Of a stretch of 64,000 nt of DNA, positions 1 to 64,000 are shown one piece after another. Under the pieces are notes generated by a model. The model was not told the DNA's origin and made no database searches. It saw only the letters and a list, made by a program, of their open reading frames with translations. How positions within the stretch are numbered: position 1 is the stretch's first letter; every line of letters starts with the position of its first letter. A program made the position numbers and the translations under genes. This stretch comes from a virus: the IMG/VR virus record IMGVR_UViG_3300025326_000025; one strand, written 5' to 3'.

Positions 1-102
1 TCCGGAAACCGATATGTTCTTGTAATACCAGACGCATATGGTGTCGGGGGTGAGTGCATAACGGCAACGGACACGGAGACCGAGAGCACCCAGCACCGGG
101 GA

Positions 103-306
103 ATGAGCACCGTCTGGACCCGGAGGGAGAACATCTTCTTCCTCAAGGCGGTCGCCACGGTGCGCGGGGACGAGACGCTCGACGCGACCGTGACGCATGT
201 CCTGGATCACTACCGGTCGTGCGCGCGCGGCCTCGATGTCGACGTCATCGGCGGCAAGAAGCGCCTTGAGGCTCTCAAGCAGTTCCGCCTCGTCTCGGCG
301 GAGTAG
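103..306 (+). CDS. Hypothetical protein (67 aa)
   Basis: Compact helical-looking ORF followed by a hairpin and T-run. Confidence 0.6.
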   Translation: MSTVWTRRENIFFLKAVATVRGDETLDATVTHVLDHYRSCARGLDVDVIGGKKRLEALKQFRLVSAE

Positions 307-336
307 TAGGGTGATCCCTCCGCAATCCCATACCCG

Positions 337-376
337 CCGCGGCTGTCATGGGACACGCCGCGGTGTGGACTTTTTT
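337..376 (+). terminator. Hairpin plus T6 tract
   Basis: CCGCGGC-TGTC-ATGG-GACA-C-GCCGCGG (337-363) followed by TTTTTT (371-376), downstream of ORF 103-306. Confidence 0.5.
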
Positions 377-413
377 CCTCTGCGATGTTTCAAATACAGG
401 TCATACCATATAG

Positions 414-935
414 GTGCGGATGAGCGGCGACGACGCGGACACGGCAAAGCCGGGGATTAGACGAGCCTCCTCATACAGAGGGACCGCTGGACGACCTGAC
501 GAGGTCGGCACGTCCCGGTCCGAGCCGGAATCGGGGGAGGACGCCCAGGTGGGGGTCGCACCCCGGAGCCTCCGAGACGGCGTCGCCGCCCCATATATCC
601 GCGATTTCCGGTGTAATCGTTGCGGTGAACTTTGTCAGCCATTCTATGGTGAGAAGAACACTTGGACTCATGTAGATTGGAGCAAACCCGTTGACCACAA
701 TCCCGAGCCGGATTCGAGGGACATTAACGAGCGCATCCGCGCCCTCGAAGCGGAAGTCAAAGAGGCGAACGTGCAATCCGATTACAACTATCAGCGGTGG
801 CAAGAGGAAACAGCCCGCGCCGAACGCGCCGAGGCCCGCGTCGCGGAACACCATTCCGGCGGATATCCAAGTGTCTGTGAAGATTGCGATGCAACGCACG
901 GACGAAAGGCCCGCGAACGGGAGGAATCGCTTTGA
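414..935 (+). CDS. Zn-finger plus coiled-coil protein
   Basis: CNRCGELC..H and CEDCD motifs; RIRALE...RAERAEARVAE coiled-coil unit. Confidence 0.65.
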   Translation: MRMSGDDADTAKPGIRRASSYRGTAGRPDEVGTSRSEPESGEDAQVGVAPRSLRDGVAAPYIRDFRCNRCGELCQPFYGEKNTWTHVDWSKPVDHNPEPDSRDINERIRALEAEVKEANVQSDYNYQRWQEETARAERAEARVAEHHSGGYPSVCEDCDATHGRKAREREESL

Positions 936-1117
936 ACCGTGAATGGTGGGTCGACTGGATATGCGGCCCTGAACACAGGGGCGGGGGACTAACAATCGCA
1001 TACACAAGACGCGGCGCGCGACGTGAGGCGATTCGCATCGCAGAGTTACATACTATCGAACATGGAGGACACCTTCCGTCCTGTCTCGGGAATTCGAATC
1101 GTGTATATCGGCCGTGA
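932..1117 (+). CDS. Hypothetical protein (61 aa, TTG start)
   Basis: TTG at 932 overlaps the TGA of the upstream gene; GGGAGG upstream. Confidence 0.5.
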   Translation: MNREWWVDWICGPEHRGGGLTIAYTRRGARREAIRIAELHTIEHGGHLPSCLGNSNRVYRP

Positions 1118-1154
1118 ACCGGAGTGGAGGGCCCGCGAACGGGGGGAAGATTGA

Positions 1155-1373
1155 ATGGACGATGAGTACGAACGCCTCAAGACGGCCATCGACCTCTCCG
1201 CCGCGGAAGGCGAGCCGTGGGATGTGTTCTTCGCGCTTCGCGACCAGATCCACGAGGCTCGGCAGAGAGGCGACATTCCGTGGGACGTGGCCGGCGAGTT
1301 ACAATCCCGTCTCGAGGTCGCGTGGGAAACCGGACACGACGACGAGATGGAACGGCGATCGGAGGAGTGCTGA
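1155..1373 (+). CDS. Hypothetical acidic protein (72 aa)
   Basis: Helical-looking ORF; stop overlaps the next ATG. Confidence 0.65.
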   Translation: MDDEYERLKTAIDLSAAEGEPWDVFFALRDQIHEARQRGDIPWDVAGELQSRLEVAWETGHDDEMERRSEEC

Positions 1374-1522
1374 TGTTCTACTGCGAGGCCTGTCGCATCA
1401 AGAGGGATTGGCCGGAAGGGTTTCTGCGATCGTACGGCCCGTGCGAACTCTGCGGGAAGATGGCGAACTGCCATGATGTCCCATCGCGTTTTCTCCCGAT
1501 CCCACAGGAGAGCGCCCGATGA
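1373..1522 (+). CDS. Small Zn-finger protein (49 aa)
   Basis: MFYCEAC...CELC...C; TGATG and ATGA overlaps with both neighbours. Confidence 0.65.
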   Translation: MFYCEACRIKRDWPEGFLRSYGPCELCGKMANCHDVPSRFLPIPQESAR

Positions 1523-2355
1523 CCGACTTCGAGACGTGGCTCATGTCCGAGAGGAATCTGCGTCCAGGGACGGCGCGCCTCTATCGCAGGTGCATGGACG
1601 GCGTCCGACGGATGATCGGCCGCGACCCGCGTCCGGATGACATCAAGACGGTCCGGTCCTCCATCCTCGTGCTGTCGGAGACGTCCCGCCGGAACACGCT
1701 CACGGCCCTCGAGCACTATCTCGCGTACGCTGGCACGCCGGTGGAGATCCCCGACAAACCGAACGGGCGTCGGAGATCCCCCGAGTACCTTTCCGAGGAC
1801 CAGATAGAGAAGTTGTTCTCAACGACCATGTCATTCGAGGAACGCGCCCTTCTCTACACTCTCTACTACGGCGCCCTCCGCATCCAGGAGGCGACGCACC
1901 TCGAGTGGAAGGATGTGACGCCCTGGGAGGGCAGAATCCGCATTCGGAACGGGAAGGGGGGCGGCGATGCCGAGGTGTTTGTCGTGCAACGGTGCGTCGA
2001 CGCCCTACGTGAACTGTGGACATACGAGATTGGTGACGGATGCGTTCACGATTATGTGTTCCATTACATGCGATTTATCGGGGGTCTCCCTGTCCCTATG
2101 CACCCGTGCAAGCCGATGACGAAGCATCGGGCGTACGAGATCGTCGTCCGCACGGGTGAACGCGCAGGGATACCGCTTCATCCACACATGCTCCGTCATT
2201 CGATTGCGACCGCGATGGTGAATCGTGGGTGCCCGCTCCCGTTCCTCCAGGCGCACCTCCGGCACGCGGACCCCGAGTACACCCTGATTTACTATCACTT
2301 GGACCGGCAGGCGCAGAAGAACGCGATTGAGAAGTTCATGCCGGGTGGATCATGA
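1519..2355 (+). CDS. Tyrosine recombinase/integrase (XerC/D-like)
   Basis: Catalytic set R (LRIQE), K (GKGG), H-x-x-R (HMLRH), H (LRHAD, in place of the usual LGH) and Y (TLIYYH). Confidence 0.95.
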   Translation: MTDFETWLMSERNLRPGTARLYRRCMDGVRRMIGRDPRPDDIKTVRSSILVLSETSRRNTLTALEHYLAYAGTPVEIPDKPNGRRRSPEYLSEDQIEKLFSTTMSFEERALLYTLYYGALRIQEATHLEWKDVTPWEGRIRIRNGKGGGDAEVFVVQRCVDALRELWTYEIGDGCVHDYVFHYMRFIGGLPVPMHPCKPMTKHRAYEIVVRTGERAGIPLHPHMLRHSIATAMVNRGCPLPFLQAHLRHADPEYTLIYYHLDRQAQKNAIEKFMPGGS

Positions 2356-2627
2356 GGCCGTTTTGGGACGACAAGATGATCGTCTTCGACGAGATGGGAC
2401 GATGGCGGCCACGTCGGGAGACGCCCATCATCGTCATCCTGTCCGTCCTATGGTCCGTCGCGATGACGCTCCTGTTCCTCTGGATGCTCGTTGCGGCGTC
2501 CGCGCGTGGATGGATCGTGATGCACTACGCGAATCGGTACGGCGAGGGGTTGATCGAGGTCGGTCTCCTAGCCATCGTACTCGGCGTCAACCTCGTCGCC
2601 CTATGGGTCGTCACGCGGAAGCGTTGA
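2352..2627 (+). CDS. Small two-TM membrane protein
   Basis: Two hydrophobic stretches; ATGA overlap with the integrase. Confidence 0.7.
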   Translation: MRPFWDDKMIVFDEMGRWRPRRETPIIVILSVLWSVAMTLLFLWMLVAASARGWIVMHYANRYGEGLIEVGLLAIVLGVNLVALWVVTRKR

Positions 2628-5304
2628 ACACGATCGTCAAGGTCTTGTCCTTCGTCAGGTCCCATCCGACGCTGTCCGTGTAGCGACCCTTCACCTCTCC
2701 AGCTTCCGTGTACTGGACAGAGTACGTGAGGCCGTACGCTGGCTTGTTGAATCGGAGGTACAGATCGGACGTTGTCCCGTTGATCCACCATAGCTGGTCG
2801 ACGTTAGAGGACCGGCGGTTCAGCAGCCACCCCTGGGATTCGAAATCGGTCGAGCCGTACCGATCATTCTCAGGAAGATAGTGGACGTAGAGGTCCGAGA
2901 CCGTGTACCGCTCCTTGATTTCCGCCCACGACGGAGGCCCAAGCGTCTCGATCCCGCGGCGGTTCTGTGTGATGTTCCAGTTGAGCTGCCCGGTCTTCTT
3001 CTTGAGGGCTTCGGCCTGTCCGGCTCCGCCGACGGCATTCAGGAAACCGTAATCCACCCATGTCCGGTCCGCGACCGTTTCGATCGCCGCGAAGCGGTAG
3101 TCCAGTCCGAGTGCACTCGGGTTGTCGAAGACCCCGAATACGGTCTGCACCGGCTCCAAGACTTCGATCAGGTACGGATTCACCTGAACCGCGCGTTCCA
3201 TGAGGCGCCTCCTGTCCCGGGGGATGCCGACTTCCGCGAAGGCCACGTCGAACTCAATGCCCGAGTTCGCCCCCATGTCGGTCCCCGCTTGGACCGCGAA
3301 GTAGTGCGTCCCGTCCTCCTTGAACCACGGAGACGGCGCGACGGAGTCCGATAGCAAGAGCCATTGTCCGGCGTTCCCGGATAGCGCCTGAAACATCTCC
3401 ACGGCACCGTCGTCATGACCGTAGCCGATGTACTCGACACGGTTCTGCTGGGCATTCCCGGAATCTGTGTACTTGCACCGGGCGACGACGAGGTTGAATG
3501 GGATTTGTGTGAATCCGCGCTCGCTCTGCGGGATGTTCGTCGGAATGGCGAATCGCAGGACAGGGCGTTTCTTGTCCGCGCCCGAGTTGGTCGCGAAACG
3601 GAAGAATCCGTCGGACTTCGAGAACGCGTCCCAAGACATGCTTATTGCGTCCGATTCCGACAGGATGTATACGGTCGACGCCTCCCACGCGCTGTCCGTC
3701 ATGTTCAGGCTGTTCCCGGCGCCGTCCACAATATGCGTCGTGAGACGTAGATCCATATGCCTCGGCGTGAAGGTCAACCCCTTGACGAAGATGTTCTGCA
3801 CGGCGAACACCCACCCACTTGCGCCAAGGTTCCTGAAGAACGGGGACGTGGAGGACGATCCCCAATCTCCGACGACGGTTGGACGCGTGAGGCTGGTGTT
3901 AGAAATGGACGTCACACGTGGGGATCCGGTCTTGAACTCATGAATCGATATCTGCTTCAGCAATTCGGATGTCGAGTTGTAGAGAATCCCGTCAATCATC
4001 TGCTCCGGGATGGACGCCAGATTGAACGTGTAGATTGGATGCGCCCGAACAGCCACGGGCAATACGGCCATGATTGTATCGCCGCCCGTACCTATCTGTG
4101 CTGCGGATGCAGAATACTCCGTACCGACGGAACTGAACGTCTCGAAGAAGTCCGAGAAATTGATGAACGAGAACCCAGGGTAACGCGATGCAATCTCGTC
4201 CTGTTGCTGCCTCTCCTTGATCTCCGTGATGACGTCGGCCAAGAGCTTGACCGTCTCCTTCGGAGGGTTGTCGAGCGTCAGGTTCGTCGTCCATCGGTCC
4301 GATGCGATCGCGTGGTTCACCCCAATGACGTTCCCGATGAACGGCGCCGCGAATCCTCTGGCCGCATCCGCAATCGTCACGCGCTTCCCCAGGAGGCTCC
4401 GTGTGTCCGCGGGCACCGTGACGCTCCCCTTGGGGAACGAGACGGTATGCAGCTCGAGCCACGTCTTCGCCCGTTCACGCGCTTGGTCGTAATTCCGCAC
4501 GGTCTGGTCTATGAGCTGCGCGTACGGAGGAGACCCGGTCCTGTAGTAGACCCCGCCGTCGCCGATGATCGTCACGCCGGAGACGTTGTCGGATCCCTCG
4601 AAGGAGATCTCGTCCGCGTTGATGTCCTGCCCATAGGTATACGTCACGCCCGAAGACGGTGCGGCCGTGCCGCGACGGAGAGTGCTCAGGTACACCTCGC
4701 TACCCGAAGGCCGCAAGAACACATCGAACCCGTAGATGTCCGCGATGCCGATGGCCGCGTCCCAGATGGACCGGTTGCCGTGGAATACGAGCGGCGCGTC
4801 CGGCGATCCCGGGTAGATGTCGGATGTGTTCAACGGGTCCCATTGGACGGTCGTCCCGTACAATAGGCCATTCGGGTAGTTGCCCTTGCCGTCCTGCGAC
4901 CATGCGCTCCCGTCTGAGGCGGTCGGCGATCCTGTGAAGATGGCCCCGAAGTCCCTGTCTCGGTGGACCGCATTGTTGAACGATACGTAGGCGTGGTCGA
5001 GCGTCGCGAGGCGCGTCTGAACCGACAGGAGAGAACGTCCGTTCGCGTCGACGCCCGCGGATCGCAGGATGATTGAGCCGCTGTGCAGTCGCGCAAAGGT
5101 CGACCCATCGGTGGATGCCGAGAAGACGACCGACTGTCCGTCGGAGAAGGATGCGGGATTCGTGTACTTTCCGTTCGTGTTCGCGAGATCGAACGTCGCC
5201 ACGGGACGCTCATTCGCCGCTTCGCGAACGTTTGCCGCCGTCATGTCGTGGGATACACTCTCCCCGTCGATGACGAGGCTGTACTTCAATATCTGCGTCG
5301 CCAT
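2611..5304 (-). CDS. Tail tip/hub protein (897 aa)
   Basis: Last gene of the tail block; N-terminal 350 aa resemble hub/GPD-type proteins (QAR-ERAK-WLE, GSVTVP..D..LLGK-V-I), followed by a coiled segment and a beta-rich C-terminus. Confidence 0.65.
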   Translation of the reverse strand: MATQILKYSLVIDGESVSHDMTAANVREAANERPVATFDLANTNGKYTNPASFSDGQSVVFSASTDGSTFARLHSGSIILRSAGVDANGRSLLSVQTRLATLDHAYVSFNNAVHRDRDFGAIFTGSPTASDGSAWSQDGKGNYPNGLLYGTTVQWDPLNTSDIYPGSPDAPLVFHGNRSIWDAAIGIADIYGFDVFLRPSGSEVYLSTLRRGTAAPSSGVTYTYGQDINADEISFEGSDNVSGVTIIGDGGVYYRTGSPPYAQLIDQTVRNYDQARERAKTWLELHTVSFPKGSVTVPADTRSLLGKRVTIADAARGFAAPFIGNVIGVNHAIASDRWTTNLTLDNPPKETVKLLADVITEIKERQQQDEIASRYPGFSFINFSDFFETFSSVGTEYSASAAQIGTGGDTIMAVLPVAVRAHPIYTFNLASIPEQMIDGILYNSTSELLKQISIHEFKTGSPRVTSISNTSLTRPTVVGDWGSSSTSPFFRNLGASGWVFAVQNIFVKGLTFTPRHMDLRLTTHIVDGAGNSLNMTDSAWEASTVYILSESDAISMSWDAFSKSDGFFRFATNSGADKKRPVLRFAIPTNIPQSERGFTQIPFNLVVARCKYTDSGNAQQNRVEYIGYGHDDGAVEMFQALSGNAGQWLLLSDSVAPSPWFKEDGTHYFAVQAGTDMGANSGIEFDVAFAEVGIPRDRRRLMERAVQVNPYLIEVLEPVQTVFGVFDNPSALGLDYRFAAIETVADRTWVDYGFLNAVGGAGQAEALKKKTGQLNWNITQNRRGIETLGPPSWAEIKERYTVSDLYVHYLPENDRYGSTDFESQGWLLNRRSSNVDQLWWINGTTSDLYLRFNKPAYGLTYSVQYTEAGEVKGRYTDSVGWDLTKDKTLTIVFNASA

Positions 5305-5306
5305 CG

Positions 5307-8048
5307 CTACACCTTCTCCTCATCCGCCGGGTTCTTGTCCCGGACTGTCACGTCCATCTCCGCTCCGCAGCCGTGAAGGTAAAGTTGACCGATCCTTACA
5401 AGTCCTGGTTCTCGGCGACGGACGGACTTCTCGGTCAGGGACACCTTCGTCTCGTCGGGCGTCCACGCCTCGAGGACGTTCACGAGGCGCTGGAGGTAAT
5501 AGGCAGCGAGACGTTCCTTCACGAGTCCGGCGGGGGCCGCCGGATCGCGCCATCCGTCCTTGAACAGGATCGTAATCTTGAACGGGTACGTTACGAAGTG
5601 TCCCTCGTAGTCCCTCGAGACGAGGATCCTCGGCTGCACGCCGATGAGGATGCAAGGTGCGACGATGGGTCCGTGGTCGCGCGGAAGCTGGTATATCTTG
5701 AATCTCGGGAAGGAGATGGCGAGGTTGAACAGCGTCATGAGCACCGGATGGGGTTCGTCCGACGCGATGATCGTGTCCGCCATCGGACGGATGTATGTAT
5801 AGGACGAGACGAAGACCCAGTTCGGGTTGTTCCCGTTGTCCGTGCTTCCGATCGCCTGCATCTGCGCCCCGCCGGAGGCATCGGAGTCCTTCGCGTCCAC
5901 GTTCGAGGCGCGCCCCTCGAACCCCTGCGCGTTCAGGAGCCACGGCGTCGGACTGGACGACGACCGCAACGTCAGGACCTTTCCAGCGTCGGCCGAGATG
6001 ACGGATCCGGACGCGAGAGTCCATGTCTTCCCTGCCGTGACCTGCATCGTCACATTCACGGTGGCGACGAGGTCCGCCGTCGTGAAGTCGGACGTGAAGT
6101 CCTTCTGGCCCGCGCCGGTCAGTTCGACGCGGGCGAAGACGTTCTTCGTGCCCGTGCCGCCGATGGTCTGTGTCGAGCTGCCTGAGAGGCGAAGCGTGGC
6201 GGCGAAGGACCAGGAGGCGGAGGTGGAATCGTTCGTGATGTTGCCGGATGATATCCAGAATCCTCCTGCCGAAGATGATATGAATCCAGAGACACCGATA
6301 GTCAGAGTTTGCGTGACTGTTACAAAGAAAGTTCCAGAGATGAGGGAGCCGGATATCGTGATGTTTCCGTTGGCTTGGACATCGGAAAGAAGCGTTATGC
6401 TACCAGAGAAAACGGCGGTTCGTGTAGATGCACTCAGGGATGTGGAAGCATTTGTCTTGAGAGTTTTTCCGACTCCTGAGAAGGTCGTTGTGAGTGCGAA
6501 TGTGATTGTAGAATTTGGACCGGAGACATCGACATTTCCGATGTATGTGATGTTGGTTCCGGAATAGACATTGGATGAAGAGTCATTTATGATGAGATCG
6601 TTGTGTCCAAGATTCGCCTCTCCGGTGAGAGACCCACCATTTCGGACTTCTATATTATATCCAAGATTATCACCACTCGTGAGTACGATGTTGCCACCGT
6701 CTACAAGACCTATTGTTCCGGAAACATTCCGGAGAGTTTCAGAACCGGGAGCTTTAGTATAACTCCCGGTTACTGTAATGTTTCCAAATTCATGAGTGCC
6801 ACCAGACCCCCTGACTTTGAATGTACTTGATACACCAGCCCAAATAGCCGTCGCAGCAGTCATTACAATAAGAGCAGAGGAATCCGAAGAGTCCCAGTTT
6901 CCATTCGTGGTAATGATACTATTGTTTGCTGTTAGCTTGCCTCTCGCACCAATAGTGACTCCACCAGCCGTGATTCCGAGATTCGATGTGCTAGTGTCCA
7001 GCGTGACCGTCCCAGTAGCGTTCGTATTCTTGATGGTCAGGAGACCGCCGATGACGAGGGCATTGGACCCCGCCATCGTATAGGAGAAGGATGTTACCGC
7101 CGCGTTTGGGTCGAATGTGACCGCGCCCCGGAACTCCTGACCACCGACATAGTTCGATGCGGCCCCGAAGGCCATCGTTCGCGCGCCGGTCGAGTTGAAG
7201 GTCATCGAGGCTTGGAAGTCCCAGTTCGGAGATGTAGAGAGGTTCGTCCATGTGCCCTTTGTAGAAAAGGCGCCGCCCGAAGATGCCACAATCCAAGAAT
7301 TGCCGGGCGAGATGATCCCCACATTCCCAACGACAGACACAACCGCTGCAGCACTCATAGTTAAAGCGCCGCCCCGTGTCGTGTCGGCTCCAAGCGTCAA
7401 TCCTCCGCCGACCACAAGGGTGTGATCTCCGACCGAAAGAGTGCATATGGTGGACCCTCCCTGCGCCGTGTGAAACAAGTCCACGGTTATCGTAATATCC
7501 GTCAACAGAGTAAGAGTCGAACCCGTCGGAAGACCAGTCGTAAGGAAAGGAAGGGCGACCGTAGAACTGAGAGAGGAAGTTCCTCGGAATGTCAGACCTG
7601 CTGGTGTCCCTCCCGTAATGTCAACCGCTCCAACAAACAACTGACCCGAAGCCGTCATGAGTCCGGAGGACATGCTTAGCGTGTTGCCCACGATGACGAA
7701 TGTATTCCCACTAGGACTGAATGTGCCTCCGTTGATGATGAGATTAAGAGCTTGGACCATACGTAGATTCACAAGCGGTGACGCAAAAGTGCCAGAAGAT
7801 AGAGTTACAGTTCCCCACGAATTTGAGAAACCTTGGTTCACCGTCGTCGTGACGGTGCTGTTATATCCGGCATTAAAACTGACAGTCGCCAACGCGCTCG
7901 ATGGGTTGATATCCCAGTCGCATGCCGTGTTCGATGTCCCGTCGAATACGATGTCCTCTCCCGATGCGGGCGTGTGCCCCTGCGACCAGTTCCCGGGCGT
8001 GGAGGCCTTTCCATCCGCGGACCCGTTCGTCCAGGTGTTCACGACCAT
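5307..8048 (-). CDS. Beta-helix adhesin-like protein with a C-terminal tail-completion-like domain (913 aa)
   Basis: WT.G....S...NW..G..P..G.D..F start; long G/S/T/N-rich solenoid; last ~165 aa are globular and resemble 28144-28611. Confidence 0.65.
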   Translation of the reverse strand: MVVNTWTNGSADGKASTPGNWSQGHTPASGEDIVFDGTSNTACDWDINPSSALATVSFNAGYNSTVTTTVNQGFSNSWGTVTLSSGTFASPLVNLRMVQALNLIINGGTFSPSGNTFVIVGNTLSMSSGLMTASGQLFVGAVDITGGTPAGLTFRGTSSLSSTVALPFLTTGLPTGSTLTLLTDITITVDLFHTAQGGSTICTLSVGDHTLVVGGGLTLGADTTRGGALTMSAAAVVSVVGNVGIISPGNSWIVASSGGAFSTKGTWTNLSTSPNWDFQASMTFNSTGARTMAFGAASNYVGGQEFRGAVTFDPNAAVTSFSYTMAGSNALVIGGLLTIKNTNATGTVTLDTSTSNLGITAGGVTIGARGKLTANNSIITTNGNWDSSDSSALIVMTAATAIWAGVSSTFKVRGSGGTHEFGNITVTGSYTKAPGSETLRNVSGTIGLVDGGNIVLTSGDNLGYNIEVRNGGSLTGEANLGHNDLIINDSSSNVYSGTNITYIGNVDVSGPNSTITFALTTTFSGVGKTLKTNASTSLSASTRTAVFSGSITLLSDVQANGNITISGSLISGTFFVTVTQTLTIGVSGFISSSAGGFWISSGNITNDSTSASWSFAATLRLSGSSTQTIGGTGTKNVFARVELTGAGQKDFTSDFTTADLVATVNVTMQVTAGKTWTLASGSVISADAGKVLTLRSSSSPTPWLLNAQGFEGRASNVDAKDSDASGGAQMQAIGSTDNGNNPNWVFVSSYTYIRPMADTIIASDEPHPVLMTLFNLAISFPRFKIYQLPRDHGPIVAPCILIGVQPRILVSRDYEGHFVTYPFKITILFKDGWRDPAAPAGLVKERLAAYYLQRLVNVLEAWTPDETKVSLTEKSVRRREPGLVRIGQLYLHGCGAEMDVTVRDKNPADEEKV

Positions 8049-8051
8049 TCG

Positions 8052-8291
8052 TCAGTCCTCCCTGACCGGACGAAGGGCGAGCGCCGCCAGGACGCCGAAG
8101 CATACCGCGATGGCGGACCAGCAGATAATCCACGCGAGCCAGATGTCCGTCTTGATGCCGAAGGGCCACCAGTAGTAGTTCCGACCGAGGGATCCGTACC
8201 AGTAGAAGACCTCATCGGCCGTGACCATCCAGGCCCCGGCGAGGAACGAGACGAGCGACACAAGGTACGTGCGCTTCATGGAGCGTACCAT
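8052..8291 (-). CDS. Small two-TM membrane protein
   Basis: Two hydrophobic, Trp-rich segments; tightly packed between tail genes. Confidence 0.65.
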   Translation of the reverse strand: MVRSMKRTYLVSLVSFLAGAWMVTADEVFYWYGSLGRNYYWWPFGIKTDIWLAWIICWSAIAVCFGVLAALALRPVRED

Positions 8292-8292
8292 T

Positions 8293-11200
8293 CTACTCCT
8301 CCTCCCCCGACATGCTTCGACGCAGGAATGTGAGTCGTTCGAACAGCACGAACGTCTGACCGACGATCTGCTCCGCCGTGACAGCGTCCGTGGCGTTGAT
8401 GAGGTCCGAGAGGATCACGAAGAACAGTCGACCCGCCAGGACGCTGTCCCCCACGCCAACCGCGTCGGAGAGCTGCCGATACAGGATCGCGGACCGGGAC
8501 ACATCGTCCGACACGCTGGCCGAGTCCGACAGAGACCGGAGGATCTGTAAGAACATGATGAGATCGTCCGTCACGGCCAGCGTGTCGGAGAGGGCGCGCG
8601 TGTGCGAGAACGCGGCGAGGGTATGGAGGACGTCCGTTACCACGATGTCATCGGACAGGGGTCTCGTCCCGAGGAAGACACGGTGAAGGTCATCCGATGT
8701 GGCGATGGCATCCGCCAGGAGACGCCCGAAGATGATCTGGAAGGGCCCCGGAGAATCCGTCGCGGCGATGGCATCGGACAGGAATCGCTGGAACAGGAAT
8801 CCCGCCAATATGCCCGGCTCTCCGACGGCGACGGAATCGGAGAGGGCGCGGATGAGATTCGCGATCCGAAGCGGCGAATCGACGACCGGGATGTCATCGG
8901 AGAGCTGCCGGAGATACTGGACGATGGCCGGCGCGAGTTCGTCGGTAGACCCGATTGAGTCGGCCAGGAACCGCCAGAACAGGAGTCCGACGAACACGGT
9001 GTCCGTGACCGAGACGGTGTCCGACATCTGCTGCATGATGTTGAAGAAGTGCGTGAGTTCGTCCGCGACCGGCTGCGTGTCGGCGAGGAAACGCAGGAAG
9101 TCGATGGAGGGCGTCCCGGTCGCGTCCGTCACGGCAATGGAATCGGACGGAAAGGCGAAGAACGACAGGAACCGTAGGATATCGTCCGCCGTGACCGCGA
9201 TGGAATCGGAGAGGATCCGATCTGTGATCCATGCCCGGAGGAGTTCGTCCGTGACGATGATCGAATCGGACGGTGTCCTGAACCAATCCATGATTCTTAG
9301 GATATCGTCCAGAAGGGCGACCGAATCGGAAAGCAGACGACTAAACACATTCCCTCCCGCGCCCGCTGGGTGTACCGCTACGACTGTGGCCGTCCAATCG
9401 TCCGATACGGAGATCGTCCATGATCCGGGATTTTCGGATGCGGCGTTGAGAGTTCTTTGTGCTGCGGCGACGCGGCAGTTCGTCGCGGTGAGACCGGCCG
9501 TGCCGGAATCGGCGCCGAGTGGACTCGAATAGTCCGTCGGGTTCCCCGCCGGGGGAGATGTCTGTTCGCCCTCCCAACCCCCCATCCACAGCCAGAGGTA
9601 GCTTTTCGCGCCGCCCGTTGGCGAAAGCGATCCCGGATTCGGGGCCGCGTCCGTTCCGGTGACGAGCGTGGCGAACTCTGGCGCTTGCGTGGACGGGTTC
9701 TCCGCGCCGCTGATGCGGTAGGCGATGGAGGCGAACTTCGAACTCGTCTGCGTAATTGTGATGGTCGCTCCCTCTGTTCCGTCGGCTTGCCTGTACCAAA
9801 GGGAGATGCGGTCGTTCGATCCATCGGAGTCGTCGTTGAAGAGGTTCGTCCATCCCCCTCCGCTGACGGCATGCGACGTCGTATTGCTGGCGCTTCGATG
9901 AAGGACGAGGAGGAGGTCTCCGGAGACGATTCCACTCGGCAGATTCACCGCGGCATTCGCCGTGGCCGTAGTCCCGTTCGTCGTCGCGGTTGTCTCTACG
10001 ACGGGCGCGCCGCTCAGGACCGCCAAGATGCCAAGATCCTCTACGTCCACGGAGTCCGATAGGTTCCGGAGTGATTCGAGAACGCGTGCGATCGAATCGG
10101 TCACGCTCTGCTCGTCGGACAGCGCCCGAAGTAAGGACAGGGAGGAGACGACAGAATCTGTCGTCGAGACCGAGTCGGACATGTCCCGAAGGGTGTTCCA
10201 GGCGCGCAGGAGGTCGTCCGTGACGACAATCGAGTCGGATTGCGCGCGCTCGGCGATCCATGTCCGGATCATCTCGTCCGTGACCGTCACGGAATCCGAG
10301 GCGTCCCGGAGGAACGCAAGGAGAGCGACCACATCGTCCGTCACGCTCGCCGAGTCCGACAGGGACCGGTCGAATGTGGTACCCCCGGCATTATCCGTGA
10401 AGGCGAGCCAGCCATAGTAATCCTGAGTCCCAGAGTTAAGCCATGTGAGTGTAAACCCATCAGAGTTCAGTCCGGTCAAATCGGCCTCATTGTCTTCTAC
10501 GGGGGTTGGACCGCCGGCCATGAGTTCCAATACCCTGTCCGTGGCATGCAATCTATCTACCACAGTTGGAAGGACCGCGTCTCTCCCAACAATACCAGCA
10601 TATCCTTCTTGTGTGCCATCTGTAGATGTGCCGGCACCAATGCCAAACTCTTGATGGTCCACGATAGAATTTGGGGCGGTGGTTGCAGCGTTAGTCGCAA
10701 ACAGAACGCCTTTGGGCTGGAAAGAAAGACCCGTTAAGGTGTCTGTGGTCCCCGCGGGTTTTTGTCTGGTTCCCGCGTCCCATCGACCTCCCTTCAGACA
10801 AAGGAACATGGCCGTGTAGGAAGTGGTGGGCGCATCGAGAATGCCGAGGGTGAAGCCGTCTGTATCGAAGGTATCGAGATCAAGGAGGGAATCCTGAGCA
10901 CCATTGACAGCGAAACTATGTAATAGGCCATCCGTCCGGAGGACCTTTTGCCAGTCCATCTGGGCTGTCATATTTGCGCCATCGTCAGCGCAAATGCTGG
11001 CGAGCCAAAATTTCGTATTAGAGACGGCGACACCATAGGAGAGCTTTAAATGTGCAGAAAAACTACCGGATGTTGTACTGGGTGTAGCGGCAATGGCGAT
11101 TATCACATCTGGCTGGAACCCGACACCGGTCTTTTGGGTCGATGTTCCAGTAGTGGGGATGGCATGGCTCACGACGTTTGCATCTGTCAGGTCTGCCCCG

Positions 11201-11598
11201 CCGAACGCCAAGTAGTGGAAGATGTCGCCATTGGCATTTGCCGCGCTAGAATACGAGACTACAAATCCATCCGAATTGAAACTGTCCAACGCGACAGTAT
11301 AATCTGTTGCCGTGGTGCTAGATGGAACCCAAAGAAGCTTAGTCGTGTCGAAACCGTCGGCATTGTCCGTCGTACCCACGTTATCGATGTTGATTCCCAT
11401 GGTGCACATGTTCTGCGTCGCCGCACCGCGTCGAGTACCGAGACCAATCGACAGAATTGCATCCCCTTGGAATGACCCTGCGGCTCCCGGCCCGGTGGAC
11501 CAAACCAGAATGGCTATCGGTTGGAAGCCAACGCCACTAATCGTCTGTGGACTGGTGTTGTTCCCCGTCCATGTCCCTTTCTTCACCGAAAGGGCCAT
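8293..11598 (-). CDS. Tail fibre/adhesin protein: GFQP three-repeat domain plus about 22 LSD repeats (1101 aa)
   Basis: Domain and repeats visible in the translation. Confidence 0.75.
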   Translation of the reverse strand: MALSVKKGTWTGNNTSPQTISGVGFQPIAILVWSTGPGAAGSFQGDAILSIGLGTRRGAATQNMCTMGINIDNVGTTDNADGFDTTKLLWVPSSTTATDYTVALDSFNSDGFVVSYSSAANANGDIFHYLAFGGADLTDANVVSHAIPTTGTSTQKTGVGFQPDVIIAIAATPSTTSGSFSAHLKLSYGVAVSNTKFWLASICADDGANMTAQMDWQKVLRTDGLLHSFAVNGAQDSLLDLDTFDTDGFTLGILDAPTTSYTAMFLCLKGGRWDAGTRQKPAGTTDTLTGLSFQPKGVLFATNAATTAPNSIVDHQEFGIGAGTSTDGTQEGYAGIVGRDAVLPTVVDRLHATDRVLELMAGGPTPVEDNEADLTGLNSDGFTLTWLNSGTQDYYGWLAFTDNAGGTTFDRSLSDSASVTDDVVALLAFLRDASDSVTVTDEMIRTWIAERAQSDSIVVTDDLLRAWNTLRDMSDSVSTTDSVVSSLSLLRALSDEQSVTDSIARVLESLRNLSDSVDVEDLGILAVLSGAPVVETTATTNGTTATANAAVNLPSGIVSGDLLLVLHRSASNTTSHAVSGGGWTNLFNDDSDGSNDRISLWYRQADGTEGATITITQTSSKFASIAYRISGAENPSTQAPEFATLVTGTDAAPNPGSLSPTGGAKSYLWLWMGGWEGEQTSPPAGNPTDYSSPLGADSGTAGLTATNCRVAAAQRTLNAASENPGSWTISVSDDWTATVVAVHPAGAGGNVFSRLLSDSVALLDDILRIMDWFRTPSDSIIVTDELLRAWITDRILSDSIAVTADDILRFLSFFAFPSDSIAVTDATGTPSIDFLRFLADTQPVADELTHFFNIMQQMSDTVSVTDTVFVGLLFWRFLADSIGSTDELAPAIVQYLRQLSDDIPVVDSPLRIANLIRALSDSVAVGEPGILAGFLFQRFLSDAIAATDSPGPFQIIFGRLLADAIATSDDLHRVFLGTRPLSDDIVVTDVLHTLAAFSHTRALSDTLAVTDDLIMFLQILRSLSDSASVSDDVSRSAILYRQLSDAVGVGDSVLAGRLFFVILSDLINATDAVTAEQIVGQTFVLFERLTFLRRSMSGEEE
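8385..9340 (-). repeat. About 16 tandem 20-22-aa R-x-L-S-D-(S/T/A/D)-x-x-V-T-D repeats
   Basis: e.g. RLLSDSVALLDDILRIMDWF / RTPSDSIIVTDELLRAWITD / RSLSDSASVSDDVSRSAILY; coordinates approximate. Confidence 0.85.
10039..10368 (-). repeat. Six tandem 20-aa LSD repeats
   Basis: RSLSDSASVTDDVVALLAFL / RDASDSVTVTDEMIRTWIAE / RAQSDSIVVTDDLLRAWNTL and following; coordinates approximate. Confidence 0.85.
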
Positions 11599-12081
11599 CT
11601 AAATTACCTTCACTTCTCGGCAGTAGGTGTTCGAGATTTCGTGCCATTCTTTGTTCGGAATCAACTCACCTGCGAATATGGCAACAGCATCGCTTGGAGC
11701 ATCGGTGGATAGACCGCCTCCCCATGACCCATCCGGGTTGAACCAGTAGTAATCGTAGCCGAATATCTTGTCTGAGAAGTGATACGATCCCGCGCCGTCC
11801 GCGCTGCCCGGGCCACCGACGTAGGTCCGCGTGTAGATGACCTTGATGAACAGGAGGCCGCTGGTAGGGAGTTGCTGCACGGCGGCCTTGATTTGCGCCA
11901 AGGTCTTCCCCTCCATGGCTACATGTCTCTCTACCATGGGTGTGCCGTTGTAGACTAGAAGGGCCTGTTTGACTTCTGTAATCCGGGGACGGTTGTTCTC
12001 TCCGGGTATCCCCAAATCGTGTCCCGTGCCGTCCTCGAAAAGGATACGGCTACCGTCCTCCTGGAGCAGTTGGAACGGCAT
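11599..12081 (-). CDS. Putative virion protein (160 aa)
   Basis: N-terminal LLQEDGSRILFEDG motif common in tail accessory proteins; located in the tail block. Confidence 0.6.
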   Translation of the reverse strand: MPFQLLQEDGSRILFEDGTGHDLGIPGENNRPRITEVKQALLVYNGTPMVERHVAMEGKTLAQIKAAVQQLPTSGLLFIKVIYTRTYVGGPGSADGAGSYHFSDKIFGYDYYWFNPDGSWGGGLSTDAPSDAVAIFAGELIPNKEWHEISNTYCREVKVI

Positions 12082-12141
12082 CGGGCACCCTCAATCGCTC
12101 CCGTAGACTTCCGATATTTTCTTGTCGGGCATTTATCCACC

Positions 12142-12477
12142 TCACGGCGTCACTTCGACCCCGAACAGGTTGAAGGCCAGCGCGGAGGACGTGTCCGTGC
12201 GGACGTCCACGAGATCCCCCGCGTTCAGGGTCATCCCAATGACCGCGATGTACGTGTCGTTCACGGGCACGTTCACGTCGAAGTAGATGTACTGCGCGTT
12301 GGTCGCTGCGGCGCCGTTGATTCGCACGCGCACCCGGAACTTCGCGGCGCCCGCGGTGATGTTGCAGATGGAGATGCTCGAGGAGATGACCTGCGTGCTC
12401 GCCGGGACCGTGTAGAGGTTGTTGTCACTCGTGTTCGCCGGGAGAACTTGCCCAAGGACCTTGTAGGTTTCTGCCAT
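12142..12477 (-). CDS. Small beta-sandwich virion protein (111 aa)
   Basis: LYTVPA..Q.IISSI.ICN...L..GD pattern; GAGGTGA RBS. Confidence 0.7.
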   Translation of the reverse strand: MAETYKVLGQVLPANTSDNNLYTVPASTQVISSSISICNITAGAAKFRVRVRINGAAATNAQYIYFDVNVPVNDTYIAVIGMTLNAGDLVDVRTDTSSALAFNLFGVEVTP

Positions 12478-12486
12478 CTTGTCACC

Positions 12487-12918
12487 TCAGAACATCGACA
12501 CCGTCCATCGAAGGAAGAGGATGTCCGCCGGCTCCAAGACGACTCCGCTGAACGTCACCCGCGCGAGGATGATGTTCGTGGGCGTCCACATCAGGACCGA
12601 CTCCCGGATCGTTGCATTGAGGCCGCTGTGGCTCGAGGAGAAGACGCTCTGCGTCGTCGAGGGTTCGGAGGCGACGTTCGTGAGCGTCTGCACGGGCGCG
12701 ACACAGTCCGCGTCTCCCGCCGCGGGCGCCTGCGGAGACGACCCGATGACCGTTCGTTTGAATCCCTGGTTCGTGTCGAGGCTTACCGTCCCGGACAGGG
12801 ACATGAGCCAGTTGAGGCCCTGATTCACGATGAGGTTATGCGTGGACCGTTCCTCCATGCGGCCGTCGGATCCGACCTTCACGACGCCGACATTGACCTC
12901 TTGAGGGAACGGGAACAT
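12487..12918 (-). CDS. Tail-collar/fibre-base-like protein, paralog 1
   Basis: HNLIVNQG...IGS....P..GD...SSSHSG...R.TFS.V.L...D.L...WTVS. Confidence 0.6.
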   Translation of the reverse strand: MFPFPQEVNVGVVKVGSDGRMEERSTHNLIVNQGLNWLMSLSGTVSLDTNQGFKRTVIGSSPQAPAAGDADCVAPVQTLTNVASEPSTTQSVFSSSHSGLNATIRESVLMWTPTNIILARVTFSGVVLEPADILFLRWTVSMF

Positions 12919-12919
12919 C

Positions 12920-13897
12920 TCACACCTCCACGAACGAGATCGTCGCGCGGACGCTCAGCGTGTCCGTAGGCTGGAGCGTCACGGGCGAGAACGTCGCGCG
13001 GTTCAGTCCTGGCTGTCCGGCGACGGAGGACCCTGCGATACCGAGAGCCATCTCGCTGACGGTCGCCGACAGGCCCGTGTGGCTCGAGGAGGCCACGTAC
13101 CGTCCTGGTGTCCCGGAAGGTTGGAAGGCGTTGGTGACGAAATGCTTCTCGAAGTAGCTCACGGTGACCCGTCCGGTCGTCACGGCGCCGTAGCCGTCCT
13201 CGTTGTTCCCCGAACTCGTGATTGCGACGGTCATCGACGCACGTAGGTCTGCGAGCTGACCGAAGTCAATGTTTCCCGTCAAGATTGCGAGGCTCGTGAT
13301 CTCGTAGGGCGTCGTATCGGAGACGCTGAACACATCGACCGTCTGCGGTCCCGTTGCCACACCGGGAATATAGAGACGGTGGCTCCACGACCCCGCGACG
13401 AACCCAACCCCGGAAACCTTCTGAGCGACGACATTGTAATTCGCGGAGACGGTCTTGAGGACATGGAACGTCGATCCGGGCGGATCGCTAGTGTGGTATA
13501 GGTCCGTCAGGACCTCCGCGGGCGGCTCGAACCCGGAGATGGTCGAGTAGAGATATGTCGCCGTGTTCGCGTCGTTCAGGCGGGCCGCGTGCGTCGCGCC
13601 GGACCCGGCCGTCCGCAGGTTCGCCTGGATGTCCGAGCTGAAGGTCAGCGTGGTGGTCTTGTTGACCACGATCGGGGACTTGACGCCCCCGTCTCCCGCG
13701 GCGGGCGCGGAACTGTCAGATCCCAGCCACGTGATGCCGAAGGGCAGTCCGCTCAGCGTGAGGACGCTCCGGAGCTTGTCGTTGATGATCTGCTTCCCGA
13801 CGGTCATCGCGAGGTTCCGGATGTCCCGGACCTCTTGCATGTGGCCGCTACCGTCGTAGCGTTCGATGTGGACATCTCCGCGCAGGGAAACTGGCAT
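12920..13897 (-). CDS. Tail-collar/fibre-base-like protein, paralog 2 (with ~180-aa insertion)
   Basis: Same N- and C-terminal motifs (RNLAMTVG..., SSSHTG..., FSPVTLQPTDTL) split by an insert. Confidence 0.6.
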   Translation of the reverse strand: MPVSLRGDVHIERYDGSGHMQEVRDIRNLAMTVGKQIINDKLRSVLTLSGLPFGITWLGSDSSAPAAGDGGVKSPIVVNKTTTLTFSSDIQANLRTAGSGATHAARLNDANTATYLYSTISGFEPPAEVLTDLYHTSDPPGSTFHVLKTVSANYNVVAQKVSGVGFVAGSWSHRLYIPGVATGPQTVDVFSVSDTTPYEITSLAILTGNIDFGQLADLRASMTVAITSSGNNEDGYGAVTTGRVTVSYFEKHFVTNAFQPSGTPGRYVASSSHTGLSATVSEMALGIAGSSVAGQPGLNRATFSPVTLQPTDTLSVRATISFVEV

Positions 13898-13911
13898 CTC
13901 CGCTCAACTCT

Positions 13912-13921
13912 TGGTTATTGG
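13912..13921 (-). promoter_or_regulatory. CCANNAACCA motif
   Basis: CCAATAACCA, 15 nt before ATG 13897. Confidence 0.65.
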
Positions 13922-13923
13922 CC

Positions 13924-15645
13924 TCATGGCGACCTCTCCGCGACGGTCATCCGGACGATGTAGACGCCCCTTCGGAGGCGCTCGATCGTGTACCCCTCCA
14001 TCCTCCCGACGAACCGCTCCTGGAGGTTGAAGTACAGGTAGAACAGGATCTCCAGGTCGCGATCGGCGACCGCAAAGGCCTCGAGGGCCGCGGCCATCGC
14101 ATCCCGATCCGACTCGTCGCCGAGGAGCAGACCCGCAACGTCCCACCGCTTCGCCTGGCTGCCGGACCCCTGGATGACGTCTTTGCCAGCCGGCACCCGG
14201 ACGACGTTCGATTTGGACGCCCGTCCGGGTGTCACCTTGCCGGCGTAGAGGAACACGGACTCGGAGCGTCCGTCGAGGTGCAGTTTCAGGATGCTCCCCG
14301 GCAAGACCGAGTTCTTGAGATACTGGACGATGAACACGTCCATGACCGGGATGTCGTCCGACAGTTCCCGGAACAGATTGCGGAACTGCTCGATGATGGC
14401 GCGTATGGAGACGGACTCGTCGGAGAGGCGCTCGTACTCGTTCGATAGATCCAGTTCGTCGATTGTCTCCACGGTCACGGGGACATCGACCTCGGCGACC
14501 ACCTGTCGGAAGAGGTCGTCCACCACGAGGATGTCGTCGGTCGGATACCGGGACGCCTCCATGATCGTAATGGGGTCCACGCCGATGACGAACGTCTCAT
14601 CCGCGAACCGTTCGGCCTTCGGCGCCCCGAACGCACGCGTGATGGGCAGGAGGAAGTGACGGAACGGGTACGCGGGCTTCGCCGCCATGCCGTTGAGGAA
14701 CGTGCGCTTCCAGATGACCGCCTGAGCGGACACCTCGATTGCAGCGCCCTCGATGAATGCGACCACTTGATCTGTGATCTGGATGTTCTTGAGGAAGTCC
14801 CTCTCGGGATTCCAGATGCGGACGAGTTGGTCCGTGACGGAGATCGAATCGGAGGGCCTCCGGTTCAGGCCCGTCTCGATGCGCACGAACGGCAGGACGA
14901 AGAAGCGCGTCGGATAGGCGGGCTTCGCGGCCAAGCCTCCGAAGAACGTCCGGCGCCAGACGATCGTGTTCGACAGGACGGAGACGGGCGGGGGAGGGGG
15001 TACATCCGAGAAGGCGGCCGTGACGCCGATCTCGAGCGTCGTGCGGAAGGAGCGGCGGAGGTTGTCCGTGACGGAGAGGTTCTGCGACAGGAAGCGGTTG
15101 AACGTGCTCCCGACGACCGAGAAGATGAGGTCGTCGTCCACGACGAAGGAGTCGGAGAATAGTCGAGAGTACGTCGTCCCGATGATTCGTGCGTCGACGG
15201 CGTCCGAAAAGGAGATGCCCACTTCCGGCAGGTCCTTCGATGCCGAGAAGATGCGACGTGGCGTGTCCGTGACCACGATCATCTGGGACAGGCGGACGGT
15301 GGTCGTACCGGCTTGGAGGGCCGCAGAGAGGGCATCCGACACATCGATGCTGTCGGATTTCCGGACAACGTATACGAATCGTACGGATCGCGTGACCGAG
15401 TCCGTCCATGACGGTCGGACGTTGATCCCCTTCGTCACGACGAATGTCCGGCGGATACCCGGGTCGTTGACGTCGATGACCTGAGACAGCCGACGGGTCA
15501 GACGTTTCGTCACCCGGACGGGAAAGTCTGAGACGTCGATCGTTTGGGACAGGAAGCGGTTCTTGATGGGCCCGGCGACGAAGGTGTGCCCCTCAATCGC
15601 GCGTATGCTGACCGTCTCGTTCGCAAAGCGCGTGAACAGGGCCAT
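13924..15645 (-). CDS. LSD-repeat protein with a C-terminal GpU/Dit-like domain (573 aa)
   Basis: About 15 LSD-type repeats, two W-R/K-RTF..G.AAKPAYP units; C-terminus similar to 15656-16078. Confidence 0.65.
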   Translation of the reverse strand: MALFTRFANETVSIRAIEGHTFVAGPIKNRFLSQTIDVSDFPVRVTKRLTRRLSQVIDVNDPGIRRTFVVTKGINVRPSWTDSVTRSVRFVYVVRKSDSIDVSDALSAALQAGTTTVRLSQMIVVTDTPRRIFSASKDLPEVGISFSDAVDARIIGTTYSRLFSDSFVVDDDLIFSVVGSTFNRFLSQNLSVTDNLRRSFRTTLEIGVTAAFSDVPPPPPVSVLSNTIVWRRTFFGGLAAKPAYPTRFFVLPFVRIETGLNRRPSDSISVTDQLVRIWNPERDFLKNIQITDQVVAFIEGAAIEVSAQAVIWKRTFLNGMAAKPAYPFRHFLLPITRAFGAPKAERFADETFVIGVDPITIMEASRYPTDDILVVDDLFRQVVAEVDVPVTVETIDELDLSNEYERLSDESVSIRAIIEQFRNLFRELSDDIPVMDVFIVQYLKNSVLPGSILKLHLDGRSESVFLYAGKVTPGRASKSNVVRVPAGKDVIQGSGSQAKRWDVAGLLLGDESDRDAMAAALEAFAVADRDLEILFYLYFNLQERFVGRMEGYTIERLRRGVYIVRMTVAERSP

Positions 15646-15655
15646 CCCGCATCCC

Positions 15656-16078
15656 TCACGGGACGCGGACGAGATCCACGTTCACGTCGAACATTCCCTT
15701 GCCGCGCCTCGCGTCGACCGAGTAATTCAGGATGAAGGCCGAGAACGACTCCTGAACGGCCCCCTCGATCGTCAGACTCACGCTCACGGCGCGCCCCTGC
15801 CAAGAGGCGCTGGTGCTGTGCCAGATGAGGTTGTCCAGCGCGCGCTCCTTCTGCACCTTTCCGGTCGCCCAGCTGCCGAGGGACACGGCAACGAGGCGCT
15901 CCCGCTTCGCGTTCGATCCGGCGGGCTGGAGGACGTCGGACGACGTACCCGGAATCGGGATGATGGAGAGCTTCGCGGACCCCGCCGGGGATAACTCTGT
16001 CGGCAGGAGGACGAGGCCGTTGTTCGGCTCCGAGAACCCGCCGCTACCCGAAATCTGCAGTCGAATGTCTGTCGTCAT
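15656..16078 (-). CDS. GpU/distal-tail-like protein (140 aa)
   Basis: IIPIPG..SDVLQPAGSNAKR aligns with VVRVPAG.DVIQGSGSQAKR in the preceding gene. Confidence 0.55.
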   Translation of the reverse strand: MTTDIRLQISGSGGFSEPNNGLVLLPTELSPAGSAKLSIIPIPGTSSDVLQPAGSNAKRERLVAVSLGSWATGKVQKERALDNLIWHSTSASWQGRAVSVSLTIEGAVQESFSAFILNYSVDARRGKGMFDVNVDLVRVP

Positions 16079-16085
16079 GTGTGGT

Positions 16086-17438
16086 TCACCCTCTCAGGAT
16101 CCTCCCGCCTTTCTTTCCGGAATGCCCGTAGATGAAGCGCGTCGGACCCGAGGTGACGGACGCGACGACCGTGTCGGAAACGGAGATGGAGTCGGAGAGG
16201 CGTTGAAGTGTTGCACCGAGCGGTCCGACCGAGAAGTACCACGCGAACGACTGCGATGGATCGGCATCGTCCATGATGCACGTGAATCCGTCGGAATCGA
16301 GGGACTTGAGATCCATGAGGCCCTCGGTCGTGTCGCTCGTGGACATGTTCGCATAGACTTCATCGTGCTCAAGAATGGTTCCTACTACCGACGTGTCCGC
16401 GTTGTCGTCGTCGTGGCATCCCTGGGCGCCACGATCCGTTGTTCCAGCGAATGCGCCCACGCTCAACTCAAGCCCGGCCGAGACCGTGTCCTCGGTACTC
16501 GCCGCCCTGCAGGCCGACACGATAAGGCCCGCTTTGGGAGCGAACCCGAACCCCGTCTCAACGATGTCCGTCGTCGTGTCCGTCTGCGTCAGGAGGGAAT
16601 CCACCCGGAAGTTCACGCCCCGGAGAGCCAGGTAGAAAAGGGTGACCGTGCCAGCGATATTCTCCGTCCAGTTGAGTCGGAAACCATTCGTGAGCCACGC
16701 TGTCAGAGTGGCCCGCCGCGCGATCGGGTTCGGATCGCTCGGGTCCGTGTCCATCCGGACGAAGATTTCCCCGGAACGGCAGTAGGACGCTGAATCGGTC
16801 AACGCCTGACCGTTCTCCGAGGAACAGGCCCAAACGGCATTCGACGGCGTAGAACCCGCCGCAGCACCGAAACTCGCTCGCGCGTGGACCGTCACCGTCA
16901 GGTCTGCACTTGCGGAATCAAGGATGAGCAGCGCATCGGGCGTGAATCCGAGGCTGGTGAAATCCTCATCTCCCGTCGCTCCGATGGATGAAACAACGGA
17001 TCCCTGTTCTACCTGAAGGTCCGATCCTCCGAGGGCTAGATACGTGACGCGATAGGTATCCACGAACGCGTTATCCGGAACGACCGAGAAGCCGTCCGAG
17101 TTGAAGGAGACGAAATCCAGCAATCCATCGACGACCCCACTCACGTCGATGGCCGATAAGCAGGCGGTCGTGTCCCGATAGCGGTCCGTGTTCGATGTCC
17201 CGGCGCCATCGTCGAGCTGCAATGACCATGTGTACCTCGACGTGGACGACACCGCCCATCCGATCGCCGGCTTCGCGTCCGCACCGCCGACGGAGTCGGA
17301 CGTACCGGTGCGCCCGGTCATGAAGAAGATGACGACTTTGGGCTGGAAGGTGCCCGCGTCGGGGTCCGTCGTGACGACGTCGATCTGGGAAGTGATGGTC
17401 GTCGTGCTGAACGCTCCAACGGCGCGGAAGAACGTCAT
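16086..17438 (-). CDS. Adhesin-like protein: one GFQP three-repeat domain plus terminal LSD unit (450 aa)
   Basis: TFQPKVVIF / GFTPDALLI / GFAPKAGLI repeats; ends RLSDSISVSD...FIYGHSGKKGGRILRG. Confidence 0.7.
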   Translation of the reverse strand: MTFFRAVGAFSTTTITSQIDVVTTDPDAGTFQPKVVIFFMTGRTGTSDSVGGADAKPAIGWAVSSTSRYTWSLQLDDGAGTSNTDRYRDTTACLSAIDVSGVVDGLLDFVSFNSDGFSVVPDNAFVDTYRVTYLALGGSDLQVEQGSVVSSIGATGDEDFTSLGFTPDALLILDSASADLTVTVHARASFGAAAGSTPSNAVWACSSENGQALTDSASYCRSGEIFVRMDTDPSDPNPIARRATLTAWLTNGFRLNWTENIAGTVTLFYLALRGVNFRVDSLLTQTDTTTDIVETGFGFAPKAGLIVSACRAASTEDTVSAGLELSVGAFAGTTDRGAQGCHDDDNADTSVVGTILEHDEVYANMSTSDTTEGLMDLKSLDSDGFTCIMDDADPSQSFAWYFSVGPLGATLQRLSDSISVSDTVVASVTSGPTRFIYGHSGKKGGRILRG

Positions 17439-20125
17439 GCCGGTATCTCCCGAAGGACACGCCCACCGTCAAGGCCCGCCGAGATGTAGATGAACTCAGA
17501 CGGTTCCGTCTCGGAGACGACGTGTGCGGATGCGATTCCCTCCGAAATCGTAATTCCGTCGGACAGACCCCGTACGAACGCGCCGGTCCCAAAGGCGAGG
17601 TATGCGATGATGTCGGCGGTGGCGTCGTTCGTCGTCCACCTGACGGTGAAGCCGTCCGTATCGTAGGATTTCATGTCCCCCGCGGCGAGCACGGACGGGG
17701 TGGATCCGTGGACCGCTGTAATGACGGCCTTCGTCATCGTGTCGTATTGGTCGACCTGCGTCGGCAAGACGGCGTCTCCACCGACCCCGGCGGACGCTCC
17801 CTCTTGGCTCCCGTCCTTCGAGGACGCGGCCCCGATCGCGAAGTTCTCATGCGCCTGAATCGAGTTCGACGATGTCTGATGGGTGTTCGCGAACAGGACC
17901 GCGCTCGGACTGAACCCGATGCCCGTGAAGGCGTCGTCGAGAGGTGCGGCCTCCGTCGCTTTCGCTTGGGTTCCTGCTTTGTATCTCCCGCCCTTCAGCA
18001 GGAGCATGACCCCAATCGTGCTCGCCGTCGCAGGCGCGTCGTTGATGGTCAGCGTCAATCCGTCCGAATCGAAGGAGGCGAGGCTCCAGTTCGCATCTTG
18101 CGCGCCGCCCGTCGTGAACGAGTACATACAGGCGTCCGTACGGAGGATCTTGTTCCAATCCATCGCTCCCGTCGTGGTGACGGCATCGTCGGCGCAGACG
18201 GCCACGCACCATTGGCTCGAGGCAGACGAGGCAGCTCCGAACGACATCGTCATGTGGTCGTTCTGGCCGCTTGCGACATGTGCCGTGTTGGCGTAGAGAA
18301 ACAGCGCGCAATCCGGTCGGAAGCCAGCGCCCGTGATGATCTGATCTGTGCCCGACGTGTTCATCGTCGGAAGGAGGACGATTGCGTCCTCCGCATCGGT
18401 CCCTCCGATGGCGAGCCAGAACAAACGTTCCGTCGCCAGCGCGACGTTGTAGGAGAGGGTGAACCCGTCCGCGTCCATGCTGTCCAGTTGAACGTTATTC
18501 GTGCCGTTCCACCATACCGATTCGTTGCGCGTCGAGTGCATCGTGTTCGTAGTCGACACGTTATCGTCGTTGCGCCACGCAATGCACCCCTGCTGGACGC
18601 TGGCCCCGCGTTTCGTCGCGAACCCGATGGATTCCCGCGTGCTCGCGACCCAGACGTTCCCGTTCGCCAGACCGCGGGATCTCCAGAATATGACCGCCTT
18701 CGGCTGGAAGTCCAGACCCGTGATGTCGTGGAAACCGATGTTGTTGTACTGGTTATCCCGCAGCACGACGGAGCCGTGCTTGACGCGGAGGCTCGGAGGC
18801 GCCGCCTGCCCGCCGTCCCCGATTGCGACATAGGTGACGTACCGCTGGGCGGTGCCGGGTGGGACGAACGGCCCATTCGGACTCGGGACAATCTGCTCCA
18901 CCGTGAATCCGTCGTCGTTCGTAGACGTCCACACGACTTCCTCCTCGATTCCGCCGGCCGTTGGTGGACCTCCCGGAGGCCATTCGGGGTCGATGGAGGC
19001 CCAGCAGCTCGTCGTCTTCGTCGTCGTGGCCGCCGCCATCGGGACCGTGCCGCCATCCGTCTCGTAGTCGAGATTTGCGATCCCCTGGGTGCCGTCCTCA
19101 TCGAAACCTCCGAGGTTAATCCCATAATCGTAGTCCGCGGGTTCCTCGTCGAGTTCGCCAAGGGACGAGTTCGTCGAGAGGAAGGCGACACCGCGCGGCC
19201 TGAAGCCCATGGAGACCGACAGGAGGCTCGGACTGTCCGTCTCGGATGCGACCCCGGGAAGATTGAGTGACCCCACGCGGCCCGAGAACGTGCCCCCGAG
19301 GATTAGCCCCAGGAAGCGCACGGAGGAGGTCGTGACCTTCGTGTGGTTGAGCGTGAACCCATCCGAGTCCCATGATATGAAGTCGGCCTTGTTGTCGCTG
19401 ATGAGATCGGCCTGCGCGCTCCCGTGCTTCGCCGACAGTAGGCATGACGATAGGGTGCTGAAATTCGCGCGGAGCTGCTGGACGTTCGTATTGTCGTTCG
19501 CGCAACAGGCCCACGCCCAGCGTCTCGATGTCGACTCGGCGGACCCCATTCCGAACGACGCGCCCGTCGCGGATCCCGTAGCGGTTTGATTCGTGTTCAG
19601 GAAAATGCCAATCTTCCCTTGGAAGCCCACTCCCGTGTAGGAACGGTTCCCCGTCGCGGTAGGACCGGTGAATCCACCGACGAACGCACCCGATACATCG
19701 CTCCCGCCGATGAAGGTGTAGTGGATGATGATGGCACTCGCCCCGCCGGGATTCTCCGTCCAGTTGACCGTGAACTTGCCGGCGTTACCTCCCGTCCCGA
19801 AGGAATCGAAGTCCGCAACGCTCTCCTGTGTAGGCGTGGAGTCTGAGAACACCTCGATGACGCGATCCGTGAAGTATCCCTTCCCGACGTTCGCCGGATC
19901 GACGCCGTTCTGGACGACATTCGAGATGCAGCCGCGCTGCGAGGGCGACGCCGCGACGCCAACTCCGAGGACCTTGTGGCCGCTCGACTCATCGAATCCG
20001 GACGTTGTCTGATTCGTCCAGAACAGGATGACGGCCTTACCGACGACTCCGCTGCCCGTGTCGATGGTCTGCGTTCCTGTGCCGGCGGGTCGCGTAAAGG
20101 TTCCCTTGACCCACGTCACAGCCAT
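17435..20125 (-). CDS. Adhesin-like protein: two GFQP three-repeat domains plus terminal LSD unit (896 aa)
   Basis: Six repeats; ends RGLSDGITISE...FIYISAGLDGGRVLR. Confidence 0.7.
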   Translation of the reverse strand: MAVTWVKGTFTRPAGTGTQTIDTGSGVVGKAVILFWTNQTTSGFDESSGHKVLGVGVAASPSQRGCISNVVQNGVDPANVGKGYFTDRVIEVFSDSTPTQESVADFDSFGTGGNAGKFTVNWTENPGGASAIIIHYTFIGGSDVSGAFVGGFTGPTATGNRSYTGVGFQGKIGIFLNTNQTATGSATGASFGMGSAESTSRRWAWACCANDNTNVQQLRANFSTLSSCLLSAKHGSAQADLISDNKADFISWDSDGFTLNHTKVTTSSVRFLGLILGGTFSGRVGSLNLPGVASETDSPSLLSVSMGFRPRGVAFLSTNSSLGELDEEPADYDYGINLGGFDEDGTQGIANLDYETDGGTVPMAAATTTKTTSCWASIDPEWPPGGPPTAGGIEEEVVWTSTNDDGFTVEQIVPSPNGPFVPPGTAQRYVTYVAIGDGGQAAPPSLRVKHGSVVLRDNQYNNIGFHDITGLDFQPKAVIFWRSRGLANGNVWVASTRESIGFATKRGASVQQGCIAWRNDDNVSTTNTMHSTRNESVWWNGTNNVQLDSMDADGFTLSYNVALATERLFWLAIGGTDAEDAIVLLPTMNTSGTDQIITGAGFRPDCALFLYANTAHVASGQNDHMTMSFGAASSASSQWCVAVCADDAVTTTGAMDWNKILRTDACMYSFTTGGAQDANWSLASFDSDGLTLTINDAPATASTIGVMLLLKGGRYKAGTQAKATEAAPLDDAFTGIGFSPSAVLFANTHQTSSNSIQAHENFAIGAASSKDGSQEGASAGVGGDAVLPTQVDQYDTMTKAVITAVHGSTPSVLAAGDMKSYDTDGFTVRWTTNDATADIIAYLAFGTGAFVRGLSDGITISEGIASAHVVSETEPSEFIYISAGLDGGRVLREIPA

Positions 20126-20149
20126 CTACGGCATCTCCGCTCGAAGAGA

Positions 20150-20159
20150 TGGTTGATGG
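20150..20159 (-). promoter_or_regulatory. CCANNAACCA motif
   Basis: CCATCAACCA, 25 nt before ATG 20125. Confidence 0.65.
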
Positions 20160-20160
20160 C

Positions 20161-20274
20161 CTAGCGCGCGTGCTTTTCCTTCCGGTGACGGACCCAATCG
20201 CGCCACGGCACCTCGTCGCCGCAGCCGCAGAGGATCGTCCCCGGTTGGACGTTTCCCTTCTTGCTCTTTGTCAT
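20161..20274 (-). CDS. 37-aa C2H2-like microprotein (not in the ORF track)
   Basis: MTKSKKGNVQPGTILCGCGDEVPWRDWVRHRKEKHAR; flanked by two CCATCAACCA motifs. Confidence 0.55.
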   Translation of the reverse strand: MTKSKKGNVQPGTILCGCGDEVPWRDWVRHRKEKHAR

Positions 20275-20306
20275 CTAGTTCGTAGCATGGAGGGATCTCC
20301 GGACGA

Positions 20307-20316
20307 TGGTTGATGG
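20307..20316 (-). promoter_or_regulatory. CCANNAACCA motif sharing its CCA with tRNA-Asn
   Basis: CCATCAACCA, 33 nt before ATG 20274. Confidence 0.6.
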
Positions 20317-20388
20317 CGCAGCCGCGCGGAATCGAACCGCGACCTTCGGCTTAACAGGCCGATGCACGCACCCTCGTGCTACGGCTGC
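20314..20388 (-). tRNA. tRNA-Asn(GUU)
   Basis: GCAGCCG/CGGCTGC acceptor, TCGGC-CTGTTAA-GCCGA anticodon arm, GGTTCGATTCC T-arm; CCA encoded. Confidence 0.92.
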
Positions 20389-20391
20389 GTG

Positions 20392-20464
20392 TGGGACGGG
20401 CCCGGTTCGAACGGGCATCTTCGGTTCTGGAGACCGACCGGCTACCGATTGCCGACACCGTCCC
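20392..20464 (-). tRNA. tRNA-Trp(CCA), intronless
   Basis: GGGACGG/CCGTCCC acceptor, TCGGT-CTCCAGA-ACCGA, TTCGAAC T-loop. Confidence 0.88.
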
Positions 20465-20465
20465 A

Positions 20466-20536
20466 GGCCACAGGCGCGAGTCGAACGCGCGTCTCGGGGA
20501 CCACAACCCCGCGTCCTTCCGTTAGACGACCGTGGC
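20466..20536 (-). tRNA. tRNA-His(GUG), no encoded G-1
   Basis: GCCACGG/CTGTGGC acceptor, C73, CGGGG-TTGTGGT-CCCCG; base -1 is T. Confidence 0.9.
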
Positions 20537-20537
20537 A

Positions 20538-20608
20538 TAGTGCCGCCCTGAATCGAACAAGGATTTCCGGGTCCAGGGCCCGGCGTCTTTCCGTTAGACG
20601 ACGGCACT
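20538..20608 (-). tRNA. tRNA-Gln(CUG), atypical C33
   Basis: A1-U72 (archaeal Gln hallmark), CCGGG-CCCTGGA-CCCGG. Confidence 0.85.
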
Positions 20609-20609
20609 A

Positions 20610-20680
20610 TGGGCCATGACGGAGTCGAACCGCCTCGTCCGAGTTCCAGGCTCGGGATGCTGCCGTTACATCAAAGGCCC
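20610..20680 (-). tRNA. tRNA-Pro(UGG)-like, atypical C33 and A37
   Basis: GGGCCTT/ATGGCCC (U6.U67 mismatch), CCGAG-CCTGGAA-CTCGG, GGTTCGACTCC. Confidence 0.75.
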
Positions 20681-20688
20681 CTTCGCGA

Positions 20689-20762
20689 AGCCACCGGAGG
20701 GAATCGAACCCCCGTCCTCCCGCTTACAGGGCGGGTACTCGGCCAACGTGAGCTTCGGTGGC
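20689..20762 (-). tRNA. tRNA-Thr(UGU), atypical C33 and A8
   Basis: GCCACCG/CGGTGGC with U73, CCCGC-CCTGTAA-GCGGG, GGTTCGATTCC. Confidence 0.83.
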
Positions 20763-20765
20763 ATG

Positions 20766-20838
20766 TGGAGACGCCCGGAATCGGACCGGGATCATCGGAT
20801 CTTCAGTCCGGCGCTCTACCAGATTGAGCTACGTCTCC
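20766..20838 (-). tRNA. tRNA-Phe(GAA), T-loop TCCGATT
   Basis: GGAGACG/CGTCTCC, TAGCTCAATCTGGTAGAGC D-arm, loop CTGAAGA; C55 and C27.A43 deviations. Confidence 0.85.
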
Positions 20839-20843
20839 GCGGA

Positions 20844-20915
20844 TGGAGCCGGAGGGAGTCGAACCCTCACCACCTACTTGCAAGGCAGGTATGCTTCCGT
20901 TAGCACCACGGTCCC
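20844..20915 (-). tRNA. tRNA-Ala(UGC)
   Basis: G3.U70 identity pair, loop CTTGCAA, GGTTCGACTCC; A4.C69 mismatch. Confidence 0.88.
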
Positions 20916-20924
20916 ACGGCGGCC

Positions 20925-21161
20925 CTACAGGCCGCAGCGCGCGCGTACGCCGTACGCCTTGGCTTGGTCCGGGAGATCCGGGCAGGCGGCGTGGGCCCAC
21001 CCTGGCGGCGTTGCAGGAGGGGTTGGCGGGGGCGTCGTGGGCGGGGGCACGATTGGCGGTGCGGGCGCCTGGGACGTGAGCAGGACATACGCTACGTAGG
21101 CGATCAGGGCGGCGATTGCCACGGCGGCAACGACGAGCACGATGCGTTCGCGTCGGTACAT
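20925..21161 (-). CDS. Membrane-anchored Pro-rich small protein (78 aa)
   Basis: MYRRER, then a TM helix, then a PPPTTPPP linker and two Cys; start reassigned to ATG 21161. Confidence 0.65.
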   Translation of the reverse strand: MYRRERIVLVVAAVAIAALIAYVAYVLLTSQAPAPPIVPPPTTPPPTPPATPPGWAHAACPDLPDQAKAYGVRARCGL

Positions 21162-21184
21162 GGAACACCCCGAGGTTCGAGGAA

Positions 21185-22015
21185 CTATTTGAAGTTCATG
21201 TCGTGGTTCGTGGCTGCGCGCTGTTTCGCATACAGGACGAACGGGTCCGGATCGCGGATCATTCGGTAGCCGAGATTGGCGGCCGCGCTGTTCACGCGGG
21301 CGTCGCGTTCCGCCTGCGCCGTCCGCCACGGGCCGTGACCCCCCGCGCCATCCAGCTCGAGGATGACCGCGAGATCGCGGACGGTCCCGTCACGCACACC
21401 GGGAACGCCTTCAACGACCTGCTGGAACCGGAAGCCGAGGCGCGTCGCCGGGTCCGAGATGACATGGGCGAGCCATACCCTCTCGTTGGACGTCGGGCGG
21501 CGGGCGAGCGAGGCTGCGAGCTTGCGATGGAACGCGGGGTCTTTGTGCCGTTCCTTCATCGAACGGCTCACGCCGTCGTGGCGGGACCGGATAAAGACGG
21601 GATTGGCGTTGTGGACCTTCATCCGGTCGCTGGCGGCCTTGTCCCACGATGGGTCAAATCGGAGCCGCGTCATCGTTCTGCGTGATCTTTGTTTGGCTGC
21701 CGCCGCGAACGCAGGGTTCTTGTGTAATCGTTTCATTCGACGACTCGATGCCTCGCGTCTTTTCTTCACGAAGTCGGGATCCGCGTTCAGTCTGTTTATC
21801 GTTCGCCGGGCCGATTCGGACTGTATCATGCGTCTTCGCGGATCTTCGCTCCAAGCCTCCGACATGGATCGACCGATTCCCGCCTTCTTGACCCATTTGT
21901 ACACGGCGCTCAATGACACGCCGACGGAATCGGACACCGATTCTAGACTCTTTCCGGACGCGTAGAGTTCGAGCGCTCTGTTTCTTATTCCGTCTGAGTA
22001 GGCACGGCGTGTCAT
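21185..22015 (-). CDS. Free-standing homing-endonuclease-like protein (HTH + basic NUMOD-like repeats + DUF559/Vsr-like nuclease)
   Basis: N-terminal HTH (ALELYASG.SLESVS..VGVS..AVYKWV); repeated S..MK..H.DP.F units; C-terminal PTSNE...FRFQ...D.AVILELDG..H...RD. Confidence 0.7.
   Translation of the reverse strand: MTRRAYSDGIRNRALELYASGKSLESVSDSVGVSLSAVYKWVKKAGIGRSMSEAWSEDPRRRMIQSESARRTINRLNADPDFVKKRREASSRRMKRLHKNPAFAAAAKQRSRRTMTRLRFDPSWDKAASDRMKVHNANPVFIRSRHDGVSRSMKERHKDPAFHRKLAASLARRPTSNERVWLAHVISDPATRLGFRFQQVVEGVPGVRDGTVRDLAVILELDGAGGHGPWRTAQAERDARVNSAAANLGYRMIRDPDPFVLYAKQRAATNHDMNFK
21204..21213 (-). promoter_or_regulatory. CCANNAACCA motif
   Basis: CCACGAACCA upstream of 21161 and the tRNA array. 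Confidence 0.6.
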
Positions 22016-22039
22016 CGTCCCCGCAATGGCGACGAAGGT

Positions 22040-22048
22040 ATGTAAAAC
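22040..22048 (-). promoter_or_regulatory. TATA-like box of the endonuclease gene
   Basis: TTTTACATA ending about 25 nt upstream of ATG 22015. Confidence 0.45.
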
Positions 22049-22054
22049 TATCCG

Positions 22055-22540
22055 TCACGTAAAGGAGACAGTATATACAATATTCAAAGTGTCCGCCGTG
22101 CTCAGGACGATCTGCGAGAACGTCCCGGCGCACAGGAACAGGTCCGACACCGTGTTGTAGAGCCACGCGCTCGAGATGGACGCGGCGATCCCCGTGTGCG
22201 AGGACGAGGCCTGGTACACGCCCGTCGAATTGAAGGCGAACGTGTTCGACTGCGTGTGCTTCGGTCCGACCGGTCCGCCTTCCGGCGTCGCGGAGTCCGA
22301 CGCGATCACCGTCCAGGCGAATCCTTCGCGGCCCGTGAGACCCGTCTTCCCGGACAGGGTCGTGAGCTGGTTCTTGCCCTCGTTCTGCACCGCGTTCCGG
22401 ACGTCACGGATTTCCACGACGCCCGCGCGAGCGATCCCACCGTGGAGCGGACACGCGGCCCCCGGGCATACGACCTCGGCGTGAATGTCGCCGCGGAAGC
22501 GGATGACGTTGTCCAACGAGGGACTGAATGCACTCGACAT
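22055..22540 (-). CDS. Tail-collar/fibre-base-like protein, paralog 3
   Basis: RNAVQNEG...SSSHTG...FSQIVLSTADTLNIVYTVSF. Confidence 0.6.
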   Translation of the reverse strand: MSSAFSPSLDNVIRFRGDIHAEVVCPGAACPLHGGIARAGVVEIRDVRNAVQNEGKNQLTTLSGKTGLTGREGFAWTVIASDSATPEGGPVGPKHTQSNTFAFNSTGVYQASSSHTGIAASISSAWLYNTVSDLFLCAGTFSQIVLSTADTLNIVYTVSFT

Positions 22541-22561
22541 GGCGTTCCCTACCTCACCCTT

Positions 22562-22571
22562 TGGTTCATGG
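22562..22571 (-). promoter_or_regulatory. CCANNAACCA motif
   Basis: CCATGAACCA, 22 nt before ATG 22540. Confidence 0.65.
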
Positions 22572-22576
22572 TGGCC

Positions 22577-24763
22577 TCACAGGCCGAACCGCGCCAGTTC
22601 CTTGCTGATGTCGTCCCTCGAGGCGTCGTAGAAGTTGAAGTTCAATGTACCGCCGTGCATCCCGCCGGAGATTGTCGTCCCGGCGGCAACGGCTCCGGCG
22701 CCCCCCATCCCCAAGCGGAACCCGAGGATCCCACGGTTCTCCTCGGCCGTGAGGACGCGTTCGCCGCGATGGAGCATGAACGCCCCCGTCTCGGTCACGA
22801 AATCCGTGCCCATCTGCAACGACCGATTCTCGCTCGATGTGAGCAAAGCGCGGAAAGCATCCGGGAAGGCCGACAAATTATGCAAACCCGATAGAAGTGC
22901 ATCGAAGCTCCTTCTCGAGTCTAGGTTGGCGAGGACATCCATGAGTTCACGGTTCTCCTCGGCCGTGAGGACGCGTTCGCCGAGGTGCAGGCGATACATC
23001 CCGGTCTCCTCGACGAAGGGCGTGCCCTCTTGGAAGCTCTTTCCGGCGGTGGCAGCGATGTATGTCCCGACACCAGCGAGAGCGGCAGCCATGATGGCGA
23101 TGGCTGGGATTGTGCCCACGAATAGGGTCCGGCCCGATATCTCCGCGAGGGCCACGGCGAATTGCGCGGCTGCGAGGCCCCACGCGGCCGCTGTCAGGAC
23201 CGAATAGAGGGCCGCCTGTTCCTTGCTCGTCGCGCTCATCGCGGCCATCATCAAGGCTACGCCGCTGACGGCCGCGCCGACGCCGACCATCGCGGCACGC
23301 ATGGCGACCGCGCGCCGGTTCAGGGTGTTGAACCAGTTGTCGACGTCGCCCATCGTAGGTACGAGCTGCGTCGCCATCATCAGTCGGAGTTTTCCGAACG
23401 CCGCGACCATATCCAGGATCGTCTTAATCGGCAGGATCCTGTTGAACAGGGCGAACAGGATGATCATGTTCTGGACCGGCTGTGGGAGAGAGAGGAACGC
23501 CTTCACGAGTCCGAGGAATACCTGCGAAAAGGCGTTCCACACGGGGAGCATGTTCACGACGATGCGCAGGAGACCTTGGAGGAGTTCCAAGAGTTGCGGG
23601 AGGTTCGCCGCGAAGTCCCGGATGACGGTCACGAGGATCTCCCGGAACACCGGCGCCGACGCCGTGATGATGTCCTTGAGTTCCGTGAGTACATCCGAAA
23701 GGGCCTCAACGACTTCCGGTGTTCGGATGCCCCCCACGAAGGTCTGAACGACCTGCTGCCATTGCGACTGTAGCGTGTCCGCCGTCTCTCCCGCAACCTC
23801 CGCGAGTGCTCCCTGAGAGTTCGTGATTGCGTCGATGGACCCGGGTAGGCGGTCGGCGTTGAGGAGAAGGAACGCGAGGGCACGTGCGCCCCTACGCTCC
23901 ATGAAGCCGAAGAACTCCGCGAGCTGATCGACGTCGATCGAGACATCAAGACGGTCAAACGCCTCTACGAGCGCCAACAGGTTCAGGCGTCCGTCCTCGA
24001 TGATGTTCACGCCGAGGCCGAGGGAGTCGGCCCATGCCTGTGCCTGGTCCGCGTTCTGGATGAGGCTCACGATCATCTGGTCGATGCCACGCGCCGAGAT
24101 CCCGGCCTGCTGCCCGGCGTTCACGAGCTGCACCATGAGGGCCAAGAACTCCTCCATGGTTCCGCCCGCGAGCTGAATCGTCCCCGCGGCGAATCCGAAG
24201 GCCCGGCCGAAGTCCTCGACGTCCAAGAGCGAGATGTTCGCCGCCACCTGGAGCTTGTCGAACACCTCGACGGCCGTGAGACCCTGTGCGGCGAACGCGG
24301 TCGTCGCGACGACGTATGCCCGGGCGGCCGTCTCCCACGAGATCCCGTTCGCCAGGACAGCTTGCGTGGCGACGTCGATGATGTCGATGATCTCGCGGCC
24401 TGTGAGGCCGGCCTTGGCGAGGATGAGTGCACCCTGCGCAATCTCGTCTCCGGCGACGCCCCACGACGCAGCCGCGACGTTGATGGCGTCGTTCAGCTCC
24501 CACATCTGAGTTTCCGTCAAGCCCCCGATGACGGCCGTCTGGCGCAGGGCGAACTCGTAGTTGCGGAGGGCCCCGATGGCGATTCCGACGACGGCCGCCT
24601 GCCCGGCGAAGGCGATGCCCCCCGCGATCGCGACCCGCCGGGCGGTGTCTCCGATGCCTCCGGTGATCGTCGCCATGGACGCACGCCATTGGGCCTGGAA
24701 CCGCGCGAGTTCGGCCTCCGCTTGGGAAGCGTCCGCCGTGATGAAGATATCCGCCTCGGCCAT
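22577..24763 (-). CDS. Tape measure protein (TP901-type core, 728 aa)
   Basis: A-S-W-G-V..E.A.G...LAKAG, LQVAAN.S..D...G, AGQQAG...RG motifs; Ala-rich helical; TM-like central part. Confidence 0.9.
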   Translation of the reverse strand: MAEADIFITADASQAEAELARFQAQWRASMATITGGIGDTARRVAIAGGIAFAGQAAVVGIAIGALRNYEFALRQTAVIGGLTETQMWELNDAINVAAASWGVAGDEIAQGALILAKAGLTGREIIDIIDVATQAVLANGISWETAARAYVVATTAFAAQGLTAVEVFDKLQVAANISLLDVEDFGRAFGFAAGTIQLAGGTMEEFLALMVQLVNAGQQAGISARGIDQMIVSLIQNADQAQAWADSLGLGVNIIEDGRLNLLALVEAFDRLDVSIDVDQLAEFFGFMERRGARALAFLLLNADRLPGSIDAITNSQGALAEVAGETADTLQSQWQQVVQTFVGGIRTPEVVEALSDVLTELKDIITASAPVFREILVTVIRDFAANLPQLLELLQGLLRIVVNMLPVWNAFSQVFLGLVKAFLSLPQPVQNMIILFALFNRILPIKTILDMVAAFGKLRLMMATQLVPTMGDVDNWFNTLNRRAVAMRAAMVGVGAAVSGVALMMAAMSATSKEQAALYSVLTAAAWGLAAAQFAVALAEISGRTLFVGTIPAIAIMAAALAGVGTYIAATAGKSFQEGTPFVEETGMYRLHLGERVLTAEENRELMDVLANLDSRRSFDALLSGLHNLSAFPDAFRALLTSSENRSLQMGTDFVTETGAFMLHRGERVLTAEENRGILGFRLGMGGAGAVAAGTTISGGMHGGTLNFNFYDASRDDISKELARFGL
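22732..22982. repeat. 35-bp exact direct repeat inside the tape measure C-terminus
   Basis: CACGGTTCTCCTCGGCCGTGAGGACGCGTTCGCCG at 22732-22766 and 22948-22982 (encodes GERVLTAEENR twice). Confidence 0.9.
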
Positions 24764-24777
24764 CTCAGCTCACACGG

Positions 24778-24787
24778 TGGTTCGTGG
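24778..24787 (-). promoter_or_regulatory. CCANNAACCA motif
   Basis: CCACGAACCA, 15 nt before the tape measure ATG. Confidence 0.68.
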
Positions 24788-24799
24788 CGGTCGTTACCA

Positions 24800-24812
24800 T
24801 TAAGTAGTTGCC
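24800..24812 (+). promoter_or_regulatory. TATA-GTTGCC promoter of the inverted cassette
   Basis: TTAAGTAGTTGCC about 23 nt before GTG 24829. Confidence 0.7.
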
Positions 24813-24828
24813 CGCGTTTACCGAGAAC

Positions 24829-25026
24829 GTGGCCGACTCGGATGCGGTCGTTCTCGTCTTGGCGGTCCTCGGTTTGATCCTCGTCTTGTTCGCGGTCGGG
24901 CCGCTTCTCCTTCTCTGGTGCATCTACACGATTCTCGGGATGCCCATCCAACTGAGCCTTGAACGTTACGTCGCGGCGCTCCTCCTCATCCTATTCTTCG
25001 GCGTCAGTTTCCTCAAGAGCAAGTGA
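24829..25026 (+). CDS. Small two-TM membrane protein
   Basis: Highly hydrophobic; probable leaderless GTG start. Confidence 0.6.
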   Translation: MADSDAVVLVLAVLGLILVLFAVGPLLLLWCIYTILGMPIQLSLERYVAALLLILFFGVSFLKSK

Positions 25027-25031
25027 TTCGC

Positions 25032-25697
25032 ATGAACGTGAAACAGATAACGGTGGATCAGCAGACGGCGCAACGTGAGTACGAGGCCTACCGCGAGGCT
25101 CTCAAGACGAAGAAGGACGCGTTCCTGCACGACCTGAAGGTCGCGTACGGGCACATGCGGCACGGCCGGTCCGTCCTGGATGTGTGGCAAGCCTTCGCAG
25201 ATACCGGGCTCGACGCGAACGGCGACCCGAAGATCGCAATCGCGCGGGCGGACTGGCGCGAGGTCCGTTTCCGGAAGTTCAACGAACCCTACGGCTGGTG
25301 GACGGACATCGGCTTCCAAGGCATCTTCTCCGACAAGGATCGGACGCCGCATCCGTCTTGGAACGGAAGGACACGTCAGATTGTCGATATGGCGGCGAAG
25401 GACGATGTCACCGTTCCGAAGGGCACATGGAGATATCCCACGGAGGTCACGGTCGTGAACGGTCGTCCTCTGCGCGAGAGATTAAGGACGATCGTCCCGG
25501 TCGTACCGGCGCGCTTCCTCCCGAACCACGCCCTCGCGAACTACCACATCCTGTGGGAGGTCGAGAAGTGGGATGTCGTGACGCCGCCGCGGGATCCATT
25601 CCTGCTCAAGCGCGTCAGCCCGAACATCTTCGTCGTCCTCGCCGGTTGGGACCTGACGCCCGTCGAGCGCGCGGTCCTGCGTGGGCGGATCGCCTAG
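25032..25697 (+). CDS. Hypothetical protein (221 aa), antisense to the tail operon
   Basis: Globular-looking ORF with C-terminal PRDPFLL...FVVLAGWD; converges on 25694. Confidence 0.8.
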   Translation: MNVKQITVDQQTAQREYEAYREALKTKKDAFLHDLKVAYGHMRHGRSVLDVWQAFADTGLDANGDPKIAIARADWREVRFRKFNEPYGWWTDIGFQGIFSDKDRTPHPSWNGRTRQIVDMAAKDDVTVPKGTWRYPTEVTVVNGRPLRERLRTIVPVVPARFLPNHALANYHILWEVEKWDVVTPPRDPFLLKRVSPNIFVVLAGWDLTPVERAVLRGRIA

Positions 25698-26611
25698 ATG
25701 ATGCTTCCCCATACCCGGTAGCGAATCCGACGACGCACGGCTTTCCGTGTCAGGCCGTACTGACCGAGCATGTAGTTCCGTACGAACGTCTCGGACGATC
25801 GAGACGTCCACGTTCCCTTGAACACACTCCGGATGTCCCCCGCGAGCGCGACGTACCGGAGCAACTGGTTCGGCGGCACGAGGAGCCACGCCCAGAACCC
25901 GAATCCTGGAAGGAGAGACGCCTTCACGCGCCCGACGTCCGACTCGAACCGCTGCGGCGGGATTCCGTACTTCTTGGGCTTCCGGAGCATGTCCCGCTTC
26001 ACCGCGATCCACGCGCGCATGAGATTGTCGATCTGATCCCTCGAGTCCTCGATGCCGTCCGCGACGAAGGAACGCTGCGGCACGTGGGGATTCAGGCCGA
26101 GTTCGTGGACGGCCACGTAGGGAGCATTCTCGAAGGACCTCGGATCCAGCACAATCTGCATCCCGAGGCGCGTCCGGACCACGTACACGCGCAAGCGATC
26201 CTCGACGTCCCCTCGGAGGGTGAGCCACCATTGGAGTTCCGCACGCGGACCGAGGCCGTACGGCGTCCCCTCCCGGATCTTACGCAGGATGGTCGATGTC
26301 GCGAGTTCGGGCCAGCGTACCGGCCCCGTGTAGTACGCCTTCCGGATGTTCTCCTCGATGATGTCGGCAATCATCTTTCCGATGAGGGGCCACTCCCTGT
26401 CCATCGTCGCGCGCATGGCCTGGAGCGACGGGGAGACATCCTCCGTGATGATGACACGATATCGGACAAGTTCCTTGAGACGACCGCCGAGACGGCGGCG
26501 CATCTCCTCCCCGACGAACGCCTGACGCCCGAAGAAGGAGATCCCCCCGCCCCCGAGGACGGGGAAATCCTCTCCGGGAGGACCAAGACGACCGAGATTC
26601 GGAGCCGCCAT
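25694..26611 (-). CDS. Virion morphogenesis (Mu gpG/HK97 gp10-like) tail-completion protein
   Basis: WPELATSTILRK and PYVAVHELG motifs. Confidence 0.7.
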   Translation of the reverse strand: MAAPNLGRLGPPGEDFPVLGGGGISFFGRQAFVGEEMRRRLGGRLKELVRYRVIITEDVSPSLQAMRATMDREWPLIGKMIADIIEENIRKAYYTGPVRWPELATSTILRKIREGTPYGLGPRAELQWWLTLRGDVEDRLRVYVVRTRLGMQIVLDPRSFENAPYVAVHELGLNPHVPQRSFVADGIEDSRDQIDNLMRAWIAVKRDMLRKPKKYGIPPQRFESDVGRVKASLLPGFGFWAWLLVPPNQLLRYVALAGDIRSVFKGTWTSRSSETFVRNYMLGQYGLTRKAVRRRIRYRVWGSII

Positions 26612-26626
26612 GTCATCACATGGTTC

Positions 26627-26932
26627 TTAGGGAGACTCTTCCTCGACCTTCCCGGGACGCTGCACGGGACCGCCGTAGAGCTTCGCCAACTCATCGTAAT
26701 AGGCCTCGATGGCCGGCACGGAATCGGGGTTGTCCTTGACCATCTTGTGGAGGCTCTCGTCATCCGCAGGCGGCGGATTCGCCAAGATGTCCATCCGCGC
26801 CAGGATGATCGCCGAGGCGTACAGATCGTGGACCGGGTGCTTCCGCATGTCCTCGAGGGTCCAGCCGTGCTGCAAGAGCTTGCCCGTCACTCGGACGGCA
26901 ACCCGAGAGTCGCGAGCGAAGGCAAAAAATCC
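26627..26932 (-). CDS. Frameshift extension of the tail assembly chaperone (GT product)
   Basis: Open -1 frame entered at GGATTTTTTG; TLEDMRKHPVHDLYASAIILAR is typical of T-domain helices. Confidence 0.7.
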   Translation of the reverse strand, partial: GFFAFARDSRVAVRVTGKLLQHGWTLEDMRKHPVHDLYASAIILARMDILANPPPADDESLHKMVKDNPDSVPAIEAYYDELAKLYGGPVQRPGKVEEESP

Positions 26933-27390
26933 GCTACATCCCTCTGCATGTGGTTCAGGATGAACCCCGACGTGATGATCGTGAAGTCCGGGTACTCGGC
27001 CTTGAGGCGTCTCCACACGTCTTCCGTGAGGCGGTACTTCTCGAGGATAGGGCCGTGGCAGCAGGAGTTGTTGCAGATGCCGATGCGCATGGCCTTGGAG
27101 ACCATCGCCCAGCACTTCGATTCCTGCGCACTCCACATGGCCTTCACGAACACATTCGCATCCGCATCCTCGATCCTCTTCTTCTCGGAGCGGTCCATCT
27201 GGGGTTCCTCGCCCGATTCGAGGATGGCGTAGTGCACCTTCACAGGTCCGAGGGCGTGATGCTTTACGGTGACGACATGCACCTGTTTCGAGAAAGCCAG
27301 GAGACGATCAAAGATGTTCTGGTCGTCCTCGTCCTTCTTCGCGATTTCAGGCGGAATCGTAATCGGGGTGTCGACTTCGTCGCTTACCAT
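26887..27390 (-). CDS. Tail assembly chaperone (G)
   Basis: Acidic 167-aa protein downstream of the tail tube, with a slippery site near its 3' end. Confidence 0.75.
   Translation of the reverse strand: MVSDEVDTPITIPPEIAKKDEDDQNIFDRLLAFSKQVHVVTVKHHALGPVKVHYAILESGEEPQMDRSEKKRIEDADANVFVKAMWSAQESKCWAMVSKAMRIGICNNSCCHGPILEKYRLTEDVWRRLKAEYPDFTIITSGFILNHMQRDVADFLPSLATLGLPSE
26923..26932 (-). other. Programmed -1 ribosomal frameshift site
   Basis: G GAT TTT TTG contains the overlapping heptamers GGAUUUU and UUUUUUG, 12 codons before the stop of the G ORF. Confidence 0.75.
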
Positions 27391-27407
27391 CGCATCACTT
27401 CGGAGAG

Positions 27408-27417
27408 TGGTTGTTGG
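27408..27417 (-). promoter_or_regulatory. CCANNAACCA motif
   Basis: CCAACAACCA, 18 nt before the chaperone ATG. Confidence 0.68.
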
Positions 27418-27418
27418 C

Positions 27419-27472
27419 CTAGCGTTTCTTCGGACGCTTACGTTTCTTCTTTGGCGGGTAGCCGTATGCCAT
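27419..27472 (-). CDS. 17-aa highly basic peptide (not in the ORF track)
   Basis: GAGGGT RBS then ATG: MAYGYPPKKKRKRPKKR*; fills most of the gap between tail tube and chaperone. Confidence 0.55.
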   Translation of the reverse strand: MAYGYPPKKKRKRPKKR

Positions 27473-27478
27473 TGACCC

Positions 27479-28117
27479 TCACAGTTCTGTGTCGGCTGTC
27501 ACGGTGAAGTACGGCTGCTGGCGGATGTCGAACATCTCGCAGCGGAACGTGATGACTTCCCGGATCGTCTTGTTGGGCGCCGGTCGGGCGCTCCACTCCG
27601 AGATCCCGGAGTTGCGCATCGTGACCCAGACATGTCCGGACCCCGTCGCGCTGGACACCTGGAAATACACGCGATAGCCGGAGTCGGTTGTGAGCTGGGC
27701 TGTCGAATTGAAGATGGCCCCGTCCTGTTGGCCGCGGTCCGCCTCGTGGAACATCATCGCGTACCCTTCCTGGTCCGCGAGACGCGTAACCGTAATCTCC
27801 CCCACCTCGCGGACGGCGATGTGGTCGATTGTCGTTCGGCCGAGAAGCTCGAGGTCCTCGTACTCTTTCCCGAGACGCCCCGTGTCGATGCCCTCGACGT
27901 TCGTGATACGCCGCGCCCGAGCTAGAACGGATCCCGTGGCATCGCTCTCCGTGCCGGCCCAAGACGACGCCCGGAGGGGCGGCGCGATGAAGTTCGCGAT
28001 CAGGCTCGCGGTCGTCCAGTTCGCGACCGACAGGGACCCGACGGACTGGGAAATCCCGCTGAGCGTGTGTTCCGTCGAGATGAACACCTTGCTAAACTTG
28101 CCCTGGTAGAAGACCAT
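27479..28117 (-). CDS. Major tail tube protein (probable)
   Basis: Position before the chaperone; beta-rich with GEITVTRL and REVITF.C patterns. Confidence 0.7.
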   Translation of the reverse strand: MVFYQGKFSKVFISTEHTLSGISQSVGSLSVANWTTASLIANFIAPPLRASSWAGTESDATGSVLARARRITNVEGIDTGRLGKEYEDLELLGRTTIDHIAVREVGEITVTRLADQEGYAMMFHEADRGQQDGAIFNSTAQLTTDSGYRVYFQVSSATGSGHVWVTMRNSGISEWSARPAPNKTIREVITFRCEMFDIRQQPYFTVTADTEL

Positions 28118-28133
28118 GGCCTACCTCAGACGT

Positions 28134-28143
28134 TGGTTGATGG
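28134..28143 (-). promoter_or_regulatory. CCANNAACCA motif
   Basis: CCATCAACCA, 17 nt before the tail tube ATG. Confidence 0.68.
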
Positions 28144-28611
28144 TTAATACTGCACCGTATCGAGGCGCACGTTGTACTCCACCCGGAGACGCACGATGCA
28201 CCCGAATAGGTACGGCTGGTCCGCGGGTTCCATGTTCGACTCCCCGGTCGGTTCGTCGTTCGAGCAGTAATCCGGAAGGTCCGAGGATCCCATGACGGTC
28301 AGGAGTTGCGCGAGATACCAGTCCGCGAGTTCGACGCGCGACAGGACGGTCGCCTCGACGGTCTTCCGGTGACCCTCCTTGAACACGAGGCTCGCCTCGA
28401 CCGTCACCGTGTCGACGCGGACGTCGTCCCCGATCGTGTAGTCCACGACATCGGGTTCCTTGATGAGCAAAAGGATAAGGGGGGGCGTGTACGCCTTGTT
28501 CCGGTCGTACAGAGGCTCAAGGCGGAATCCCTCGAAGACCTTGTTCACCCCGATTTGCGTCTGGATGGTCGCCGCCACGGCTTCCCGGATCTCGTTGATG
28601 GGGTCGGCCAT
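28144..28611 (-). CDS. Tail terminator/completion protein (probable)
   Basis: 155-aa acidic protein directly upstream of the tail tube; P.ILL....P...V.VEA pattern. Confidence 0.6.
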   Translation of the reverse strand: MADPINEIREAVAATIQTQIGVNKVFEGFRLEPLYDRNKAYTPPLILLLIKEPDVVDYTIGDDVRVDTVTVEASLVFKEGHRKTVEATVLSRVELADWYLAQLLTVMGSSDLPDYCSNDEPTGESNMEPADQPYLFGCIVRLRVEYNVRLDTVQY

Positions 28612-28626
28612 GGCGGGGCACCCCGC

Positions 28627-28938
28627 CTACGTCCAACCCAGACGTCGCGAGACGGCCTGCGCCGCCATCTGGACGAAGATCACGAGCAGGGGATAGAATC
28701 CCGGCCCGAGATACTCCTCAACCGCCAGAGCGTCCGGCAGGTCGAGTGCGCCCGCGATTCCGCCGACGACGACCGCCAACAGCATCGTGGTCAGGAACTT
28801 CGCGCTCTCGAACCTCTCGGGGTTGCCTGTGTCCGGATCGACGGCCCGGAGCCACCCGAGGAAGGCGTAGATGCCCGCCGTTCCTGCGCTGATGACGATC
28901 GCCTGTAGGATGGTCGCTAGGTCTAGCATTTCCACCAT
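28627..28938 (-). CDS. Holin-like three-TM protein
   Basis: TM - E.F...KF..T...VVGG - TM pattern; start reassigned to ATG 28938. Confidence 0.55.
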   Translation of the reverse strand: MVEMLDLATILQAIVISAGTAGIYAFLGWLRAVDPDTGNPERFESAKFLTTMLLAVVVGGIAGALDLPDALAVEEYLGPGFYPLLVIFVQMAAQAVSRRLGWT

Positions 28939-28956
28939 ACGGGTTTCCTCGGACGG

Positions 28957-28966
28957 TGGTTCGTGG
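28957..28966 (-). promoter_or_regulatory. CCANNAACCA motif
   Basis: CCACGAACCA, 19 nt before the holin-like ATG. Confidence 0.65.
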
Positions 28967-29401
28967 TTACCAACCCGCCTCGTCCTTATATTTACACCTA
29001 TCCACGAGCGGGACCGAGAAAGACCAATAGAACAGAGCCGCGGCGAAGATGAAACGAAGGATGGCGATTCCATCGGTCGGGTTGAACGGGAGGTATTCAG
29101 CGGCGATTGCGAGGACCTGCGCGACGCCGACAGCGGCGATAGCGACCTTTAGGCGGACGTCGACGTACATCCTGCCCTTCGTATGAAACATGACGATGAA
29201 TGCGAACAGGACGGACGCCAGGGCGAGGAGGAAGGACGCGACGATGTGCGGCGGACTTCCGACGAACGGTCGACCGACGATTGCTCCCAGGACGGCGATG
29301 AGAAGGTAATTCGTGCGGAGTCCGTTCTCGTACATCGCAATCATCAAGTCGCGTTGCGAGAACTTCTTCGGGGGAAGCCTCTTGCCTGGACCCAGCATCA
29401 T
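28967..29401 (-). CDS. Multi-TM membrane protein
   Basis: About four hydrophobic helices; start at 29401 or 29413. Confidence 0.65.
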   Translation of the reverse strand: MMLGPGKRLPPKKFSQRDLMIAMYENGLRTNYLLIAVLGAIVGRPFVGSPPHIVASFLLALASVLFAFIVMFHTKGRMYVDVRLKVAIAAVGVAQVLAIAAEYLPFNPTDGIAILRFIFAAALFYWSFSVPLVDRCKYKDEAGW

Positions 29402-29405
29402 AAGC

Positions 29406-29415
29406 TGGTTCATGG
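29406..29415 (-). promoter_or_regulatory. CCANNAACCA motif
   Basis: CCATGAACCA just upstream of 29401. Confidence 0.5.
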
Positions 29416-29421
29416 CGCGTG

Positions 29422-30729
29422 CTAACGCTGTGCGAGTACCCGGATGGCCCGGAGGGACGATTTCTCCCGCGGCATACGGTACTTCTCGAGGTTGTCGAAC
29501 AGGTCCTTCCACATGGGGAGGACCGTCCCGTCCCAATCGTACTGCTGCACGGCGAAGTCACGGGCGGCCTTCCCCATCCTTTTCGCATCCTCCGGGGTCT
29601 TGTAGATTCGCGCCAGCTTGTCCGCCGCGTCCTGCACGTCGGCCAGGGCCCACAACCCCCCCGTGGCGTGCATCTCGACGGCCTGCACCTTCGCGAGGAG
29701 GCCGCGTTTCTGCGTGATCGTAATCTGGTTGACCTTCGTGCCGTCCTCCCCCGTGACAATCTTCGATTCCTCGTCCGCGTAGAACTCCTTCGGGGTCGTC
29801 CAGGCTGTCGCGACGCTCGGAAGGCCGCACGCCATGGCCTCCATCATGGGGATGCCGAATCCCTCCCCACCCGTCAGGAGCAGGTGCGCATCCGCCGCGG
29901 CGTAGAGATCCCGGAGTTCGTCCTCGGAGATCCACAGGTCCGCCAGCATCTTCGCGTTCATATTCGTGAAGAACACGCTGTCCTCGATTGACAACATCCT
30001 CATGAGGTTCGGGATGTCCCACCCCGTCTGATCCTGCGGCAGGCAATGCAGAAGGAGCTTCGCGTTCGGAGCCGTGGAGTGCTTGAAGATGGCGAAGGCT
30101 TGGAGCGTGCGATCGAGGCGTTTCCGAATCTGGTTGTGCGCGACGCTCAGGACGAGGAAGTCATCCGGCTGAATCATCCCTCCCCCGGCGATGCGCTGCC
30201 GGAGCTTGCGTCGCTCATCGTAGTCCACGACGGGTCGGAACACCTTCGTGTCGACGCCGTGCGGGACGTACTTCCCCCAATCGACGCCGATCGACTCGAT
30301 GAGCTTCTTCCCGAACTTCGAGAACGCGATGGGCACGTCCGTCCGGAGGATGCTGTCGGCCCAGAACGGCACGCAGTTCTCCGTGTCGAACGTGATATGA
30401 CGGATGTACGGATGGTCCCCGGACTTGATCCACGGGTGCTCGAGGAGATAGTGGGCGCACCAGATGTCGATGAGACTCCAGACGATGTCCGGCTTGTACT
30501 TCTCGATGTACCACGGGACGATGTCGGCCCCCCACCGGTCCTGTCCGATCGGGAGCACCGTGATCCTCTCCCCCAGCTCGCGCGGTCGGATGGGCGTCCC
30601 TCGGTAGTCCTGATGCACCGCGTACACGTCGTATCCCCAAGAGTCGAGTGCCTGCGCGACGCGCCTCGTGACGTTCGCGAATCCCGTAACTGCGGTTATG
30701 CCGTGACTCAGCATCAGTACGCTCGTCAT
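29422..30729 (-). CDS. Glycosyltransferase, GT-B/GT4 family
   Basis: TGF..V.R, V.HGVD...F, RKR, EGFGIPMME (E-x7-E), A.G.P. Confidence 0.9.
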   Translation of the reverse strand: MTSVLMLSHGITAVTGFANVTRRVAQALDSWGYDVYAVHQDYRGTPIRPRELGERITVLPIGQDRWGADIVPWYIEKYKPDIVWSLIDIWCAHYLLEHPWIKSGDHPYIRHITFDTENCVPFWADSILRTDVPIAFSKFGKKLIESIGVDWGKYVPHGVDTKVFRPVVDYDERRKLRQRIAGGGMIQPDDFLVLSVAHNQIRKRLDRTLQAFAIFKHSTAPNAKLLLHCLPQDQTGWDIPNLMRMLSIEDSVFFTNMNAKMLADLWISEDELRDLYAAADAHLLLTGGEGFGIPMMEAMACGLPSVATAWTTPKEFYADEESKIVTGEDGTKVNQITITQKRGLLAKVQAVEMHATGGLWALADVQDAADKLARIYKTPEDAKRMGKAARDFAVQQYDWDGTVLPMWKDLFDNLEKYRMPREKSSLRAIRVLAQR

Positions 30730-31004
30730 GGGGACAGCACTCCGCGCGCGCACGTGATGCGGTCGTAAGCGAGGGATGTCTCCATACCCTCGAGGTCGTA
30801 GAGAGCTAGATGGGTGTGTTCATGTCCCAGAGTATCCTCGATGCACTCGGCGGCATGCCCGATGAGAAGGATCCTCCGCCGCGTCGGGTGCGTCATCGCC
30901 ACGAGATTCATTCCCATGCGCCGATGCTCAATCCACCGGTCGAGAGCGGCGTTGAGGTCGCCCGGGTCCATCCGGTCCGACAGGACATTCACCGTGACGG
31001 TCAC
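30726..31004 (-). CDS. Minimal zincin-like HExxH protein (92 aa)
   Basis: DTLGHEHTHLAL. Confidence 0.55.
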   Translation of the reverse strand: MTVTVNVLSDRMDPGDLNAALDRWIEHRRMGMNLVAMTHPTRRRILLIGHAAECIEDTLGHEHTHLALYDLEGMETSLAYDRITCARGVLSP

Positions 31005-31468
31005 AGGGCCTTCACCTCGACGTCGCAGCAGGAGGTATCGCCGTACATCTTGTGGGCCGTGAGGACGATGACCTGATTGTCATCGCGCCAGATGATGCCC
31101 GTCATCGCGTCCAATACGCTACGGATGGCCTTGTCGAGGTCCGGACGCACGGTGGGCCACGTGCGCTTCTTCGGCACGCTTGGCGGCTTCTGGAACGCGA
31201 ATCCCAGTTCCACGATGACGGCCGTCCCCCTCGGGAATACGGGCAATTCCGGTTGCTCCGACTTCATGAGGAGACGGACCGCCTCGAGCGCCCGGTCCTG
31301 GACGTTCGTGTTCCAGGAGACGAGCTTCTCGCCGCCGACGGACGTGATATGGGCTCTCCCGGTCTTCTTGTTCACGAAAGCCCGGGTCGACCCCTTCGGG
31401 ACCGGCGTGCCGAATACCCGGAATCGGAGTCCTTCAAGTCGCAGTTTCTCGGCCGTCTCGTCGTCCAT
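31001..31468 (-). CDS. rusA: RusA family Holliday junction resolvase
   Basis: G.PVPKG, PDLDK..RSVLDAMTG..W.DD.QV..L.A.K.Y. Confidence 0.92.
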   Translation of the reverse strand: MDDETAEKLRLEGLRFRVFGTPVPKGSTRAFVNKKTGRAHITSVGGEKLVSWNTNVQDRALEAVRLLMKSEQPELPVFPRGTAVIVELGFAFQKPPSVPKKRTWPTVRPDLDKAIRSVLDAMTGIIWRDDNQVIVLTAHKMYGDTSCCDVEVKAL

Positions 31469-31494
31469 CTCATCTCCACCTATTCACTTTTGGA

Positions 31495-31518
31495 TAGCAT
31501 TATTCACCGATAATGCTA
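31495..31518. promoter_or_regulatory. Perfect 9-bp inverted repeat (operator or terminator)
   Basis: TAGCATTAT-TCACCG-ATAATGCTA in the AT-rich gap upstream of rusA. Confidence 0.55.
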
Positions 31519-31519
31519 A

Positions 31520-31693
31520 TCAAACGATGATCCAGTTCCCTCCGAACGTGTTCGCGGTGAGCACGATGTCCCTCTCGTTCCCGTGGAACACGACCATGTG
31601 CGGGTTCGATGACGTCAGGAGGTCGTACCCCGTCCCCATGGCGGTCTTCGTCTGACCGTTGTCCGTCCATACGAGCTTGAAGGGCCTGCCCAT
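31520..31693 (-). CDS. Hypothetical protein (57 aa, not in the ORF track)
   Basis: MGRPFKLVWTDNGQTK...GGNWIIV; packed against its neighbours. Confidence 0.55.
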   Translation of the reverse strand: MGRPFKLVWTDNGQTKTAMGTGYDLLTSSNPHMVVFHGNERDIVLTANTFGGNWIIV

Positions 31694-31694
31694 G

Positions 31695-31829
31695 TCACCA
31701 CACCGTGACGGGACGCGGATAAGCGATGATCTGTTGCGGCGGCCCGTGGTACTGGCAGTACATGTGCGGTCCCGTGTGGCAACACGTCCCTGCGCAGATG
31801 CAGCACATCGATGATGGACCCGGAATCAT
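31695..31829 (-). CDS. Cys/His-rich microprotein (44 aa, not in the ORF track)
   Basis: MIPGPSSMCCICAGTCCHTGPHMYCQYH...; ATGA overlap with upstream gene. Confidence 0.55.
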   Translation of the reverse strand: MIPGPSSMCCICAGTCCHTGPHMYCQYHGPPQQIIAYPRPVTVW

Positions 31830-32266
31830 CCCTCGTCTCCCTCAGCACCTCTGGACTTTCGCTTTGTCTTCCCGCGAGTATCGGGAATGTTGATTGACGT
31901 GAATGGGCCCATTTCTTTCAAGGCGTCGAGGGCCATGAGGTCCGCGTCCAGGACATCTCCACCAGGAAACTTGACAATCTCCGTGAAACGGGGTGTGGGA
32001 ACCGGCCTCCCATCCGAATCGTACTTCCCGGATTCTGAGGGGGCCACCTGTCGGTCGAATGCGGCTTGGAACGTCTCCGCGTTCTCCCCATCGCGGCTCG
32101 CATACGCCACGACGGAGGCCCACGTACCCGGGGGTAGAACGACGGAGGGTCCGAGGTTGCCGCGATCCGCGTTGGGCATCTGCCCGTCCAATGTGACCAT
32201 GATTCGCACGGATCCGTCCGCGAGCCTCTCGAACCACCACCCGCTGTGCGCATGGAACACGGTCAC
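31826..32266 (-). CDS. Hypothetical protein (146 aa)
   Basis: GTGA overlap with the upstream gene; FH..SGWWFERL.DGSV pattern. Confidence 0.6.
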   Translation of the reverse strand: MTVFHAHSGWWFERLADGSVRIMVTLDGQMPNADRGNLGPSVVLPPGTWASVVAYASRDGENAETFQAAFDRQVAPSESGKYDSDGRPVPTPRFTEIVKFPGGDVLDADLMALDALKEMGPFTSINIPDTRGKTKRKSRGAEGDEG

Positions 32267-32712
32267 ACGTCCGAGTAGTCCACGATGTCGGTCGACGGGT
32301 TCGCAATCATGACGTCGCTCGCGGCCCGACGGCTTTCGATGTTTCTAGGAGGTACGATATCCACCGCGCGGTCGCCGATCTGGATGCCGTAGTTCATGAG
32401 AAGCATATTCCGCGCGACCTCCCAATGCCGGTTCACGGGTCGTCCCGTTTCCGGATCGATGTGCCACGCGTCTTTCTTCTGGTCTCCGAGGTATCCTGCG
32501 AACTCCGAGATGATGGCGTCCTTCACGGTATCTCCACTCGTCGGGGAGGAGTCCGTCCACGAGACGCTCGCCGAGACGCCGGAGTTCGTGAGGGTCGTCA
32601 GTCCGAACGGTCCGTAGATGTCCTTGATGCTCTGGGACGAGAAGAAATCCGGATCGCCGCTGACCGTGGAAAAGCCTGTCGAGTCGTAAAACAACTGGAC
32701 GATGTTCGGCAT
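32263..32712 (-). CDS. Putative head-tail adaptor (149 aa)
   Basis: Position between capsid and tail genes; preceded by the CCANNAACCA motif. Confidence 0.5.
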   Translation of the reverse strand: MPNIVQLFYDSTGFSTVSGDPDFFSSQSIKDIYGPFGLTTLTNSGVSASVSWTDSSPTSGDTVKDAIISEFAGYLGDQKKDAWHIDPETGRPVNRHWEVARNMLLMNYGIQIGDRAVDIVPPRNIESRRAASDVMIANPSTDIVDYSDV

Positions 32713-32728
32713 CTCATCCTCGGGGTTA

Positions 32729-32738
32729 TGGTTCTTGG
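32729..32738 (-). promoter_or_regulatory. CCANNAACCA motif
   Basis: CCAAGAACCA, 17 nt before ATG 32712. Confidence 0.65.
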
Positions 32739-32745
32739 CGGGTCA

Positions 32746-33027
32746 CTACGACTCCGGTCGGCCGCTGTACGACTTCGTGGTGTCGTGTCGGTGTCGTTTG
32801 AGTTTCTCAATCTCGTCGAGGGCCTCCTCGAGGCCGTTCGCGAGATGCTGCAATGCCTGCGATGTGTCGTACCGGGTGGAACAGAGCGCCGATCGAAGTT
32901 GCTCCACGGATGGTTTCTCCGGAAGGTGCTTCCTTTCGGCATCGTCCTCCGTACCGTAGTATTCCGGCTCGTCGTTCTCCAGGTCGTTCGCCCACGATTG
33001 CGCTTCGTCTACTTCTTCTTGTGCCAT
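32746..33027 (-). CDS. Acidic coiled-coil protein (93 aa)
   Basis: Start reassigned to MAQEEVDE, downstream of a TATA-GTTGCC promoter. Confidence 0.6.
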   Translation of the reverse strand: MAQEEVDEAQSWANDLENDEPEYYGTEDDAERKHLPEKPSVEQLRSALCSTRYDTSQALQHLANGLEEALDEIEKLKRHRHDTTKSYSGRPES

Positions 33028-33075
33028 ACCAGACACTCTCCGCCGCGAGAACATCGCGGTGAACGTCGTAAAGCC

Positions 33076-33090
33076 CGGCAACTATAAGAA
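33076..33090 (-). promoter_or_regulatory. TATA-GTTGCC promoter
   Basis: TTCTTATAGTTGCCG. Confidence 0.7.
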
Positions 33091-33096
33091 GGATGT

Positions 33097-33160
33097 GCCC
33101 GAGGAGGAGCGACCGGAGACCCACTTTTCCAGAGAAGTAACTCCGGCCTACACTACGGGC
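33097..33160 (-). ncRNA. Y-RNA-like structured RNA 2 (64 nt, minimal form)
   Basis: GCCC-GTAGTGTAG-G-CCGGAG-TTACTTCT-N14-CTCCGG-TCG-CTCC-TCCTC-GGGC; own promoter at 33176-33190. Confidence 0.75.
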
Positions 33161-33175
33161 GAACCGCGTAGAGCA

Positions 33176-33197
33176 CGGCAACTACTTAACGGTTGCG
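33176..33197 (-). promoter_or_regulatory. TATA-GTTGCC promoter with near-palindromic flanks, driving RNA 2
   Basis: CGCAAC-CGTTAAGTA-GTTGCC-G; TATA ends about 23 nt before the RNA 5' end. Confidence 0.72.
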
Positions 33198-33418
33198 TCC
33201 GCGTCGAACTCGGGACTGTCGGCGGAGATGGACGCGGTCTTCGGGTCGTACCCGTACTTCTTCGCGAGAACATCCATGTACTGCCGAACCTGTCCCCATG
33301 CGTCCCGAGCCGTGTTCTGCCACGATGGTCCATAGACGAGTACGGGCGTCGTCTGAGCATCGCGATAGAGGCCGATGAGTTTCGCATGTTCTTCTTCGGT
33401 GAGGCGGACGTGCTTCAT
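33182..33418 (-). CDS. Hypothetical protein (78 aa), translationally coupled to Ro60
   Basis: ATGA overlap with the TROVE stop; MKHVRLTEEEHAKL... Confidence 0.65.
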   Translation of the reverse strand: MKHVRLTEEEHAKLIGLYRDAQTTPVLVYGPSWQNTARDAWGQVRQYMDVLAKKYGYDPKTASISADSPEFDADATVK

Positions 33419-34995
33419 TCCGTCTCCGTCCCGGCGTCCTTCTTGTAGCTGCGTTCGCCCGCCTTCCGGATTGCCTCGAATACGACGCCCGGATCCTTCG
33501 TCTTCTCGTACGCGTCGAAGAAGCCCAAGACGCGGTCGGACCATCCAGCGAGCATGCACACGCCTCCCTCGGGGAACTGCGCCGTCCCGTACCCAGCGAG
33601 GTCGATCGAGTACAGGTAGGGCGTCTTGCCGATCTTCGAGACGTAGCGGTGGTACGACTCCGCAAGACTGTTCCCACGTGCCCCTACGCTCGAGTACATG
33701 GACGCGAACCTCGAGGTGACCTCGCTGTCGTAGCATTGCATGTCGCTGAAGATGACAATCCGGTCCACCGAGATGCCGTTCTCCGTGAGGTAGTCGATCG
33801 CCAGGAAGGCGTTCGTCGCCATCCCCACGTCCGTCGCACGGTATCTCTCGACGGCTTGCAGCAGGGATCCCGATTTCATCGTCGGGACCACCGCGAAATC
33901 CTCGGCGAACACGGACGTGATCGCCTTGTCGCAGATGTGCGTCGAGAGAGCCTGGAGGACGTTCGCCACGTCCTTCATCGACACGGAGGACTTGGCGCTG
34001 ACGTTCGCGTCCATGGAGTGACTGTTGTCCGAGGACAGGAAGGTCGTTCCGGCGAGGCGCGGGACGTTCACCACGCTGAGCCGCATCGCCGTCTCGAGGG
34101 CGTCCAACACCTCCGCAGACTGCGTGACGCTCTGGATCTCCCGGTAGGCCGAGAAGAACCGGAACGGGAACTGCTTCGACTTCCGGACGGCCTCCGGGTC
34201 CGTGAGGACCTTGAGGACCGGCGTGAGGTCGACGCCCTTCTGGATGAAGTTCCGGAGATTCCGCAGGAGTGCCATGTAACCCATGTTCGGGATGGCGGCC
34301 TCCCAGTTCTCCTTCGTGCTTCCTTTCGTGGAGATCGTGACCTCCCACGTGTACGGAGGCGTCAGGGTGCGTTCGAGGACCTGCTTGTAGAGGGCCGCGC
34401 GTTCCGGCATCTTCGGCTTCGGGTGCGTGATGCGCAGGACATCCCGGAGCTTGACTTCCCCGTCCCGGTCGTACTTCGCGAAGCCGTACGCGCCGAAGTT
34501 GTCGAAGGCGTCCGCGAGGCCGCGCTTGAGGGCGTTGCTCATCATGCCGGCCTTCGCGTGGTTCCCGATGTCCCCGAAGGCCTTCTTCCAAGTCGCCACG
34601 AGTTCCGTGAGCTGATCCGCGCGCGTGACGACCTTGGGTACGGTCGAGCGAACGAACGTTCGCGTCTCGGGATACCGGCACGCCTCAACGAGGAGGACGA
34701 GTGGGATGGTGCGAAGGTAGAGTTCCCGGCGCGCGTACACGGCGAGATCCAGGACGAACTGAGGATCCTCCTTCGCGACGACGCCGATGAGCCGCCGGAT
34801 CTCGTCATCACCCTGCGCCGTGGCGTCGTAGAACTTCGGCTCCCCGACGAGGGCCGTCGCGACGCGCGTGTAGAGTTCCATCTTCGGCTGCATCGCGAAG
34901 GCGAGTCCGCCCTCCTCATTCACCGTCGCGTCCGGTCTGTCCTGCACACTACGACGTGCCGTCGCCTTGGGGTTCTGTCGTGCCATGCTCATCAC
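33415..34995 (-). CDS. rsr: Ro60/TROVE domain ribonucleoprotein (Rsr ortholog)
   Basis: NEEGG.AF, LYLRTIP..LL, AKYDR...V.LRDVLRI.HPKP, TWEV.IS..G, YMALLRNLRN, SKQFPFRF..AY; vWA part D.S.SM...IFSDMQ; start between 34986 and 34995. Confidence 0.95.
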   Translation of the reverse strand: MMSMARQNPKATARRSVQDRPDATVNEEGGLAFAMQPKMELYTRVATALVGEPKFYDATAQGDDEIRRLIGVVAKEDPQFVLDLAVYARRELYLRTIPLVLLVEACRYPETRTFVRSTVPKVVTRADQLTELVATWKKAFGDIGNHAKAGMMSNALKRGLADAFDNFGAYGFAKYDRDGEVKLRDVLRITHPKPKMPERAALYKQVLERTLTPPYTWEVTISTKGSTKENWEAAIPNMGYMALLRNLRNFIQKGVDLTPVLKVLTDPEAVRKSKQFPFRFFSAYREIQSVTQSAEVLDALETAMRLSVVNVPRLAGTTFLSSDNSHSMDANVSAKSSVSMKDVANVLQALSTHICDKAITSVFAEDFAVVPTMKSGSLLQAVERYRATDVGMATNAFLAIDYLTENGISVDRIVIFSDMQCYDSEVTSRFASMYSSVGARGNSLAESYHRYVSKIGKTPYLYSIDLAGYGTAQFPEGGVCMLAGWSDRVLGFFDAYEKTKDPGVVFEAIRKAGERSYKKDAGTETE

Positions 34996-35016
34996 ATCTG
35001 GACGTTTCCGTCCCCC

Positions 35017-35030
35017 TGCAATTTAGAAGG
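35017..35030 (-). promoter_or_regulatory. TATA-like box for Ro60
   Basis: CCTTCTAAATTGCA about 26 nt upstream of GTG 34995. Confidence 0.45.
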
Positions 35031-35031
35031 G

Positions 35032-35119
35032 GGGCGAGGATGGTCGAGAACGGGTATTTGCCGGGGTTTCACCGACACCCTGTTAAAGCACAGAAGTATC
35101 CGTTCTCTACACTACGCCC
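35032..35119 (-). ncRNA. Y-RNA-like structured RNA 1 (88 nt, with two-hairpin insert)
   Basis: GGGC-GTAGTGTAG-A-GAACGG-ATACTTCT-N38-CCGTTC-TCG-ACCA-TCCTC-GCCC; same core as RNA 2 with compensatory changes. Confidence 0.78.
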
Positions 35120-35140
35120 GCGAGAGGTAATACATGATGG

Positions 35141-35149
35141 GTATTTAAT
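35141..35149 (-). promoter_or_regulatory. TATA box for RNA 1
   Basis: ATTAAATAC ending about 22 nt upstream of the RNA 5' end. Confidence 0.6.
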
Positions 35150-35186
35150 CGTGCCGACGCCGCGTAGCGTCTGTTGCCGGTGTGTG

Positions 35187-35912
35187 TCACTCCCATTGCC
35201 AGATGACGTACCGCTGCGGCGGGAATCCCGTCAGCGCGAACAGGAGCGGGTCCCGGATGGCCGGACGGGACAGGATCGCGATAAACTCGGGCGTGGCGAC
35301 CTCATACGCCGGGGCGCCGGCCTCTCGCAGCACGTCCACGATCTCGACGGGGACGTCCCTCTGCATGATGTAGTCTTGCAGGCCGTAGACGTACATCGGA
35401 ATGATGCGATCTACGTCCCCGATGAGGCGGGCGTGTATGTGGTGAACCCACCGCGCATTTTCGGGCAGTTCCGCGCACGCCAAGTTGCACACTTCGACGG
35501 TCTCGGCGCGAGGGAACTTTTCCCGTATGGCTTCCAGGGATGCGAGGTTCTGCGATCGGTGGTTCAGGGATGTCAGGAGGTTCAAGGCCGTGTTGGGGCC
35601 GCCGCCAAGATTCGATCCACTCCCGACAGCAACCCAGTCGTTCCTGACCGGAGGTGTGATTGCGGCGTCCATTCCAGTCACGACCTTGACGAACTCCCGC
35701 CTCTCGTCGTCCGTCATGTCGCGCCACTTCCGGACGATGGAGGACTCCGGCGCGATGAACGTTGGGACGTTCCCCGTGTTCAGAATGCGCCTCGTGATGC
35801 AGACGCCATCCTCGATGCGCAGCTCGATATCGACCCGCGGCGGAGTCGGCTTCTTTACGTTCGGAACGACCGCGGGGCCCACGACTTCCGCCACCTTTCT
35901 CCGTCGGAGCAT
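35187..35912 (-). CDS. Hypothetical protein (241 aa)
   Basis: Leaderless start after a TATA-GTTGCC promoter; C-terminal IRDPLLF...YVIWQWE. Confidence 0.75.
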   Translation of the reverse strand: MLRRRKVAEVVGPAVVPNVKKPTPPRVDIELRIEDGVCITRRILNTGNVPTFIAPESSIVRKWRDMTDDERREFVKVVTGMDAAITPPVRNDWVAVGSGSNLGGGPNTALNLLTSLNHRSQNLASLEAIREKFPRAETVEVCNLACAELPENARWVHHIHARLIGDVDRIIPMYVYGLQDYIMQRDVPVEIVDVLREAGAPAYEVATPEFIAILSRPAIRDPLLFALTGFPPQRYVIWQWE

Positions 35913-35927
35913 GCCGCCTGTAACCGT

Positions 35928-35944
35928 CGGCAACTACAAGAAAG
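35928..35944 (-). promoter_or_regulatory. TATA-GTTGCC promoter
   Basis: CTTTCTTGTAGTTGCCG about 23 nt before ATG 35912. Confidence 0.65.
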
Positions 35945-35955
35945 CATCGGTGGAC

Positions 35956-35995
35956 GGCCCTCGTCCCTCGCCTACCTCGTGGGACTCACGGGGCC
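35956..35995 (-). terminator. GC-rich hairpin after the capsid gene
   Basis: GGCCC...GGGCC outer stem with GTCCC/GGGAC inner pairing, followed by CTTTCTT. Confidence 0.35.
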
Positions 35996-36042
35996 ATGCT
36001 CGAAACAGAAAGGATTCGAAAGGAGGTGGGGGGACGGGATGC

Positions 36043-37068
36043 TCAGATCCCGTCCACGAGCAGGAGCGCCTTCGGCGTCTTGAGGGCCGTCACGCGCTCG
36101 CTCCACGCCTGGTACACGGTCACGTGATCCTCGTCGCGCGTGTACTGGTTCGTGTTGAACGGTCCCGCGCGCCCGAACTGCGGGTCGAACGACTCGTAGA
36201 TCGTCGCGGCCTTTGCGCTCCGGTCGAATCCGAGGGCCTTGTTCGACTGCACGACGCCGGCCGAGTTCATGAACGAGAAGTCCACCGGGGTCAGGGTCAC
36301 TCCGAAGATGACCGGCACGGCGACGCCGGGCACGAACGGGGACTGCTGCCAGACGGTGTTCGTCTTGTTGATGAGCCGCTCGGCGACGTAGGTGTGTTCC
36401 TCGACGTCGACGAACAAGTCCGTGAGCCGGTACGGGTAGCGCGCGCCGTCGGAGTTCGTCTGCTTCGCGACGACGAGCTTCATCCGCAGGATGTCCTTAA
36501 TCGGGTCGGACGCCGTCTGATCCCACGCGTTCGCGGACGCCTGGTTGATCTCCAGGAACTTGCGTTTCTTCTCGTACCCGACGCCCGACGCGGTCGCACT
36601 CGGGTAGAGGTTCTGGAGGCCCGCGTCCGCGTCGATCGCGGCGGTCCCGACGGCCCAGTCGTTCGTCACATCGGCCGCGGTCTTGTTGTTCACGTACTCC
36701 GCGAGCCATGCGGCGAAGAGTTGCTGTCCGCGAACGACCTCGTCGATGTCCTTCGTGTACCGACGGACATCCGGGCCGTACTCGATCGCCATGCCGAACC
36801 CGGTCAGGGTCGCATACTTGCGGTCGAGGCGGGTCTGAATCTTGACGGTCGCGAACTCTCCTTCCGACGTCCGCGGGGCCGGGAATGCCTTGTCCGGGTG
36901 CGTGTACGCGGTGAACTTGTCGGCGAAGTAGGCCACCGTCGGGGCGTCCGCCGCGACGTGCGGGAACATGCCCTCGAAGATGAGTCGTGGTCCGACGAGT
37001 TCGCGCAGCTCGGCATCCTGGAACTCCTTCCGCAGGAGGTCGTGGACGGTCAGTATGATGTCAGGCAT
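36043..37068 (-). CDS. Major capsid protein (HK97 fold, probable)
   Basis: 341 aa downstream of protease-scaffold and decoration genes; EGEF.TV, G.AIEY, DPI.DI....L, C-terminal P.AL..V.G. Confidence 0.85.
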   Translation of the reverse strand: MPDIILTVHDLLRKEFQDAELRELVGPRLIFEGMFPHVAADAPTVAYFADKFTAYTHPDKAFPAPRTSEGEFATVKIQTRLDRKYATLTGFGMAIEYGPDVRRYTKDIDEVVRGQQLFAAWLAEYVNNKTAADVTNDWAVGTAAIDADAGLQNLYPSATASGVGYEKKRKFLEINQASANAWDQTASDPIKDILRMKLVVAKQTNSDGARYPYRLTDLFVDVEEHTYVAERLINKTNTVWQQSPFVPGVAVPVIFGVTLTPVDFSFMNSAGVVQSNKALGFDRSAKAATIYESFDPQFGRAGPFNTNQYTRDEDHVTVYQAWSERVTALKTPKALLLVDGI

Positions 37069-37073
37069 TCAAA

Positions 37074-37625
37074 TCACCCCACAATGAGGACGGCGTGTAG
37101 ACCCGCCGCACTCGAACTGTCGAGCAGCATCCCGTATGGCCGAGCCGGGCCAATGGAGTCCGTCGCCGGGACGGACGTGGTCGTCCAGTCCGAACCCGTG
37201 TTGCTGAATCCGACGAGGGTGCCTGCCACGACGGCCTCGCGCACCTTGACGCGCCGGATGACCTTGCCGGTGAGCCACTCGACCGTGGCCTTCCGCATGT
37301 CGTCTCGGCTGGAGAGGGTGATGGGTGCCGTGGACGTCGGATCGATGCCCTGCGGGAATCCGAGAGGTTCCTCGATGACGCGCCCGACGGGCTTCTGGTC
37401 CGAGTGGGGCCGCGCGAAGATTGTGAGGTTCCCCTGGGACGACGCGGTCCATGGCTGGACGTAGTCGCCCGCGGCAATCTTGAGGGAGTACGTGCCGTAC
37501 GGCCCGAACTTCTCGCCGGACGGTCCCGTGACCGCCGAGATGGGCGTGAAGACACCTTCGTAGAGGGCGCCGGACTGCTGCAGGCCCTTTCCGATGTCTG
37601 CCGGGTTCGTGATGACGGATGGCAT
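37074..37625 (-). CDS. Capsid decoration/cement protein (probable)
   Basis: Between scaffold and capsid; KIAAGDYV, AVVAGTLV...G..L pattern. Confidence 0.65.
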   Translation of the reverse strand: MPSVITNPADIGKGLQQSGALYEGVFTPISAVTGPSGEKFGPYGTYSLKIAAGDYVQPWTASSQGNLTIFARPHSDQKPVGRVIEEPLGFPQGIDPTSTAPITLSSRDDMRKATVEWLTGKVIRRVKVREAVVAGTLVGFSNTGSDWTTTSVPATDSIGPARPYGMLLDSSSAAGLHAVLIVG

Positions 37626-37642
37626 GGTTTTTCACACTCCTT

Positions 37643-39556
37643 CTAGGCGGGCTTGTTCTCCAGCGGTCCCATCCCCAAGAGCGCGGCCTTGTACGCCTTC
37701 AGGGCCGCAATCTGTTCGGGTGTGAGATCGGGTTCGTCGGACCCCGCGACGAAACGTGCGAGGTTGACCTCTCCGGACGCGGCCGGGATGATGAGGTCGT
37801 CGCGAGGCTTCGTGGCCTGTGCGCCGGAGTGGGATGTCTTCCCGCTCTTGACGCCAGACGCGATGACCCGGAGTTGCTCCAGGGAGAACTGCTCGAACTC
37901 CTTGACATCCACGTCCATTTTCTTGAGCGCCAAGAGTTCGGAGTAGCGTTCCTGCTTGAGGCGGTCCTCGCGGAACTTCGCGAGATCGTCACGTTCCTTC
38001 TGCGCGGCCTCGAGTTGCGCCCGCAGCGCCACGATCGTCTGTTCATCGGACATGAGAGTCCCTTCGGACGGTGGTTTCTGGTTTCCCGCCAGAAGGGCCG
38101 CCTTCTCCGCCTCGAGGGCGTCGAGTTTGGCCTTCATTTCGGCGATGACCGTCGCGTTGTCTTCTGTCATATTTGCCTCGGACGGTGGTTCGTGGTTTCC
38201 GTCGGGCGATGGCATGACGGTCCATTCCCATCCCGTCCCGCTCCCGTCGGACGGGATGCTGATGAACGAACTGTCGGCGGCGATCGTTGCGGAGGTGTTC
38301 CCCGGAGTACCGCTTGTCGACGCGAAGATGATGTTTCCTGTGGCGGTGTTGGTCGCGCCGACGGACTTCGCCTCGGATGGCTTCTCCTTCGAGTAGGACA
38401 TCGTCGTGTACCAGGACAACCCGCCTTTCTTTCCGCTCGCGTTGAATCCGGCGGACTCGATGTCGACGTCGTGCGCCCGAAGGCACGCAGTCGCCTCCTC
38501 GAGGTGCACGCGGAGGCATCCTTCCAGACCCCCCTCCATGTCTCCGTGGTAGGCGGCCTCGGCACCCGATACCTCGACCCCGTGCTTCTTCGCCCGTCGA
38601 ACGAGGCATGCGTGGATCTTCGCCTTCGCCGCGGGGCCGAAGTTCGAGTTCTTAAGACGTGCGAGGCCGTTCCGGGCATGCGCCGCGTCGTGCGCGGGGA
38701 AGCTCCGACCGGGTCCGCAGAAGGCCGAATCCGGCAGGGCGTTCCGCGTCTTTGCCGTCAACTTGGCACCCAAGGCGACACCGGATGCCTCGAGTCCGGA
38801 ATCCCAGTATGGGCCTTCCTGTCGCCAGAGTTCCGCGGCGAAGTCGTCGTCGTCCAGCTCGTATTCAATCGTTCCGCCGCAGCAGCCCTCATCCTCGTCT
38901 GGATTGTCCATAATCTCACCCATTTTGTAGCCGACAACATAACAGTTGTCAGGAGAACAGGCAGGCACGGACGGGGTCACGACGAACGTGTTCCCCATGC
39001 CGATCGCGTCGACAATCTCTGTCCCGGAGAGTTCCTTCACGACCGCCTCGACGGACGTGAACACATCGGGCATGAGGCGGTCGAGGATGGCCTTCATGTT
39101 CGATTCAATCTTGATGCGGAGGACGAGTTCGTCCTTCAGGTCGTTGTCGATGTCGGACACGGTCGCTGCGACGACGGTTCCGTCGAGTTCGGTGTCGTGA
39201 TAATGGTTGATTCCTACCTTCGTCCCGACCCACGTCCCGGCGATCTTCCGGAGTGTCCCGGGGCGCCATGTGACCATGATGACATCGCCGTCGGCCATGC
39301 GCATGTAGACGGGCGAACCGTCCTCGGCCGCGACGACCGTGATGATGCCGTCGTTATCGGGATCCAGGACGAAGTCTCCGAAGTCCTCCCCGACGACCGC
39401 GTTCTCTCCGGACGTGCCGACGACGCGCGAATAGCAAATGGCTACCTTCTGGGCCTTCGTGTACGGCTTTCCGGTGCGCTTGTTCTTCCCGGTGACCTGT
39501 TCCGTGCACCGGTCCATCTTACCCCAGAGGTTCTTGGGCACGTTCGAGTACGGCAT
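37643..39556 (-). CDS. Prohead protease-scaffold fusion (ChaB-like N-terminus, protease, DUF6582-like insert, coiled-coil scaffold)
   Basis: MPY..VP..LW...AICY start; VGINH and FTSVE protease-like motifs; L....RNALPDSAF.GP.RSFP.HD..HAR..LAR; C-terminal coiled coil. Confidence 0.8.
   Translation of the reverse strand: MPYSNVPKNLWGKMDRCTEQVTGKNKRTGKPYTKAQKVAICYSRVVGTSGENAVVGEDFGDFVLDPDNDGIITVVAAEDGSPVYMRMADGDVIMVTWRPGTLRKIAGTWVGTKVGINHYHDTELDGTVVAATVSDIDNDLKDELVLRIKIESNMKAILDRLMPDVFTSVEAVVKELSGTEIVDAIGMGNTFVVTPSVPACSPDNCYVVGYKMGEIMDNPDEDEGCCGGTIEYELDDDDFAAELWRQEGPYWDSGLEASGVALGAKLTAKTRNALPDSAFCGPGRSFPAHDAAHARNGLARLKNSNFGPAAKAKIHACLVRRAKKHGVEVSGAEAAYHGDMEGGLEGCLRVHLEEATACLRAHDVDIESAGFNASGKKGGLSWYTTMSYSKEKPSEAKSVGATNTATGNIIFASTSGTPGNTSATIAADSSFISIPSDGSGTGWEWTVMPSPDGNHEPPSEANMTEDNATVIAEMKAKLDALEAEKAALLAGNQKPPSEGTLMSDEQTIVALRAQLEAAQKERDDLAKFREDRLKQERYSELLALKKMDVDVKEFEQFSLEQLRVIASGVKSGKTSHSGAQATKPRDDLIIPAASGEVNLARFVAGSDEPDLTPEQIAALKAYKAALLGMGPLENKPA
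38072..38081 (-). promoter_or_regulatory. CCANNAACCA motif, intragenic
   Basis: CCAGAAACCA, 19 nt before in-frame ATG 38053. Confidence 0.68.
38186..38195 (-). promoter_or_regulatory. CCANNAACCA motif, intragenic
   Basis: CCACGAACCA, 16 nt before in-frame ATG 38170. Confidence 0.68.
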
Positions 39557-39578
39557 ACGGTCGGACGATGGTTGCGGG

Positions 39579-39995
39579 TTACGTCACTCCAGTCGGCGGT
39601 TCGGTCGGGAGCCACATGGCGTCCCGGCGCTGCGCGGACGGTCGCCTCTTGATGACGTACTCGTAGGCCGCGTCCATCGTCGGCAGGACGCCAGTATTGA
39701 ATAGATACCACGCCATCGTCAGAGGCGATCGTTCGACGCCGGCACCGCAATGCACGAGGACCTCCTCGCCAATGGCGACGAGACCGTGGATGACGGTCAT
39801 CGCCAAGTCGAGCTGCCCGAGGTCGGCGCGGACCTCTCCACCCTCGTTCCGTAGAATGGGGATGTGTATCGTCCCCGGACGATCCGCGTGGTACGGAGAG
39901 CACATCTCGAGGACGCAGATCCGGATGACCTCGGGCGGGGCCTTCGCGGCGTCCTCCATGCTCCCGAGATAGAGTCCTGGCAGAATCTCGTCCAC
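39579..39995 (-). CDS. Dual-specificity (Cx5R) phosphatase
   Basis: EILPGLYLGS and VHCGAGVERS P-loop. Confidence 0.92.
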   Translation of the reverse strand: MDEILPGLYLGSMEDAAKAPPEVIRICVLEMCSPYHADRPGTIHIPILRNEGGEVRADLGQLDLAMTVIHGLVAIGEEVLVHCGAGVERSPLTMAWYLFNTGVLPTMDAAYEYVIKRRPSAQRRDAMWLPTEPPTGVT

Positions 39996-39996
39996 G

Positions 39997-40641
39997 TCAA
40001 TCCTCCGATTCTCGTGTCCACGGATAGATGGTGAACCGACGGAACTCGCCGATGCGCCACAGGATGCTCAAAGAACACGCAGCGAGGGCGACGGCGAGGG
40101 TCGTGAACCACGCTTCCAAGCCCGGGTACACGAGGCTAATGTTCCATGCGGCATGCACGGCCGACATCCCGATCCACCCGAAGACGTTAATCGTCATTCC
40201 AGTCGACGTGCCGACCTTGTGGACGCGCTTCGTCGCCTTCGTGATGCCGACCGCTAGGATGAAGAACAGGACATGACCGCCATACACGAACCGGATGAGG
40301 AGCGTCGACCAGAACCAGACGCCCCACACGGTCCCGATGCTCACGCCGAAGAGGATGGCCTCGGCCTCCGCCGAGAGAGCATAGAAGACGGATTCGATCA
40401 GGGACGCGACGATGACAATCTCCAGGGCATACCAGAACCGGAAGTTCCGCAGGACGAGATAGACAAGCATCCCCTCGATGAAGAAAGCACTCAGGATGTA
40501 CGCAATCCACGCCTTCTCGATGTCCCACATCGGGAAGTAACCGGCGACGAGAGGATTCCACAGCAGCGCGAGCAAAGCCATAGTCAGGGCGATGAGCACG
40601 GCCATGATCGAGGCTCTCACCGTCTCATGTCTCACGAGCAT
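39997..40641 (-). CDS. PrsW-like intramembrane metalloprotease
   Basis: Multi-TM with IEG, LIES, GH and HAAWN residues in PrsW-like order. Confidence 0.6.
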   Translation of the reverse strand: MLVRHETVRASIMAVLIALTMALLALLWNPLVAGYFPMWDIEKAWIAYILSAFFIEGMLVYLVLRNFRFWYALEIVIVASLIESVFYALSAEAEAILFGVSIGTVWGVWFWSTLLIRFVYGGHVLFFILAVGITKATKRVHKVGTSTGMTINVFGWIGMSAVHAAWNISLVYPGLEAWFTTLAVALAACSLSILWRIGEFRRFTIYPWTRESED

Positions 40642-40870
40642 CCCTCAAGATGTTGTGGACGAAGGCGTAGACCAGAGCCGGGAATACGGCTGCGAGCATG
40701 ACGAGTTCGAAGGGACCTTCTCCCTCGAGGTTCCAGACGAGATACGATATCCAGTATCGCCCGCCGTAGATCCATCCCTTCACGATTGATGAGAGGATGA
40801 TGATGAACGCGGCCAGGGACACCGATTGCGCGACGATACGAACGGCCTTTCCTGCGCCGGAGAGAGTCAC
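40625..40870 (-). CDS. Small two-TM membrane protein
   Basis: GTGA overlap with the portal stop; hydrophobic. Confidence 0.65.
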   Translation of the reverse strand: MTLSGAGKAVRIVAQSVSLAAFIIILSSIVKGWIYGGRYWISYLVWNLEGEGPFELVMLAAVFPALVYAFVHNILRDARET

Positions 40871-42204
40871 AGGGATTCCTTCGTGGCGCTCGTCGGAGCG
40901 GGAAGTTGCAGTTTCGGCGTCTTCGCGGCGATCGGGTCAAACACCGTCGTCCCCGCGTCCACGATGTCGAGCATGTCCGTCAGGAACTCCTTCGAGACGA
41001 GGCCGCGCTCGTAGAGGCGCATGAGGGACACGGACCGGCGTTCCCAGTCGCGGTCGTCCATATCGAACACGATGTCGACGTCGGAATCCGCGATCTTCGT
41101 GAGGAGGGTGCGTCGGAGGTCGTGCGCGATCTGCCCGCGGACGCGGGCGATCATGTGCGAGGACAGTTCCTTCTCCTCTTCGAGGATTGCGCGGTTCGCA
41201 CCCTGTTGCAGGAAGTACCCGAGGGCGAACCCGAAGTTCATGAGGACGACCGAGATGATGGGCGTCAGGAGTGCCATGACTGGAAGGAGGTTCGCTCCGC
41301 CGCCTCCCCCGCCGAGGGATCCGACGACGCCGATGTCGTGGCGCGAGTCCGTCACGATGTTCGACGTGGCGCTGTGGACGTTCTTGAACTTCAGGGACCA
41401 CTCCTTGATGGCCGCGGACTTCTCCGCGTCCGTCGCGAATCCCTCTGTGTCGATCTTCGCCAGCAGGGGAGCGTACGCGATGCGCTTGAGGGCCGCCGGG
41501 ATATCCTTGCTCGACTGGTCAAGTGCCGAGAACAGGAGGATGTTCGGCCGGAACAGACTCATCCCGTACGGCGATCGGGGCCACTCCTTGAGACGAAGAT
41601 GGATGAGGTTCTCGGACCGGAGAGGGATGCGCTTCATCTCCGGCGTGGCGTGATAGGTGTCGTGCGCGATGTATCGACGATCCTGCGTGTACTCAATGAC
41701 CCCGTCCGTCATGAACATCCGGATTGACTCGAAATCGATGATGCGCGTGCCGACGACCTCGCCTCCTCGCATGGCGACGTCCCCACCGCCGTTGCCGAGT
41801 ACGACCGCCTGTCGGACCATGATGGGGAGTTTGTGACGGGTGTCGTCCATCTCGAAGAACTCCTCGACCTTCTTGACCGCCCGCGGCTTTCCCTCGAAGT
41901 GGAAATCGTTCGCGAAGATCTCGTTGACGAGGTACTCCGACACCATGTACGCCCACGGGTTCGAGAGGTACATGCGCGAGTAGTCCCGGTAGAACACGGG
42001 CTCGTCATACTGCCAGATGCTCTTGTGCATCTCGAAATCGTACGGGTCGTAATCCTCGAGGACCGTCTTGTCCTCTCGGAAGGTCGTGTACGGCAGGAGG
42101 CTCGCGAAGGCAGGCGGGACGGCGGTCGTCTGCGGCGGACGTGCCCGGAGTTCGTAACCGCGCATGAGACGGAAGGAATCTTCGAGAAGGGGGTCGCGTG
42201 CCAT
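40867..42204 (-). CDS. Portal protein
   Basis: 445 aa between terminase and protease; QAVVLGNG, ENLIHLR....R.PYG.S.F.P. Confidence 0.88.
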   Translation of the reverse strand: MARDPLLEDSFRLMRGYELRARPPQTTAVPPAFASLLPYTTFREDKTVLEDYDPYDFEMHKSIWQYDEPVFYRDYSRMYLSNPWAYMVSEYLVNEIFANDFHFEGKPRAVKKVEEFFEMDDTRHKLPIMVRQAVVLGNGGGDVAMRGGEVVGTRIIDFESIRMFMTDGVIEYTQDRRYIAHDTYHATPEMKRIPLRSENLIHLRLKEWPRSPYGMSLFRPNILLFSALDQSSKDIPAALKRIAYAPLLAKIDTEGFATDAEKSAAIKEWSLKFKNVHSATSNIVTDSRHDIGVVGSLGGGGGGANLLPVMALLTPIISVVLMNFGFALGYFLQQGANRAILEEEKELSSHMIARVRGQIAHDLRRTLLTKIADSDVDIVFDMDDRDWERRSVSLMRLYERGLVSKEFLTDMLDIVDAGTTVFDPIAAKTPKLQLPAPTSATKESL

Positions 42205-42208
42205 GTCG

Positions 42209-42769
42209 TCACTCCGTTGGTTCGTGGCCTTCTCCCGACCCAGGAGGTTTCAGGGTCGCCTTCGCAACGCGGTAGGCTTCGCGCATCGCCCGGAGATTCG
42301 CGCAGATGGCGATGCGATAGGCGACGGACGCCGCGGATTCGGGATGGGACGCCAAGATGTTCCGGTAGATACGTTCGGCGTCTTCCTCGTCCTTCTTCGA
42401 TTCCGACTCGGGCCTCGCGCCCGCACGTATGAGGAGTGCATGTAAGGCAGGCAGGATCTCCTTGTCGGGTATCGCGGAGAATGACCCCCGCAGGGCCCCG
42501 CCTACCCTTGTCTCGAACCATTCCGAGAATCCTTCGACCTCTGCGGTTTCCGATATCGGCGCGGGTTCGTCTGGTTCTTGATCCGGCAAGGCTGCCTGTA
42601 TGATTTCCGGCGTCTTCGTGACAGGACCGTTGTCATTTTCCCTGCGAGTCTTACGCGCCCGGGTGGATTTCGGGACGGCGACGGTGGCCGTGTCCTCGTC
42701 TCCGCGTATGATGGCGGCGATCTTCTCGAGGCGATCCGCCAACTTCCGGGCGTCCTCGTCTAACGTCAA
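42209..42769 (-). CDS. Hypothetical protein (186 aa)
   Basis: Packed ORF with start/stop overlaps. Confidence 0.6.
   Translation of the reverse strand: MTLDEDARKLADRLEKIAAIIRGDEDTATVAVPKSTRARKTRRENDNGPVTKTPEIIQAALPDQEPDEPAPISETAEVEGFSEWFETRVGGALRGSFSAIPDKEILPALHALLIRAGARPESESKKDEEDAERIYRNILASHPESAASVAYRIAICANLRAMREAYRVAKATLKPPGSGEGHEPTE
42218..42227 (-). promoter_or_regulatory. CCANNAACCA motif
   Basis: CCACGAACCA, 14 nt before the portal ATG. Confidence 0.68.
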
Positions 42770-43551
42770 AACAGTCTCTCCATACGCTCCTCCGCGGCCA
42801 TCCTGCGGATCCTCGTCGCGAGTTCGCTCGGCGATAGGTGGTCCGATGCTTTGTCCAAGATTTCGAGAGACTCCATGCGGCTGTCCTCGATCTCCGTCGT
42901 CTCTCGCGCGGGGTGGTATTCCGGCACGTCCTCGACGAACAGTTTACCGTCTCCGTCTTGCATCGTTCCGACATACACGACATCGAGTATTTTTCGTTCG
43001 AGAGAGACGATCCGGTTCTCGGCGTACTCGATGAACGCCCCCGCCTCCTCGGACGATCGGAAACGCCCGATGCGTCTCGTCTTTCCGCGTAGCACGACGG
43101 AGACGTTGATGTGCCTGCCTGCGTCTGTCTCCACATGTCTCACATGCCACCGACGCGGGTAAACTTTCTTCCCGACATATCGTACGACGTACCCGTACTT
43201 CGTCCCGTAGTTTCGTAGAGCCCAATGATTCGGGTCCTTCCGGAACCATTGGACCATTTGCCGTATCGTCTCGTACGGTATCCCGGTGATCCTCGCCAGA
43301 CCGCCGTACGTCTGTTCGTCGAGGCGTTCGTGCCCGCCTTCCTTGGAACACTTCTCGCAGGTCCTCTCTTGACACTTCGCGCACTTCGGCTTGGAACGGG
43401 ATGTGTGACGGCCGCACGGTTCGGCATGTCGGTCGTGACCGTTTCGCGTCTCGGGGCAGCACTTGTCGCACGCTCCGTTGCGGTGCTCCCAGATGCACGC
43501 CAGGAGCGCCACGCAATCGCTTTCCAGATCCCGCTTGTTCGCCTTGTGCAT
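42766..43551 (-). CDS. Zn-finger + HTH + AP2-like DNA-binding protein (261 aa)
   Basis: Multiple CxxC pairs; GLARITGIPYETIRQMV helix-turn-helix; V.LRG...RIGRF.S.EEA; start reassigned to 43551. Confidence 0.6.
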   Translation of the reverse strand: MHKANKRDLESDCVALLACIWEHRNGACDKCCPETRNGHDRHAEPCGRHTSRSKPKCAKCQERTCEKCSKEGGHERLDEQTYGGLARITGIPYETIRQMVQWFRKDPNHWALRNYGTKYGYVVRYVGKKVYPRRWHVRHVETDAGRHINVSVVLRGKTRRIGRFRSSEEAGAFIEYAENRIVSLERKILDVVYVGTMQDGDGKLFVEDVPEYHPARETTEIEDSRMESLEILDKASDHLSPSELATRIRRMAAEERMERLF

Positions 43552-43925
43552 CACTTCACCTTTGCCGGCTGCATGCGGAACTCGATCCGCCATACGGAAG
43601 GATTGTCCGCCCATTCCTTCCCCGGTCGTCCGCCGTAGAGATCCTGCCAGATACGGATGAAATCGGACAGGGACCCGAGGCCCTCCTTGTGCGCCTCCGC
43701 GTCATCCATGTCACGGAGATGGACGGACCGGCAGTCGACGACGATGAGGTTCGCGAAGCCCGGCCACCGGCTAGGGACACGTTTTCCGTCCGGAATCTTC
43801 GCGCGGAGAAGCGTGCCGACATGGCGTGGTGAGAACCGGCGCGTGACGGTTTTGGTGGGCCATTTCGTCCCGAGGATGTGGGGGACGAACTCGGCGCGGA
43901 ACGGCATCGAGAACCGTACTGTCAT
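43551..43925 (-). CDS. ASCH domain protein
   Basis: ILG....KTVTRR, L.DMDD.EA.KEG....F...W...Y, VW.IEF. Confidence 0.85.
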   Translation of the reverse strand: MTVRFSMPFRAEFVPHILGTKWPTKTVTRRFSPRHVGTLLRAKIPDGKRVPSRWPGFANLIVVDCRSVHLRDMDDAEAHKEGLGSLSDFIRIWQDLYGGRPGKEWADNPSVWRIEFRMQPAKVK

Positions 43926-44173
43926 GCCGTCGCCCCCAAGAAGCCGTGATGCGGGCAGATACATTCGTCGTTCTCCAGAATCACGGTGTCGTTCGGACCG
44001 AGGTTGTGACCGGGCATAACGCGTTGCTCCATCTCCGGATGATTGCATCCGAGGCAGAATACGGATTCCGGAGGCGCTCCATGCCAAGACCAGTACCAGA
44101 ACCAACTCTCGTCAGGACGCATGTGGACGTGTCGGTTCCCGGCGGCGACCCATTCCGGAACCTTCTCGTCCAT
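43922..44173 (-). CDS. Cys/His/Trp-rich hypothetical protein (83 aa)
   Basis: Start/stop overlaps on both sides. Confidence 0.55.
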   Translation of the reverse strand: MDEKVPEWVAAGNRHVHMRPDESWFWYWSWHGAPPESVFCLGCNHPEMEQRVMPGHNLGPNDTVILENDECICPHHGFLGATA

Positions 44174-45309
44174 CAAAGAGCCTCCAATTCTTTCTTGGCG
44201 ATCTCCGCGGCGTGGCGCCATGTCCACTTCTCGCGGATGTCCTTCGCCGCCTGTTCGCCCTTCGCCTTCGTCTCGTCGCGATTCTCGAAGGCGTATCGCA
44301 TGAGGAATCGGAGATGTCCGATGTCCGGATCGTGCCACTTCGCGTCCGGAACGTAGCTGAAGAATATCTTGTCGTCCACGTCCACGAGTCCCAGGTCCTT
44401 CACGATGAACGCGTTCGCAGGCGTCACGAAATCGGCGAGGGACGTCGTGTTCGGGACGATCGGGCACGTCCCGCACGCCATGGCCTCCATGGCCGGCAGT
44501 CCCCACCCCTCCCCGCGCGTCGGCAGGACGAACGCGTCCGCCGTGCGGTACATGCGCGGCATCAGCGGCTCCGCGAACTGCTGGAGGAAGACGATGTTCG
44601 CGTGCCTCGGGAGGTTCAGTTGGAACACCCTCTCATACGGGTCGAACTGGACGAACGGATTGAACCATTGAAGCCACAGCTCGACCTTCTCGTCCGGCTT
44701 GAACTCGTCGGCGAAGGCCTGGATCAGGAAATCCGTGTTCTTCCTCTTCTCCCACTTGCCGACGTAGAGGAACTTGAACGTGTCGTCGCGGACCTTCTCC
44801 TCCTTGCCGAACGGTTCCGCCTCCGGCTTGTAGAGTTCGGTGTCGGCGCCTCCGGGGACCACGGAGATTGGGCGGTTCACGCCCGACGACTTGAGCATCT
44901 TCGCCCCCCAGTTCGAGGGAGTCCACACGCGGTCCATCTGGTTGAGGATCCCGGCCCAGAATGCGGGCACGCGGTCGACCTCGAACATCGTGTACCCGAT
45001 CCGCGGCGTGCCGGGCGCGAAGGCCATGATGCGCGGGAAGGCGGACGACATGCGTACGCACGGGACGGATAGGTCGACTGCCTCTGCAGCACGGTTCAGG
45101 ATCTCGATGAGTTTCGGACTGAGTGTCTTCGGGTCTGGCGTGTCATCCGCGATGCCGACGACGTCCACGCCGAGTGCGTCGAGTGCGGTCACGAGGCCAC
45201 GGGCGAAGACGGAGTATCCGGTGAATCCGCCGTATGGGGACACGAAATTGACTTTCATGGTAGCAATCTCCCGAGCGCGAACCCGAGGACGAACAGTTGT
45301 CTCAGCCAT
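44173..45309 (-). CDS. Glycosyltransferase, GT-B/GT4 family
   Basis: TGYS...R, YTMFE, VP.G.D...Y.P, F.FLYVGKWE.RK, RGEGWGLP.MEAMACG; start at 45309 or 45258. Confidence 0.92.
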   Translation of the reverse strand: MAETTVRPRVRAREIATMKVNFVSPYGGFTGYSVFARGLVTALDALGVDVVGIADDTPDPKTLSPKLIEILNRAAEAVDLSVPCVRMSSAFPRIMAFAPGTPRIGYTMFEVDRVPAFWAGILNQMDRVWTPSNWGAKMLKSSGVNRPISVVPGGADTELYKPEAEPFGKEEKVRDDTFKFLYVGKWEKRKNTDFLIQAFADEFKPDEKVELWLQWFNPFVQFDPYERVFQLNLPRHANIVFLQQFAEPLMPRMYRTADAFVLPTRGEGWGLPAMEAMACGTCPIVPNTTSLADFVTPANAFIVKDLGLVDVDDKIFFSYVPDAKWHDPDIGHLRFLMRYAFENRDETKAKGEQAAKDIREKWTWRHAAEIAKKELEAL

Positions 45310-45313
45310 CGTG

Positions 45314-45544
45314 TCATTCCTGACCCTCCCCGAATCTCGGAATCCTTCCCTCCGGGTACGAATCCGGAGCAATCAGTTCCACACGGAATCGTTCGACGCG
45401 CCGCCTCCACCACCATCCGTGTCCGCTTTTCAGGAATGTCACCCAGTAGAGACAGTCCTCGTGGTAGTGCGCGCCTCTCCATTCACACCACGAATATCCA
45501 AGGATGTCTTCGTTGCAGTACACACATCTCCGAATCTCTACCAT
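45314..45544 (-). CDS. Small Zn-finger protein (76 aa)
   Basis: CVYC...HYHEDC; overlaps the terminase stop. Confidence 0.6.
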   Translation of the reverse strand: MVEIRRCVYCNEDILGYSWCEWRGAHYHEDCLYWVTFLKSGHGWWWRRRVERFRVELIAPDSYPEGRIPRFGEGQE

Positions 45545-47190
45545 CCAGCCACCTCCATCGACGCGCGCGTCTTCGGTCTCGCGCGGATGAACAGGGAGAG
45601 CATGGCCGAGGCTACGGCAAGGTCCTTGAATCCGTTCTTTGGCTGGCGGAGGACCGTCAGGCCGTTCTTCGTCGTCTCGGCTTGGAGCTGATTGTGCTGC
45701 ATGATCCAGTCCGACAGGAACGGCTCCTGTTCCGGGACGTGGATCATGCGATTCACGAGGGCGACCTTGTGGTTCTTGTGCATGAAATCGTTCGATACGT
45801 CGGACCCGCGGAACCCGTAGCGGTCCTCCTCCGCGTTCTCGTCCTTCCAGAGGCGAGCCTTCGGGATCGCGTTCTCGCCCTTCGTGAGCATCTCGATGAA
45901 GACGTCTTGCTGGGACGTCGCGTCGCAGATGAGGGTATGCCCGCGCAGGATCGCGAAGACGAGCTTGACGTATTCCACTTGGGCGGTGTATTCGACGCCC
46001 GTCGGGTATATCCGTCTCCAGAACAGATAGTACAGGTGGCCGCCACGGATCTCGCCCGCGAGGATCTCCGTGCGGTCGTGCGCCTTCGCCCAGTCCACCG
46101 CCATGACGACGTGGAGATTGGGACCCGGCGGAACCGGCATCTTGCTGTCGCCCGGATACACCGTGGACCCGCGTATGAAGTGCAACGGCACCTGCGGCGG
46201 TCGGTCCACGCACGCGTTCATGATCCCGCGGTCGTAGAACCGCCCGGACCTCGGCGGGAACGTCGCGTTGAGGTACATGTCGATCTCGTCGGGCGTCATC
46301 CCGCGCATGTCCCGCCGGATGTCCCTCTCTCGGAGGATGCCTTCATCCACGGCGGTCTTCCAGTCGATCGTGAACGTCGCGAGTACACGCTTCGCTCCGC
46401 ACTTCCGACATATCGTATCGTCCGGCGCGTACGGGTTCCCGCAGTCCTCGCATTGGTTCCATTCCTCCCATGTTAGGTCGAACTCTGGATTCGTCCGCAA
46501 GTCAGGCGTACCGATTCCGATGAAGTCCTTGCGGCTGAACGTGTCCCAGAGATACGGGTTGATGACGCCGGCCCAGATGGAACGCGGGGTCTCCTGAACC
46601 TCGTCGATAATCACGCCGTCTCCCATCTCCCCGAGATTCCATCGCCCTTCGGACGAAACGCCGATTGACCGGTTCTCGATCTCGGAGCCGTTCCCGAGAC
46701 GAATCCGCGTCGCCGTGTTCATCGTGTTCGAAAAGGGTTCGATGTAGTGCCCTTTGAACCACGGCATGTCGACGTACTTCCGGATCATCCGGAACATATA
46801 GTCTTGTCCGTGCGTCGGGACGAACACGATCTTCCGGGCGTTGTCCTTCCTGACAGCCCGGTGGAGCGTCTTGGCCGACACGAACGTGGTCTTTCCGACC
46901 TTCCGAGCGCAGAGACCGAGTGCTCGTTCCACGTCGTCGATGCGACGGTCGACGCGCACCTGCCACGGACTCAGCACGACCGGGTCGCCAGATGTGTTGT
47001 CGCAGGACACGGCCGTCCACGCTGGGAAGTCCTCGATGAGCCATCCATACAGTTCGTCCTCGTCGGAGGCTTTGATAACGTAGTCGAGAACGCGCTTGTA
47101 GATGTCGTAGCGACAGCGGAACAGCGGCTCCGTCGGACTCCGCTTTACCATCTCACGAATTGCCCCGATCCTCTTTTCGCTGAGAAGCAT
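45538..47190 (-). CDS. terL: Terminase large subunit
   Basis: Walker A ARKVGKTT, Walker B VIIDEVQE, GTP motif C, nuclease AVDWA..HD.T and KD...A; internal Zn ribbon CEDC...CRKC. Confidence 0.93.
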   Translation of the reverse strand: MLLSEKRIGAIREMVKRSPTEPLFRCRYDIYKRVLDYVIKASDEDELYGWLIEDFPAWTAVSCDNTSGDPVVLSPWQVRVDRRIDDVERALGLCARKVGKTTFVSAKTLHRAVRKDNARKIVFVPTHGQDYMFRMIRKYVDMPWFKGHYIEPFSNTMNTATRIRLGNGSEIENRSIGVSSEGRWNLGEMGDGVIIDEVQETPRSIWAGVINPYLWDTFSRKDFIGIGTPDLRTNPEFDLTWEEWNQCEDCGNPYAPDDTICRKCGAKRVLATFTIDWKTAVDEGILRERDIRRDMRGMTPDEIDMYLNATFPPRSGRFYDRGIMNACVDRPPQVPLHFIRGSTVYPGDSKMPVPPGPNLHVVMAVDWAKAHDRTEILAGEIRGGHLYYLFWRRIYPTGVEYTAQVEYVKLVFAILRGHTLICDATSQQDVFIEMLTKGENAIPKARLWKDENAEEDRYGFRGSDVSNDFMHKNHKVALVNRMIHVPEQEPFLSDWIMQHNQLQAETTKNGLTVLRQPKNGFKDLAVASAMLSLFIRARPKTRASMEVAGW

Positions 47191-47740
47191 CCTCAGCCAC
47201 CTCCACGGGTTCGACGTCCAGCACGGGGACGTCGATGATTGTCGCCTTCTCCTCCTTCTTCTTCGTCTCGAACTCGATGCGCAACGTGCCCTCATCCTTC
47301 GACGCCTCGAGTGCGAACGACTTCAATCGGTCGAAGAAATCGGACTTCGTGCGCGTCGCGCGGACGGACTGCATCGCGTCCAGGATCGTCTTGCGGTAGC
47401 GCATGATGGCGTCCACGGTCCGCGGGTCAAGCTTGTTCGGGTCTATCGTCTTCGTCGCGTTGTCCCACCGTTCGACGAACCATGCGATGATTGCCATCTG
47501 GACGTACTCCGTCCGGGTCCATGCGCCATCCGTGTCGGCGACGAGTTCCTCGACAATCGTCTGAATCTGCGACCGCTGTTCGTTCGTGAGGGTCGCGAGG
47601 AACAGATGCTTGTCCTTCATCTTGTCGAACTGCTTGATCGCGGACGCGACGACCGGTAGCGTCGCATTCTTCTTGCGGTACTCGCGTTGGTACGCACGCA
47701 TGTCCGCTGTCTTCTTCGGAGGCTTCACATCGTCGGGCAT
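47153..47740 (-). CDS. Terminase small subunit (probable)
   Basis: Basic N-terminus and helical body, directly upstream of terL. Confidence 0.55.
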   Translation of the reverse strand: MPDDVKPPKKTADMRAYQREYRKKNATLPVVASAIKQFDKMKDKHLFLATLTNEQRSQIQTIVEELVADTDGAWTRTEYVQMAIIAWFVERWDNATKTIDPNKLDPRTVDAIMRYRKTILDAMQSVRATRTKSDFFDRLKSFALEASKDEGTLRIEFETKKKEEKATIIDVPVLDVEPVEVAEDASQRKEDRGNS

Positions 47741-47741
47741 G

Positions 47742-47990
47742 TCACCTCGGACGTTCCCGTTGCTTACGCAGGAAGTCTTGAACGGCATCGGCGTCGGATG
47801 CGTCCGCCGGGTCCAAGCCGCGTTCGGCGAGCAAACGGGCGAAGGCGTCGGAGGCCGTCTTGGACTCCAAGTACCCCGTCTGAATCTCAATCGTCTCGAA
47901 CGCCTCTCGGACCAGGTCGACGAAGGTCTTCGTCACGCGTCCCGTCGTCGGATCACGGACCCAATCCGGAATCCAACCCGTCCCGGACAT
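47742..47990 (-). CDS. Hypothetical protein (82 aa)
   Basis: Start overlaps the upstream stop. Confidence 0.6.
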   Translation of the reverse strand: MSGTGWIPDWVRDPTTGRVTKTFVDLVREAFETIEIQTGYLESKTASDAFARLLAERGLDPADASDADAVQDFLRKQRERPR

Positions 47991-48298
47991 CACATCTTCT
48001 CCCTTGCCCGGATTGTCTCGTTGACGCCGACCGTGTAGACCTTGTGCCCGTCCTCGTCTCGTACTTCCAATGTCGAACCGGACGGCGGTGGCGCCGACGG
48101 TGGTCGCGGCCCACGTAACTCGAACATGACCTCGCAGACGAACGAACCCTCGATGGAGGCGATGGCGAATCGCTCTCGAATATCGGACAAGACCTCCGCA
48201 ATGGCGGCATCCAGTTCGTCCTTCGTGCACTCGATTTCCGACACGGCGATGCGGAGACCGGCGTCCGAGAAGTCCTGCGTCACGACGGAATGCGCCAT
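47990..48298 (-). CDS. Hypothetical protein (102 aa)
   Basis: Leaderless start 25 nt after a TATA-GTTGCC promoter. Confidence 0.65.
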   Translation of the reverse strand: MAHSVVTQDFSDAGLRIAVSEIECTKDELDAAIAEVLSDIRERFAIASIEGSFVCEVMFELRGPRPPSAPPPSGSTLEVRDEDGHKVYTVGVNETIRAREKM

Positions 48299-48315
48299 AT
48301 AAACGTCGTAGCCAT

Positions 48316-48337
48316 CGGCAACTATTTAGAGGTTGCC
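48316..48337 (-). promoter_or_regulatory. Palindromic TATA-GTTGCC promoter/operator
   Basis: GGCAAC-CTCTAAATA-GTTGCC-G. Confidence 0.75.
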
Positions 48338-48344
48338 CACCCGG

Positions 48345-49292
48345 TCACGGTTCTAGGATGGACTGAATCTCGTCCCAGAAGCGTCCGGGGATCTTCCGTA
48401 GCTCCGTCCGGACGGCTTCCGGATCGTTCCAATCCCACGGGTACGAGAAGTAGCCGAGACGGTCGTTCCGAACCATCTTCGCGCCGCACAGGTAGGCCTC
48501 GATTGCAGCCATCGGACCCGTGTCGTCCCATTGGCTCAGCATCATCCAATGCGTCGTGCGGTTCAGGAGTGCAACGAGCGAGTCGTGGTCGAGCTGGCCG
48601 AGCAGATGGACGTTTCGCACCAGTTCGAGGCGTCGTATCACCTCCGCCGGTCCTCCGCCGACGATGACGAACCGCATGTCCGGATGGAGGACGGCTTGCT
48701 GGGCGAGTTCGAGGGGGCCCTTGTGAGGGAACAGGTTCCCGTGGAACATGACCATGTTCGGATCCCGCTCCAAGCCGCGGTTCGGCCACGCGTCCGGGTC
48801 GATCCACGACGGATTCAAGATGGAGTTATCCGCGACTGTCCCGAGTATCTTCCGATACCAGTCCTTTTGCATCGGACAGGTGAAGAAGATGCGCTCCGCG
48901 CCTTGGAGGAACTCCTTGTACCAGCCGTCCGCGACGCATTCGGCGCAGTCGTTCTCACAGTTCTTGAGGTGCGTCTTGCAGAAACCCCAGTCGAACTCCA
49001 TCTTGACGTACGGCACGTCCTCCGTGATGGAGACGATGACATCTCGAGACCATCGGGCGATGTTCGTGAACACGACGACATCCGCCGCGTCCGTCCGGTC
49101 CTTGGTGCGCGCGAGGAGATCTTCTGGGGTCGCGGTGGTCCCATCTTCCATCCTCGACATGGCATCGATCGAGACGAACTCCACATCGATTCCGTCGGGC
49201 ACTCGAACGGCGAGTTCTTTCTGTGTTATTTCCATGCCGCCGTAGCCGCGCTCCTCGAATAGATGGTCGGTGACGAACACGACGCGCTTCAA
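48345..49292 (-). CDS. Glycosyltransferase, GT-B family
   Basis: YGGME, F.G.LFPHKG, W.DTGP.A.IEA.LCG. Confidence 0.8.
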   Translation of the reverse strand: MKRVVFVTDHLFEERGYGGMEITQKELAVRVPDGIDVEFVSIDAMSRMEDGTTATPEDLLARTKDRTDAADVVVFTNIARWSRDVIVSITEDVPYVKMEFDWGFCKTHLKNCENDCAECVADGWYKEFLQGAERIFFTCPMQKDWYRKILGTVADNSILNPSWIDPDAWPNRGLERDPNMVMFHGNLFPHKGPLELAQQAVLHPDMRFVIVGGGPAEVIRRLELVRNVHLLGQLDHDSLVALLNRTTHWMMLSQWDDTGPMAAIEAYLCGAKMVRNDRLGYFSYPWDWNDPEAVRTELRKIPGRFWDEIQSILEP

Positions 49293-49528
49293 CGTTCCAC
49301 CTTACCATGTGGATTCGGAACGTACACCGGGCATCGACTGACGCCTGCCGCGATGCCGGTCTCACGACAGACGGCGTACAGGAGAGCGGCGATGCGGCAG
49401 TTCGCCTCCGGATCGTGCGGCTTGAAGTAGACGCATGTGAAACACAGGCATCTCTCCCTCCGCATCTGGTCGTATTCGACGTCTGTCTGAACCTTCTGAC
49501 CGTAGTGCTCTTGCTCCTCAATCGTCAC
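49289..49528 (-). CDS. Cys-rich small protein (79 aa)
   Basis: CLCFTC...C...C...C; ATGA overlap. Confidence 0.65.
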   Translation of the reverse strand: MTIEEQEHYGQKVQTDVEYDQMRRERCLCFTCVYFKPHDPEANCRIAALLYAVCRETGIAAGVSRCPVYVPNPHGKVER

Positions 49529-49558
49529 AATCCCACCTCACTTGTAACGCGACGCGTT

Positions 49559-49708
49559 TCATGCTGGACACTCCGGATAATGCCGCACACTAGACCACGA
49601 CGGTATGCCATCTACGGTTACGATCGAGCCTTCACCATTCGGCACGATCTTGCCGCACTTGAAACAGAGCAGTTCCGGCGACGAATAGTTCCTACTTGTA
49701 TCCATCAT
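49559..49708 (-). CDS. Small Zn-finger protein (49 aa)
   Basis: CFKC...HYPEC. Confidence 0.5.
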   Translation of the reverse strand: MMDTSRNYSSPELLCFKCGKIVPNGEGSIVTVDGIPSWSSVRHYPECPA

Positions 49709-50264
49709 AGAACCCACAGCTCGAACAGATGTGCCCTTCGCTCCCACAGTCGTAGATGGCTTTCGACCCCGGGACCTTCTTCGCGCCATCCGGGAACGAA
49801 CTATATTCTTCGATGCTCTTGCTGGGATCGTTGCAGACCGGGCAGTCCATTTCGTATTCGCGGCTCCCGCATCCTTCGCAGCCGTGCTCAGCGAGATGTT
49901 TTCGTTCCATCGCATCGTTCTCCTCCGCCTCCTTGGCGCCGTGGTCGTGCGGATCACATTGCGCACAGCACAGTCCGTCCTCTCCCTGCCCGCATGTCCG
50001 ACATCTCCCGGTGACGTACCATGACCCATCGGACCTGGTCGTCTTGGAATAGGGCGGCCCAAGAACGAATCGATGTTTTGTCCTGATGTTGGTCAGCGGA
50101 CCGACACGACCGCAAGTGCATCCCTCGTGGAAGTGCAATCCCACCTCGCACCATGTCCGGTCCGGCTCCGTCTCCGGACCGAGAAGTCTCCCGACGAGTT
50201 CCATGTATGCGGACGGGGTCAGTTCACGACGGATCTTCCGAGCGAGTTCGAAGATGTTGATCAT
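49692..50264 (-). CDS. Multi-Zn-finger protein (190 aa)
   Basis: Five CxxC pairs plus additional Cys/His. Confidence 0.6.
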   Translation of the reverse strand: MINIFELARKIRRELTPSAYMELVGRLLGPETEPDRTWCEVGLHFHEGCTCGRVGPLTNIRTKHRFVLGPPYSKTTRSDGSWYVTGRCRTCGQGEDGLCCAQCDPHDHGAKEAEENDAMERKHLAEHGCEGCGSREYEMDCPVCNDPSKSIEEYSSFPDGAKKVPGSKAIYDCGSEGHICSSCGFYDGYK

Positions 50265-50338
50265 AATGCTCTCCTGAAGTTAATCCGGACTGCGCGCGCG
50301 GCGCTCCTTGCCCCACTCCCGCTTCGCGTCCTCTTCGG

Positions 50339-50452
50339 TCATACGAACTCCGGGCACTCGCAATCGGGCGCGGAGCATTGACCGTCCGGGCCGTCGTGAA
50401 AAGATTCGCCGTGGTAGCAATCGTTCCTTTTGCAGAAGTCCTCGTCAGTCAT
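50339..50452 (-). CDS. 37-aa Cys/His microprotein (not in the ORF track)
   Basis: MTDEDFCKRNDCYHGESFHDGPDGQCSAPDCECPEFV; ATGA overlap with upstream gene. Confidence 0.55.
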   Translation of the reverse strand: MTDEDFCKRNDCYHGESFHDGPDGQCSAPDCECPEFV

Positions 50453-50706
50453 GGATGGTGAGCCTCCGGCTCGATTCTACGTAGGCCGAGAACGTCATCC
50501 CGGCCCCGTAGTTCAGAAGTCGCGCCTTCGCCTTCCCTGCGGCGTGTGAGTCCAGCGAGTTTGAAAAACGTCGGATCATCCTCATCGTCCAACTTGACTG
50601 GGAGCCACTCCTGTTCAACGAATACCGGAGGTCCGAGAGCCGTCATACGCTTTCCCGCGTCGTACCATCCATCGCGTATCTGGAATCGCACGCCCTTCCA
50701 CCTCAT
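50449..50706 (-). CDS. Hypothetical protein (85 aa)
   Basis: ATGA overlaps on both sides. Confidence 0.55.
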   Translation of the reverse strand: MRWKGVRFQIRDGWYDAGKRMTALGPPVFVEQEWLPVKLDDEDDPTFFKLAGLTRRREGEGATSELRGRDDVLGLRRIEPEAHHP

Positions 50707-50891
50707 ATCCCCAACCTCCGGAGTGCCTGCGTCAACCGCGTGAATGTCAGATAGGACCGTATCGGGTGGCGGATGGCCTTCAGGAAGATTTCCTTGTCAT
50801 CGATCGCCAGCCAAATCAGGAACACGGGCCACAGATTCCGTAGGAACCTTCCAGGGTACTTCGGCATCAGATTCCAAGCCTCCCGTGCCAT
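50703..50891 (-). CDS. Amphipathic small protein (62 aa)
   Basis: MAREAWNLMPKYPGRF...; overlaps the end of the radical SAM gene. Confidence 0.5.
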   Translation of the reverse strand: MAREAWNLMPKYPGRFLRNLWPVFLIWLAIDDKEIFLKAIRHPIRSYLTFTRLTQALRRLGI

Positions 50892-52333
50892 CTCGGATCC
50901 AGTCCCGCGCGAAGACGGTCCTTGTGCTTCTCGATGCGTCGCAGGAGATCCACGCGTGCGTCTTCGGCCTTCCACGACTTGTAGTATTCGGGCGTGCGGC
51001 CGTTCCCGATTGCGTAGTTGAAGATGAGGAACGCGTCCATTCGCTCGTCGCGTCCGTACTCCTCCGTCCAGTACCCGACCTCGAGGTGCTCCCCGAAGAA
51101 CGCATTGTCCATGATCTTCGGATCCCGGTAGCCCTCACGCTGGGCGATGGCGGCGATCTGCGTACCCTCCATCACCTGCAGGATGCTGAAGGTCCCGAAT
51201 CCCTTCGTCCCGCCCTCCGTGATGTCCATCAGCTTGTTCAGCGTGACGAGGTCCTTCTCGAACGTCGAATCTGGCAAGCCGACGATCGTGTGACCGAAGA
51301 ACGGCATCTTGCGCTCGACGCAGAGACGCAGCGTCGCCTCGATCTCCTCGACCGTCTCGCCCTTCGTCACGCGCTTGAACACGGACGGCTCGAGGCTCTC
51401 GACGCCGAAGGACACCTGCCCGCATCCGCTCTCAAGGAGAAGATCGTTGAACTCCGCGTCGTAGAAGTCCGCCCGGAGGCCGTTTGGGCACCGCCACGGG
51501 AGGTCCTTCGGAACCTTGTCATCCGCCTTGAGCTGGATGATTCCCTGGCAGAAGGACTTCGCGTGTTCCGGCGCGACGCCCTTCTTCCGGCCGATGTTGA
51601 ACTCGTCATCGACGACCTCGAACTGGCGGAACCGGTGGAGTTTCCACATGGACGATATTTCGTCCATGCAGTTCTCGACGGACCGGTGACGCCATGCCCT
51701 GCCGGAGACGCGCTGGACTTCGCAGAACGAGCACAAGTACGGACATCCGCGGCTCGTCACGATCGGCCAGACAAGGTGCCCGCGGCGCCATCCGTCCTGG
51801 ATGTTCTCGAACGAGTCGAAGTCGCTGTAGTCGGGGAACGGCAGGTCGTCGAGCGACGTCCGCCTGGAGACGTGGTCGGGCCAGTATTCCGCCTCCCCCG
51901 GGACGAAAATGTCCACCTCGGGGTTCTCCGCGAGGAGACGCTCCTTCGCGGCCTTGGACGTGTCGTCGAAGACCCACGGAAGGCCACGGAGGGTCGGGTC
52001 GTCCGTCTCCATCCGGTCCGTGACATGCGCGCCGCCCCACAGGATCTTCGTGTCGGCGCGGACGCCGAGGTCCTTGGCTTTCCGGTCGAAGGCCCGCGTA
52101 ATCTCCTGGCTGCGCGCGTATGTCACCGTCTTGACCGTGACGCCGAAGTGCGATGTCTTCCCGGCGAGTCGGACGTGCCGATCAAGCGGGTACTCGCGCT
52201 TCGCGTAGTCGATCGTGCGAACCGTCTTTCCAAGTTCCTTCCAGGCGGCGTTCAGCATGGCTAGGCCGTTGTGGGGGACGCTCGTCTCGAACACCTGCAT
52301 CGGGTCGACGGTAACGAAGTCGTATATGGTCAT
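50867..52333 (-). CDS. B12-binding radical SAM enzyme (class B methyltransferase-like)
   Basis: GGAHVT..., PGEAE, LPFPD, TSRGCPYLCSFC (CxxxCxxC), DDEFN, FGVES. Confidence 0.92.
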   Translation of the reverse strand: MTIYDFVTVDPMQVFETSVPHNGLAMLNAAWKELGKTVRTIDYAKREYPLDRHVRLAGKTSHFGVTVKTVTYARSQEITRAFDRKAKDLGVRADTKILWGGAHVTDRMETDDPTLRGLPWVFDDTSKAAKERLLAENPEVDIFVPGEAEYWPDHVSRRTSLDDLPFPDYSDFDSFENIQDGWRRGHLVWPIVTSRGCPYLCSFCEVQRVSGRAWRHRSVENCMDEISSMWKLHRFRQFEVVDDEFNIGRKKGVAPEHAKSFCQGIIQLKADDKVPKDLPWRCPNGLRADFYDAEFNDLLLESGCGQVSFGVESLEPSVFKRVTKGETVEEIEATLRLCVERKMPFFGHTIVGLPDSTFEKDLVTLNKLMDITEGGTKGFGTFSILQVMEGTQIAAIAQREGYRDPKIMDNAFFGEHLEVGYWTEEYGRDERMDAFLIFNYAIGNGRTPEYYKSWKAEDARVDLLRRIEKHKDRLRAGLDPRWHGRLGI

Positions 52334-52336
52334 GTT

Positions 52337-53089
52337 TCACGTTTCTGTAACATATTTCCGGAGGTCCACTAGGTCCTCCTTCTCGTTCACGTTGAAGTAC
52401 GGCGCGTCGAACGGCACGACATAGACCGTGAGACCCTCGTCGACCGCGAGCTGGAACAGGTCCACCCAGTTAGGATGATCCGCGACATCCACCGCGCGGT
52501 TCGCGACCTCCTTCCGGACGATTGCGAGTCCTGTTCCGGCAATCGGTCCCGCCGGTCTCTCCTGCCAGATGAACTTCGGCTTCTCGATGAAACGGTGCGC
52601 GCGGACCGCCTGATGGTAGGAGATGAGATTCATCGGCGCGCCGAGGACCGTGTACGTCTTACGGACCATGGAACTGTCGCGGACGGCGAACAGCATCGCC
52701 GCGGCGCCGAGAGCCCGGCTACGTTCCCAAGCGGACGCGAACTCCCGGACGGCCTCGAGGTCGTACCACTCGTCCCCGAAGCACATGGCGACATCCTGAT
52801 TGAACGGAGCGAGGGACGCCAAATCGGCGAGAATCCCGCGTGGTTCACCACAAACAACGCTGACCGGCGCAAGACCCGGCGACTCTCCGTCCTTCATTCC
52901 GTCGATGATGTTGTCGCAGACGTCGTGGTTTCCGCCGGACAGAACGGTCACTTCATCGGACCCCACAGCCATAAGCGCCTCGACACCGTAGGTATACAGG
53001 GGTCGTCCGCCGACGTCGACCATCGGTTTCGACGTTGGATCCGCGCCGAGACGAACGCCCTTTCCTCCGGCGGACAGGACGCCGATCAC
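52337..53089 (-). CDS. Sugar-phosphate nucleotidyltransferase (GT-A/RmlA-like)
   Basis: LSAGGKGVRL...KPMVDVGGRP, FGD, FIEKP, YFNVN..ED. Confidence 0.9.
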   Translation of the reverse strand: MIGVLSAGGKGVRLGADPTSKPMVDVGGRPLYTYGVEALMAVGSDEVTVLSGGNHDVCDNIIDGMKDGESPGLAPVSVVCGEPRGILADLASLAPFNQDVAMCFGDEWYDLEAVREFASAWERSRALGAAAMLFAVRDSSMVRKTYTVLGAPMNLISYHQAVRAHRFIEKPKFIWQERPAGPIAGTGLAIVRKEVANRAVDVADHPNWVDLFQLAVDEGLTVYVVPFDAPYFNVNEKEDLVDLRKYVTET

Positions 53090-53106
53090 GAACAGTCCGT
53101 AGCCGT

Positions 53107-53128
53107 CGGCAACTATAAAGAACTTGCC
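53107..53128 (-). promoter_or_regulatory. Near-palindromic TATA-GTTGCC promoter
   Basis: GGCAAG-TTCTTTATA-GTTGCC-G, 25 nt before GTG 53089. Confidence 0.75.
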
Positions 53129-53452
53129 TCAGCGCACGAGGAGGTCCTCGACGCCGCGATTGCCAGGAACGGGTCCGCCCTTCAGATACCTAAGTGCGGA
53201 GCCGAGATCCCATCCAGAACCTTCTTGTTCGCGGTACGCCCGGACGAGCACCGCTAGAAGGCCTCCGACGGACCCGGCTTGCATATACATGACAATCTCG
53301 TCAAGGACGGCCGCGTCCTCCTCACACATCTCGACGTTGATGTTCGACCACGACGATCTCACCGAGGCGGAAACCGAGTTGCCCCCATCGCCTTCCAAAG
53401 GTATGCCCCGCAGTAACCTTTCGGTTACGAGGGCGCATGCACGCATGGGCAT
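53129..53452 (-). CDS. Hypothetical protein (107 aa)
   Basis: Fills the gap; plausible composition; start uncertain. Confidence 0.45.
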   Translation of the reverse strand: MPMRACALVTERLLRGIPLEGDGGNSVSASVRSSWSNINVEMCEEDAAVLDEIVMYMQAGSVGGLLAVLVRAYREQEGSGWDLGSALRYLKGGPVPGNRGVEDLLVR

Positions 53453-53483
53453 ATAATGGTAGCGCCCGGATATCCGGATGTTC

Positions 53484-53789
53484 TCACGACGGCTCGCGCG
53501 ACGCGCGCCAGAGCATGATGGCGTTCCATCCGACCGGGAAGAAGGACACGGACGCGGCGAGGGACCACAGGATCTCGCTGTCCTGCGAGAACGCCATGAC
53601 GGCGAGGAACCACGCCGCAGACGCCTTCGCGACCTGGAGTCCTTTGAATCCCCATCGGTCGATGAGGAACCTGCCGATCGGGTTCAGTTCCCTCCCGCCG
53701 TACTTCGTCAGGGCGATGCGCGTCGTGAGTGCGTCGAGCATCTGCCCGGAGAACATGAGGATTGCCCAGACCTCGGGCGGAAGGAACAC
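53484..53789 (-). CDS. DUF5658-like membrane protein
   Basis: LDALTT..AL..YGG.ELNPI followed by TM helices. Confidence 0.75.
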   Translation of the reverse strand: MFLPPEVWAILMFSGQMLDALTTRIALTKYGGRELNPIGRFLIDRWGFKGLQVAKASAAWFLAVMAFSQDSEILWSLAASVSFFPVGWNAIMLWRASREPS

Positions 53790-53790
53790 G

Positions 53791-54522
53791 CTACCCCTCG
53801 TTCTCGATCCTCGGAGCTAGGATGTACGTCCCGGAGATGGCTTGCGCGCCTTCCCCGAACGAGAAGTCCGCGTACACGGGGTAGTCCTGACCAACGCGAA
53901 TTGTGAGGCGCGTCCCGTCGGGGAGAGCGTTCGCGAAGGCCGATACGTAGTCGATGGGAAGAAGGGTGCGGACGGCGGTCTTCGTCTCGACGCCGTAGAC
54001 GTGATGCTCCACGGTGTCCGCGTCGCCCTCCGCCTCGAACACGACATCCGGCGGATTCGTCCGGATGGCGATGCAATCCGACACGAGACTGGACGCCTTG
54101 ATGGCGATCCGTATCTCGTCCGGGCTCACCTGGAACGTCTCGGGGAGCTTCACGTTCGGGACCTTCGGATCGGGGAAGGCCTTGTTGTCGATGACGCCCA
54201 TCTTCCGACGCGTGTTCCCCACCTTGGCTTGTATGCGCCCGTCCACGATTTCGGCCTCGAAGGAACCGTCCCCCTGCAATGACAGGACCTCGGACATCTT
54301 GTCGAGGTCCAAGCCAATCTCCTCCTTGTCAAGGGCCGAATACGTGTCGAAGGAGGCCCGCGGGATCGCCATGTCGATGAGACACACATGCGCCGGGTCC
54401 ACGACACGGATGCGCGCGCCGTCTGGGTCGAACGTGAACTTCGCCTCGTCGACCGCGCACGAGAGTATCTTCACGACGGACGCGAGGCGTTTCCGGTCAA
54501 TCTTGAACTTCATATCGATCAC
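53791..54522 (-). CDS. pcn: PCNA sliding clamp
   Basis: VDEAKF....G.....VDP.HV.LI, EIG.DL..., G..YP, YILAPRIE C-terminus. Confidence 0.96.
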   Translation of the reverse strand: MIDMKFKIDRKRLASVVKILSCAVDEAKFTFDPDGARIRVVDPAHVCLIDMAIPRASFDTYSALDKEEIGLDLDKMSEVLSLQGDGSFEAEIVDGRIQAKVGNTRRKMGVIDNKAFPDPKVPNVKLPETFQVSPDEIRIAIKASSLVSDCIAIRTNPPDVVFEAEGDADTVEHHVYGVETKTAVRTLLPIDYVSAFANALPDGTRLTIRVGQDYPVYADFSFGEGAQAISGTYILAPRIENEG

Positions 54523-54722
54523 TTCTCGAGGGTCGACTGTGGATTGACTACGGTCAGCGCCACGGTCCCGCCAGCCGTGAACCCCTGGAACGGCTCCCCG
54601 CCGACGATGCCGGCCTTGTAGCCGCTGCCTTCCATGACGAGACGATACTTCGTCTCCTGTCCTTCCGGCGTGTCCACAATCTCCTCGACGAGCTTCTTTA
54701 TCTCAAGGCTCGGAATCTTCAT
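54519..54722 (-). CDS. Hypothetical protein (67 aa)
   Basis: First gene after a TATA-GTTGCC promoter; GTGA overlap with PCNA. Confidence 0.7.
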   Translation of the reverse strand: MKIPSLEIKKLVEEIVDTPEGQETKYRLVMEGSGYKAGIVGGEPFQGFTAGGTVALTVVNPQSTLEK

Positions 54723-54741
54723 GGTTTACCTCGGAGTGCGT

Positions 54742-54755
54742 GGCAACTATTTAGA
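54742..54755 (-). promoter_or_regulatory. TATA-GTTGCC promoter
   Basis: TCTAAATAGTTGCC. Confidence 0.72.
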
Positions 54756-55418
54756 CGTATCGGGCTCGTCCCAGTCCACCCAGTCCATCTCCCGGACGGA
54801 AAGGAGCCAATCCTCTAGAAGATGCGGCTCTGGGGGGTCGTCCGGAAGACGCGACAGTTCGTGGGCGATCTTCATCTTCAAGATGAGCACGGATACCTCC
54901 TCCGGCGTCGTAACGGACGTCGCTTTGAACTCGATCCGTCCCTCCATCAAGAGCGTGATGCCCATCTGGACGGTTCGCGCGATGATGTTCAGGCGCTTGA
55001 CCGATGTGTCCTTACCGGTCGCGATGTACTTCTCGACGTTCTTCCGCGCGAGTCCTTGCAGACTTCCGTAGCACCGCTTCGAGAAGTTTCGTTCGGAGAT
55101 GCGGCGCAAGCTCGCGAGGAGATCGCGGCTGTCGTTGTCCGTCGTCAGGACGATTGGTGAGAACACGCCCCATAGATGATTCACGTTCCCGTCGAGGACC
55201 TGCTCGACGACGCGCCCAATCTCGTGCGTCTGGATGTCGTACTTCATCGTGTCGGACGAATCGACACGGTTCGCGAACCTCGGAATACCTCGCCCGAGAA
55301 GGAGGTGGCGTGTCGGAACTTGAACGGCCTCGTACACGTCGATGTCCGATCCCTCGTGATTCATCCCCCAAAGATGGGATCCAACCGATGTCTTCCACAG
55401 AACTTTCACGGCCATCAT
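54747..55418 (-). CDS. Pol-beta superfamily nucleotidyltransferase (RlaP/YcgL-like)
   Basis: VGSHLWG....GSDIDV (GS-x10-DxD), HE.G......L.GN.N....VFSP. Confidence 0.85.
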   Translation of the reverse strand: MMAVKVLWKTSVGSHLWGMNHEGSDIDVYEAVQVPTRHLLLGRGIPRFANRVDSSDTMKYDIQTHEIGRVVEQVLDGNVNHLWGVFSPIVLTTDNDSRDLLASLRRISERNFSKRCYGSLQGLARKNVEKYIATGKDTSVKRLNIIARTVQMGITLLMEGRIEFKATSVTTPEEVSVLILKMKIAHELSRLPDDPPEPHLLEDWLLSVREMDWVDWDEPDTSK

Positions 55419-56290
55419 GTTATCTTCCTCGGAAACTCATGGTGTACTTTCCCGTCAAGCATGCCGCATCCCCACGTGGAGCGGCACTCCGGATGTCCAC
55501 ACGTTCCGTGCCGATTCCCGCCCGTCTGTTTGAAGAAGAACGGCACGCCCGCGACGGCGCATTGGTGACGGATGGAACGGAACCACGCTGGGTCGGTCGG
55601 GCGAGGATGCGGGTCGGATTCGCCGCCCGCGATGATCCACTCGATGTCGCGGAGAAGACTGCCTAGATACACGGCGTCGGCGTTCACTCGCACTCCGGTC
55701 GCGAACTCTACCATCCAGTCTCCAAGTCTCCTGCTGAAATCAATCGGCCCCAACAGCGGCTCGCACGACAGGAAGTGCACGACCGCCGGTACGGCGACGA
55801 GTTGTGGAATGCGTATCTCCGCATACTTCTGATTCTCGACGCTCGTGCCGAGCCAGACGTTCGGCCACGGCCATCCCCGAAGCGCATGCGGTTCTGCGCC
55901 AATCGGCTGCGCCCACTCATGCACACCACAAGTAAAGCACGTCTGCGGCAGATGCTCCGCAATCCACTCCGGCCTCTTCGTCAGGATGAGGAACGTATGC
56001 TGAGGACAGGACCGGATGACCTCCCACCATTCGTCCCTCCATTGGTCACACGTCGGATGGAAGAAATCCCCCATGCTCAGGGTGAAGATCCGCTTCGGTT
56101 CCTTCCAGAGGCGCGGGTCCTGCTTCGGCTTCCCGCGCCATTTCGTCTCCCGTACGACCGTGAAGGGAAGGCCCCATCGCTCCATCAGGCGTTCCGCGTA
56201 ACAGTTCGTGCAGCCGCGACTCACCTTGTTGCACCCCCACGCGGGGTTCCACGTACCGTCGGACCATTCGATCGCGGTGTGTTCACCCAT
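55415..56290 (-). CDS. DUF5131 (phage Gp37/Gp68) protein
   Basis: T.IEW.D.TWNP..GC.KVS.GC.NCYAE, SMGD.FH, LTKRP, NVWLGTSVE, SCEPLLG, W.I.GGES, VPFFFKQ. Confidence 0.93.
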   Translation of the reverse strand: MGEHTAIEWSDGTWNPAWGCNKVSRGCTNCYAERLMERWGLPFTVVRETKWRGKPKQDPRLWKEPKRIFTLSMGDFFHPTCDQWRDEWWEVIRSCPQHTFLILTKRPEWIAEHLPQTCFTCGVHEWAQPIGAEPHALRGWPWPNVWLGTSVENQKYAEIRIPQLVAVPAVVHFLSCEPLLGPIDFSRRLGDWMVEFATGVRVNADAVYLGSLLRDIEWIIAGGESDPHPRPTDPAWFRSIRHQCAVAGVPFFFKQTGGNRHGTCGHPECRSTWGCGMLDGKVHHEFPRKIT

Positions 56291-56301
56291 CGCCTCACCC
56301 G

Positions 56302-56574
56302 CTATCGCGGCACTCCGAGGTCCTTCGCGAACCAGATGGCGGTCCGGTTCTCCCAAGCTATCTGCTCGGCCTGTACGATGAACTGAGGCTTGTCGTGCGT
56401 CTCCATCGCGTCCCGGATGGCGTGGCGGAGGATGCTCACGACGATCAGCATCTCGAACCCCGTCCATCCCTGCTTCGCGCACGCGTTCGCGAACTCCGAG
56501 ACGGCCGCAATCAGCGGCGTGGCGTTACGTTGGTCGCCGACTCTCTCCGGGGCCCGTGGGACCTTGATCTTCAT
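56302..56574 (-). CDS. Hypothetical protein (90 aa)
   Basis: Helical ORF packed between neighbours. Confidence 0.6.
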   Translation of the reverse strand: MKIKVPRAPERVGDQRNATPLIAAVSEFANACAKQGWTGFEMLIVVSILRHAIRDAMETHDKPQFIVQAEQIAWENRTAIWFAKDLGVPR

Positions 56575-57624
56575 TCAATCTTCCTCCCGTTCGCGGGCCT
56601 CTCCGCATGAAAGACCGCGATGGCGATGCCAAGATGCTCCCGGAGTCAATACCTCCGTTCTCCGAATCCATTCTTCACGGACTAACGGACCCCATCCATC
56701 CATCTCAGCGTTGTACCGAATCCGGACATGTTCGATAAGTTCCGCGACGCGGGCCTCGGCTTCGAGACGCCCTCCGTGGTCGTACCCCCAAGCCTCAGCC
56801 ATCTTGTGTAACTCGGCCTCGGCGCGTTCGGCGCGGGCTTTCCATGTTTCACGCTCTTTTCTTACCCGTTCCGTTACCGCCAATTGTGTGTTAGACCCCG
56901 CTTCGAGGGCGCGGATGCGCTCTTGTCCAACCTCTTCCCACGAATGCCATATGTCACGGACTCCGTCGAAATGCATGTGCGGGCCTTCATGACCGATTTC
57001 GCTCCTTCCACAGAGAGCGCCGCATTTCGGGCAGGCGGCGGGGTTCGCGGTCTCATGTTCAAGGTCCGGCAAGGCTCCGAAACCGGATTGAAGGATGAAT
57101 CTCCGTGCCCACGCAAGATCAGATTCCAGTTCCGCGGCAAGGGCCTCGGCGCGTTCGGCGCGGGTTATGTATTCTAATTCCCACTTCTTGATATTCTCGC
57201 GGACCGATTCTCTAAGCGGAGCGGATTCGCGATATCGCGCGAGTTCCGTTTCGAGGGCGCGGATACGCTCACCATGGGCGTAGACCTGTGTCCGCTTGGG
57301 GAAGTAGCCGCGGTGATGGACGAGGCCGCAGAAAGGGCAGGCGGCGGGATACGCGGCGGCGGGAGTCAAACCCACTCCGGGTGCGGACCCGGGCCTACCC
57401 GTCGGCTCGCCGGGCCTATCGCCGCTATCGCGCCCGCCGCCAGCCCTTCGTGGAACGAAGTCCATTGGAACCACCTTCTTGCAGTCGTGGCAATATGCCT
57501 CGCCGCTCTCGTCGTAGCCCCAATCCAGATGTGGACACTCGCGCCAGCCGCCCTTCTCACGGACAATCTTGCGTCCGATGATTGCCTTGAGACGCCCGAT
57601 GCCGAGTTTCTTCTCGATCGTCAT
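56575..57624 (-). CDS. Mosaic Zn-finger/coiled-coil protein (349 aa)
   Basis: Three CxxC/H modules alternating with two RIRALE...RAERAEA units; start reassigned to 57624. Confidence 0.65.
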   Translation of the reverse strand: MTIEKKLGIGRLKAIIGRKIVREKGGWRECPHLDWGYDESGEAYCHDCKKVVPMDFVPRRAGGGRDSGDRPGEPTGRPGSAPGVGLTPAAAYPAACPFCGLVHHRGYFPKRTQVYAHGERIRALETELARYRESAPLRESVRENIKKWELEYITRAERAEALAAELESDLAWARRFILQSGFGALPDLEHETANPAACPKCGALCGRSEIGHEGPHMHFDGVRDIWHSWEEVGQERIRALEAGSNTQLAVTERVRKERETWKARAERAEAELHKMAEAWGYDHGGRLEAEARVAELIEHVRIRYNAEMDGWGPLVREEWIRRTEVLTPGASWHRHRGLSCGEAREREED

Positions 57625-57800
57625 CGTGACAACACCATGCACTTGAAGTGCGTGTATTTCGATGTGATGAGCCCACCGGGCAACAACCGCTTCTCCCGAA
57701 GCATGAGTACGGCCTCGCCCCAGTCCTCGCACACGGAACACCGCGCTATGCCGCCATACGGGACGATGCTGTTGTCCAACCGGAGTGCGTCGAGCGTCAA
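57621..57800 (-). CDS. Small Zn-finger protein (59 aa, TTG start)
   Basis: GGAGG RBS, TTGA overlap; CSVC...HFKC. Confidence 0.5.
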   Translation of the reverse strand: MTLDALRLDNSIVPYGGIARCSVCEDWGEAVLMLREKRLLPGGLITSKYTHFKCMVLSR

Positions 57801-58267
57801 CCTTTCCTCCCGTCTGATCGTGCCCTCCAGACGCGTCGGATCCACGCCTCCTCGTCGAACTCGGAGTGAAACCCGGGAGGTAGGAGTTTCGCGAAGAGTT
57901 CGAGATAGTGCGAGAGGCCCTCCTCCGTCGGTATTCCCGGGATGTCGTCCACGACGGATTGCATCTCTCGGACGCAATCGGAGCAGAACCACGCGTCGGG
58001 ATTCGTTCGTCCGCACTTCGGGCATCCCTCATTATGGAGATGCGGTCGTGGAGTACCGGCGCGGATCGCCCATCGTTCTTCGCGGGCGAGCGTGTCCTCA
58101 TGCCGATGGAGCAGACGACGGAAGTTGTCTTCAAGCTCTCGGATAGCTTGCTCCCCGAGACGGGAGAGTTCGACCCACTCGTCGTACGTCGGGGGTTCAT
58201 CCCGTTGACGCATGCCAACCGCACGAATGAAATAGAGATCCGCAGGATTCGATGCTCCGCCACTCAC
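57797..58267 (-). CDS. Zn-ribbon hypothetical protein (156 aa)
   Basis: GTGA overlap; CPKC...CSDC. Confidence 0.55.
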   Translation of the reverse strand: MSGGASNPADLYFIRAVGMRQRDEPPTYDEWVELSRLGEQAIRELEDNFRRLLHRHEDTLAREERWAIRAGTPRPHLHNEGCPKCGRTNPDAWFCSDCVREMQSVVDDIPGIPTEEGLSHYLELFAKLLPPGFHSEFDEEAWIRRVWRARSDGRKG

Positions 58268-58698
58268 TTGACCACGACCGTCATCCCGCGCTTCTGGCAC
58301 TCGGCCACGAACGCCGCGACATCGTCGTTCGGGAGGCGGATGTGCCACCGATCCGTGCCGACCTCCCAGCGATGATTCTCCTGGGACTTCAGGAAGTCCC
58401 TGTGGTCCCTCGTCGGGCCGGAGACGACGCAAGAGGTGATGAGCGGGGTGGATGATTTCGGCGTCGCCTTGCTCGGACCCGATGTCTGCGGCGTCGGCCC
58501 GGACGCGGCCTTCGCCGGCGGGTTCTTGACGTAGTCCTCCCGGAAGTAGACGTACGGCTTGATGATGTGCTGCGCGATGGCGGGCCAGAACGGCGATTCG
58601 ATTGGCTTGTCGAAGGTTTCGGCGACCCACGCAATCTTCTTTCGAACCTCGTCGCGCCACGCGGCGAGGATCTCCATCTCGAGTGCTCGGTCGGTCAT
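58264..58698 (-). CDS. Hypothetical protein with Pro/Ser linker (144 aa)
   Basis: Two globular parts joined by a low-complexity linker; ATGA overlap. Confidence 0.65.
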   Translation of the reverse strand: MTDRALEMEILAAWRDEVRKKIAWVAETFDKPIESPFWPAIAQHIIKPYVYFREDYVKNPPAKAASGPTPQTSGPSKATPKSSTPLITSCVVSGPTRDHRDFLKSQENHRWEVGTDRWHIRLPNDDVAAFVAECQKRGMTVVVK

Positions 58699-58919
58699 TT
58701 CTTACCCACTCCCAGATGCTTCTCGAGGATCCGGATGATGAACGCACTCCGCGATATCTCGGCCGCTGCTGCCGCCAGGTCGATCATGTCCTTGAGTTCT
58801 GGCGGGACGCGGAGGCTGAGCATCGGGGACGAGTGCGGATAATCCCGGTTCTTTTTCTTCCGGTTGCGTCGCAACCCTTTCGGCGTCTCGAACGGCAACG
58901 ATATCGCGCCTTCGGGCAT
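58695..58919 (-). CDS. Ribbon-helix-helix (Arc/CopG-like) DNA-binding protein (74 aa)
   Basis: MLSLRVPPELKDMIDLAA...EISRSAFIIRILEKHL. Confidence 0.8.
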   Translation of the reverse strand: MPEGAISLPFETPKGLRRNRKKKNRDYPHSSPMLSLRVPPELKDMIDLAAAAAEISRSAFIIRILEKHLGVGKK

Positions 58920-58937
58920 GAGTCTGGTAATACGAAC

Positions 58938-58952
58938 GCGGCTACTTAAAGG
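58938..58952 (-). promoter_or_regulatory. TATA promoter of the RHH gene (variant downstream element)
   Basis: CCTTTAAGTAGCCGC, 24 nt before ATG 58919. Confidence 0.6.
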
Positions 58953-58959
58953 CGTCGGG

Positions 58960-59160
58960 TCATACCCGGCGGTCACCGCCCTGACCTTTTTGCGCCTTGT
59001 ATTGGGACTGCTCGAGGTCGAGCTGTAAGTCCTCCGATGGCTTCACGTCGAACACCGCGCCCGCATCGAAGGAGAGCTTCGTCTCTCCCTTCTTCTTGCG
59101 CTTCTTCTGTTCCACCTGTTTCACGAACATCAGATTGCCGCCTTCGGCTTTGCGAGCCAT
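58960..59160 (-). CDS. Basic hypothetical protein (66 aa)
   Basis: K-rich; GETKLSF..pattern resembles small AbrB-like proteins (weak). Confidence 0.5.
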   Translation of the reverse strand: MARKAEGGNLMFVKQVEQKKRKKKGETKLSFDAGAVFDVKPSEDLQLDLEQSQYKAQKGQGGDRRV

Positions 59161-59399
59161 GGTACGCGGATCTGCCCGACGAGGTCCCGCCACTCCGCCG
59201 GCATCGGCTTCCCGGCGTCATCGCGCCGGAACCAGTCGACGACCTCGTCGACGCGCACATCACGACCCGAGAACCGTATGAGCATGCCGTTGCGCACATT
59301 GACCGCGGCGTTCGCGGCAATCTCGTTCTCGAATATGGCCGCGTACGGCGTCTGAGACATCCACCAGAGAACGAGGTAGTACGTCTTGCGCGCGGTCAT
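59130..59399 (-). CDS. Hypothetical protein (89 aa)
   Basis: ATGA overlap with the upstream gene. Confidence 0.55.
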   Translation of the reverse strand: MTARKTYYLVLWWMSQTPYAAIFENEIAANAAVNVRNGMLIRFSGRDVRVDEVVDWFRRDDAGKPMPAEWRDLVGQIRVPWLAKPKAAI

Positions 59400-59989
59400 A
59401 GGACCACGGCGGTGATCGTGAGGCTGTACTCCGCGTTGTTCACGGAGAACCTCGCGAGGATATACAGTCCGAACCACCGAAGGGCGAGCGGGTCGATCAT
59501 GAAATCTTGGGATACCGCGGTCCACGAGGACCCGGCGTGAGTCCACACGAGCGGATAGGATCCGAGGACGAGCATCGGGTATCCGTCTTGGACGATGATC
59601 CGGCCGCCGCCGGACACGAAGATGAGACCGCCGGGACCCACGATGATTCCGCCGTACGTGAGCGTCTGTCCTGCGGTCACGCGCACCTGGTCCCCGAGAT
59701 AGCCCGTGACGTTCTGGAGGAAGTCCGAACCGATCGCCGTGAGGTTGAACTCGAGGTGGTACGTGAGGATGCGGTCCCCGACATTGCTGCCTACGCGGAA
59801 GTCGAACCGCGTCTCCGTGCCGTTGATGAGCAGGAGGGACTCGTCGCCGGGTTCGAACGCGAGGGAAAGCGGCGCCTGCACGGCGGGTCCGCGCGCCTGG
59901 ATGAAGATGTACCAGATTCCCACGGCCGCCGCGGAGAGCAAGACGACCGCCAAGACGACGGCCAAGAGCTGATGCCGGTCGAGCCTCAT
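59396..59989 (-). CDS. Membrane-anchored extracellular protein (197 aa)
   Basis: N-terminal TM helix followed by a beta-rich domain. Confidence 0.7.
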   Translation of the reverse strand: MRLDRHQLLAVVLAVVLLSAAAVGIWYIFIQARGPAVQAPLSLAFEPGDESLLLINGTETRFDFRVGSNVGDRILTYHLEFNLTAIGSDFLQNVTGYLGDQVRVTAGQTLTYGGIIVGPGGLIFVSGGGRIIVQDGYPMLVLGSYPLVWTHAGSSWTAVSQDFMIDPLALRWFGLYILARFSVNNAEYSLTITAVVL

Positions 59990-59999
59990 GTCTATCTCC

Positions 60000-61478
60000 C
60001 TATGTGGTTCGTGTTTCGCTCGATGATTCCAGGGGGAACCATCCTCGGATCCTGGCGCGAGCGATTTCGACGTACTCCGATTCCTTCTCGACCCCGACCG
60101 CAGAGAATCCTTCGAGCTGCGCGGCGATGAGGGTCGTGCCGCTTCCCGCGAACGGGTCGATGATCGTGCCGGCGGGCGGCGTGACGAGGCGCACGAGGTA
60201 GCGCATGAGGTCCATCGGTTTTACCGTCGGATGGGTGTTGCGGTATGCTGGGCGATCGAACGACGAAGGCTCGAACTCCGGTTCCGGACAGACACACGGA
60301 TTCCCGCTGACCTTCCACCGGCCGCACTTCTTGCACTTGAGTCCTGGCTGGCCGCGTCCCGCCATCGGCGTCGTACGTTCGCGGATGGGGAGAGATTCGA
60401 GTCCTCTCTCACGTTCGTCGCGGTCTGCTTTCGCGCAGTAGAAGAATCGTGAGGCGCCGCCGGAATCGCCGTAGGAAAGCATCGGCGTTCCCACCGCGCG
60501 GCTCTCCTTGCCATACGCATTGCCCTTGTATCCCATCGCGGAATTTCTCTTGAACGCTCCCTCTCCAGACTTCAACTCGCCCGTCTGTGCATCGAGTTGC
60601 CGCGCGGCCTCCTCATCTAGAAGCACGTTCGCGGGCCAACGTCCGAGCGTGTTCTGAACCAGGTTCGGCTTCTGCGTCGAGTCCCATCCGCCATCGTAGA
60701 TGCGGGCCGCCGTAGTACCCCCCCAGTTCCCATCGCCCGCGAGCCCCGAAATCCGCGTCGCGTCGATGTTCAGTCCACCTACACCCCACTTAAGGACGTT
60801 CTCCGCGACGGTCCCGTCGAGCGGCTTGCGGGCGAGAATAATCGGTTCGTACGCGGGTTTGAGGGCCGTGCCCCAGCCGGACCATGCCGCGGATTCGTCC
60901 GTCGCGGGGCCTGTGATATCAGAGAAGTCTGCACTCGGTAGGTTCGCCGCTGCGTGAAATCTGCCTCCTCGAAAGTCGACCCTTGGATTCGCACCACGCC
61001 CTGTCAGTTTCCCGACGATTGGGCGCTCCGCACCGAGATGTCTGTCGATCGCCTTCGACACATCGAGGGACTTTGGGAATCCACTCCCATAGAGCCAAAC
61101 GACGGTGTCGCGAATCTCAAACCCCGCGTCCTCGAGGGCGCATACGAGTCGGTGGGATGTCCGCGTGCCGCCGAACGCGAGAAGGTGCGCACCTGGCTTG
61201 AGAACTCGGAGGATCTCGTCGGCCCATCGTTGATGCCATGCTTGCATCTCGGGTAAATATCGTCGGACTCTCTCGAAGGATGGTTTGTTTCCATCCGCGA
61301 ACCCTCCGATGTTACCGGGTCTCGGGATTGGACTTGCCTTCGTGATTCCTAAACGGTCCCACTCCTTCCCCATGAACTCCAACCCATACGGCGGATCCGT
61401 CACGCACGCGTCGAAGTGGTTGTCTGGAAACGACTTGAGAAGATCGAGGCAGTCCCCCAGTCGGATGTCAATGGTCAT
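60000..61478 (-). CDS. DNA adenine/cytosine-N4 methyltransferase (beta class)
   Basis: GDCL..L, TDPPY, RVLKPG, W.YGSGFPK, HPTVKP..L..YL, DPFAGSGTT. Confidence 0.95.
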   Translation of the reverse strand: MTIDIRLGDCLDLLKSFPDNHFDACVTDPPYGLEFMGKEWDRLGITKASPIPRPGNIGGFADGNKPSFERVRRYLPEMQAWHQRWADEILRVLKPGAHLLAFGGTRTSHRLVCALEDAGFEIRDTVVWLYGSGFPKSLDVSKAIDRHLGAERPIVGKLTGRGANPRVDFRGGRFHAAANLPSADFSDITGPATDESAAWSGWGTALKPAYEPIILARKPLDGTVAENVLKWGVGGLNIDATRISGLAGDGNWGGTTAARIYDGGWDSTQKPNLVQNTLGRWPANVLLDEEAARQLDAQTGELKSGEGAFKRNSAMGYKGNAYGKESRAVGTPMLSYGDSGGASRFFYCAKADRDERERGLESLPIRERTTPMAGRGQPGLKCKKCGRWKVSGNPCVCPEPEFEPSSFDRPAYRNTHPTVKPMDLMRYLVRLVTPPAGTIIDPFAGSGTTLIAAQLEGFSAVGVEKESEYVEIARARIRGWFPLESSSETRTT

Positions 61479-61795
61479 CCGGACGCCGTATCCGATAGTA
61501 TGTTATCGTCCGTCCGTGTCGGGAGGAAGTTCGGGTGAACATGCGGCATCGGCTGACCGCAGCCGCGAACCGGGCATCCGCGCGGCTTGATCTTCGCGGC
61601 GCTTCGCTGGAGGACCACCTGGTCTGGATACAGAACGACCTCCCACGGCGTCGGGAACTTAGCCGACTTTCCGTGTACGCCGCGCGCTCGGATGACGGCG
61701 ACGTCCCCGTCATGGGGCACGATTTCCTCAACGCGGAACACGACAATGATCTCGTCGCCGATATCGAGTTGCTTCCCGTTCCGGTCCTTCGCCAT
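61475..61795 (-). CDS. KOW/SH3-like small protein with C-terminal Zn finger, paralog A
   Basis: DRNGKQLDIGDEIIVVFRV; CPVRGC...H.H. Confidence 0.7.
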   Translation of the reverse strand: MAKDRNGKQLDIGDEIIVVFRVEEIVPHDGDVAVIRARGVHGKSAKFPTPWEVVLYPDQVVLQRSAAKIKPRGCPVRGCGQPMPHVHPNFLPTRTDDNILSDTASG

Positions 61796-61811
61796 GTTTC
61801 CCGCGTAGTGC

Positions 61812-61836
61812 TCGGCAACTATTTAGAAGTTGCCGA
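61812..61836 (-). promoter_or_regulatory. Perfect palindromic TATA-GTTGCC promoter/operator
   Basis: TCGGCAAC-TTCTAAATA-GTTGCCGA, 25 nt before ATG 61795. Confidence 0.8.
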
Positions 61837-62644
61837 CACGCGGCGTCTTGATTTCCTCGTGGTTCGGGCAGTCCTTCGGGTGCCACGACCGCTCAGCAAT
61901 CGCCATGTCGATGAGCCACCACTTGCCGTTCATATCCTCGGCGAAGTCGACGCTCCACTTCGGGTGGTCGGGACAGGCACGACCCGCTAGGAGTGCCATA
62001 TTCCATGCGTTCCACGCGGGAAGATGGGTATCCGATAGCGTCTCTATCTTCCGAAGTCCGTCGAGCCGTTCTCGCCAGTCCTCCGGAGGATTGTCGGCCG
62101 GTTCGAAGCGCACCGCGTCCTCCGGCCAGTAGAAGTGTGAACACCAGAGCCGTTCGCCTTCTACGAAGAATCGGAACTCTCGCGCGATGCGCGTACCGCC
62201 GAAGGCTGTGAAGGCGCTGTTCAGATGGAGCCACTCTCGGACAAGGATTGCTGCCGGGAAGCGTTCCCCAACGAGGTCATGCTCCATCTCGTGATTGATC
62301 GTGCGCGCGACTACGCGCGCGACCTCTTCTTCCGTGTCGGCACGGTAGGATTCCGGTCCTTCGTGCTTCGCGCTCCCCTTGTCCGTGCGGATGAACACGG
62401 GAAAGCCGAAGGACCGCGCGGCTCCGAGGATTATCTGATGCTGCGCCGACGCCGATTTGATGGCTTCCTTCTTGTCGCCCGTATCGTCCTCCCATGCGCC
62501 GAGCGAGAGCCATACGAGATCCGGATCAATCTCTATGGTCTCCGTCCTTGGTACGGGTAGCCCGGCGTCCGTGATGCGGGGGAGCCAGTACAACGCGCTG
62601 TTGTATTTCTCCGTATTCGGGTCCATCCCGAGGTCGAGCGTCAT
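61823..62644 (-). CDS. ATP-grasp protein (R2K-like clade, 273 aa)
   Basis: FPVFIRT...SAKH, VREWL, REFR.FV, WSVDF....G.WWLIDM; start reassigned to 62644. Confidence 0.8.
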   Translation of the reverse strand: MTLDLGMDPNTEKYNSALYWLPRITDAGLPVPRTETIEIDPDLVWLSLGAWEDDTGDKKEAIKSASAQHQIILGAARSFGFPVFIRTDKGSAKHEGPESYRADTEEEVARVVARTINHEMEHDLVGERFPAAILVREWLHLNSAFTAFGGTRIAREFRFFVEGERLWCSHFYWPEDAVRFEPADNPPEDWRERLDGLRKIETLSDTHLPAWNAWNMALLAGRACPDHPKWSVDFAEDMNGKWWLIDMAIAERSWHPKDCPNHEEIKTPRVGNF

Positions 62645-63309
62645 AGATGCTCGTGGACCTCCCGTAGGGTGATGAGGCTCCAGAGGTAATCCCACGCGAA
62701 GTAGGACGCCTGCGCGTCGTACCCGGCGTCGTGCCACGTCTTCTTGCTCCCGGCCACTCGCATGTCCGTCCGGATCCGGTCCTCCGCGTGTCGCTTCGCC
62801 GCGGACTTCAACGCCGTCCACGAGAATCGGGACGCCTTCGCGAGCGTGAAACACACGCTGTTCAGGTCCGCGGAACGGTAGGAGAAGTATTTCGCAGACT
62901 CCGGGAGGTAGTGCCGGATGTACGGCATATCGAAGATCCCGACGTTCCATCCGATCGCGATGGCCTTCTTCCGCTCGACGCCCCACTCCTCGAGCCACAC
63001 GACGAGATTCTGGTCCACGATCTCCGGGCGCGGCCCGGCGCGTATCCTCTCGGCCGTGAACCCGTTCACCTCCATCGCTTCCTCCATCTCGTTCCAAGTG
63101 TCGTAGCCGATGTCCGAGACGAACAGTTGCGGACGTGGGTCCGGACCGGTGGACGAGGAAAGCCAAGACCCGGATGTGTAAACGCCGATCTGGATGAGCT
63201 GATGCTCAATCGGGGACCGATTACCCGTCATCTCGCCATCGAGCCCGAGGAACCATTCTCCGCCCATGTGATCGGTCCTGTGAAGCGCGGTATGATCGGC
63301 ACCCTTCAT
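62641..63309 (-). CDS. DEDDh 3'-5' exonuclease-like protein
   Basis: LDGEMTG, IGWNV.IFD..YI, DL.S, HDAGYDA. Confidence 0.85.
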   Translation of the reverse strand: MKGADHTALHRTDHMGGEWFLGLDGEMTGNRSPIEHQLIQIGVYTSGSWLSSSTGPDPRPQLFVSDIGYDTWNEMEEAMEVNGFTAERIRAGPRPEIVDQNLVVWLEEWGVERKKAIAIGWNVGIFDMPYIRHYLPESAKYFSYRSADLNSVCFTLAKASRFSWTALKSAAKRHAEDRIRTDMRVAGSKKTWHDAGYDAQASYFAWDYLWSLITLREVHEHL

Positions 63310-63566
63310 GCCGTCGGCGTCGATTCTTGCGTGGCGGGTGCCGGTCCCGCGGGCTTCGGCGTCGGCGCCTTTCGCTGGAGGATCGTGCGGAACGATTCCA
63401 CAAAGATCACGAGCGGTTGGATGGTCTCGACGACTCCCTGGTTCTTCTCTTGGTTGTGAACCGTCTCGAGTGTTACGCGGGTCTCACCAAGTTCGCTGAC
63501 GCGAAACTGTACCACAACTTCGTCGCCCACGCCGAGTTCTTTCTTGTTCCTGTCAAAGACGGGCAT
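63306..63566 (-). CDS. KOW/SH3-like small protein, paralog B (86 aa)
   Basis: FDRNKKELGVGDEVVVQFRV; start reassigned to 63566. Confidence 0.7.
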   Translation of the reverse strand: MPVFDRNKKELGVGDEVVVQFRVSELGETRVTLETVHNQEKNQGVVETIQPLVIFVESFRTILQRKAPTPKPAGPAPATQESTPTA

Positions 63567-63584
63567 GTCTCGGTGGTAATACAT

Positions 63585-63599
63585 GGCAACTACATGAAC
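63585..63599 (-). promoter_or_regulatory. TATA-like GTTGCC promoter
   Basis: GTTCATGTAGTTGCC, 25 nt before ATG 63566. Confidence 0.6.
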
Positions 63600-64000
63600 G
63601 CTTCGGTAAACCAAATGGTCACGCTGACGTGCGCGCGCATGACGACGGGCCAGAGAGGGTTCCAGCGACGGGCTCCGTAGACGAGGACGAGGGCATCTCC
63701 CGGCTCCAGCGTCATCGGATTCGGCGCGTAGTCCATATGTACCGCATGCGGGCCGGTCGGGTCCCGATAGTGATCCCAGTTCGTGAGTGCGAGGACGGAT
63801 CCGTCCGACGCCCTCGAGAGGGTGAACCAGAAATCGCCCCTCCCGCCGATGTCCATCCCGAGCCAGACCTGCACCTGCCAGATGTCTAGGACGGCGCCCG
63901 AGTCGTTCGTCCACCGCTTTACGAGATTCCGGGGTTCCGACCAGCCGAACCGCTGCGCCGGGAACGGACCCGTGTCGATGACTTGGACGCCGCGGAGGTT
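63590..64000 (-). CDS. Partial beta-rich protein (5' end beyond the window)
   Basis: Frame open to the window edge. Confidence 0.65.
   Translation of the reverse strand, partial: NLRGVQVIDTGPFPAQRFGWSEPRNLVKRWTNDSGAVLDIWQVQVWLGMDIGGRGDFWFTLSRASDGSVLALTNWDHYRDPTGPHAVHMDYAPNPMTLEPGDALVLVYGARRWNPLWPVVMRAHVSVTIWFTEAFM

Follow-up and report, generated by a model that had tools for sequence, protein, structure and literature searches.

A lineage-restricted sequence word precedes virion gene starts in a probably archaeal tailed virus

Results

The window, i.e., the whole stretch of 64,000 nt that was analyzed, belongs to an uncultured tailed virus that is probably archaeal, since it carries a PCNA gene and a separate class of TATA-GTTGCC promoters located 23 nt before leaderless starts. 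Boxes of this class lie 21 to 24 nt from leaderless starts and from the 5' ends of Y-like RNAs. The virus also harbors several RNA-metabolism genes (Ro60/TROVE, RlaP, and a DSPc phosphatase) plus a tRNA array. Searches with Pfam, PHROGs, NCBIfam, and Atlas in ~74 of ~92 kb, in which many open reading frames (ORFs) have no match, revealed no genes for RNA polymerase, TBP, TFB, or sigma-like proteins. The late module contains no intergenic T-run terminator.

The 10-letter word CCANNAACCA occurs in 14 exact copies in the window, all of them on the coding (-) strand. An exact scan recovered the same 14 positions that a preceding sequence-only reading had listed. Dinucleotide shuffles yield 0.87 expected copies (largest value, 3) and a second-order Markov simulation yields 1.07 (largest value, 5). 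The + strand holds no exact copy, and the word is also missing from another 10 kb of the genome beyond the window. Single-mismatch copies are not enriched as a class (26 seen versus ~29 expected). Three of them, at 26621, 39569, and 60005, had been singled out before; all are present, but given the chance level of their class, only 26621 and 39569 are supported, because relatives keep a degenerate copy at the same junctions.

Viewed from high to low coordinates, with all copies on the - strand, the first exact copy (CCACGAACCA; 42218 to 42227) is located in the 3' end of an upstream 186-amino-acid (aa) gene, 13 nt from the ATG (42204) of a portal-like gene, and is kept at the portal junction in genomes L010 and L019. 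A degenerate copy (CCCGCAACCA; 39569 to 39578) lies 12 nt from the ATG (39556) of a 637-aa ORF, a probable protease-scaffold gene; relatives retain a degenerate CCY..AACCA at this junction (CCTCCAACCA and CCCCGAACCA). Within the same ORF, exact copies at 38186 to 38195 and 38072 to 38081 stand 15 and 18 nt, respectively, from two internal in-frame ATGs (38170 and 38053). Further exact copies precede a 149-aa gene (32729 to 32738; 16 nt to ATG 32712), where a relative has an exact copy and L003 carries ACAACAACCA at the orthologous junction, a 103-aa gene (28957 to 28966; 18 nt to ATG 28938), and a 212-aa gene (28134 to 28143; 16 nt to ATG 28117), in which case the word directly follows the upstream stop TAA. 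The label of tail tube for the 212-aa gene stems from the sequence-only reading and is putative.

The next exact copy (27408 to 27417) is found 17 nt from the ATG (27390) of a 167-aa gene with a T6 slippery site; in the relative, the word is missing from the corresponding junction, and a stronger Shine-Dalgarno (SD) sequence, GAGGTGAT, takes its place. A degenerate copy, CTAAGAACCA (26621 to 26630), is located 9 nt from the ATG (26611) of a 305-aa Neck1/tail-completion-like gene, and the relative shows CGAAGAACCA at this junction. The tape-measure gene (ATG 24763) follows an exact copy (24778 to 24787) at 14 nt, which in the window is preceded by a + strand insert (24808 to 25697) with its own promoter. 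Since this insert is opposite in orientation, the tape-measure gene would need either read-through or a promoter of its own, an arrangement that fits a promoter reading of the word better than a translational one. Downstream, exact copies are found 21 nt from the ATG (22540) of a 161-aa gene (22562 to 22571), 24 nt from the ATG (20125) of an 896-aa tail protein gene (20150 to 20159), and 14 nt from the ATG (13897) of a 325-aa gene (13912 to 13921). The copy at 20307 to 20316 abuts tRNA-Asn, the first CCA of the word being the CCA of the tRNA, and is followed by an SD, a 5-codon mini-ORF (ATG 20288, 18 nt), and a 37-aa Cys/His ORF (ATG 20274, 32 nt). Two exact copies are atypical, and neither has an orthologue in the relative. 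One (29406 to 29415) belongs to a 148-aa gene with no SD, whose ATG lies within the word (29413) or 4 nt after it; it could be a chance copy. The other (21204 to 21213) is located in the 3' end of a DUF559 endonuclease gene, 42 nt ahead of an ATG (21161) and 4 nt ahead of a degenerate TATA-like box; the earlier statement that the marked starts lack a TATA-GTTGCC element applies to all starts except this one. Finally, the one-mismatch copy ACACGAACCA (60005 to 60014), 15 nt from an ATG (59989) in a non-structural region, is without comparative support, and its status is uncertain.

Overall, 12 of the 14 exact copies end 12 to 35 nt ahead of a start codon (binomial P of ~9e-18 for a zone that comprises 2.6% of positions), a count that includes two internal starts added post hoc. 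Start codons were taken from gene calls that rest on codon statistics and are independent of the motif, and the proposed location just upstream of start codons is thus borne out. The full element reads R-CCA-NN-AACCA, followed by six mostly pyrimidine bases, GAR(G), and an ATG 4 to 11 nt further on. While the distance from the word to the ATG varies from about 12 to 32 nt, that to the SD-like GAR is fixed at 6 to 7 nt, with a purine at +8 in 28/28 sites. A YCGTCCG continuation noted previously is real yet loose, its conserved part being the pyrimidine-rich 6-mer and the GAR. Only protein starts bear the word: it is missing from the tRNA array and from two Y-like RNAs, which use a TATA-GTTGCC box instead. 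The major capsid gene, for which the highest expression would be expected, also lacks it.

In two relatives (~70% portal identity), the word recurs at the same gene junctions, and the two internal starts in the 637-aa ORF are among them. At 10 of 11 orthologous junctions, the eight fixed bases show 100% conservation, against ~43% identity in the flanks; these statistics overcount independence, as the two main genomes compared are relatives of each other. Relatives at a portal identity of 43% or less lack the word, and in IMG/VR it is absent except for unrelated coding hits. The word is a lineage-restricted, multi-copy, one-orientation gene-start element of one genome region, and the invariance of eight bases across diverged genomes implies specific recognition. 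In the relative, the orthologous copy lies ~170 nt past the last tRNA; the contact with tRNA-Asn, which had been taken as a hint of RNA processing, therefore does not point that way and is a coincidence.

This conservation bears on the idea that the word has no expression function and serves at module junctions as a boundary or a linker for recombination, or else is a hitch-hiking copy of one leader. Such an origin would fit the occurrence of the same cassette before unrelated tail genes in two viruses and a 20-nt identical stretch shared by the leaders at 38186 and 28957. However, ten bases are too short for homologous exchange, the fixed positions and not the flanks are kept, the 20-nt identity is not retained in the relative, and the internal copies reside in a coding linker rather than at a module border. 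We consider this explanation highly improbable.

Initiation signals at the marked starts differ from those of other genes. Their SDs are weaker (median, -5.9 versus -7.2 kcal/mol; P = 0.004), and no marked start has an SD stronger than -8.5 kcal/mol, compared to 29 of 69 other starts. Cistrons bearing the word have a short SD and begin 22 to 36 nt past the previous stop or inside an ORF, and most other cistrons are coupled to the preceding one by overlapping or closely abutting stop and start codons or have a long SD of the GGAGGTGA type. In four cassettes, the ATG at the usual distance opens a mini-ORF of 2 to 11 codons, the stop of which abuts or overlaps the main start (TAG-ATG, ATGA, TAATG, or TGA plus 6 nt before GTG). 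At 20150, for instance, the word is followed by an SD, a 2-codon mini-ORF (ATG 20134, 15 nt; stop TAG), and then the main ATG; in the relative, this cassette stands before an 827-aa gene that is unrelated. Because tail genes downstream of mini-ORF cassettes are unrelated between viruses, the cassette behaves as a portable initiation unit. The SD and mini-ORF data show a role in translation for the SD and ATG, and not strictly for the word upstream of them.

Two simple explanations of the word were rejected. Its fixed positions are C and A only and show no contiguous pairing with the generic archaeal anti-SD GAUCACCUCCU, from which the host's own rRNA may differ; the word is neither an SD nor an extended SD, and the SD-like GAR(G) is a separate element 6 nt downstream. 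An unstructured A/C-rich stretch does not account for it either, since AACCA words elsewhere within genes match the motif region in accessibility, and eight of its bases do not vary. No RNA complementary to the word is encoded in the 74 kb examined; with neither anti-SD pairing nor such an RNA, no reader of the word was identified.

The 637-aa ORF is located between the portal and capsid genes and has no Pfam, NCBIfam, or functional PHROG match. Three genomes retain, at both of its internal starts, the in-frame ATG together with the SD-like GAR and the word, though the encoded linker peptide differs (DGNHEPPSEAN versus DGNQKPQAEAEI). The ORF has the start arrangement of a nested protease-scaffold gene, in which an in-frame internal start between portal and capsid genes is conserved and has initiation signals of its own. 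In lambda C/Nu3, a nested scaffold comes from an internal start within the gene of the prohead protease. According to a ribosome-profiling study of the archaeal virus HFTV1, translation initiates inside the protease gene to give the scaffold, RNA does not increase internally, and the mechanism that selects this start is unknown (bioRxiv 10.64898/2026.09.13.751334). HFTV1 gp17 shares no sequence similarity with the 637-aa ORF and resembles it in the in-frame internal ATG and in its position between portal and capsid genes. Yet HFTV1 has a single internal start preceded by a good GGTGAT SD, whereas the 637-aa ORF has two, each flagged by the word, which is not a feature of the HFTV1 genome (1 copy per strand genome-wide).

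Discussion

A late promoter, an RNA processing site, and a translational enhancer had all been considered for the word from the letters alone. Of these, a translation-linked function is favored here, because the spacing to the GAR is fixed, an ATG always follows, RNA genes lack the word, in-frame internal starts are marked, the SDs are weaker, and several copies are followed by mini-ORFs. The promoter reading is weakened on the grounds given below. We estimate at about 0.45, i.e., slightly below even odds, the probability that the word is an RNA-level signal which, beside a weak SD, marks fresh initiation on polycistronic late mRNAs. Late genes appear to be transcribed as long polycistronic mRNAs from TATA-GTTGCC promoters. 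For some virion genes, the word would belong to the translation initiation region and provide, immediately 5' of the SD, a second site of recognition. Its reader might be a component of the ribosome, but the narrow lineage range and the all-or-none sequence make a trans-acting protein more likely. Such a factor may recruit the small subunit or gate its access, so that the effect could be activating or repressing. Initiation would then be independent of the upstream cistron, also for two N-terminally truncated scaffold-like proteins from the 637-aa ORF.

Alternatively, the word might be a TATA-less late promoter or initiator that is read by a virus-modified host polymerase or an unrecognized viral one, with transcription beginning near the GAR 7 nt downstream and each marked gene heading a short-leader late transcript. 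Its distribution (~14 copies in 28 kb, in one orientation, at late genes only) is like that of T4 and T7 late promoters, and the initiation regions of single-subunit polymerase promoters resemble the ~20-nt element with its purine-rich GAGG/GAAG end. Furthermore, the tape-measure gene has no same-strand promoter directly upstream, and RNA levels of the scaffold and capsid genes would rise from the tandem copies that precede them. All other marked genes, though, are downstream of a same-strand TATA-GTTGCC promoter, and it is this class that is placed rigidly at 23 nt from leaderless ATGs and from the 5' ends of RNAs, in contrast to the 12 to 32 nt between word and ATG. Compared with an archaeal BRE/TATA core promoter, the word is not AT-rich, its distance to the ATG is variable, and no TATA or AT-rich box is found 20 to 30 nt upstream; the six bases ahead of the putative transcript start are GC-rich. 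T4 late (TATAAATA) and T7-type promoters share with the word the many copies in a single orientation before late genes. They require a phage sigma factor or polymerase, and how far they lie from the start codon does not depend on the SD. By contrast, the word stands at a fixed spacing from the SD-like GAR, and no gene for an RNA polymerase, TBP, TFB, or sigma-like protein was found in ~74 kb. The word never stands ahead of an RNA gene, and the internal scaffold start of HFTV1 is translational (bioRxiv 10.64898/2026.09.13.751334). A promoter function thus appears quite unlikely.

A processing site would place the word at the RNA level as well: an endonuclease, either of the host (e.g., a beta-CASP enzyme) or viral, would cut the late polycistronic RNA in or next to the word, and the resulting short unstructured leader with an SD at its 5' end would stabilize and activate the downstream cistron. 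Cuts in archaeal mRNAs occur just upstream of ribosome-binding sites, mostly at 20 to 30 nt from the start codon, and processed mRNAs are more stable and better translated, according to Qi et al. 2017 (PMC5499594), who cite Zhang and Olsen 2009 on M. jannaschii. In line with this, the word covers positions from about -14 to -34, occurs strictly on one strand, and is present inside an ORF too; its two R-CCA units resemble tRNA 3' ends, and the virus carries the RNA-metabolism set described above (Ro60/TROVE, RlaP, DSPc phosphatase, and tRNA array). Both types of site lie 12 to 30 nt upstream of the starts of internal cistrons, and processing tunes the stoichiometry of complex components (PMC5499594), as might, by analogy, the word. 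The published signature is, however, uridine-rich and degenerate (UNMND/NUNAY), while the word is exact, U-free at its fixed positions, and specific to a virus lineage. In addition, its adjacency to a tRNA is not conserved, no nuclease was identified, and a cut inside the 637-aa ORF would destroy the full-length message. We regard processing as an unlikely explanation.

Returning to the translation-linked reading, a more specific version, which we hold to be doubtful, is that the word serves as an RNA operator for a virus-encoded protein and, together with the weak SD, forms a switchable second class of ribosome entry site on polycistronic archaeal mRNAs. If so, the virion genes and nested scaffold isoforms would be timed and dosed post-transcriptionally, and a single promoter class, TATA-GTTGCC, would serve early and late genes.

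Little is understood of how archaeal ribosomes select internal starts in polycistronic mRNAs, or of how the viruses of archaea control the timing and dosage of virion proteins. This lineage offers a defined, conserved, and mutable 11-nt candidate signal at internal start sites. Nature also supplies controls, namely the degenerate copies at the start of the probable protease-scaffold gene, a relative in which the word was lost and the SD is stronger, and genes that lack the word. A role in translation would make the word a new type of archaeal initiation determinant, and a role as a promoter or processing site would make it a new virus-specific signal of the respective kind. In practical terms, it can improve the annotation of start codons and nested genes in this virus group.

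Among known systems, the word comes closest to the start-associated sequences (SAS) that Pope et al. 2011 (PMC3203893) described in Cluster K mycobacteriophages. Like the word, SAS are short and asymmetric, occur in 11 to 19 copies, nearly all in one orientation and immediately before start codons, and are confined to one genome part and one phage lineage, where they are conserved across subclusters even before different genes. Their function is unknown, and a role in translation initiation has been proposed (PMC3203893). SAS (GGGATAGGAGCCC) contain the SD core, lie 3 to 7 bp from the start, and precede non-structural genes of a bacterial virus. In contrast, the word is unrelated in sequence, has no SD inside, stands 6 nt upstream of a separate weak SD and 12 to 21 nt from the start, and belongs to a probably archaeal virus, where it flags virion genes along with in-frame starts inside an ORF. 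Judged by these features, the word is an analogue of SAS rather than a member.

Copy number and placement of the word

A pattern search for the ten-letter word CCA-NN-AACCA, which has eight fixed bases, returned the same 14 exact copies that the sequence-only reading had reported for a motif marking virion gene starts, all on the minus strand. Dinucleotide shuffles gave an expectation of 0.87 copies with a maximum of 3, and a second-order Markov model gave 1.07 with a maximum of 5. One-mismatch copies were at chance level (26 versus about 29 expected), and the word is therefore all-or-none. Almost all genes of the window lie on this strand. The word ends 12 to 35 nt 5' of a start codon in 12 of the 14 copies, a zone covering 2.6% of positions (P about 1e-17); this count uses gene calls from codon statistics only and takes in two internal starts recognized post hoc, without which it is 10 of 14. 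At the atypical copy 29406 (-), an ATG lies within the word or 4 nt 3' of it, while the copy at 21204 (-) falls at the 3' end of a DUF559 endonuclease gene. No exact copy was found at 1 to 13.9 kb or 42.3 to 64 kb of the window, nor in 10 kb of genome fetched past its ends.

The DUF559 (Vsr-like endonuclease) gene (21185-21673, -) adjoins the tRNA array, which holds 8 tRNAs in the window versus 10 in a relative; it has no counterpart there and is possibly a homing-type insertion. Just after the array lies an unannotated 37-aa open reading frame (ORF) (20161-20274, -) with a C-x-C ... H-x4-H pattern. The relative shares it at 84% identity, which exceeds the conservation of most neighbors, and the word precedes it by 30 to 32 nt, a spacing that is conserved but unusually long. 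The ORF product may be a small zinc-binding nucleic-acid binder.

Conservation among relatives

The observation is confirmed, and the element is real and conserved. A portal homolog with 71% identity was found on a 95-kb metagenomic contig (the relative), of which 38.9 kb were fetched and compared. This region carries 11 exact copies (0.77 expected), every one of them in the morphogenesis part and on the coding strand, and the word is kept at 10 of the 11 window junctions with an orthologous gene start. At kept sites, identity is 100% for the eight fixed bases, a figure that partly follows from pairing sites because both carry the word, compared with 56% for the two N positions and about 43% for flanks and spacer. 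Since the word is base-exact while its flanks drift, a role as a recombination linker is unlikely.

A third genome fragment (L019, 69% portal identity) has kept both internal copies as well as the one ahead of the portal gene, and in a fourth genome (L003) a one-mismatch copy precedes the ortholog of the 149-aa gene. Two copies, one at the start of the 637-aa ORF (a probable protease-scaffold gene located between those for portal and capsid) and one at that of the 305-aa gene, are degenerate in all genomes compared and look like conserved weak sites. The word is absent from L017 (43% portal identity) and from low-GC relatives (33 to 38% identity), which have long GGTGA-type sites instead. A scan of IMG/VR with a 17-base pattern gave unrelated coding matches only. 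This comparative evidence argues that the word is functional and limited to a narrow lineage.

In the low-GC distant relatives L002 and L012 to L014, the link between consecutive virion genes is rigid, TAGGTGAG-N4-6-ATG, and its stop codon and Shine-Dalgarno (SD) site overlap.

Anatomy of the element

Alignment of 28 exact sites from three genomes yielded the consensus R-CCA-NN-AACCA, followed by a six-base pyrimidine-rich spacer and an SD-like G-A-R(-G). A purine directly precedes the word in 28/28 sites, so that the word contains two R-CCA units 7 nt apart; position +8 is likewise a purine in all 28. The distance from the word to the SD-like core is fixed, while that to the start codon varies, with 4 to 11 nt between GAR and ATG. 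The word is more accessible than random 10-mers but not more than other AACCA words; accessibility was rejected as evidence of function, since base composition alone accounts for it.

A second repeated leader, GGCCCGCGAACGGG, occurs in three exact copies and one with one mismatch versus 0.1 expected (908-921 and 1130-1143, +; 56586-56599 and 60624-60637, -). Two of these run on into (A/G)GGAAGATTGA-ATG before small genes, near the integrase and in the replication region.

Promoters and operon layout

A separate promoter-like class, TATA-GTTGCC, lies 21 to 24 nt 5' of ATG/GTG starts and of the 5' ends of two Y-like RNAs, which matches an archaeal TATA box for leaderless transcripts in geometry. 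Boxes at such starts and RNA ends are found at 61824, 54752, 53118, 48327, 35939, 35025, 33187, and 33087 (all -), and the class also occurs in the relative. Several boxes sit in an inverted repeat, GGCAAC-N9-GTTGCC, that looks like an operator.

A same-strand TATA-GTTGCC promoter is located upstream of every motif gene except the tape-measure gene. The distribution of copies would fit a late promoter within the word itself; however, the word has no upstream TATA and no rigid spacing, and about 74 kb of sequence revealed neither a polymerase gene nor a TBP/TFB-like one, making this reading quite improbable. The 913-aa ORF, examined in the search for a viral polymerase, looks like a tail protein.

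In the tail region, the chaperone genes contain the sole T-run, their conserved T6 slippery site. The sequence T TTT TTG (26923-26929, -) is in zero frame within the 167-aa gene and is kept in the relative; a -1 frame ORF (27136-26627) overlaps it and contains the "87-aa gene." The site looks like a tail assembly chaperone frameshift site rather than a terminator. Just before the tape-measure gene, a two-gene plus-strand cassette (24802-25697) with its own TATA-GTTGCC box splits the tail operon; at this position the relative instead has a same-strand 389-aa gene.

The virus and its host

Recognizable proteins of the window include a PCNA-type clamp, a Ro60/TROVE protein, RusA, an integrase, a tape-measure protein, a Neck1-like protein, several glycosyltransferases, and a B12 radical-SAM enzyme; the match to an HK97-type capsid is weak. 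DNA and terminase searches of a deposited-phage collection revealed no near relative, and a tape-measure search of it gave only weak matches to Acinetobacter phages. Capsid-based scans of IMG/VR, JGI metagenomes, and species genomes returned nothing or one 1.4-kb piece. The virus is uncultured and occurs in soil, sediment, and groundwater metagenomes. It is most likely archaeal, because of the archaeal TATA-box-like geometry, the PCNA, and the GGTGA ribosome sites of its distant relatives. An integrase scan of species genomes, a partial-tRNA/attP search, and Atlas taxa did not reveal the host.

Evidence for a proposed role at translation starts

The word stands only before protein starts and never before the tRNA array or the Y-like RNAs. 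SD pairing is weaker at motif starts (median, -5.9 versus -7.2 kcal/mol at other starts; P = 0.004), none of which pairs more strongly than -8.5, versus 29 of 69 other starts. The capsid gene and its neighbors have long GGTGA sites and no word, and in the relative the 167-aa gene lacks the word, with GAGGTGAT in place of the GAAGTGAT of the window. Stop-to-start gaps measure 22 to 36 nt at junctions with the word, whereas junctions without it overlap or have gaps below 17 nt. In four cassettes (word, SD, and ATG), the ATG at normal distance opens a mini-ORF of 2 to 11 codons whose stop codon adjoins the main start or overlaps it. Behind one of these cassettes, the two viruses carry large tail genes that are unrelated to each other; word, SD, and ATG therefore travel as a unit.

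Together with the upstream promoters, these points favor a role in initiation at the RNA level, although SD strength, SD exchange, junctions, and mini-ORFs strictly show the use of SD and ATG, not an action of the word in translation. A translation-start-associated RNA signal is thus the most likely role, to which we assign a probability of about 0.45. Against it stand the capsid gene, which does without the word, and the tape-measure gene of the window, which follows an oppositely oriented insert. The word cannot pair with the generic anti-SD, no reader of it was found, and a search for a complementary viral RNA gave no TGGTTNNTGG on the transcribed strand.

In both viruses, the main ORF of the large tail gene shares its frame with the cassette ATG ahead of it, with one in-frame stop between. 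The mini-ORF of the window (20126-20134, -) reads ATG CCG TAG ATG; that of the relative (L016:15814-15856, +) has 11 codons, TGA, 6 nt, and then GTG. This arrangement could reflect reinitiation, a recombination scar, or stop read-through.

An mRNA processing site would suit two observations: archaeal mRNAs undergo cleavage 20 to 30 nt 5' of internal starts, which raises their stability and translation (PMC5499594), and the virus carries a set of RNA-metabolism genes. However, the published archaeal signature is U-rich (PMC5499594). The copy supplying the CCA of a tRNA had been taken as a hint of processing, which we rejected, as the adjacency to the tRNA is not conserved. We regard processing as unlikely.

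Internal starts and comparison with known systems

Two copies, at 38186 and 38072 (-), fall within the 637-aa ORF, and after each come GAR and an ATG in frame (38170 and 38053). Word and ATG of both are kept in three genomes, while the linker peptide differs and contains an indel. A termination-reinitiation (TURBS-like) signal as sole function was rejected, since these two copies have no upstream stop. By their position and conservation, the predicted internal starts match nested scaffold genes, as in the archaeal virus HFTV1, whose scaffold arises from an internal translation start in the protease gene; that this precedent is translational also speaks against a late promoter. HFTV1 differs in lacking the word, and its scaffold-gene protein is not related in sequence to the 637-aa product; a CTAACCA word is at best weakly enriched there.

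The nearest described system is the start-associated sequence of Cluster K mycobacteriophages, a 13-bp asymmetric word present in 11 to 19 copies in one orientation, which adjoins start codons in one genome half, is lineage-restricted, and has an unknown function (PMC3203893). The word of the window differs from it in sequence, stands apart from the SD, and is found at virion genes and nested starts of a virus whose host is probably archaeal. It is an analog of the start-associated sequence, not a member of that family.

Follow-up and report, generated by a model that had tools for sequence, protein, structure and literature searches.

An unusually tight, conserved array of eight tRNA genes in the tail module of an uncultured virus with a predicted archaeal host

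Why does a tailed virus keep eight tRNA genes, almost without spacers, among the genes for its tail, and in what kind of cell would they be processed and used? Viral tRNA clusters are well known in phages; in archaeal viruses they are known mainly from haloarchaeal isolates. The array considered here belongs to an uncultured, integrase-encoding tailed virus of about 92 kb and 62% G+C, recovered from soil, sediment and groundwater metagenomes (non-hypersaline), of which we analysed a stretch of 64,000 nucleotides (hereafter the window). We consider it probable that the array is a functional polycistronic unit of an archaeal tailed virus, processed by host enzymes and securing tRNA supply. An uncultured lineage of viruses infecting archaea of soil and sediment would then be seen to maintain, under selection, an array packed to the maximum.

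Applied to the 64 kb window, ARAGORN returned exactly eight tRNA genes, all on the minus strand and within 20314-20916. The Rfam model RF00005 recovered the same eight at 37.5-67.3 bits (gathering score, 29 bits), with E values from 1.8e-12 to 2.7e-4; the Rfam scan of the window found no RNA families other than tRNA. A first-pass annotation had proposed an intron-less array of eight tRNAs lying within the tail genes, to be checked with tRNA finders, and both programs accept all eight units in the proposed order. Taking canonical ends, discriminator included, the genes read as follows on the minus strand (20314-20915):

20844-20915, minus strand: tRNA-Ala(UGC), first in the array, 53.3 bits; G3:U70, A73 and an A4.C69 mismatch
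20766-20838, minus strand: tRNA-Phe(GAA), 67.3 bits; G37 and an unusual C55 in the T-loop
20689-20762, minus strand: tRNA-Thr(UGU), 50.4 bits; C32-C33 anticodon loop and A8
20610-20680, minus strand: tRNA-Pro(UGG), 45.8 bits; G1-C72, G2-C71, G3-C70, A73, C33 and A37
20538-20608, minus strand: tRNA-Gln(CUG), 53.1 bits; A1-U72, A73 and C33
20466-20536, minus strand: tRNA-His(GUG), 52.8 bits; C73, G29-C41, C50-G64 and U at position -1
20392-20464, minus strand: tRNA-Trp(CCA), 37.5 bits; G1-C72, G2-C71, A73 and G37
20317-20388, minus strand: tRNA-Asn(GUU), 62.8 bits; G73, followed by CCA at 20316-20314

These ends reproduce exactly the spacers given earlier, 5, 3, 8, 1, 1, 1 and 3 nt in array order. 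ARAGORN folds the genes into cloverleaves with a 7-bp acceptor stem, a 7-nt anticodon loop and a T-arm, and RF00005 is matched over positions 1-71 by seven of them and over 3-68 by Trp. Lengths of 71-74 nt together with full-length model matches leave no space for introns, as the annotation had held. Eight genes in 602 bp amount to 13.3 tRNA per kb, which exceeds the density of at least 2 tRNA per kb by which Morgado and Vicente (2019) defined a viral tRNA gene cluster; the gene number is below the minimum of their survey, which took in only clusters with at least 15 genes. The array is a real, conserved and unusually tight case of the viral tRNA cluster type known from phages.

Are these tRNAs functional? 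U8, G18G19, U33 and U54-U55-C56 are near-universal tRNA nucleotides. All eight have G18G19. Thr, Pro and Gln carry C33 instead of U33, Thr has A in place of U8 and Phe has C in place of U55, and the acceptor stems of Ala and Pro contain mismatches. Strain variants from six assemblies, about 99.98% identical and with no differences in the array, hold no covariation information. A related virus of about 95 kb (L009), whose tape-measure protein is 66% identical, carries a 10-tRNA array at the same site. Seven tRNAs are common to the two viruses, tRNA order and content differ between the arrays, and the Phe gene of L009 lies outside its array, adjoining Ro60. Across the seven orthologous pairs, 117 of 147 stem pairs are identical, 15 have changed on both sides with pairing kept, nine have changed on one side with pairing kept and four are broken in one of the viruses. 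Whole-tRNA identity is 70-95% (70/74 for Thr, whose loop is unchanged; 65/71 for Pro, with two compensatory pairs; 62/71 for Gln), tRNA-Ala contributes five compensatory pairs, and the anticodon loops are identical in 7/7 pairs. The 15 compensatory changes and the identical anticodon loops place the seven common tRNAs under selection, and argue strongly, as far as sequence comparison can, for purifying selection on tRNA function across about 34% divergence at the protein level. The C33 and A8 departures are also kept in L009 and are thus not random decay; C33 occurs in 5/10 of its tRNAs, Gly and Tyr among them.

Two tRNA ends deserve comment. According to the first-pass annotation, only the last tRNA encodes its CCA. 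CCA does directly follow tRNA-Asn alone among the eight, but these are the first three bases of a recurring late-leader motif, CCANNAACCA, which reads CCATCAACCA where it overlaps the Asn CCA (20316-20314). Nor is the arrangement kept in L009, where the Asn ortholog is followed by UCC and it is His that has CCA. Position -1 of tRNA-His is U, so that G-1 is not encoded, and the same U-1/C73 combination is found in L009.

The tRNAs themselves also speak to the host domain. Read from the sequence, Trp (A73/G1-C72/G2-C71), Pro (A73/G1-C72/G2-C71/G3-C70) and His (C73/G29-C41/C50-G64) carry the archaeal identity sets, as tabulated in PMC9976931 and PMC5370408, and A1-U72/A73 of tRNA-Gln differs from the bacterial U1-A72/G73. 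In L009, tRNA-Tyr (C1-G72, without a V-arm) and tRNA-Gly (A73) are likewise of archaeal type. Both tRNA-Phe and tRNA-Trp have G37. In tRNA-Phe, G37 is of the archaeal/eukaryal type. The array's tRNAs thus bear archaeal-type identity elements, and their charging is predicted. Independently of the array, the window contains a gene for a sliding clamp:

53791-54522: PCNA gene (PF00705, 30.6 bits against a cut-off of 20.3)

The modelled viral protein aligns with archaeal PCNA clusters at TM 0.94; the clamp is PCNA, not a beta clamp. TATA-like boxes, the promoter family of this virus, lie 21-25 nt ahead of start codons, a leaderless spacing, and a search for sigma-70 signals gave none above chance level. 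PCNA, tRNA identity elements and TATA-like promoter geometry together support an archaeal host, which the annotation had implied and which we predict on these grounds. That the carrier is instead a bacteriophage whose tRNAs serve a bacterial host we regard as extremely improbable. Its tape measure, terminase, RusA and integrase do match phage-dominated PHROG and Pfam families, GAGG-type Shine-Dalgarno sequences stand at late genes, and archaeal-type Tyr and Trp identity is also found in some CPR bacteria (PMC5370408). Such a reading would have to accommodate PCNA in place of a beta clamp, archaeal sets in Trp, Pro, His and Gln as well as in Tyr and Gly of L009, G37 in Phe and Trp, TATA boxes at leaderless spacing, and sigma-70 and terminator signals that do not rise above chance.

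The tRNA identity elements have value as a marker of host domain in a virus with otherwise almost no database relatives. Neither megablast of positions 19000-23000 nor tblastn of the terminase matched any of 50,697 phage records, and the deposited records of phages and archaeal viruses contained no detectable sequence relative of the virus. Scans of IMG/VR that used the capsid protein, an ORF36 alignment and the 896-aa protein described below found no relatives, and an IMG/VR scan for the D-arm motif of tRNA-Gln and tRNA-His found a single unrelated tRNA-rich contig. The same motif had seven matches in GTDB genomes, all in tRNAs of different isotype, carried by unrelated bacteria and by one small archaeal MAG; the array gave only weak BLAST matches to that MAG, which do not indicate a host. 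A scan of GTDB with the tape-measure alignment had no matches, and no tRNA fragment (attP) was found near the integrase.

What surrounds the array? It lies, as first annotated, inside the tail genes, on the same strand, between the tape-measure gene and large distal tail ORFs. In the direction of transcription the neighbours are:

22577-24763, minus strand: tape-measure protein (PF10145, 59.8 bits; PHROG tape-measure families)
22055-22540, minus strand: ORF161, a conserved tail-module protein, 62.5% to ORF158 of L009, with the CCANNAACCA leader ahead of it
21185-22015, minus strand: 276-aa ORF whose N-terminus is a transposase-type HTH, with a match to DUF559 (Vsr-like nuclease) below threshold
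20925-21161, minus strand: ORF78, 78 aa, with one TM helix and a Pro-rich tail, also called in independent assemblies
20164-20274, minus strand: ORF36, a microprotein (MTKSKKGNVQPGTILCGCGDEVPWRDW...) just 3' of the array, 84% identical in L009
20148-20159, minus strand: second copy of the leader motif, CCATCAACCATC, ahead of the 896-aa distal tail gene
17435-20125, minus strand: 896-aa protein, a candidate for distal tail or host recognition and the first large gene after the array

The array thus sits at the border between the conserved (tape-measure and ORF161) and the variable distal parts of the tail module. ORF78 ends with a TAG at 20927-20925, 9 nt ahead of tRNA-Ala; L009 has no counterpart of it and carries an unrelated TM ORF of 89 aa in its place, and the 896-aa protein is not similar to the 827-aa protein that L009 has in the equivalent position. 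The 276-aa ORF, preceded by an AT-rich stretch, is absent from L009 and is therefore an insertion beside the array. Its DUF559 match scores 17.7 bits, below the cut-off of 20.6; PDB sequences give weak HTH matches only, and in a single-sequence AlphaFold (AF2) model the C-terminal half has pLDDT < 50, too poor for a fold search. We rejected the idea that the whole block from ORF161 to ORF36 is one recent insertion, as L009 shares ORF161, the array and ORF36 with the window; by this comparison, only the 276-aa ORF and possibly ORF78 would be specific to the window. A functional tie between ORF36 and tRNA arrays was also considered, and is weakened by a 74% identical copy in another virus, L016, that has no tRNAs upstream. 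The 215 extra nucleotides after the L009 array have no significant structure (z = 1.0) and no Rfam match.

This variability could mean that the array is selfish or decaying cargo with little or no translational function, moved by the HTH/nuclease-like gene or by recombination at module boundaries. The site is a hotspot: tRNA order and content, flanking small ORFs and distal tail genes all differ between the two viruses, the last two being unrelated, and only the window virus has acquired a mobile-element-like HTH gene here. As judged by gene spacing (P0005, P0031, P0033, P0034, P0036 and P0037), more distant relatives have no array at this site, which makes the array dispensable for this tail module. 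There is a precedent in SegB of phage T4, a homing endonuclease able to drive inheritance of a tRNA cluster (PMC2330249). Cargo of this kind is nevertheless very improbable in view of 15 compensatory changes, together with identity elements that have stayed intact and anticodon loops that have stayed the same; moreover, a score of 17.7 against 20.6 bits and so poor a C-terminal model do not establish a nuclease domain in the 276-aa ORF, and L009 has kept its array without that gene.

How would a functional array be transcribed? Spacers of 1-8 nt leave no place for separate promoters, so the eight genes would have to form one precursor. The annotation had seen no TATA box directly upstream and had proposed co-transcription with late genes. 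The 9 nt between the ORF78 stop and tRNA-Ala indeed contain none, but further upstream we found a candidate internal promoter for ORF78 and the array:

21183-21194, minus strand: TATA-like box CTTCAAATAGTT, 21 nt ahead of the ORF78 ATG and 268 nt upstream of tRNA-Ala

The box overlaps the stop of the 276-aa ORF. Its presence means that the array may own a promoter here besides late read-through, and that its expression need not follow late timing; since the GTTGCC extension that marks the main promoter family is missing from it, it is a candidate only. Co-transcription with late genes is favoured by the position in the tail module, the short spacers and the lack of a terminator-like signal, and is qualified by this possible promoter. 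Terminator-like matches in the window are at chance level, none follows the array, and no T5 run was found on the coding strand from 26.9 kb to 11 kb. In L009, the array stands directly behind late ORFs and has no TATA-like box.

A possible but less likely arrangement is that the ORF78 box is the main driver, making ORF78 and the tRNAs a separate early or constitutive leaderless unit whose place in the tail operon is only positional. The core AAATAGTT and the 21-nt spacing match the virus's promoter family, which otherwise stands ahead of non-structural genes: WWATAGTT has seven copies in the window, all on the coding strand, and six of the seven have a start codon 21-25 nt downstream. Base composition implies about 0.7 chance copies per strand, from which we roughly estimate that about 0.003 such 8-mers per window would lie by chance at the right spacing from some 60 gene starts. 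Against this, the box has no GTTGCC extension and falls outside the top PWM scores, it occupies the 3' end of an insertion, the 276-aa ORF, that is specific to the window, its absence from L009 shows that the arrangement is not ancestral, and nothing halts read-through of upstream late transcripts.

The precursor of the preferred, host-processed array would arise from such read-through, from the TATA-like box before ORF78, or from both, and transcription would continue past tRNA-Asn, which no terminator-like signal follows, into ORF36 and the distal tail genes. Archaeal enzymology suggests that host RNase P would act first, at every 5' end. Archaeal RNase Z cuts after the discriminator, requires a mature 5' end and is indifferent to trailer length (PMC7479834); these properties predict the order RNase P, then RNase Z, and make 1-nt spacers workable. 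Trailers of 1-8 nt would next be trimmed after the discriminator by tRNase Z, a CCA-adding enzyme would finish seven of the eight tRNAs, and tRNA-His would either receive G-1 post-transcriptionally opposite C73 or be charged by a HisRS tolerant in this respect. The same cuts would part the mRNA upstream of the array from the tail mRNA that follows it. In the two arrays, 18/18 tRNAs have a pyrimidine at position +74 (U in 12/18) and 17/18 have one at position -1, counts that come from homologous arrays and not from independent samples; the bias is consistent with an RNase P cut followed by one of tRNase Z. The first-pass annotation had proposed single-nucleotide leaders; one spacer nucleotide cannot serve as both leader and trailer. 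Folding of the whole 626-nt precursor (z = 0.17) is uninformative for so GC-rich an RNA. With about 600 nt and 1-nt spacers, the array would be a compact natural substrate for studying the action of archaeal RNase P and tRNase Z on tRNAs that abut.

What, then, would the tRNAs be for? The anticodons cover 14.3% of viral codons by Watson-Crick pairing and 27.7% with standard wobble, the readable codons being the dominant UUC, AAC, CAG, CAC and UGG plus NNA/NNG of Ala, Thr and Pro. Codon content suggests that the array most likely boosts or secures tRNA supply during virion-protein synthesis. A simple role in codon compensation is weakened, since the virus prefers typical high-GC codons that a GC-rich host should already serve well.

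A second role, which we hold to be rather unlikely, is counter-defence: viral tRNAs would replace host tRNAs depleted by anticodon nucleases or other tRNA-targeting defences, and their unusual but conserved loop bases (C33, and A37 in Pro) would make them poor nuclease substrates, with anatomy and processing as for supply. C33 occurs in 3/8 tRNAs here and in half of those in L009, and is kept between orthologs despite stem divergence; in a control viral contig, 12/12 tRNAs have U33. The four-codon-box tRNAs of the array all have U34 and the remainder are sole isoacceptors (His, Asn, Phe and Trp, plus Tyr and Cys in L009), which resembles a minimal self-sufficient set, not a patch for rare codons. 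The virus also encodes Ro60/TROVE and an RlaP nucleotidyltransferase, functions of RNA quality control and repair; enzymes of the RlaP type extend the damaged 3' ends of RNAs by 1-2 nt, and tRNAs so repaired regain function (PMC12776372). Changes in the anticodon loops of phage tRNAs have been proposed as an escape from host tRNases (PMC10264068), and phage tRNAs are reported to overcome retron and Septu defences (PMC11555353, PMC13096335). All this support is circumstantial. No archaeal antiviral defence targeting tRNA is tied to the host of this virus, and cleavage by the K. lactis gamma-toxin, a well-studied anticodon nuclease, is unaffected by U33C (PMC2275089). Less likely still is a more elaborate version, in which a minimal nuclease-resistant C33/A37 set acts with Ro60, Y-like RNAs and RlaP, while its excision sets the 5' end of the distal-tail mRNA at CCAUCAACCA. 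If true, release of the tRNAs would be coupled to tail-fibre expression through the late-leader motif CCAUCAACCA, and archaeal viruses would have in this array their first described anti-defence system based on tRNAs. The conserved C33, the A37 of Pro and a tRNA-His without encoded G-1 bear on anticodon-loop function and G-1 addition, and possibly on virus-host conflict over tRNAs.

The preferred reading, a functional supply array in a polycistronic precursor, has its closest counterpart in phage T4, where eight tRNAs, species I and II RNAs and the segB mRNA share one primary transcript of about 1.75 kb (PMC2330249). Both clusters hold eight tightly packed viral tRNA genes, in both cases tRNA content varies among related viruses, and both have a mobile-element-like gene in or beside the cluster. 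T4 tRNAs are co-transcribed with coding sequence and released by host enzymes, as is predicted here from sequence. The present array is about twice as dense, with 602 bp against two sub-clusters within about 1.75 kb; it lies inside a tail structural module and not in a non-essential middle-gene region, and its host, identity sets and promoters are archaeal. SegB is a GIY-YIG endonuclease, whereas the HTH ORF here has an unproven nuclease domain and lies outside the array.

Tailed viruses of haloarchaea (Caudoviricetes) also carry several tRNA genes, 34-36 in HGTV-1 (PMC13532342; PMC6409571). Codon supply is the function usually considered for these genes, none being proven; as here, these sets include tRNAs for A-ending Ala and Pro codons. 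Our virus differs in its origin from non-hypersaline soil, sediment and groundwater, and in its small, intron-less array of 13.3 tRNA per kb, compared with about 2-10 in large viral clusters (PMC6409571), located in the tail module and with C33 in three tRNAs. The arrays of mycobacteriophage cluster C1 and of T5-like phages, for which a role against tRNA-targeting host defences has been proposed or shown, resemble ours in their anticodon-loop departures and in the RNA-repair functions of their genomes (PMC10264068, PMC11555353); their hosts are bacteria with known tRNases, and the departure at position 33 seen here is not discussed in those studies.

A last parallel is the tRNA punctuation of mitochondrial transcripts, in which tRNAs likewise abut coding sequence with zero to a few nucleotides between. 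There, RNase P acts before RNase Z (ELAC2), and excision of the tRNAs also sets mRNA ends. Mitochondrial genomes place single tRNAs between most genes, whereas the array described here is one block of eight between two groups of genes, with a predicted role in setting mRNA ends.

ARAGORN places eight tRNA genes in the 64 kb window, every one of them on the minus strand and within 20314-20916. The Rfam tRNA model recovers the identical eight, at 37.5-67.3 bits for a gathering score of 29, and Rfam found no RNA family other than tRNA in the window. In coding-strand order they are Ala(UGC), Phe(GAA), Thr(UGU), Pro(UGG), Gln(CUG), His(GUG), Trp(CCA) and Asn(GUU), with spacers of 5, 3, 8, 1, 1, 1 and 3 nt when canonical ends are used; gene lengths of only 71-74 nt mean that introns are absent. 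The first-pass annotation had given this composition, order, spacing and lack of introns accurately in every detail checked. The array is real, maximally dense and maintained by selection, and lies among the tail-module genes of an uncultured virus of archaea, with the following surroundings:

24763-22577, minus: tape-measure gene
22540-22055, minus: ORF161
22015-21185, minus: 276-aa ORF with a transposase-type HTH (IS3/IS630-type) and a sub-threshold DUF559 match
21194-21183, minus: TATA-like box ahead of ORF78
21161-20925, minus: ORF78, a small membrane protein, followed after 9 nt by the tRNA array
directly after the eight tRNAs, minus: motif CCATCAACCA; the "CCA" of tRNA-Asn is formed by its first three bases
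20274-20164, minus: ORF36, between the array-end motif and a second motif copy
20125-17435, minus: 896-aa distal tail gene, preceded by the second motif copy
20316-20307, 20159-20150, 21213-21204 and 22571-22562, minus: copies of CCANNAACCA, among 14 in the window

Evidence for selection comes from a related virus of ~95 kb, L009, found by a tape-measure search (66% identity) and sharing the gene order of the window. Its array occupies the same position and packs ten tRNAs (Ala, Gly, Asn, Thr, Pro, Gln, Cys, Tyr, His, Trp) into 754 bp, the spacers being 2-10 nt long, and the backbone Ala...Thr-Pro-Gln...His-Trp is common to both arrays. The seven shared tRNAs are 70-95% identical, with identical anticodon loops in 7/7. 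Their stems comprise 147 pairs: 117 are unchanged, pairing survives a two-sided change in 15 and a one-sided change in 9, and it is lost in one virus at 4 and absent from both at 2. Such conservation of stem pairs and loops is the pattern that functional tRNAs show under purifying selection. L009 also has a tRNA-Phe(GAA)-like gene outside its array (2067-2137 in L009, Rfam 55.2 bits), ~95 nt after its Ro60 gene and with an odd T-loop, UUGGACU; the window Phe gene, inside the array, has C55. The outlying gene may be an ordinary tRNA that has changed place, or else form the tRNA-like portion of a Y-type RNA.

The tail genes upstream of the two arrays are 62-66% identical (ORF161 and its counterpart ORF158, 62.5%), whereas no similarity is detectable between the large distal tail proteins (896 aa, window 17435-20125; 827 aa, L009 14642-17125). 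The array thus marks the border between conserved and swappable parts of the tail, and the change of distal protein looks like the swap of a host-recognition module exactly at the array. At the equivalent junctions in more distant relatives of ORF161 and the 896-aa protein, gene spacing leaves only 10-40 nt, which argues for a lineage-specific acquisition and not a fixed part of tail design; in one relative the gap is 322 nt. The most conserved protein near the array is ORF36/37, at 84% identity between the two viruses against 62-66% for its neighbours: a basic microprotein of 36-37 aa with a CGCGDEVPW core (window 20164-20274, L009 14458-14571, L016 697-801). The copy on L016, a metagenome contig, is 74% identical and lies behind two membrane-protein genes, without tRNAs. 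The small membrane ORFs next to the two arrays are unrelated to each other, and the 276-aa ORF is found in the window only. Its lower GC3 (0.74) and the unusually AT-rich region upstream (22039-22088) are as expected for a mobile gene; it is inserted between ORF161 and the array.

All 14 copies of CCANNAACCA are on the coding strand and none on the other; each is usually followed, after ~6 nt, by a GAGG/GGAG-type Shine-Dalgarno sequence and a late-gene start. L009 keeps the copies before ORF158, ORF37 and the distal tail gene, and has a one-mismatch copy 5 nt ahead of tRNA-Ala. The motif may be a leader, a processing site or a late promoter element. It does bear on the earlier observation that only the last tRNA encodes CCA: among the eight, CCA indeed follows Asn alone, but is best explained as the start of the late-leader motif, which directly adjoins G73. 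In L009 the triplets that follow the genes are UCC for Asn, CCA for His and CCG for Trp, its last tRNA.

Many metagenomes from soil, sediment and groundwater contain the window sequence, with contigs reaching 92.6 kb; these copies are ~99.98% identical and their arrays do not differ. No close relatives of the virus were found among deposited phage records or in IMG/VR. Its gene products include a terminase, a major head protein, a tape-measure protein and a neck protein; further genes are those for an integrase, RusA, a DNA methyltransferase, three GT4 glycosyltransferases, a radical SAM enzyme and the following:

33415-34995: Ro60/TROVE
53791-54522: PCNA (PF00705, above cut-off)
54747-55418: RlaP nucleotidyltransferase, adjoined by DUF5131 in the gene calls

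Three independent lines point to an archaeal host: the PCNA clamp, tRNA identity sets and TATA-box geometry. The clamp is of the PCNA type, its PF00705 score exceeding the cut-off and its Atlas model reaching a TM of 0.94 to archaeal PCNA clusters. By the archaeal sets tabulated by Giegé and Eriani (PMC9976931) and Mukai et al. (PMC5370408), the window tRNAs for Trp (A73, G1-C72, G2-C71), Pro (A73, G1-C72, G2-C71, G3-C70) and His (C73, G29-C41, C50-G64) are archaeal, as are L009 Tyr (C1-G72, no V-arm) and Gly (A73). Window Gln has A1-U72/A73, not the bacterial U1-A72/G73. G37 in the window Phe and Trp tRNAs is the archaeal/eukaryal state too. Finally, an AT-rich box of consensus TTCTAAATAGTTGCC occurs on the coding strand only, 21-25 nt ahead of start codons, as a TATA box would be placed for leaderless mRNA; matches to sigma-70-like promoters and to intrinsic terminators stayed at chance level. 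In the main promoter family, an inverted repeat GCAAC...GTTGC flanks the TATA-like box (61833-61812, 48336-48315 and others), and some sites score on both strands; the repeat suggests an operator for a dimeric regulator. A homolog of the tape-measure protein (P0031, 53% identical) is encoded on a 95 kb contig of NCBI GCA_036706575.1, near an integrase, a D5-type primase, Arf/Ras-family small GTPase genes and ribosomal L3-L4-L23-L2 genes. It is likely that this locus belongs to a related provirus integrated in a host chromosome, from which the host lineage could be named.

Archaeal promoters are located upstream of genes. Spacers of 1-8 nt exclude individual promoters, and we infer that the eight genes must be one transcription unit. 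Transcription could enter by read-through from upstream late genes: no terminator-like signals were found between 26.9 kb and 11 kb of the window, and in L009 late ORFs run straight up to the array, without a TATA-like box. The window virus perhaps has a second entry at the box ahead of ORF78, which has the core and spacing of the promoter family but not its GTTGCC extension, and lies at the end of the window-specific insertion. The lack of a dedicated TATA box directly upstream, as first annotated, holds for the 9 nt ahead of the array, but ORF78 has a TATA-like box before it.

Within such a transcript, RNase P would generate each 5' end. The cut of archaeal RNase Z falls behind the discriminator or an encoded CCA; the enzyme needs a 5' end that is already mature and is not affected by how long the trailer is (PMC7479834), so single-nucleotide spacers are workable if RNase P acts first, the order that established enzymology suggests. 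What had been called single-nucleotide leaders would be leaders or trailers depending on cleavage order. In the two related arrays, whose tRNAs are not independent samples, position +74 is a pyrimidine in 18/18 tRNAs (U in 12) and position -1 in 17/18, sequences that fit processing constraints. Bacterial RNase P favours U at -1, and B. subtilis RNase Z is stimulated by a U immediately 3' of the discriminator. CCA would have to be added to seven tRNAs of the array. The base at -1 of tRNA-His, facing C73, is U both in the window (20466-20537) and in L009 (14093-14168), the CCA after the latter being a 3-nt difference from the window. G-1, gene-encoded in most Bacteria and Archaea (PMC9976931), is not so here, so tRNA-His must either receive G-1 by templated addition or be charged by a HisRS that tolerates its absence.

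As a possible codon supply, the array matches the dominant viral codons through its G34 and C34 tRNAs (UUC 93%, AAC 80%, CAG 77%, CAC 70%); U34 tRNAs pair with NNA codons, which are rare (10-12%), and by wobble could also read the dominant NNG codons. Coverage, for viral codons only, is 14% by Watson-Crick pairing and 28% with standard wobble. A serious rival is a role in counter-defence. C33 replaces the near-universal U33 in 3/8 window tRNAs (Thr, Pro, Gln; 20538-20762) and 5/10 in L009 (Gly, Thr, Pro, Gln, Tyr; 13563-14088) and is conserved between orthologs, while an unrelated viral contig used as control (L008) has U33 in 12/12; all four-box tRNAs carry U34. Altered anticodon loops of phage tRNAs have been proposed to evade host tRNases (PMC10264068), although one anticodon nuclease that has been characterised cleaved just as well with U33C (PMC2275089). 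The same virus encodes Ro60 and RlaP, whose enzyme family repairs tRNA 3' ends (PMC12776372); together with the array, Ro60 and this RNA 3'-end nucleotidyltransferase suggest a theme of RNA maintenance or repair. In both viruses, tRNA-Pro has A37, not the usual G37, and tRNA-Thr has A8. The unusual details of the array (C33, Pro A37, His without G-1, the position at a module border and the neighbouring insertion) are worth experimental follow-up.

A chromosomal array of a planctomycete (Phycisphaerales) MAG, unrelated to the virus, packs 24 tRNA genes into 3.4 kb (L020, 626-4065). The anatomy and probable processing of the viral array are those of known viral tRNA clusters. In T4, a single transcript of ~1.75 kb yields eight tRNAs together with the segB mRNA (PMC2330249); on this precedent for a tRNA-mRNA precursor, tRNA excision in the window virus would also define mRNA ends, ending the upstream mRNA 9 nt after ORF78 and starting the downstream one at or beside the CCAUCAACCA leader.

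Follow-up and report, generated by a model that had tools for sequence, protein, structure and literature searches.

Three adjacent tRNA genes of a tailed virus, encoding tRNA-Gln(CUG), tRNA-Pro(UGG) and tRNA-Thr(UGU), carry C at position 33, where U is the near-universal U-turn nucleotide on the 5' side of the anticodon. The same substitution occurs in the orthologous tRNAs of a second virus, and we consider it very probable that these tRNAs are functional and that C33 is maintained in them by selection. The explanation that we favour overall, with a probability of roughly 0.45, is that they are selected, functional tRNAs in which C33 changes recognition by host enzymes directed at the anticodon loop. 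The virus is represented by IMG/VR record IMGVR_UViG_3300025326_000025, and the window (the whole stretch of DNA analysed here, 64,000 nucleotides) comprises most of a tailed-virus genome of about 90 kb, with nearly all genes on the minus strand.

ARAGORN and the Rfam tRNA model (RF00005) delimited eight tRNA genes that form a compact minus-strand array at 20314-20916, transcribed in the order Ala, Phe, Thr, Pro, Gln, His, Trp, Asn (from 20916 to 20314; Table 1). A cloverleaf was folded by ARAGORN for all eight tRNAs, whose RF00005 scores range from 37.5 to 67.3 bits against a gathering threshold of 29, and the covariance scores of the Gln, Pro and Thr tRNAs (46-53 bits) fall inside the range of their U33 neighbours. 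Position 33 is U in five of the eight and C in these three. The anticodon loops given in the initial annotation, CCCTGGA for Gln, CCTGGAA for Pro (with A37) and CCTGTAA for Thr (with A8), were recovered by ARAGORN exactly as described, C33 included, and the TCCGATT T-loop reported there for tRNA-Phe was also found, as UCCGAUU with C55.

Table 1. Coordinates of the tRNA array and of other features of the window.
Feature	Coordinates	Strand	Remarks
tRNA-Asn(GUU)	20314-20388	-	U33; ARAGORN, Rfam
tRNA-Trp(CCA)	20391-20464	-	U33; ARAGORN, Rfam
tRNA-His(GUG)	20466-20536	-	U33; ARAGORN, Rfam
tRNA-Gln(CUG)	20538-20608	-	loop CCCUGGA; C33 at 20577; G37; Rfam 53.1 bits
tRNA-Gln(CUG), ARAGORN limits	20537-20609	-	
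tRNA-Pro(UGG)	20610-20680	-	loop CCUGGAA; C33 at 20649; A37 at 20645; 45.8 bits
tRNA-Thr(UGU)	20689-20762	-	loop CCUGUAA; C33 at 20729; A8 at 20755; U73; 50.4 bits
tRNA-Phe(GAA)	20765-20838	-	U33; T-loop UCCGAUU, i.e. C55; ARAGORN, Rfam
tRNA-Ala(UGC)	20841-20916	-	U33; G3-U70 kept; ARAGORN, Rfam
Tyrosine integrase	1519-2355		
Large tail proteins	2611-20125		
896-aa tail protein	17435-20125	-	flanks the array downstream; virus B has an unrelated 827-aa protein in its place
37-aa Cys-containing ORF	20161-20274	-	CGCGDEVPW motif; between the array and the tail gene
Tape measure protein	22577-24763	-	Pfam PhageMin_Tail 4e-16 and PHROG tape-measure families; flanks the array upstream
Ro60/TROVE (Rsr-like) RNA-binding protein	33415-34995	-	Pfam TROVE 5e-29; phrog_850 4e-52
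Major head protein	36043-37068		
Large terminase	45538-47295		
Archaeal-type PCNA sliding clamp	53791-54522	-	NCBIfam NF002222 2e-47; Atlas structure, TM 0.94 to archaeal PCNA
RlaP-family nucleotidyltransferase ("RNA repair pathway" Pol-beta family)	54747-55418	-	Pfam PF10127 1.7e-14; conserved in virus B

Outside the anticodon loop, the three C33 tRNAs retain the T-loop U54 U55 C56 R57 A58, the G53-C61 pair and U8, save for A8 in tRNA-Thr. Their acceptor identity elements are A1-U72/A73 in Gln, G1-C72/A73 in Pro and G1-C72/U73 in Thr, and tRNA-Ala has G3-U70. The earlier description of these elements (A1-U72; U73) therefore stands in part: A1-U72 is present in tRNA-Gln, but the discriminator of this tRNA is A73, and U73 belongs to tRNA-Thr. 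No alternative stem register yields U33 for the Gln, Pro or Thr tRNA. Shifted-register loops, in which U34 or U35 would be the turn nucleotide and the anticodons would be those of Ser or Tyr, were rejected because the acceptor stems are of the Gln, Pro and Thr types, and also because the loops differ by a single base from host-type loops.

Three independent assemblies (ENA ERZ27254762, JGI 3300025312 and JGI 3300025322) agree at 100% identity over the tRNA region, and the Gln, Pro and Thr genes are also covered, with not one base differing, by Logan contigs of two further origins, an independent groundwater study and a soil run. The matching assemblies come from soil, sediment and groundwater. 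Since the DNA is identical across independent assemblies and runs and U was not seen, C33 is not an assembly error, a concern that the initial annotation had raised. The virus strains are 99.97% identical and the population is nearly clonal; thus, the strains confirm the sequence but do not inform on its conservation.

Conservation was assessed in a related virus, here called virus B, a 95-kb contig (JGI 3300050222) that was reached via a PCNA homologue (P0029, 51% identical). Virus B is syntenic with the window virus, and the identity of their proteins is 85% for MCP, 75% for TerL, 73% for Ro60, 71% for the portal protein, 66% for the tape measure protein, 60% for RlaP and 51% for PCNA. At the homologous site (L184 14697-15453), between the tape measure gene and the gene of an unrelated tail protein, virus B carries an array of ten tRNAs in the order Ala, Gly, Asn, Thr, Pro, Gln, Cys, Tyr, His, Trp. 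Five of the ten have C33, namely Thr, Pro and Gln, as in the window, together with Gly(UCC) and Tyr(GUA), and A37 in tRNA-Pro and A8 in tRNA-Thr are likewise present. The seven tRNAs common to both arrays are 71-96% identical, their bodies differing by 4-29%, and their anticodon loops are identical in every case, so that the three with C33 and the four with U33 are the same in both viruses. The Thr orthologue, identical at 70 of 73 positions, keeps both C33 and A8.

The stem differences between the two arrays are compensatory or pair-keeping. From the window virus to virus B, gapped alignments show U7-A66 and U11-A24 of tRNA-Pro each replaced by C-G, and C27-G43 and C49-G65 of tRNA-Gln replaced by U-A and G-C, respectively; tRNA-His has compensatory pairs at 27-43 and 28-42 of its anticodon stem. 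Compensatory changes in the stems, combined with invariant loops, indicate RNAs selected for tRNA structure. The suggestion that C33 reflects selection rather than decay is thus supported, since the virus B orthologues keep C33 in Gln, Pro and Thr, A37, A8 and intact stems through compensatory change; the relative carries C33 in these tRNAs, rather than the U33 that would have spoken for pseudogenisation.

Searches of other collections gave no further relatives. None was found among deposited phage and virus genomes by BLAST of the array or tblastn of the large terminase, nor in IMG/VR by scans seeded with the tail protein and the tape measure protein. The exact 24-base Gln pattern had no match in IMG/VR, and two metagenome pattern scans likewise returned no match, apart from one unrelated bacterial-type array (L265). 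No tRNA genes are present on the contigs of two distant homologues of the tail protein (L001 and L002), and on the contig of a 56% identical tail protein (P0002) the gene map alone appears to leave no space for an array between the 656-aa and tail genes.

The host was approached through PCNA and the tRNAs themselves. All named cellular homologues of the viral PCNA, at about 40% identity, belong to Methanomassiliicoccales or other Thermoplasmatota. The A1-U72/A73 of viral tRNA-Gln and the G1-C72/A73 of viral tRNA-Pro match those of two Thermoplasmatota genomes, G001 (40 tRNAs) and G250 (36 tRNAs); the bacterial-type viral and cellular tRNAs in our samples have C1-G72 in Pro and U1-A72 in Gln, unlike the window tRNAs. 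In tRNA-Trp, G1-C72/A73 is an archaeal identity pattern, and the viral tRNA-Trp fits it. Moreover, viral tRNA-Thr(UGU) shares 82% identity with its G250 counterpart, which has U33. An archaeal-type PCNA combined with archaeal tRNA identity elements suggests that the virus is probably archaeal and not a bacteriophage, its most likely hosts being Thermoplasmatota (Methanomassiliicoccales-like) archaea. The initial annotation had referred to phage tRNAs that escape host anticodon nucleases; a framing of the array as that of a phage facing bacterial nucleases needs to change accordingly. A haloarchaeal host was considered and rejected, given the non-acidic proteins of the virus (pI values).

In these references of the presumed host phylum, position 33 is U almost throughout. 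All 40 tRNAs of G001 have U33, with the loops CUCUGGA in Gln, CUUGUAA in Thr, CUUCCAA in Gly, CUGUAG in Tyr and UUUGGGA in Pro, and the Thr(UGU), Pro(UGG), Gly(UCC) and Tyr tRNAs are U33 in both G001 and G250. In a comparison with these phylum references, position 33 is the only one at which the viral Thr loop departs from the loops of both genomes. Position 33 is also the sole difference between the viral Gln loop and that of G001, and between the Gly and Tyr loops of virus B and those of the G001 type. The viral Pro loop departs from the host-phylum references at positions 32, 33 and 37.

A chromosomal-looking tRNA-Gln(CUG) with the loop CCCUGGA, and hence C33, was found in five of the 83 Thermoplasmatota genomes matching the search pattern (G269, G111, G136, G042 and G250; loci L227-L231). 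Among the 36 tRNAs of G250, no other has C33. The existence of this cellular tRNA indicates that C33 is compatible with cellular translation in Thermoplasmatota and, as its loop is identical to the viral one, the C33 of viral tRNA-Gln could have been inherited from a host-type gene. No cellular C33 counterpart of the Thr, Pro, Gly or Tyr tRNAs was found in the genomes examined. A BLAST search with viral tRNA-Gln against 301 Thermoplasmatota genomes (E <= 0.001) gave no match, the query being too short and too diverged.

To place these cases in a wider frame, IMG/VR was scanned for tRNAs that have the anticodon stems of the window tRNAs, with position 33 left free (C or U). C33 was present in 6/34 matches for Thr(UGU), 1/6 for Pro(UGG) and 2/10 for Gln(CUG). 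For Thr(UGU), the viral 6/34 compares with 1/120 in cellular same-stem matches (Fisher p = 5e-4), and the single cellular C33 case comes from a 2-kb contig that is crowded with odd tRNAs. When all tRNAs in the fetched loci were counted (IMG/VR, L003-L052; cellular, L053-L172), C33 amounted to 26/330 in viral (about 8%) versus 2/303 in cellular tRNAs, these frequency samples being small and biased to GC-rich stems. Both cellular cases, a tRNA-Pro(GGG) and a tRNA-Glu(UUC), lie in one phage-like array of 17 tRNAs on an 8-kb contig of an Actinotalea MAG (L108), which is probably a prophage or a mobile tRNA array.

Unselected viral tRNAs have C33 in 11 of 217 cases (5%) and no purine at this position; two G33 calls occur in the wider tRNA set. 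Against the 5% viral background, three C33 tRNAs among eight have a probability of 0.006, and they would be far rarer against the cellular rate. None of the sampled viral C33 tRNAs is a close homologue of the window tRNAs, which indicates that the change arose many times. In the same loci, A37 was found in 12 of 20 viral tRNAs-Pro versus one of seven cellular ones. A37 precludes m1G37, and loss of the m1G37 site may, on these counts, be a general trait of viral tRNA-Pro. C33 and A37 in tRNA-Pro recur in many viral tRNA arrays, and the three cases are not unique to the window virus; we found no description of C33 in virus-encoded tRNAs in the open-access literature.

We propose that the array may provide functional elongator tRNAs to a temperate tailed virus, being transcribed within its late tail operon. 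The C33 tRNAs would decode codons that are abundant in the virus: CAG directly, the others (ACG/ACA and CCG/CCA) through U34. Viral codon use, in which CAG accounts for 77% of Gln codons, the pair ACG and ACA for 72% of Thr codons and the pair CCG and CCA for 68% of Pro codons, fits such a translational role. In the Gln, Pro and Thr tRNAs, U33 would have given way to the other pyrimidine, and C would be held by purifying selection. Together with C32, and with A37 in Pro, C33 would alter how host enzymes that grip the loop see these tRNAs, whereas decoding would still work. Candidate enzymes of this kind are nucleases, from defence systems or toxins, that cleave tRNAs, and enzymes that place in the loop the modifications on which nucleases rely. 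During an attack on host tRNAs, or their depletion, the virus would thereby retain a private, protected tRNA set. That C33 serves to evade host enzymes directed at the loop is a tentative proposal, to which we give somewhat less than an even chance, and the selective agent that we infer is a host nuclease or another loop-directed factor.

Published work shows that position 33 matters to some loop-directed enzymes. The U33C change abolishes Cm32 formation by the archaeal Sulfolobus TrmJ (SaTrmJ) (PMC4105751), and tRNAs with C33, tRNA-Thr(UGU) among them, are not given t6A37 by E. coli TsaBCDE or yeast KEOPS (PMC8887486); because C33 is thus known to cost tRNAs both marks, the idea is directly testable with transcripts. 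A toxin tRNase that cuts between C32 and U33 is known, as are bacterial tRNases that cut at 32/33 or 33/34 (PMC11724271), and gamma-toxin is indifferent to U33C (PMC2275089). No simple loop motif divides the C33 from the U33 tRNAs of the arrays. As Ala, with CUUGCAA, stays U33 and Thr, with CUUGUAA in its host-type form, became C33, a single loop-sequence-specific nuclease does not explain the pattern. We know of no anticodon nuclease characterised in Thermoplasmatota-type archaea.

Both viruses encode Ro60/TROVE and RlaP, and a weak metallophosphoesterase match adjoins Ro60. These genes suggest an investment in RNA surveillance or repair, which fits an RNA conflict as a circumstantial indication. 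A broader reading, which we regard as rather doubtful, is that C33, often with C32 and with A37 in Pro, is a general, unpublished signature of the tRNAs of bacterial and archaeal viruses, kept as a widespread class of U33-reading host factors, for example defence tRNases or the enzymes that supply the loop modifications needed by such nucleases, fails on C33. If it were true, the 3/8 and 5/10 C33 tRNAs of the two arrays would point to an undescribed tRNA-targeting immunity in Thermoplasmatota.

The main rival explanation is that C33 is a tolerated, nearly neutral variant without special function: decoding would still work with C33, viral tRNAs would be less constrained than cellular ones, and C33 would accumulate or have been inherited from a C33 donor. 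We judge this explanation unlikely, though to be taken seriously. Cellular C33 tRNAs do exist, in the form of the Thermoplasmatota tRNA-Gln(CUG), the tRNA-Cys(GCA) of Sulfolobales (PMC7668247) and the initiator tRNA-Met of multicellular eukaryotes (PMC8887486). Position 33 is mostly a pyrimidine, as expected if only U-turn geometry matters, and A8 in tRNA-Thr and C55 in tRNA-Phe hint at a generally relaxed constraint. However, a neutral site would be expected to flip in some orthologues, and none of the seven has switched at position 33, although protein identity between the two viruses is only 51-85% and the tRNA bodies diverge by as much as 29%; A8, moreover, is conserved too. The C33 tRNAs are also concentrated in the two arrays, well above the 5% viral background. 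The window genome is GC-rich, but GC pressure is not the driver, as four of the five cellular tRNA-Gln C33 loci have about 35% GC. Overall, the complete stability of position 33 in seven orthologous pairs weakens the neutral explanation.

Further alternatives would take the tRNAs out of ordinary decoding, or the C out of the mature tRNA. There is a slim chance that the C33 tRNAs work mainly off the ribosome, either as decoys or sponges that titrate a host defence protein with affinity for tRNAs or by partnering Ro60 in the manner of Y RNAs. The virus encodes Ro60/TROVE, a tRNA gene of virus B lies directly 3' of Ro60, and loops devoid of U33, of m1G37 (in Pro) and probably of Cm32 and t6A37 may be poor at decoding (PMC4105751, PMC8887486). 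Yet the amino-acid identity elements in the acceptor stems are those of the host domain, the anticodons are perfectly conserved and match abundant viral codons, and compensatory evolution has preserved the whole cloverleaf beyond the loop. Deamination of C33 to U33 after transcription, which would render the mature tRNAs canonical, has a prospect that is if anything slimmer. C-to-U editing of tRNAs exists at C8 in the archaeon Methanopyrus, by CDAT8, and at C32 in trypanosomes, and every change at position 33 in the array is of C for U. Nevertheless, we know of no editing at tRNA position 33, scans of viral ORFs with Pfam, PHROGs and NCBIfam revealed no deaminase domain, the conserved A8 and A37 could not be repaired by C-to-U conversion, and the cellular tRNA-Gln C33 of five genomes would need the same explanation. 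Recoding, in which A37 in Pro and C33 would promote frameshifting or altered wobble for programmed frameshifts or expanded decoding, is very improbable. m1G37 in tRNA-Pro suppresses +1 frameshifting, and A37 is kept in virus B and is common in viral tRNAs-Pro; Gln and Thr tRNAs, by contrast, are not classic shift-prone tRNAs, and the spread of A37 in tRNA-Pro over many unrelated viruses argues for a general, not a gene-specific, role. Finally, decaying pseudogenes or an assembly artefact can practically be discounted. Several departures from universal nucleotides do meet in one array (C33 three times, A8, A37 and C55), but the independent assemblies and runs are identical, the covariance scores are normal and virus B conserves the tRNAs with compensatory changes.

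Functional tRNAs whose C33 alters their recognition by host enzymes, the reading that we prefer, would have a counterpart in the nuclease-insensitive phage tRNAs hypothesised by van den Berg et al. 2023 in eLife (PMC10264068), for which experimental cases are a T5 tRNA acting against the PARIS nuclease AriB (PMC11464382) and phage tRNAs acting against retron effectors (PMC11555353). As in those systems, the tRNAs lie in a virus-encoded array, differ from host tRNAs at single loop positions and keep their cloverleaf, and the proposed role, continued translation while host tRNAs are cleaved, is shared. The published cases, however, are bacteriophages confronted with named bacterial nucleases, whereas here the host is probably archaeal and the nuclease a putative one. 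Furthermore, the eLife paper makes no mention of position 33, and the change described here affects the U-turn nucleotide itself.

The cellular C33 tRNAs resemble the viral ones in having an otherwise normal 7-base loop, to the point that the Thermoplasmatota Gln loop CCCUGGA is the viral loop. They differ in being single lineage-fixed genes, whereas three to five elongator tRNAs per viral array have C33. Haloarchaeal Caudoviricetes (PMC8651126) are, like the window virus, tailed archaeal viruses with tRNA genes of their own; unlike them, the window virus is not that of a halophile, as judged from protein pI. What is new here is the archaeal-virus setting, the conservation of C33 in orthologues across two virus species and the host-phylum controls. 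Few nucleotides in biology are as invariant as U33, and a viral lineage with stable C33, set against probable hosts with U33, constitutes a natural experiment on the need for U33 and on which factors attack or mark the anticodon loop. Should C33 prove protective, it would give a first indication that this little-studied archaeal phylum has antiviral defences directed at tRNAs, and viruses that counter them, and would offer a simple marker (Y33 = C) for counter-defence tRNAs in viral genomes.

Several features of the surrounding genome were recorded alongside the array. The 37-aa ORF is near-identical in virus B, where it is also located 3' of the array. Between the tape measure gene and the array, the window encodes a 276-aa basic protein with a transposase-type HTH (HTH_Tnp_1; 21185-22015); virus B lacks it, having an unrelated 89-aa ORF in this place, and the gene looks like a lineage-specific insertion. 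The tape measure gene shows a 216-bp length polymorphism at an internal direct repeat (22732-22982), the protein having 728 aa here and 656 aa in JGI 3300025312. The 913-aa tail gene (5307-8048) lies in a low-GC stretch (0.53), and in strains L177 and L178 it was called as two ORFs of 632 and 167 aa with DNA that is about 99.97-100% identical, so the split calls may reflect gene calling or a single change. An IS110-like transposase is encoded to the left of the window in the virus genome (L176 6110-7135). Rfam detected no tRNA-like attP near the integrase.

Two of the U33 tRNAs of the array have peculiarities of their own. The tRNA-His has C73 and lacks an encoded G-1 (base -1 is U), only one base separating it from tRNA-Gln, while the tRNA-His of Thermoplasmatota genome G001 encodes G-1; maturation of the viral tRNA-His would need post-transcriptional addition of G-1 or an unusual tolerance of HisRS. 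In tRNA-Phe, C55 replaces the universal U55/pseudouridine. Virus B has its tRNA-Phe(GAA) elsewhere in the genome, and there the T-loop has G56, so that the elbow contact is damaged in both Phe tRNAs. This full-length tRNA-Phe of virus B lies directly 3' of Ro60 (L184 3279-3351, 55 bits). Rfam detected no Y RNA near Ro60. Downstream of Ro60, both viruses have a box of the TATAGTTGCC type followed by a conserved block with GTAGTGTAG (window 33050-33430, minus strand; L184 3170-3540). GTAGTGTAG resembles the 5' part of an archaeal tRNA, and the conserved block, or the tRNA-Phe beside Ro60, may be a Y-RNA-like partner of this protein.
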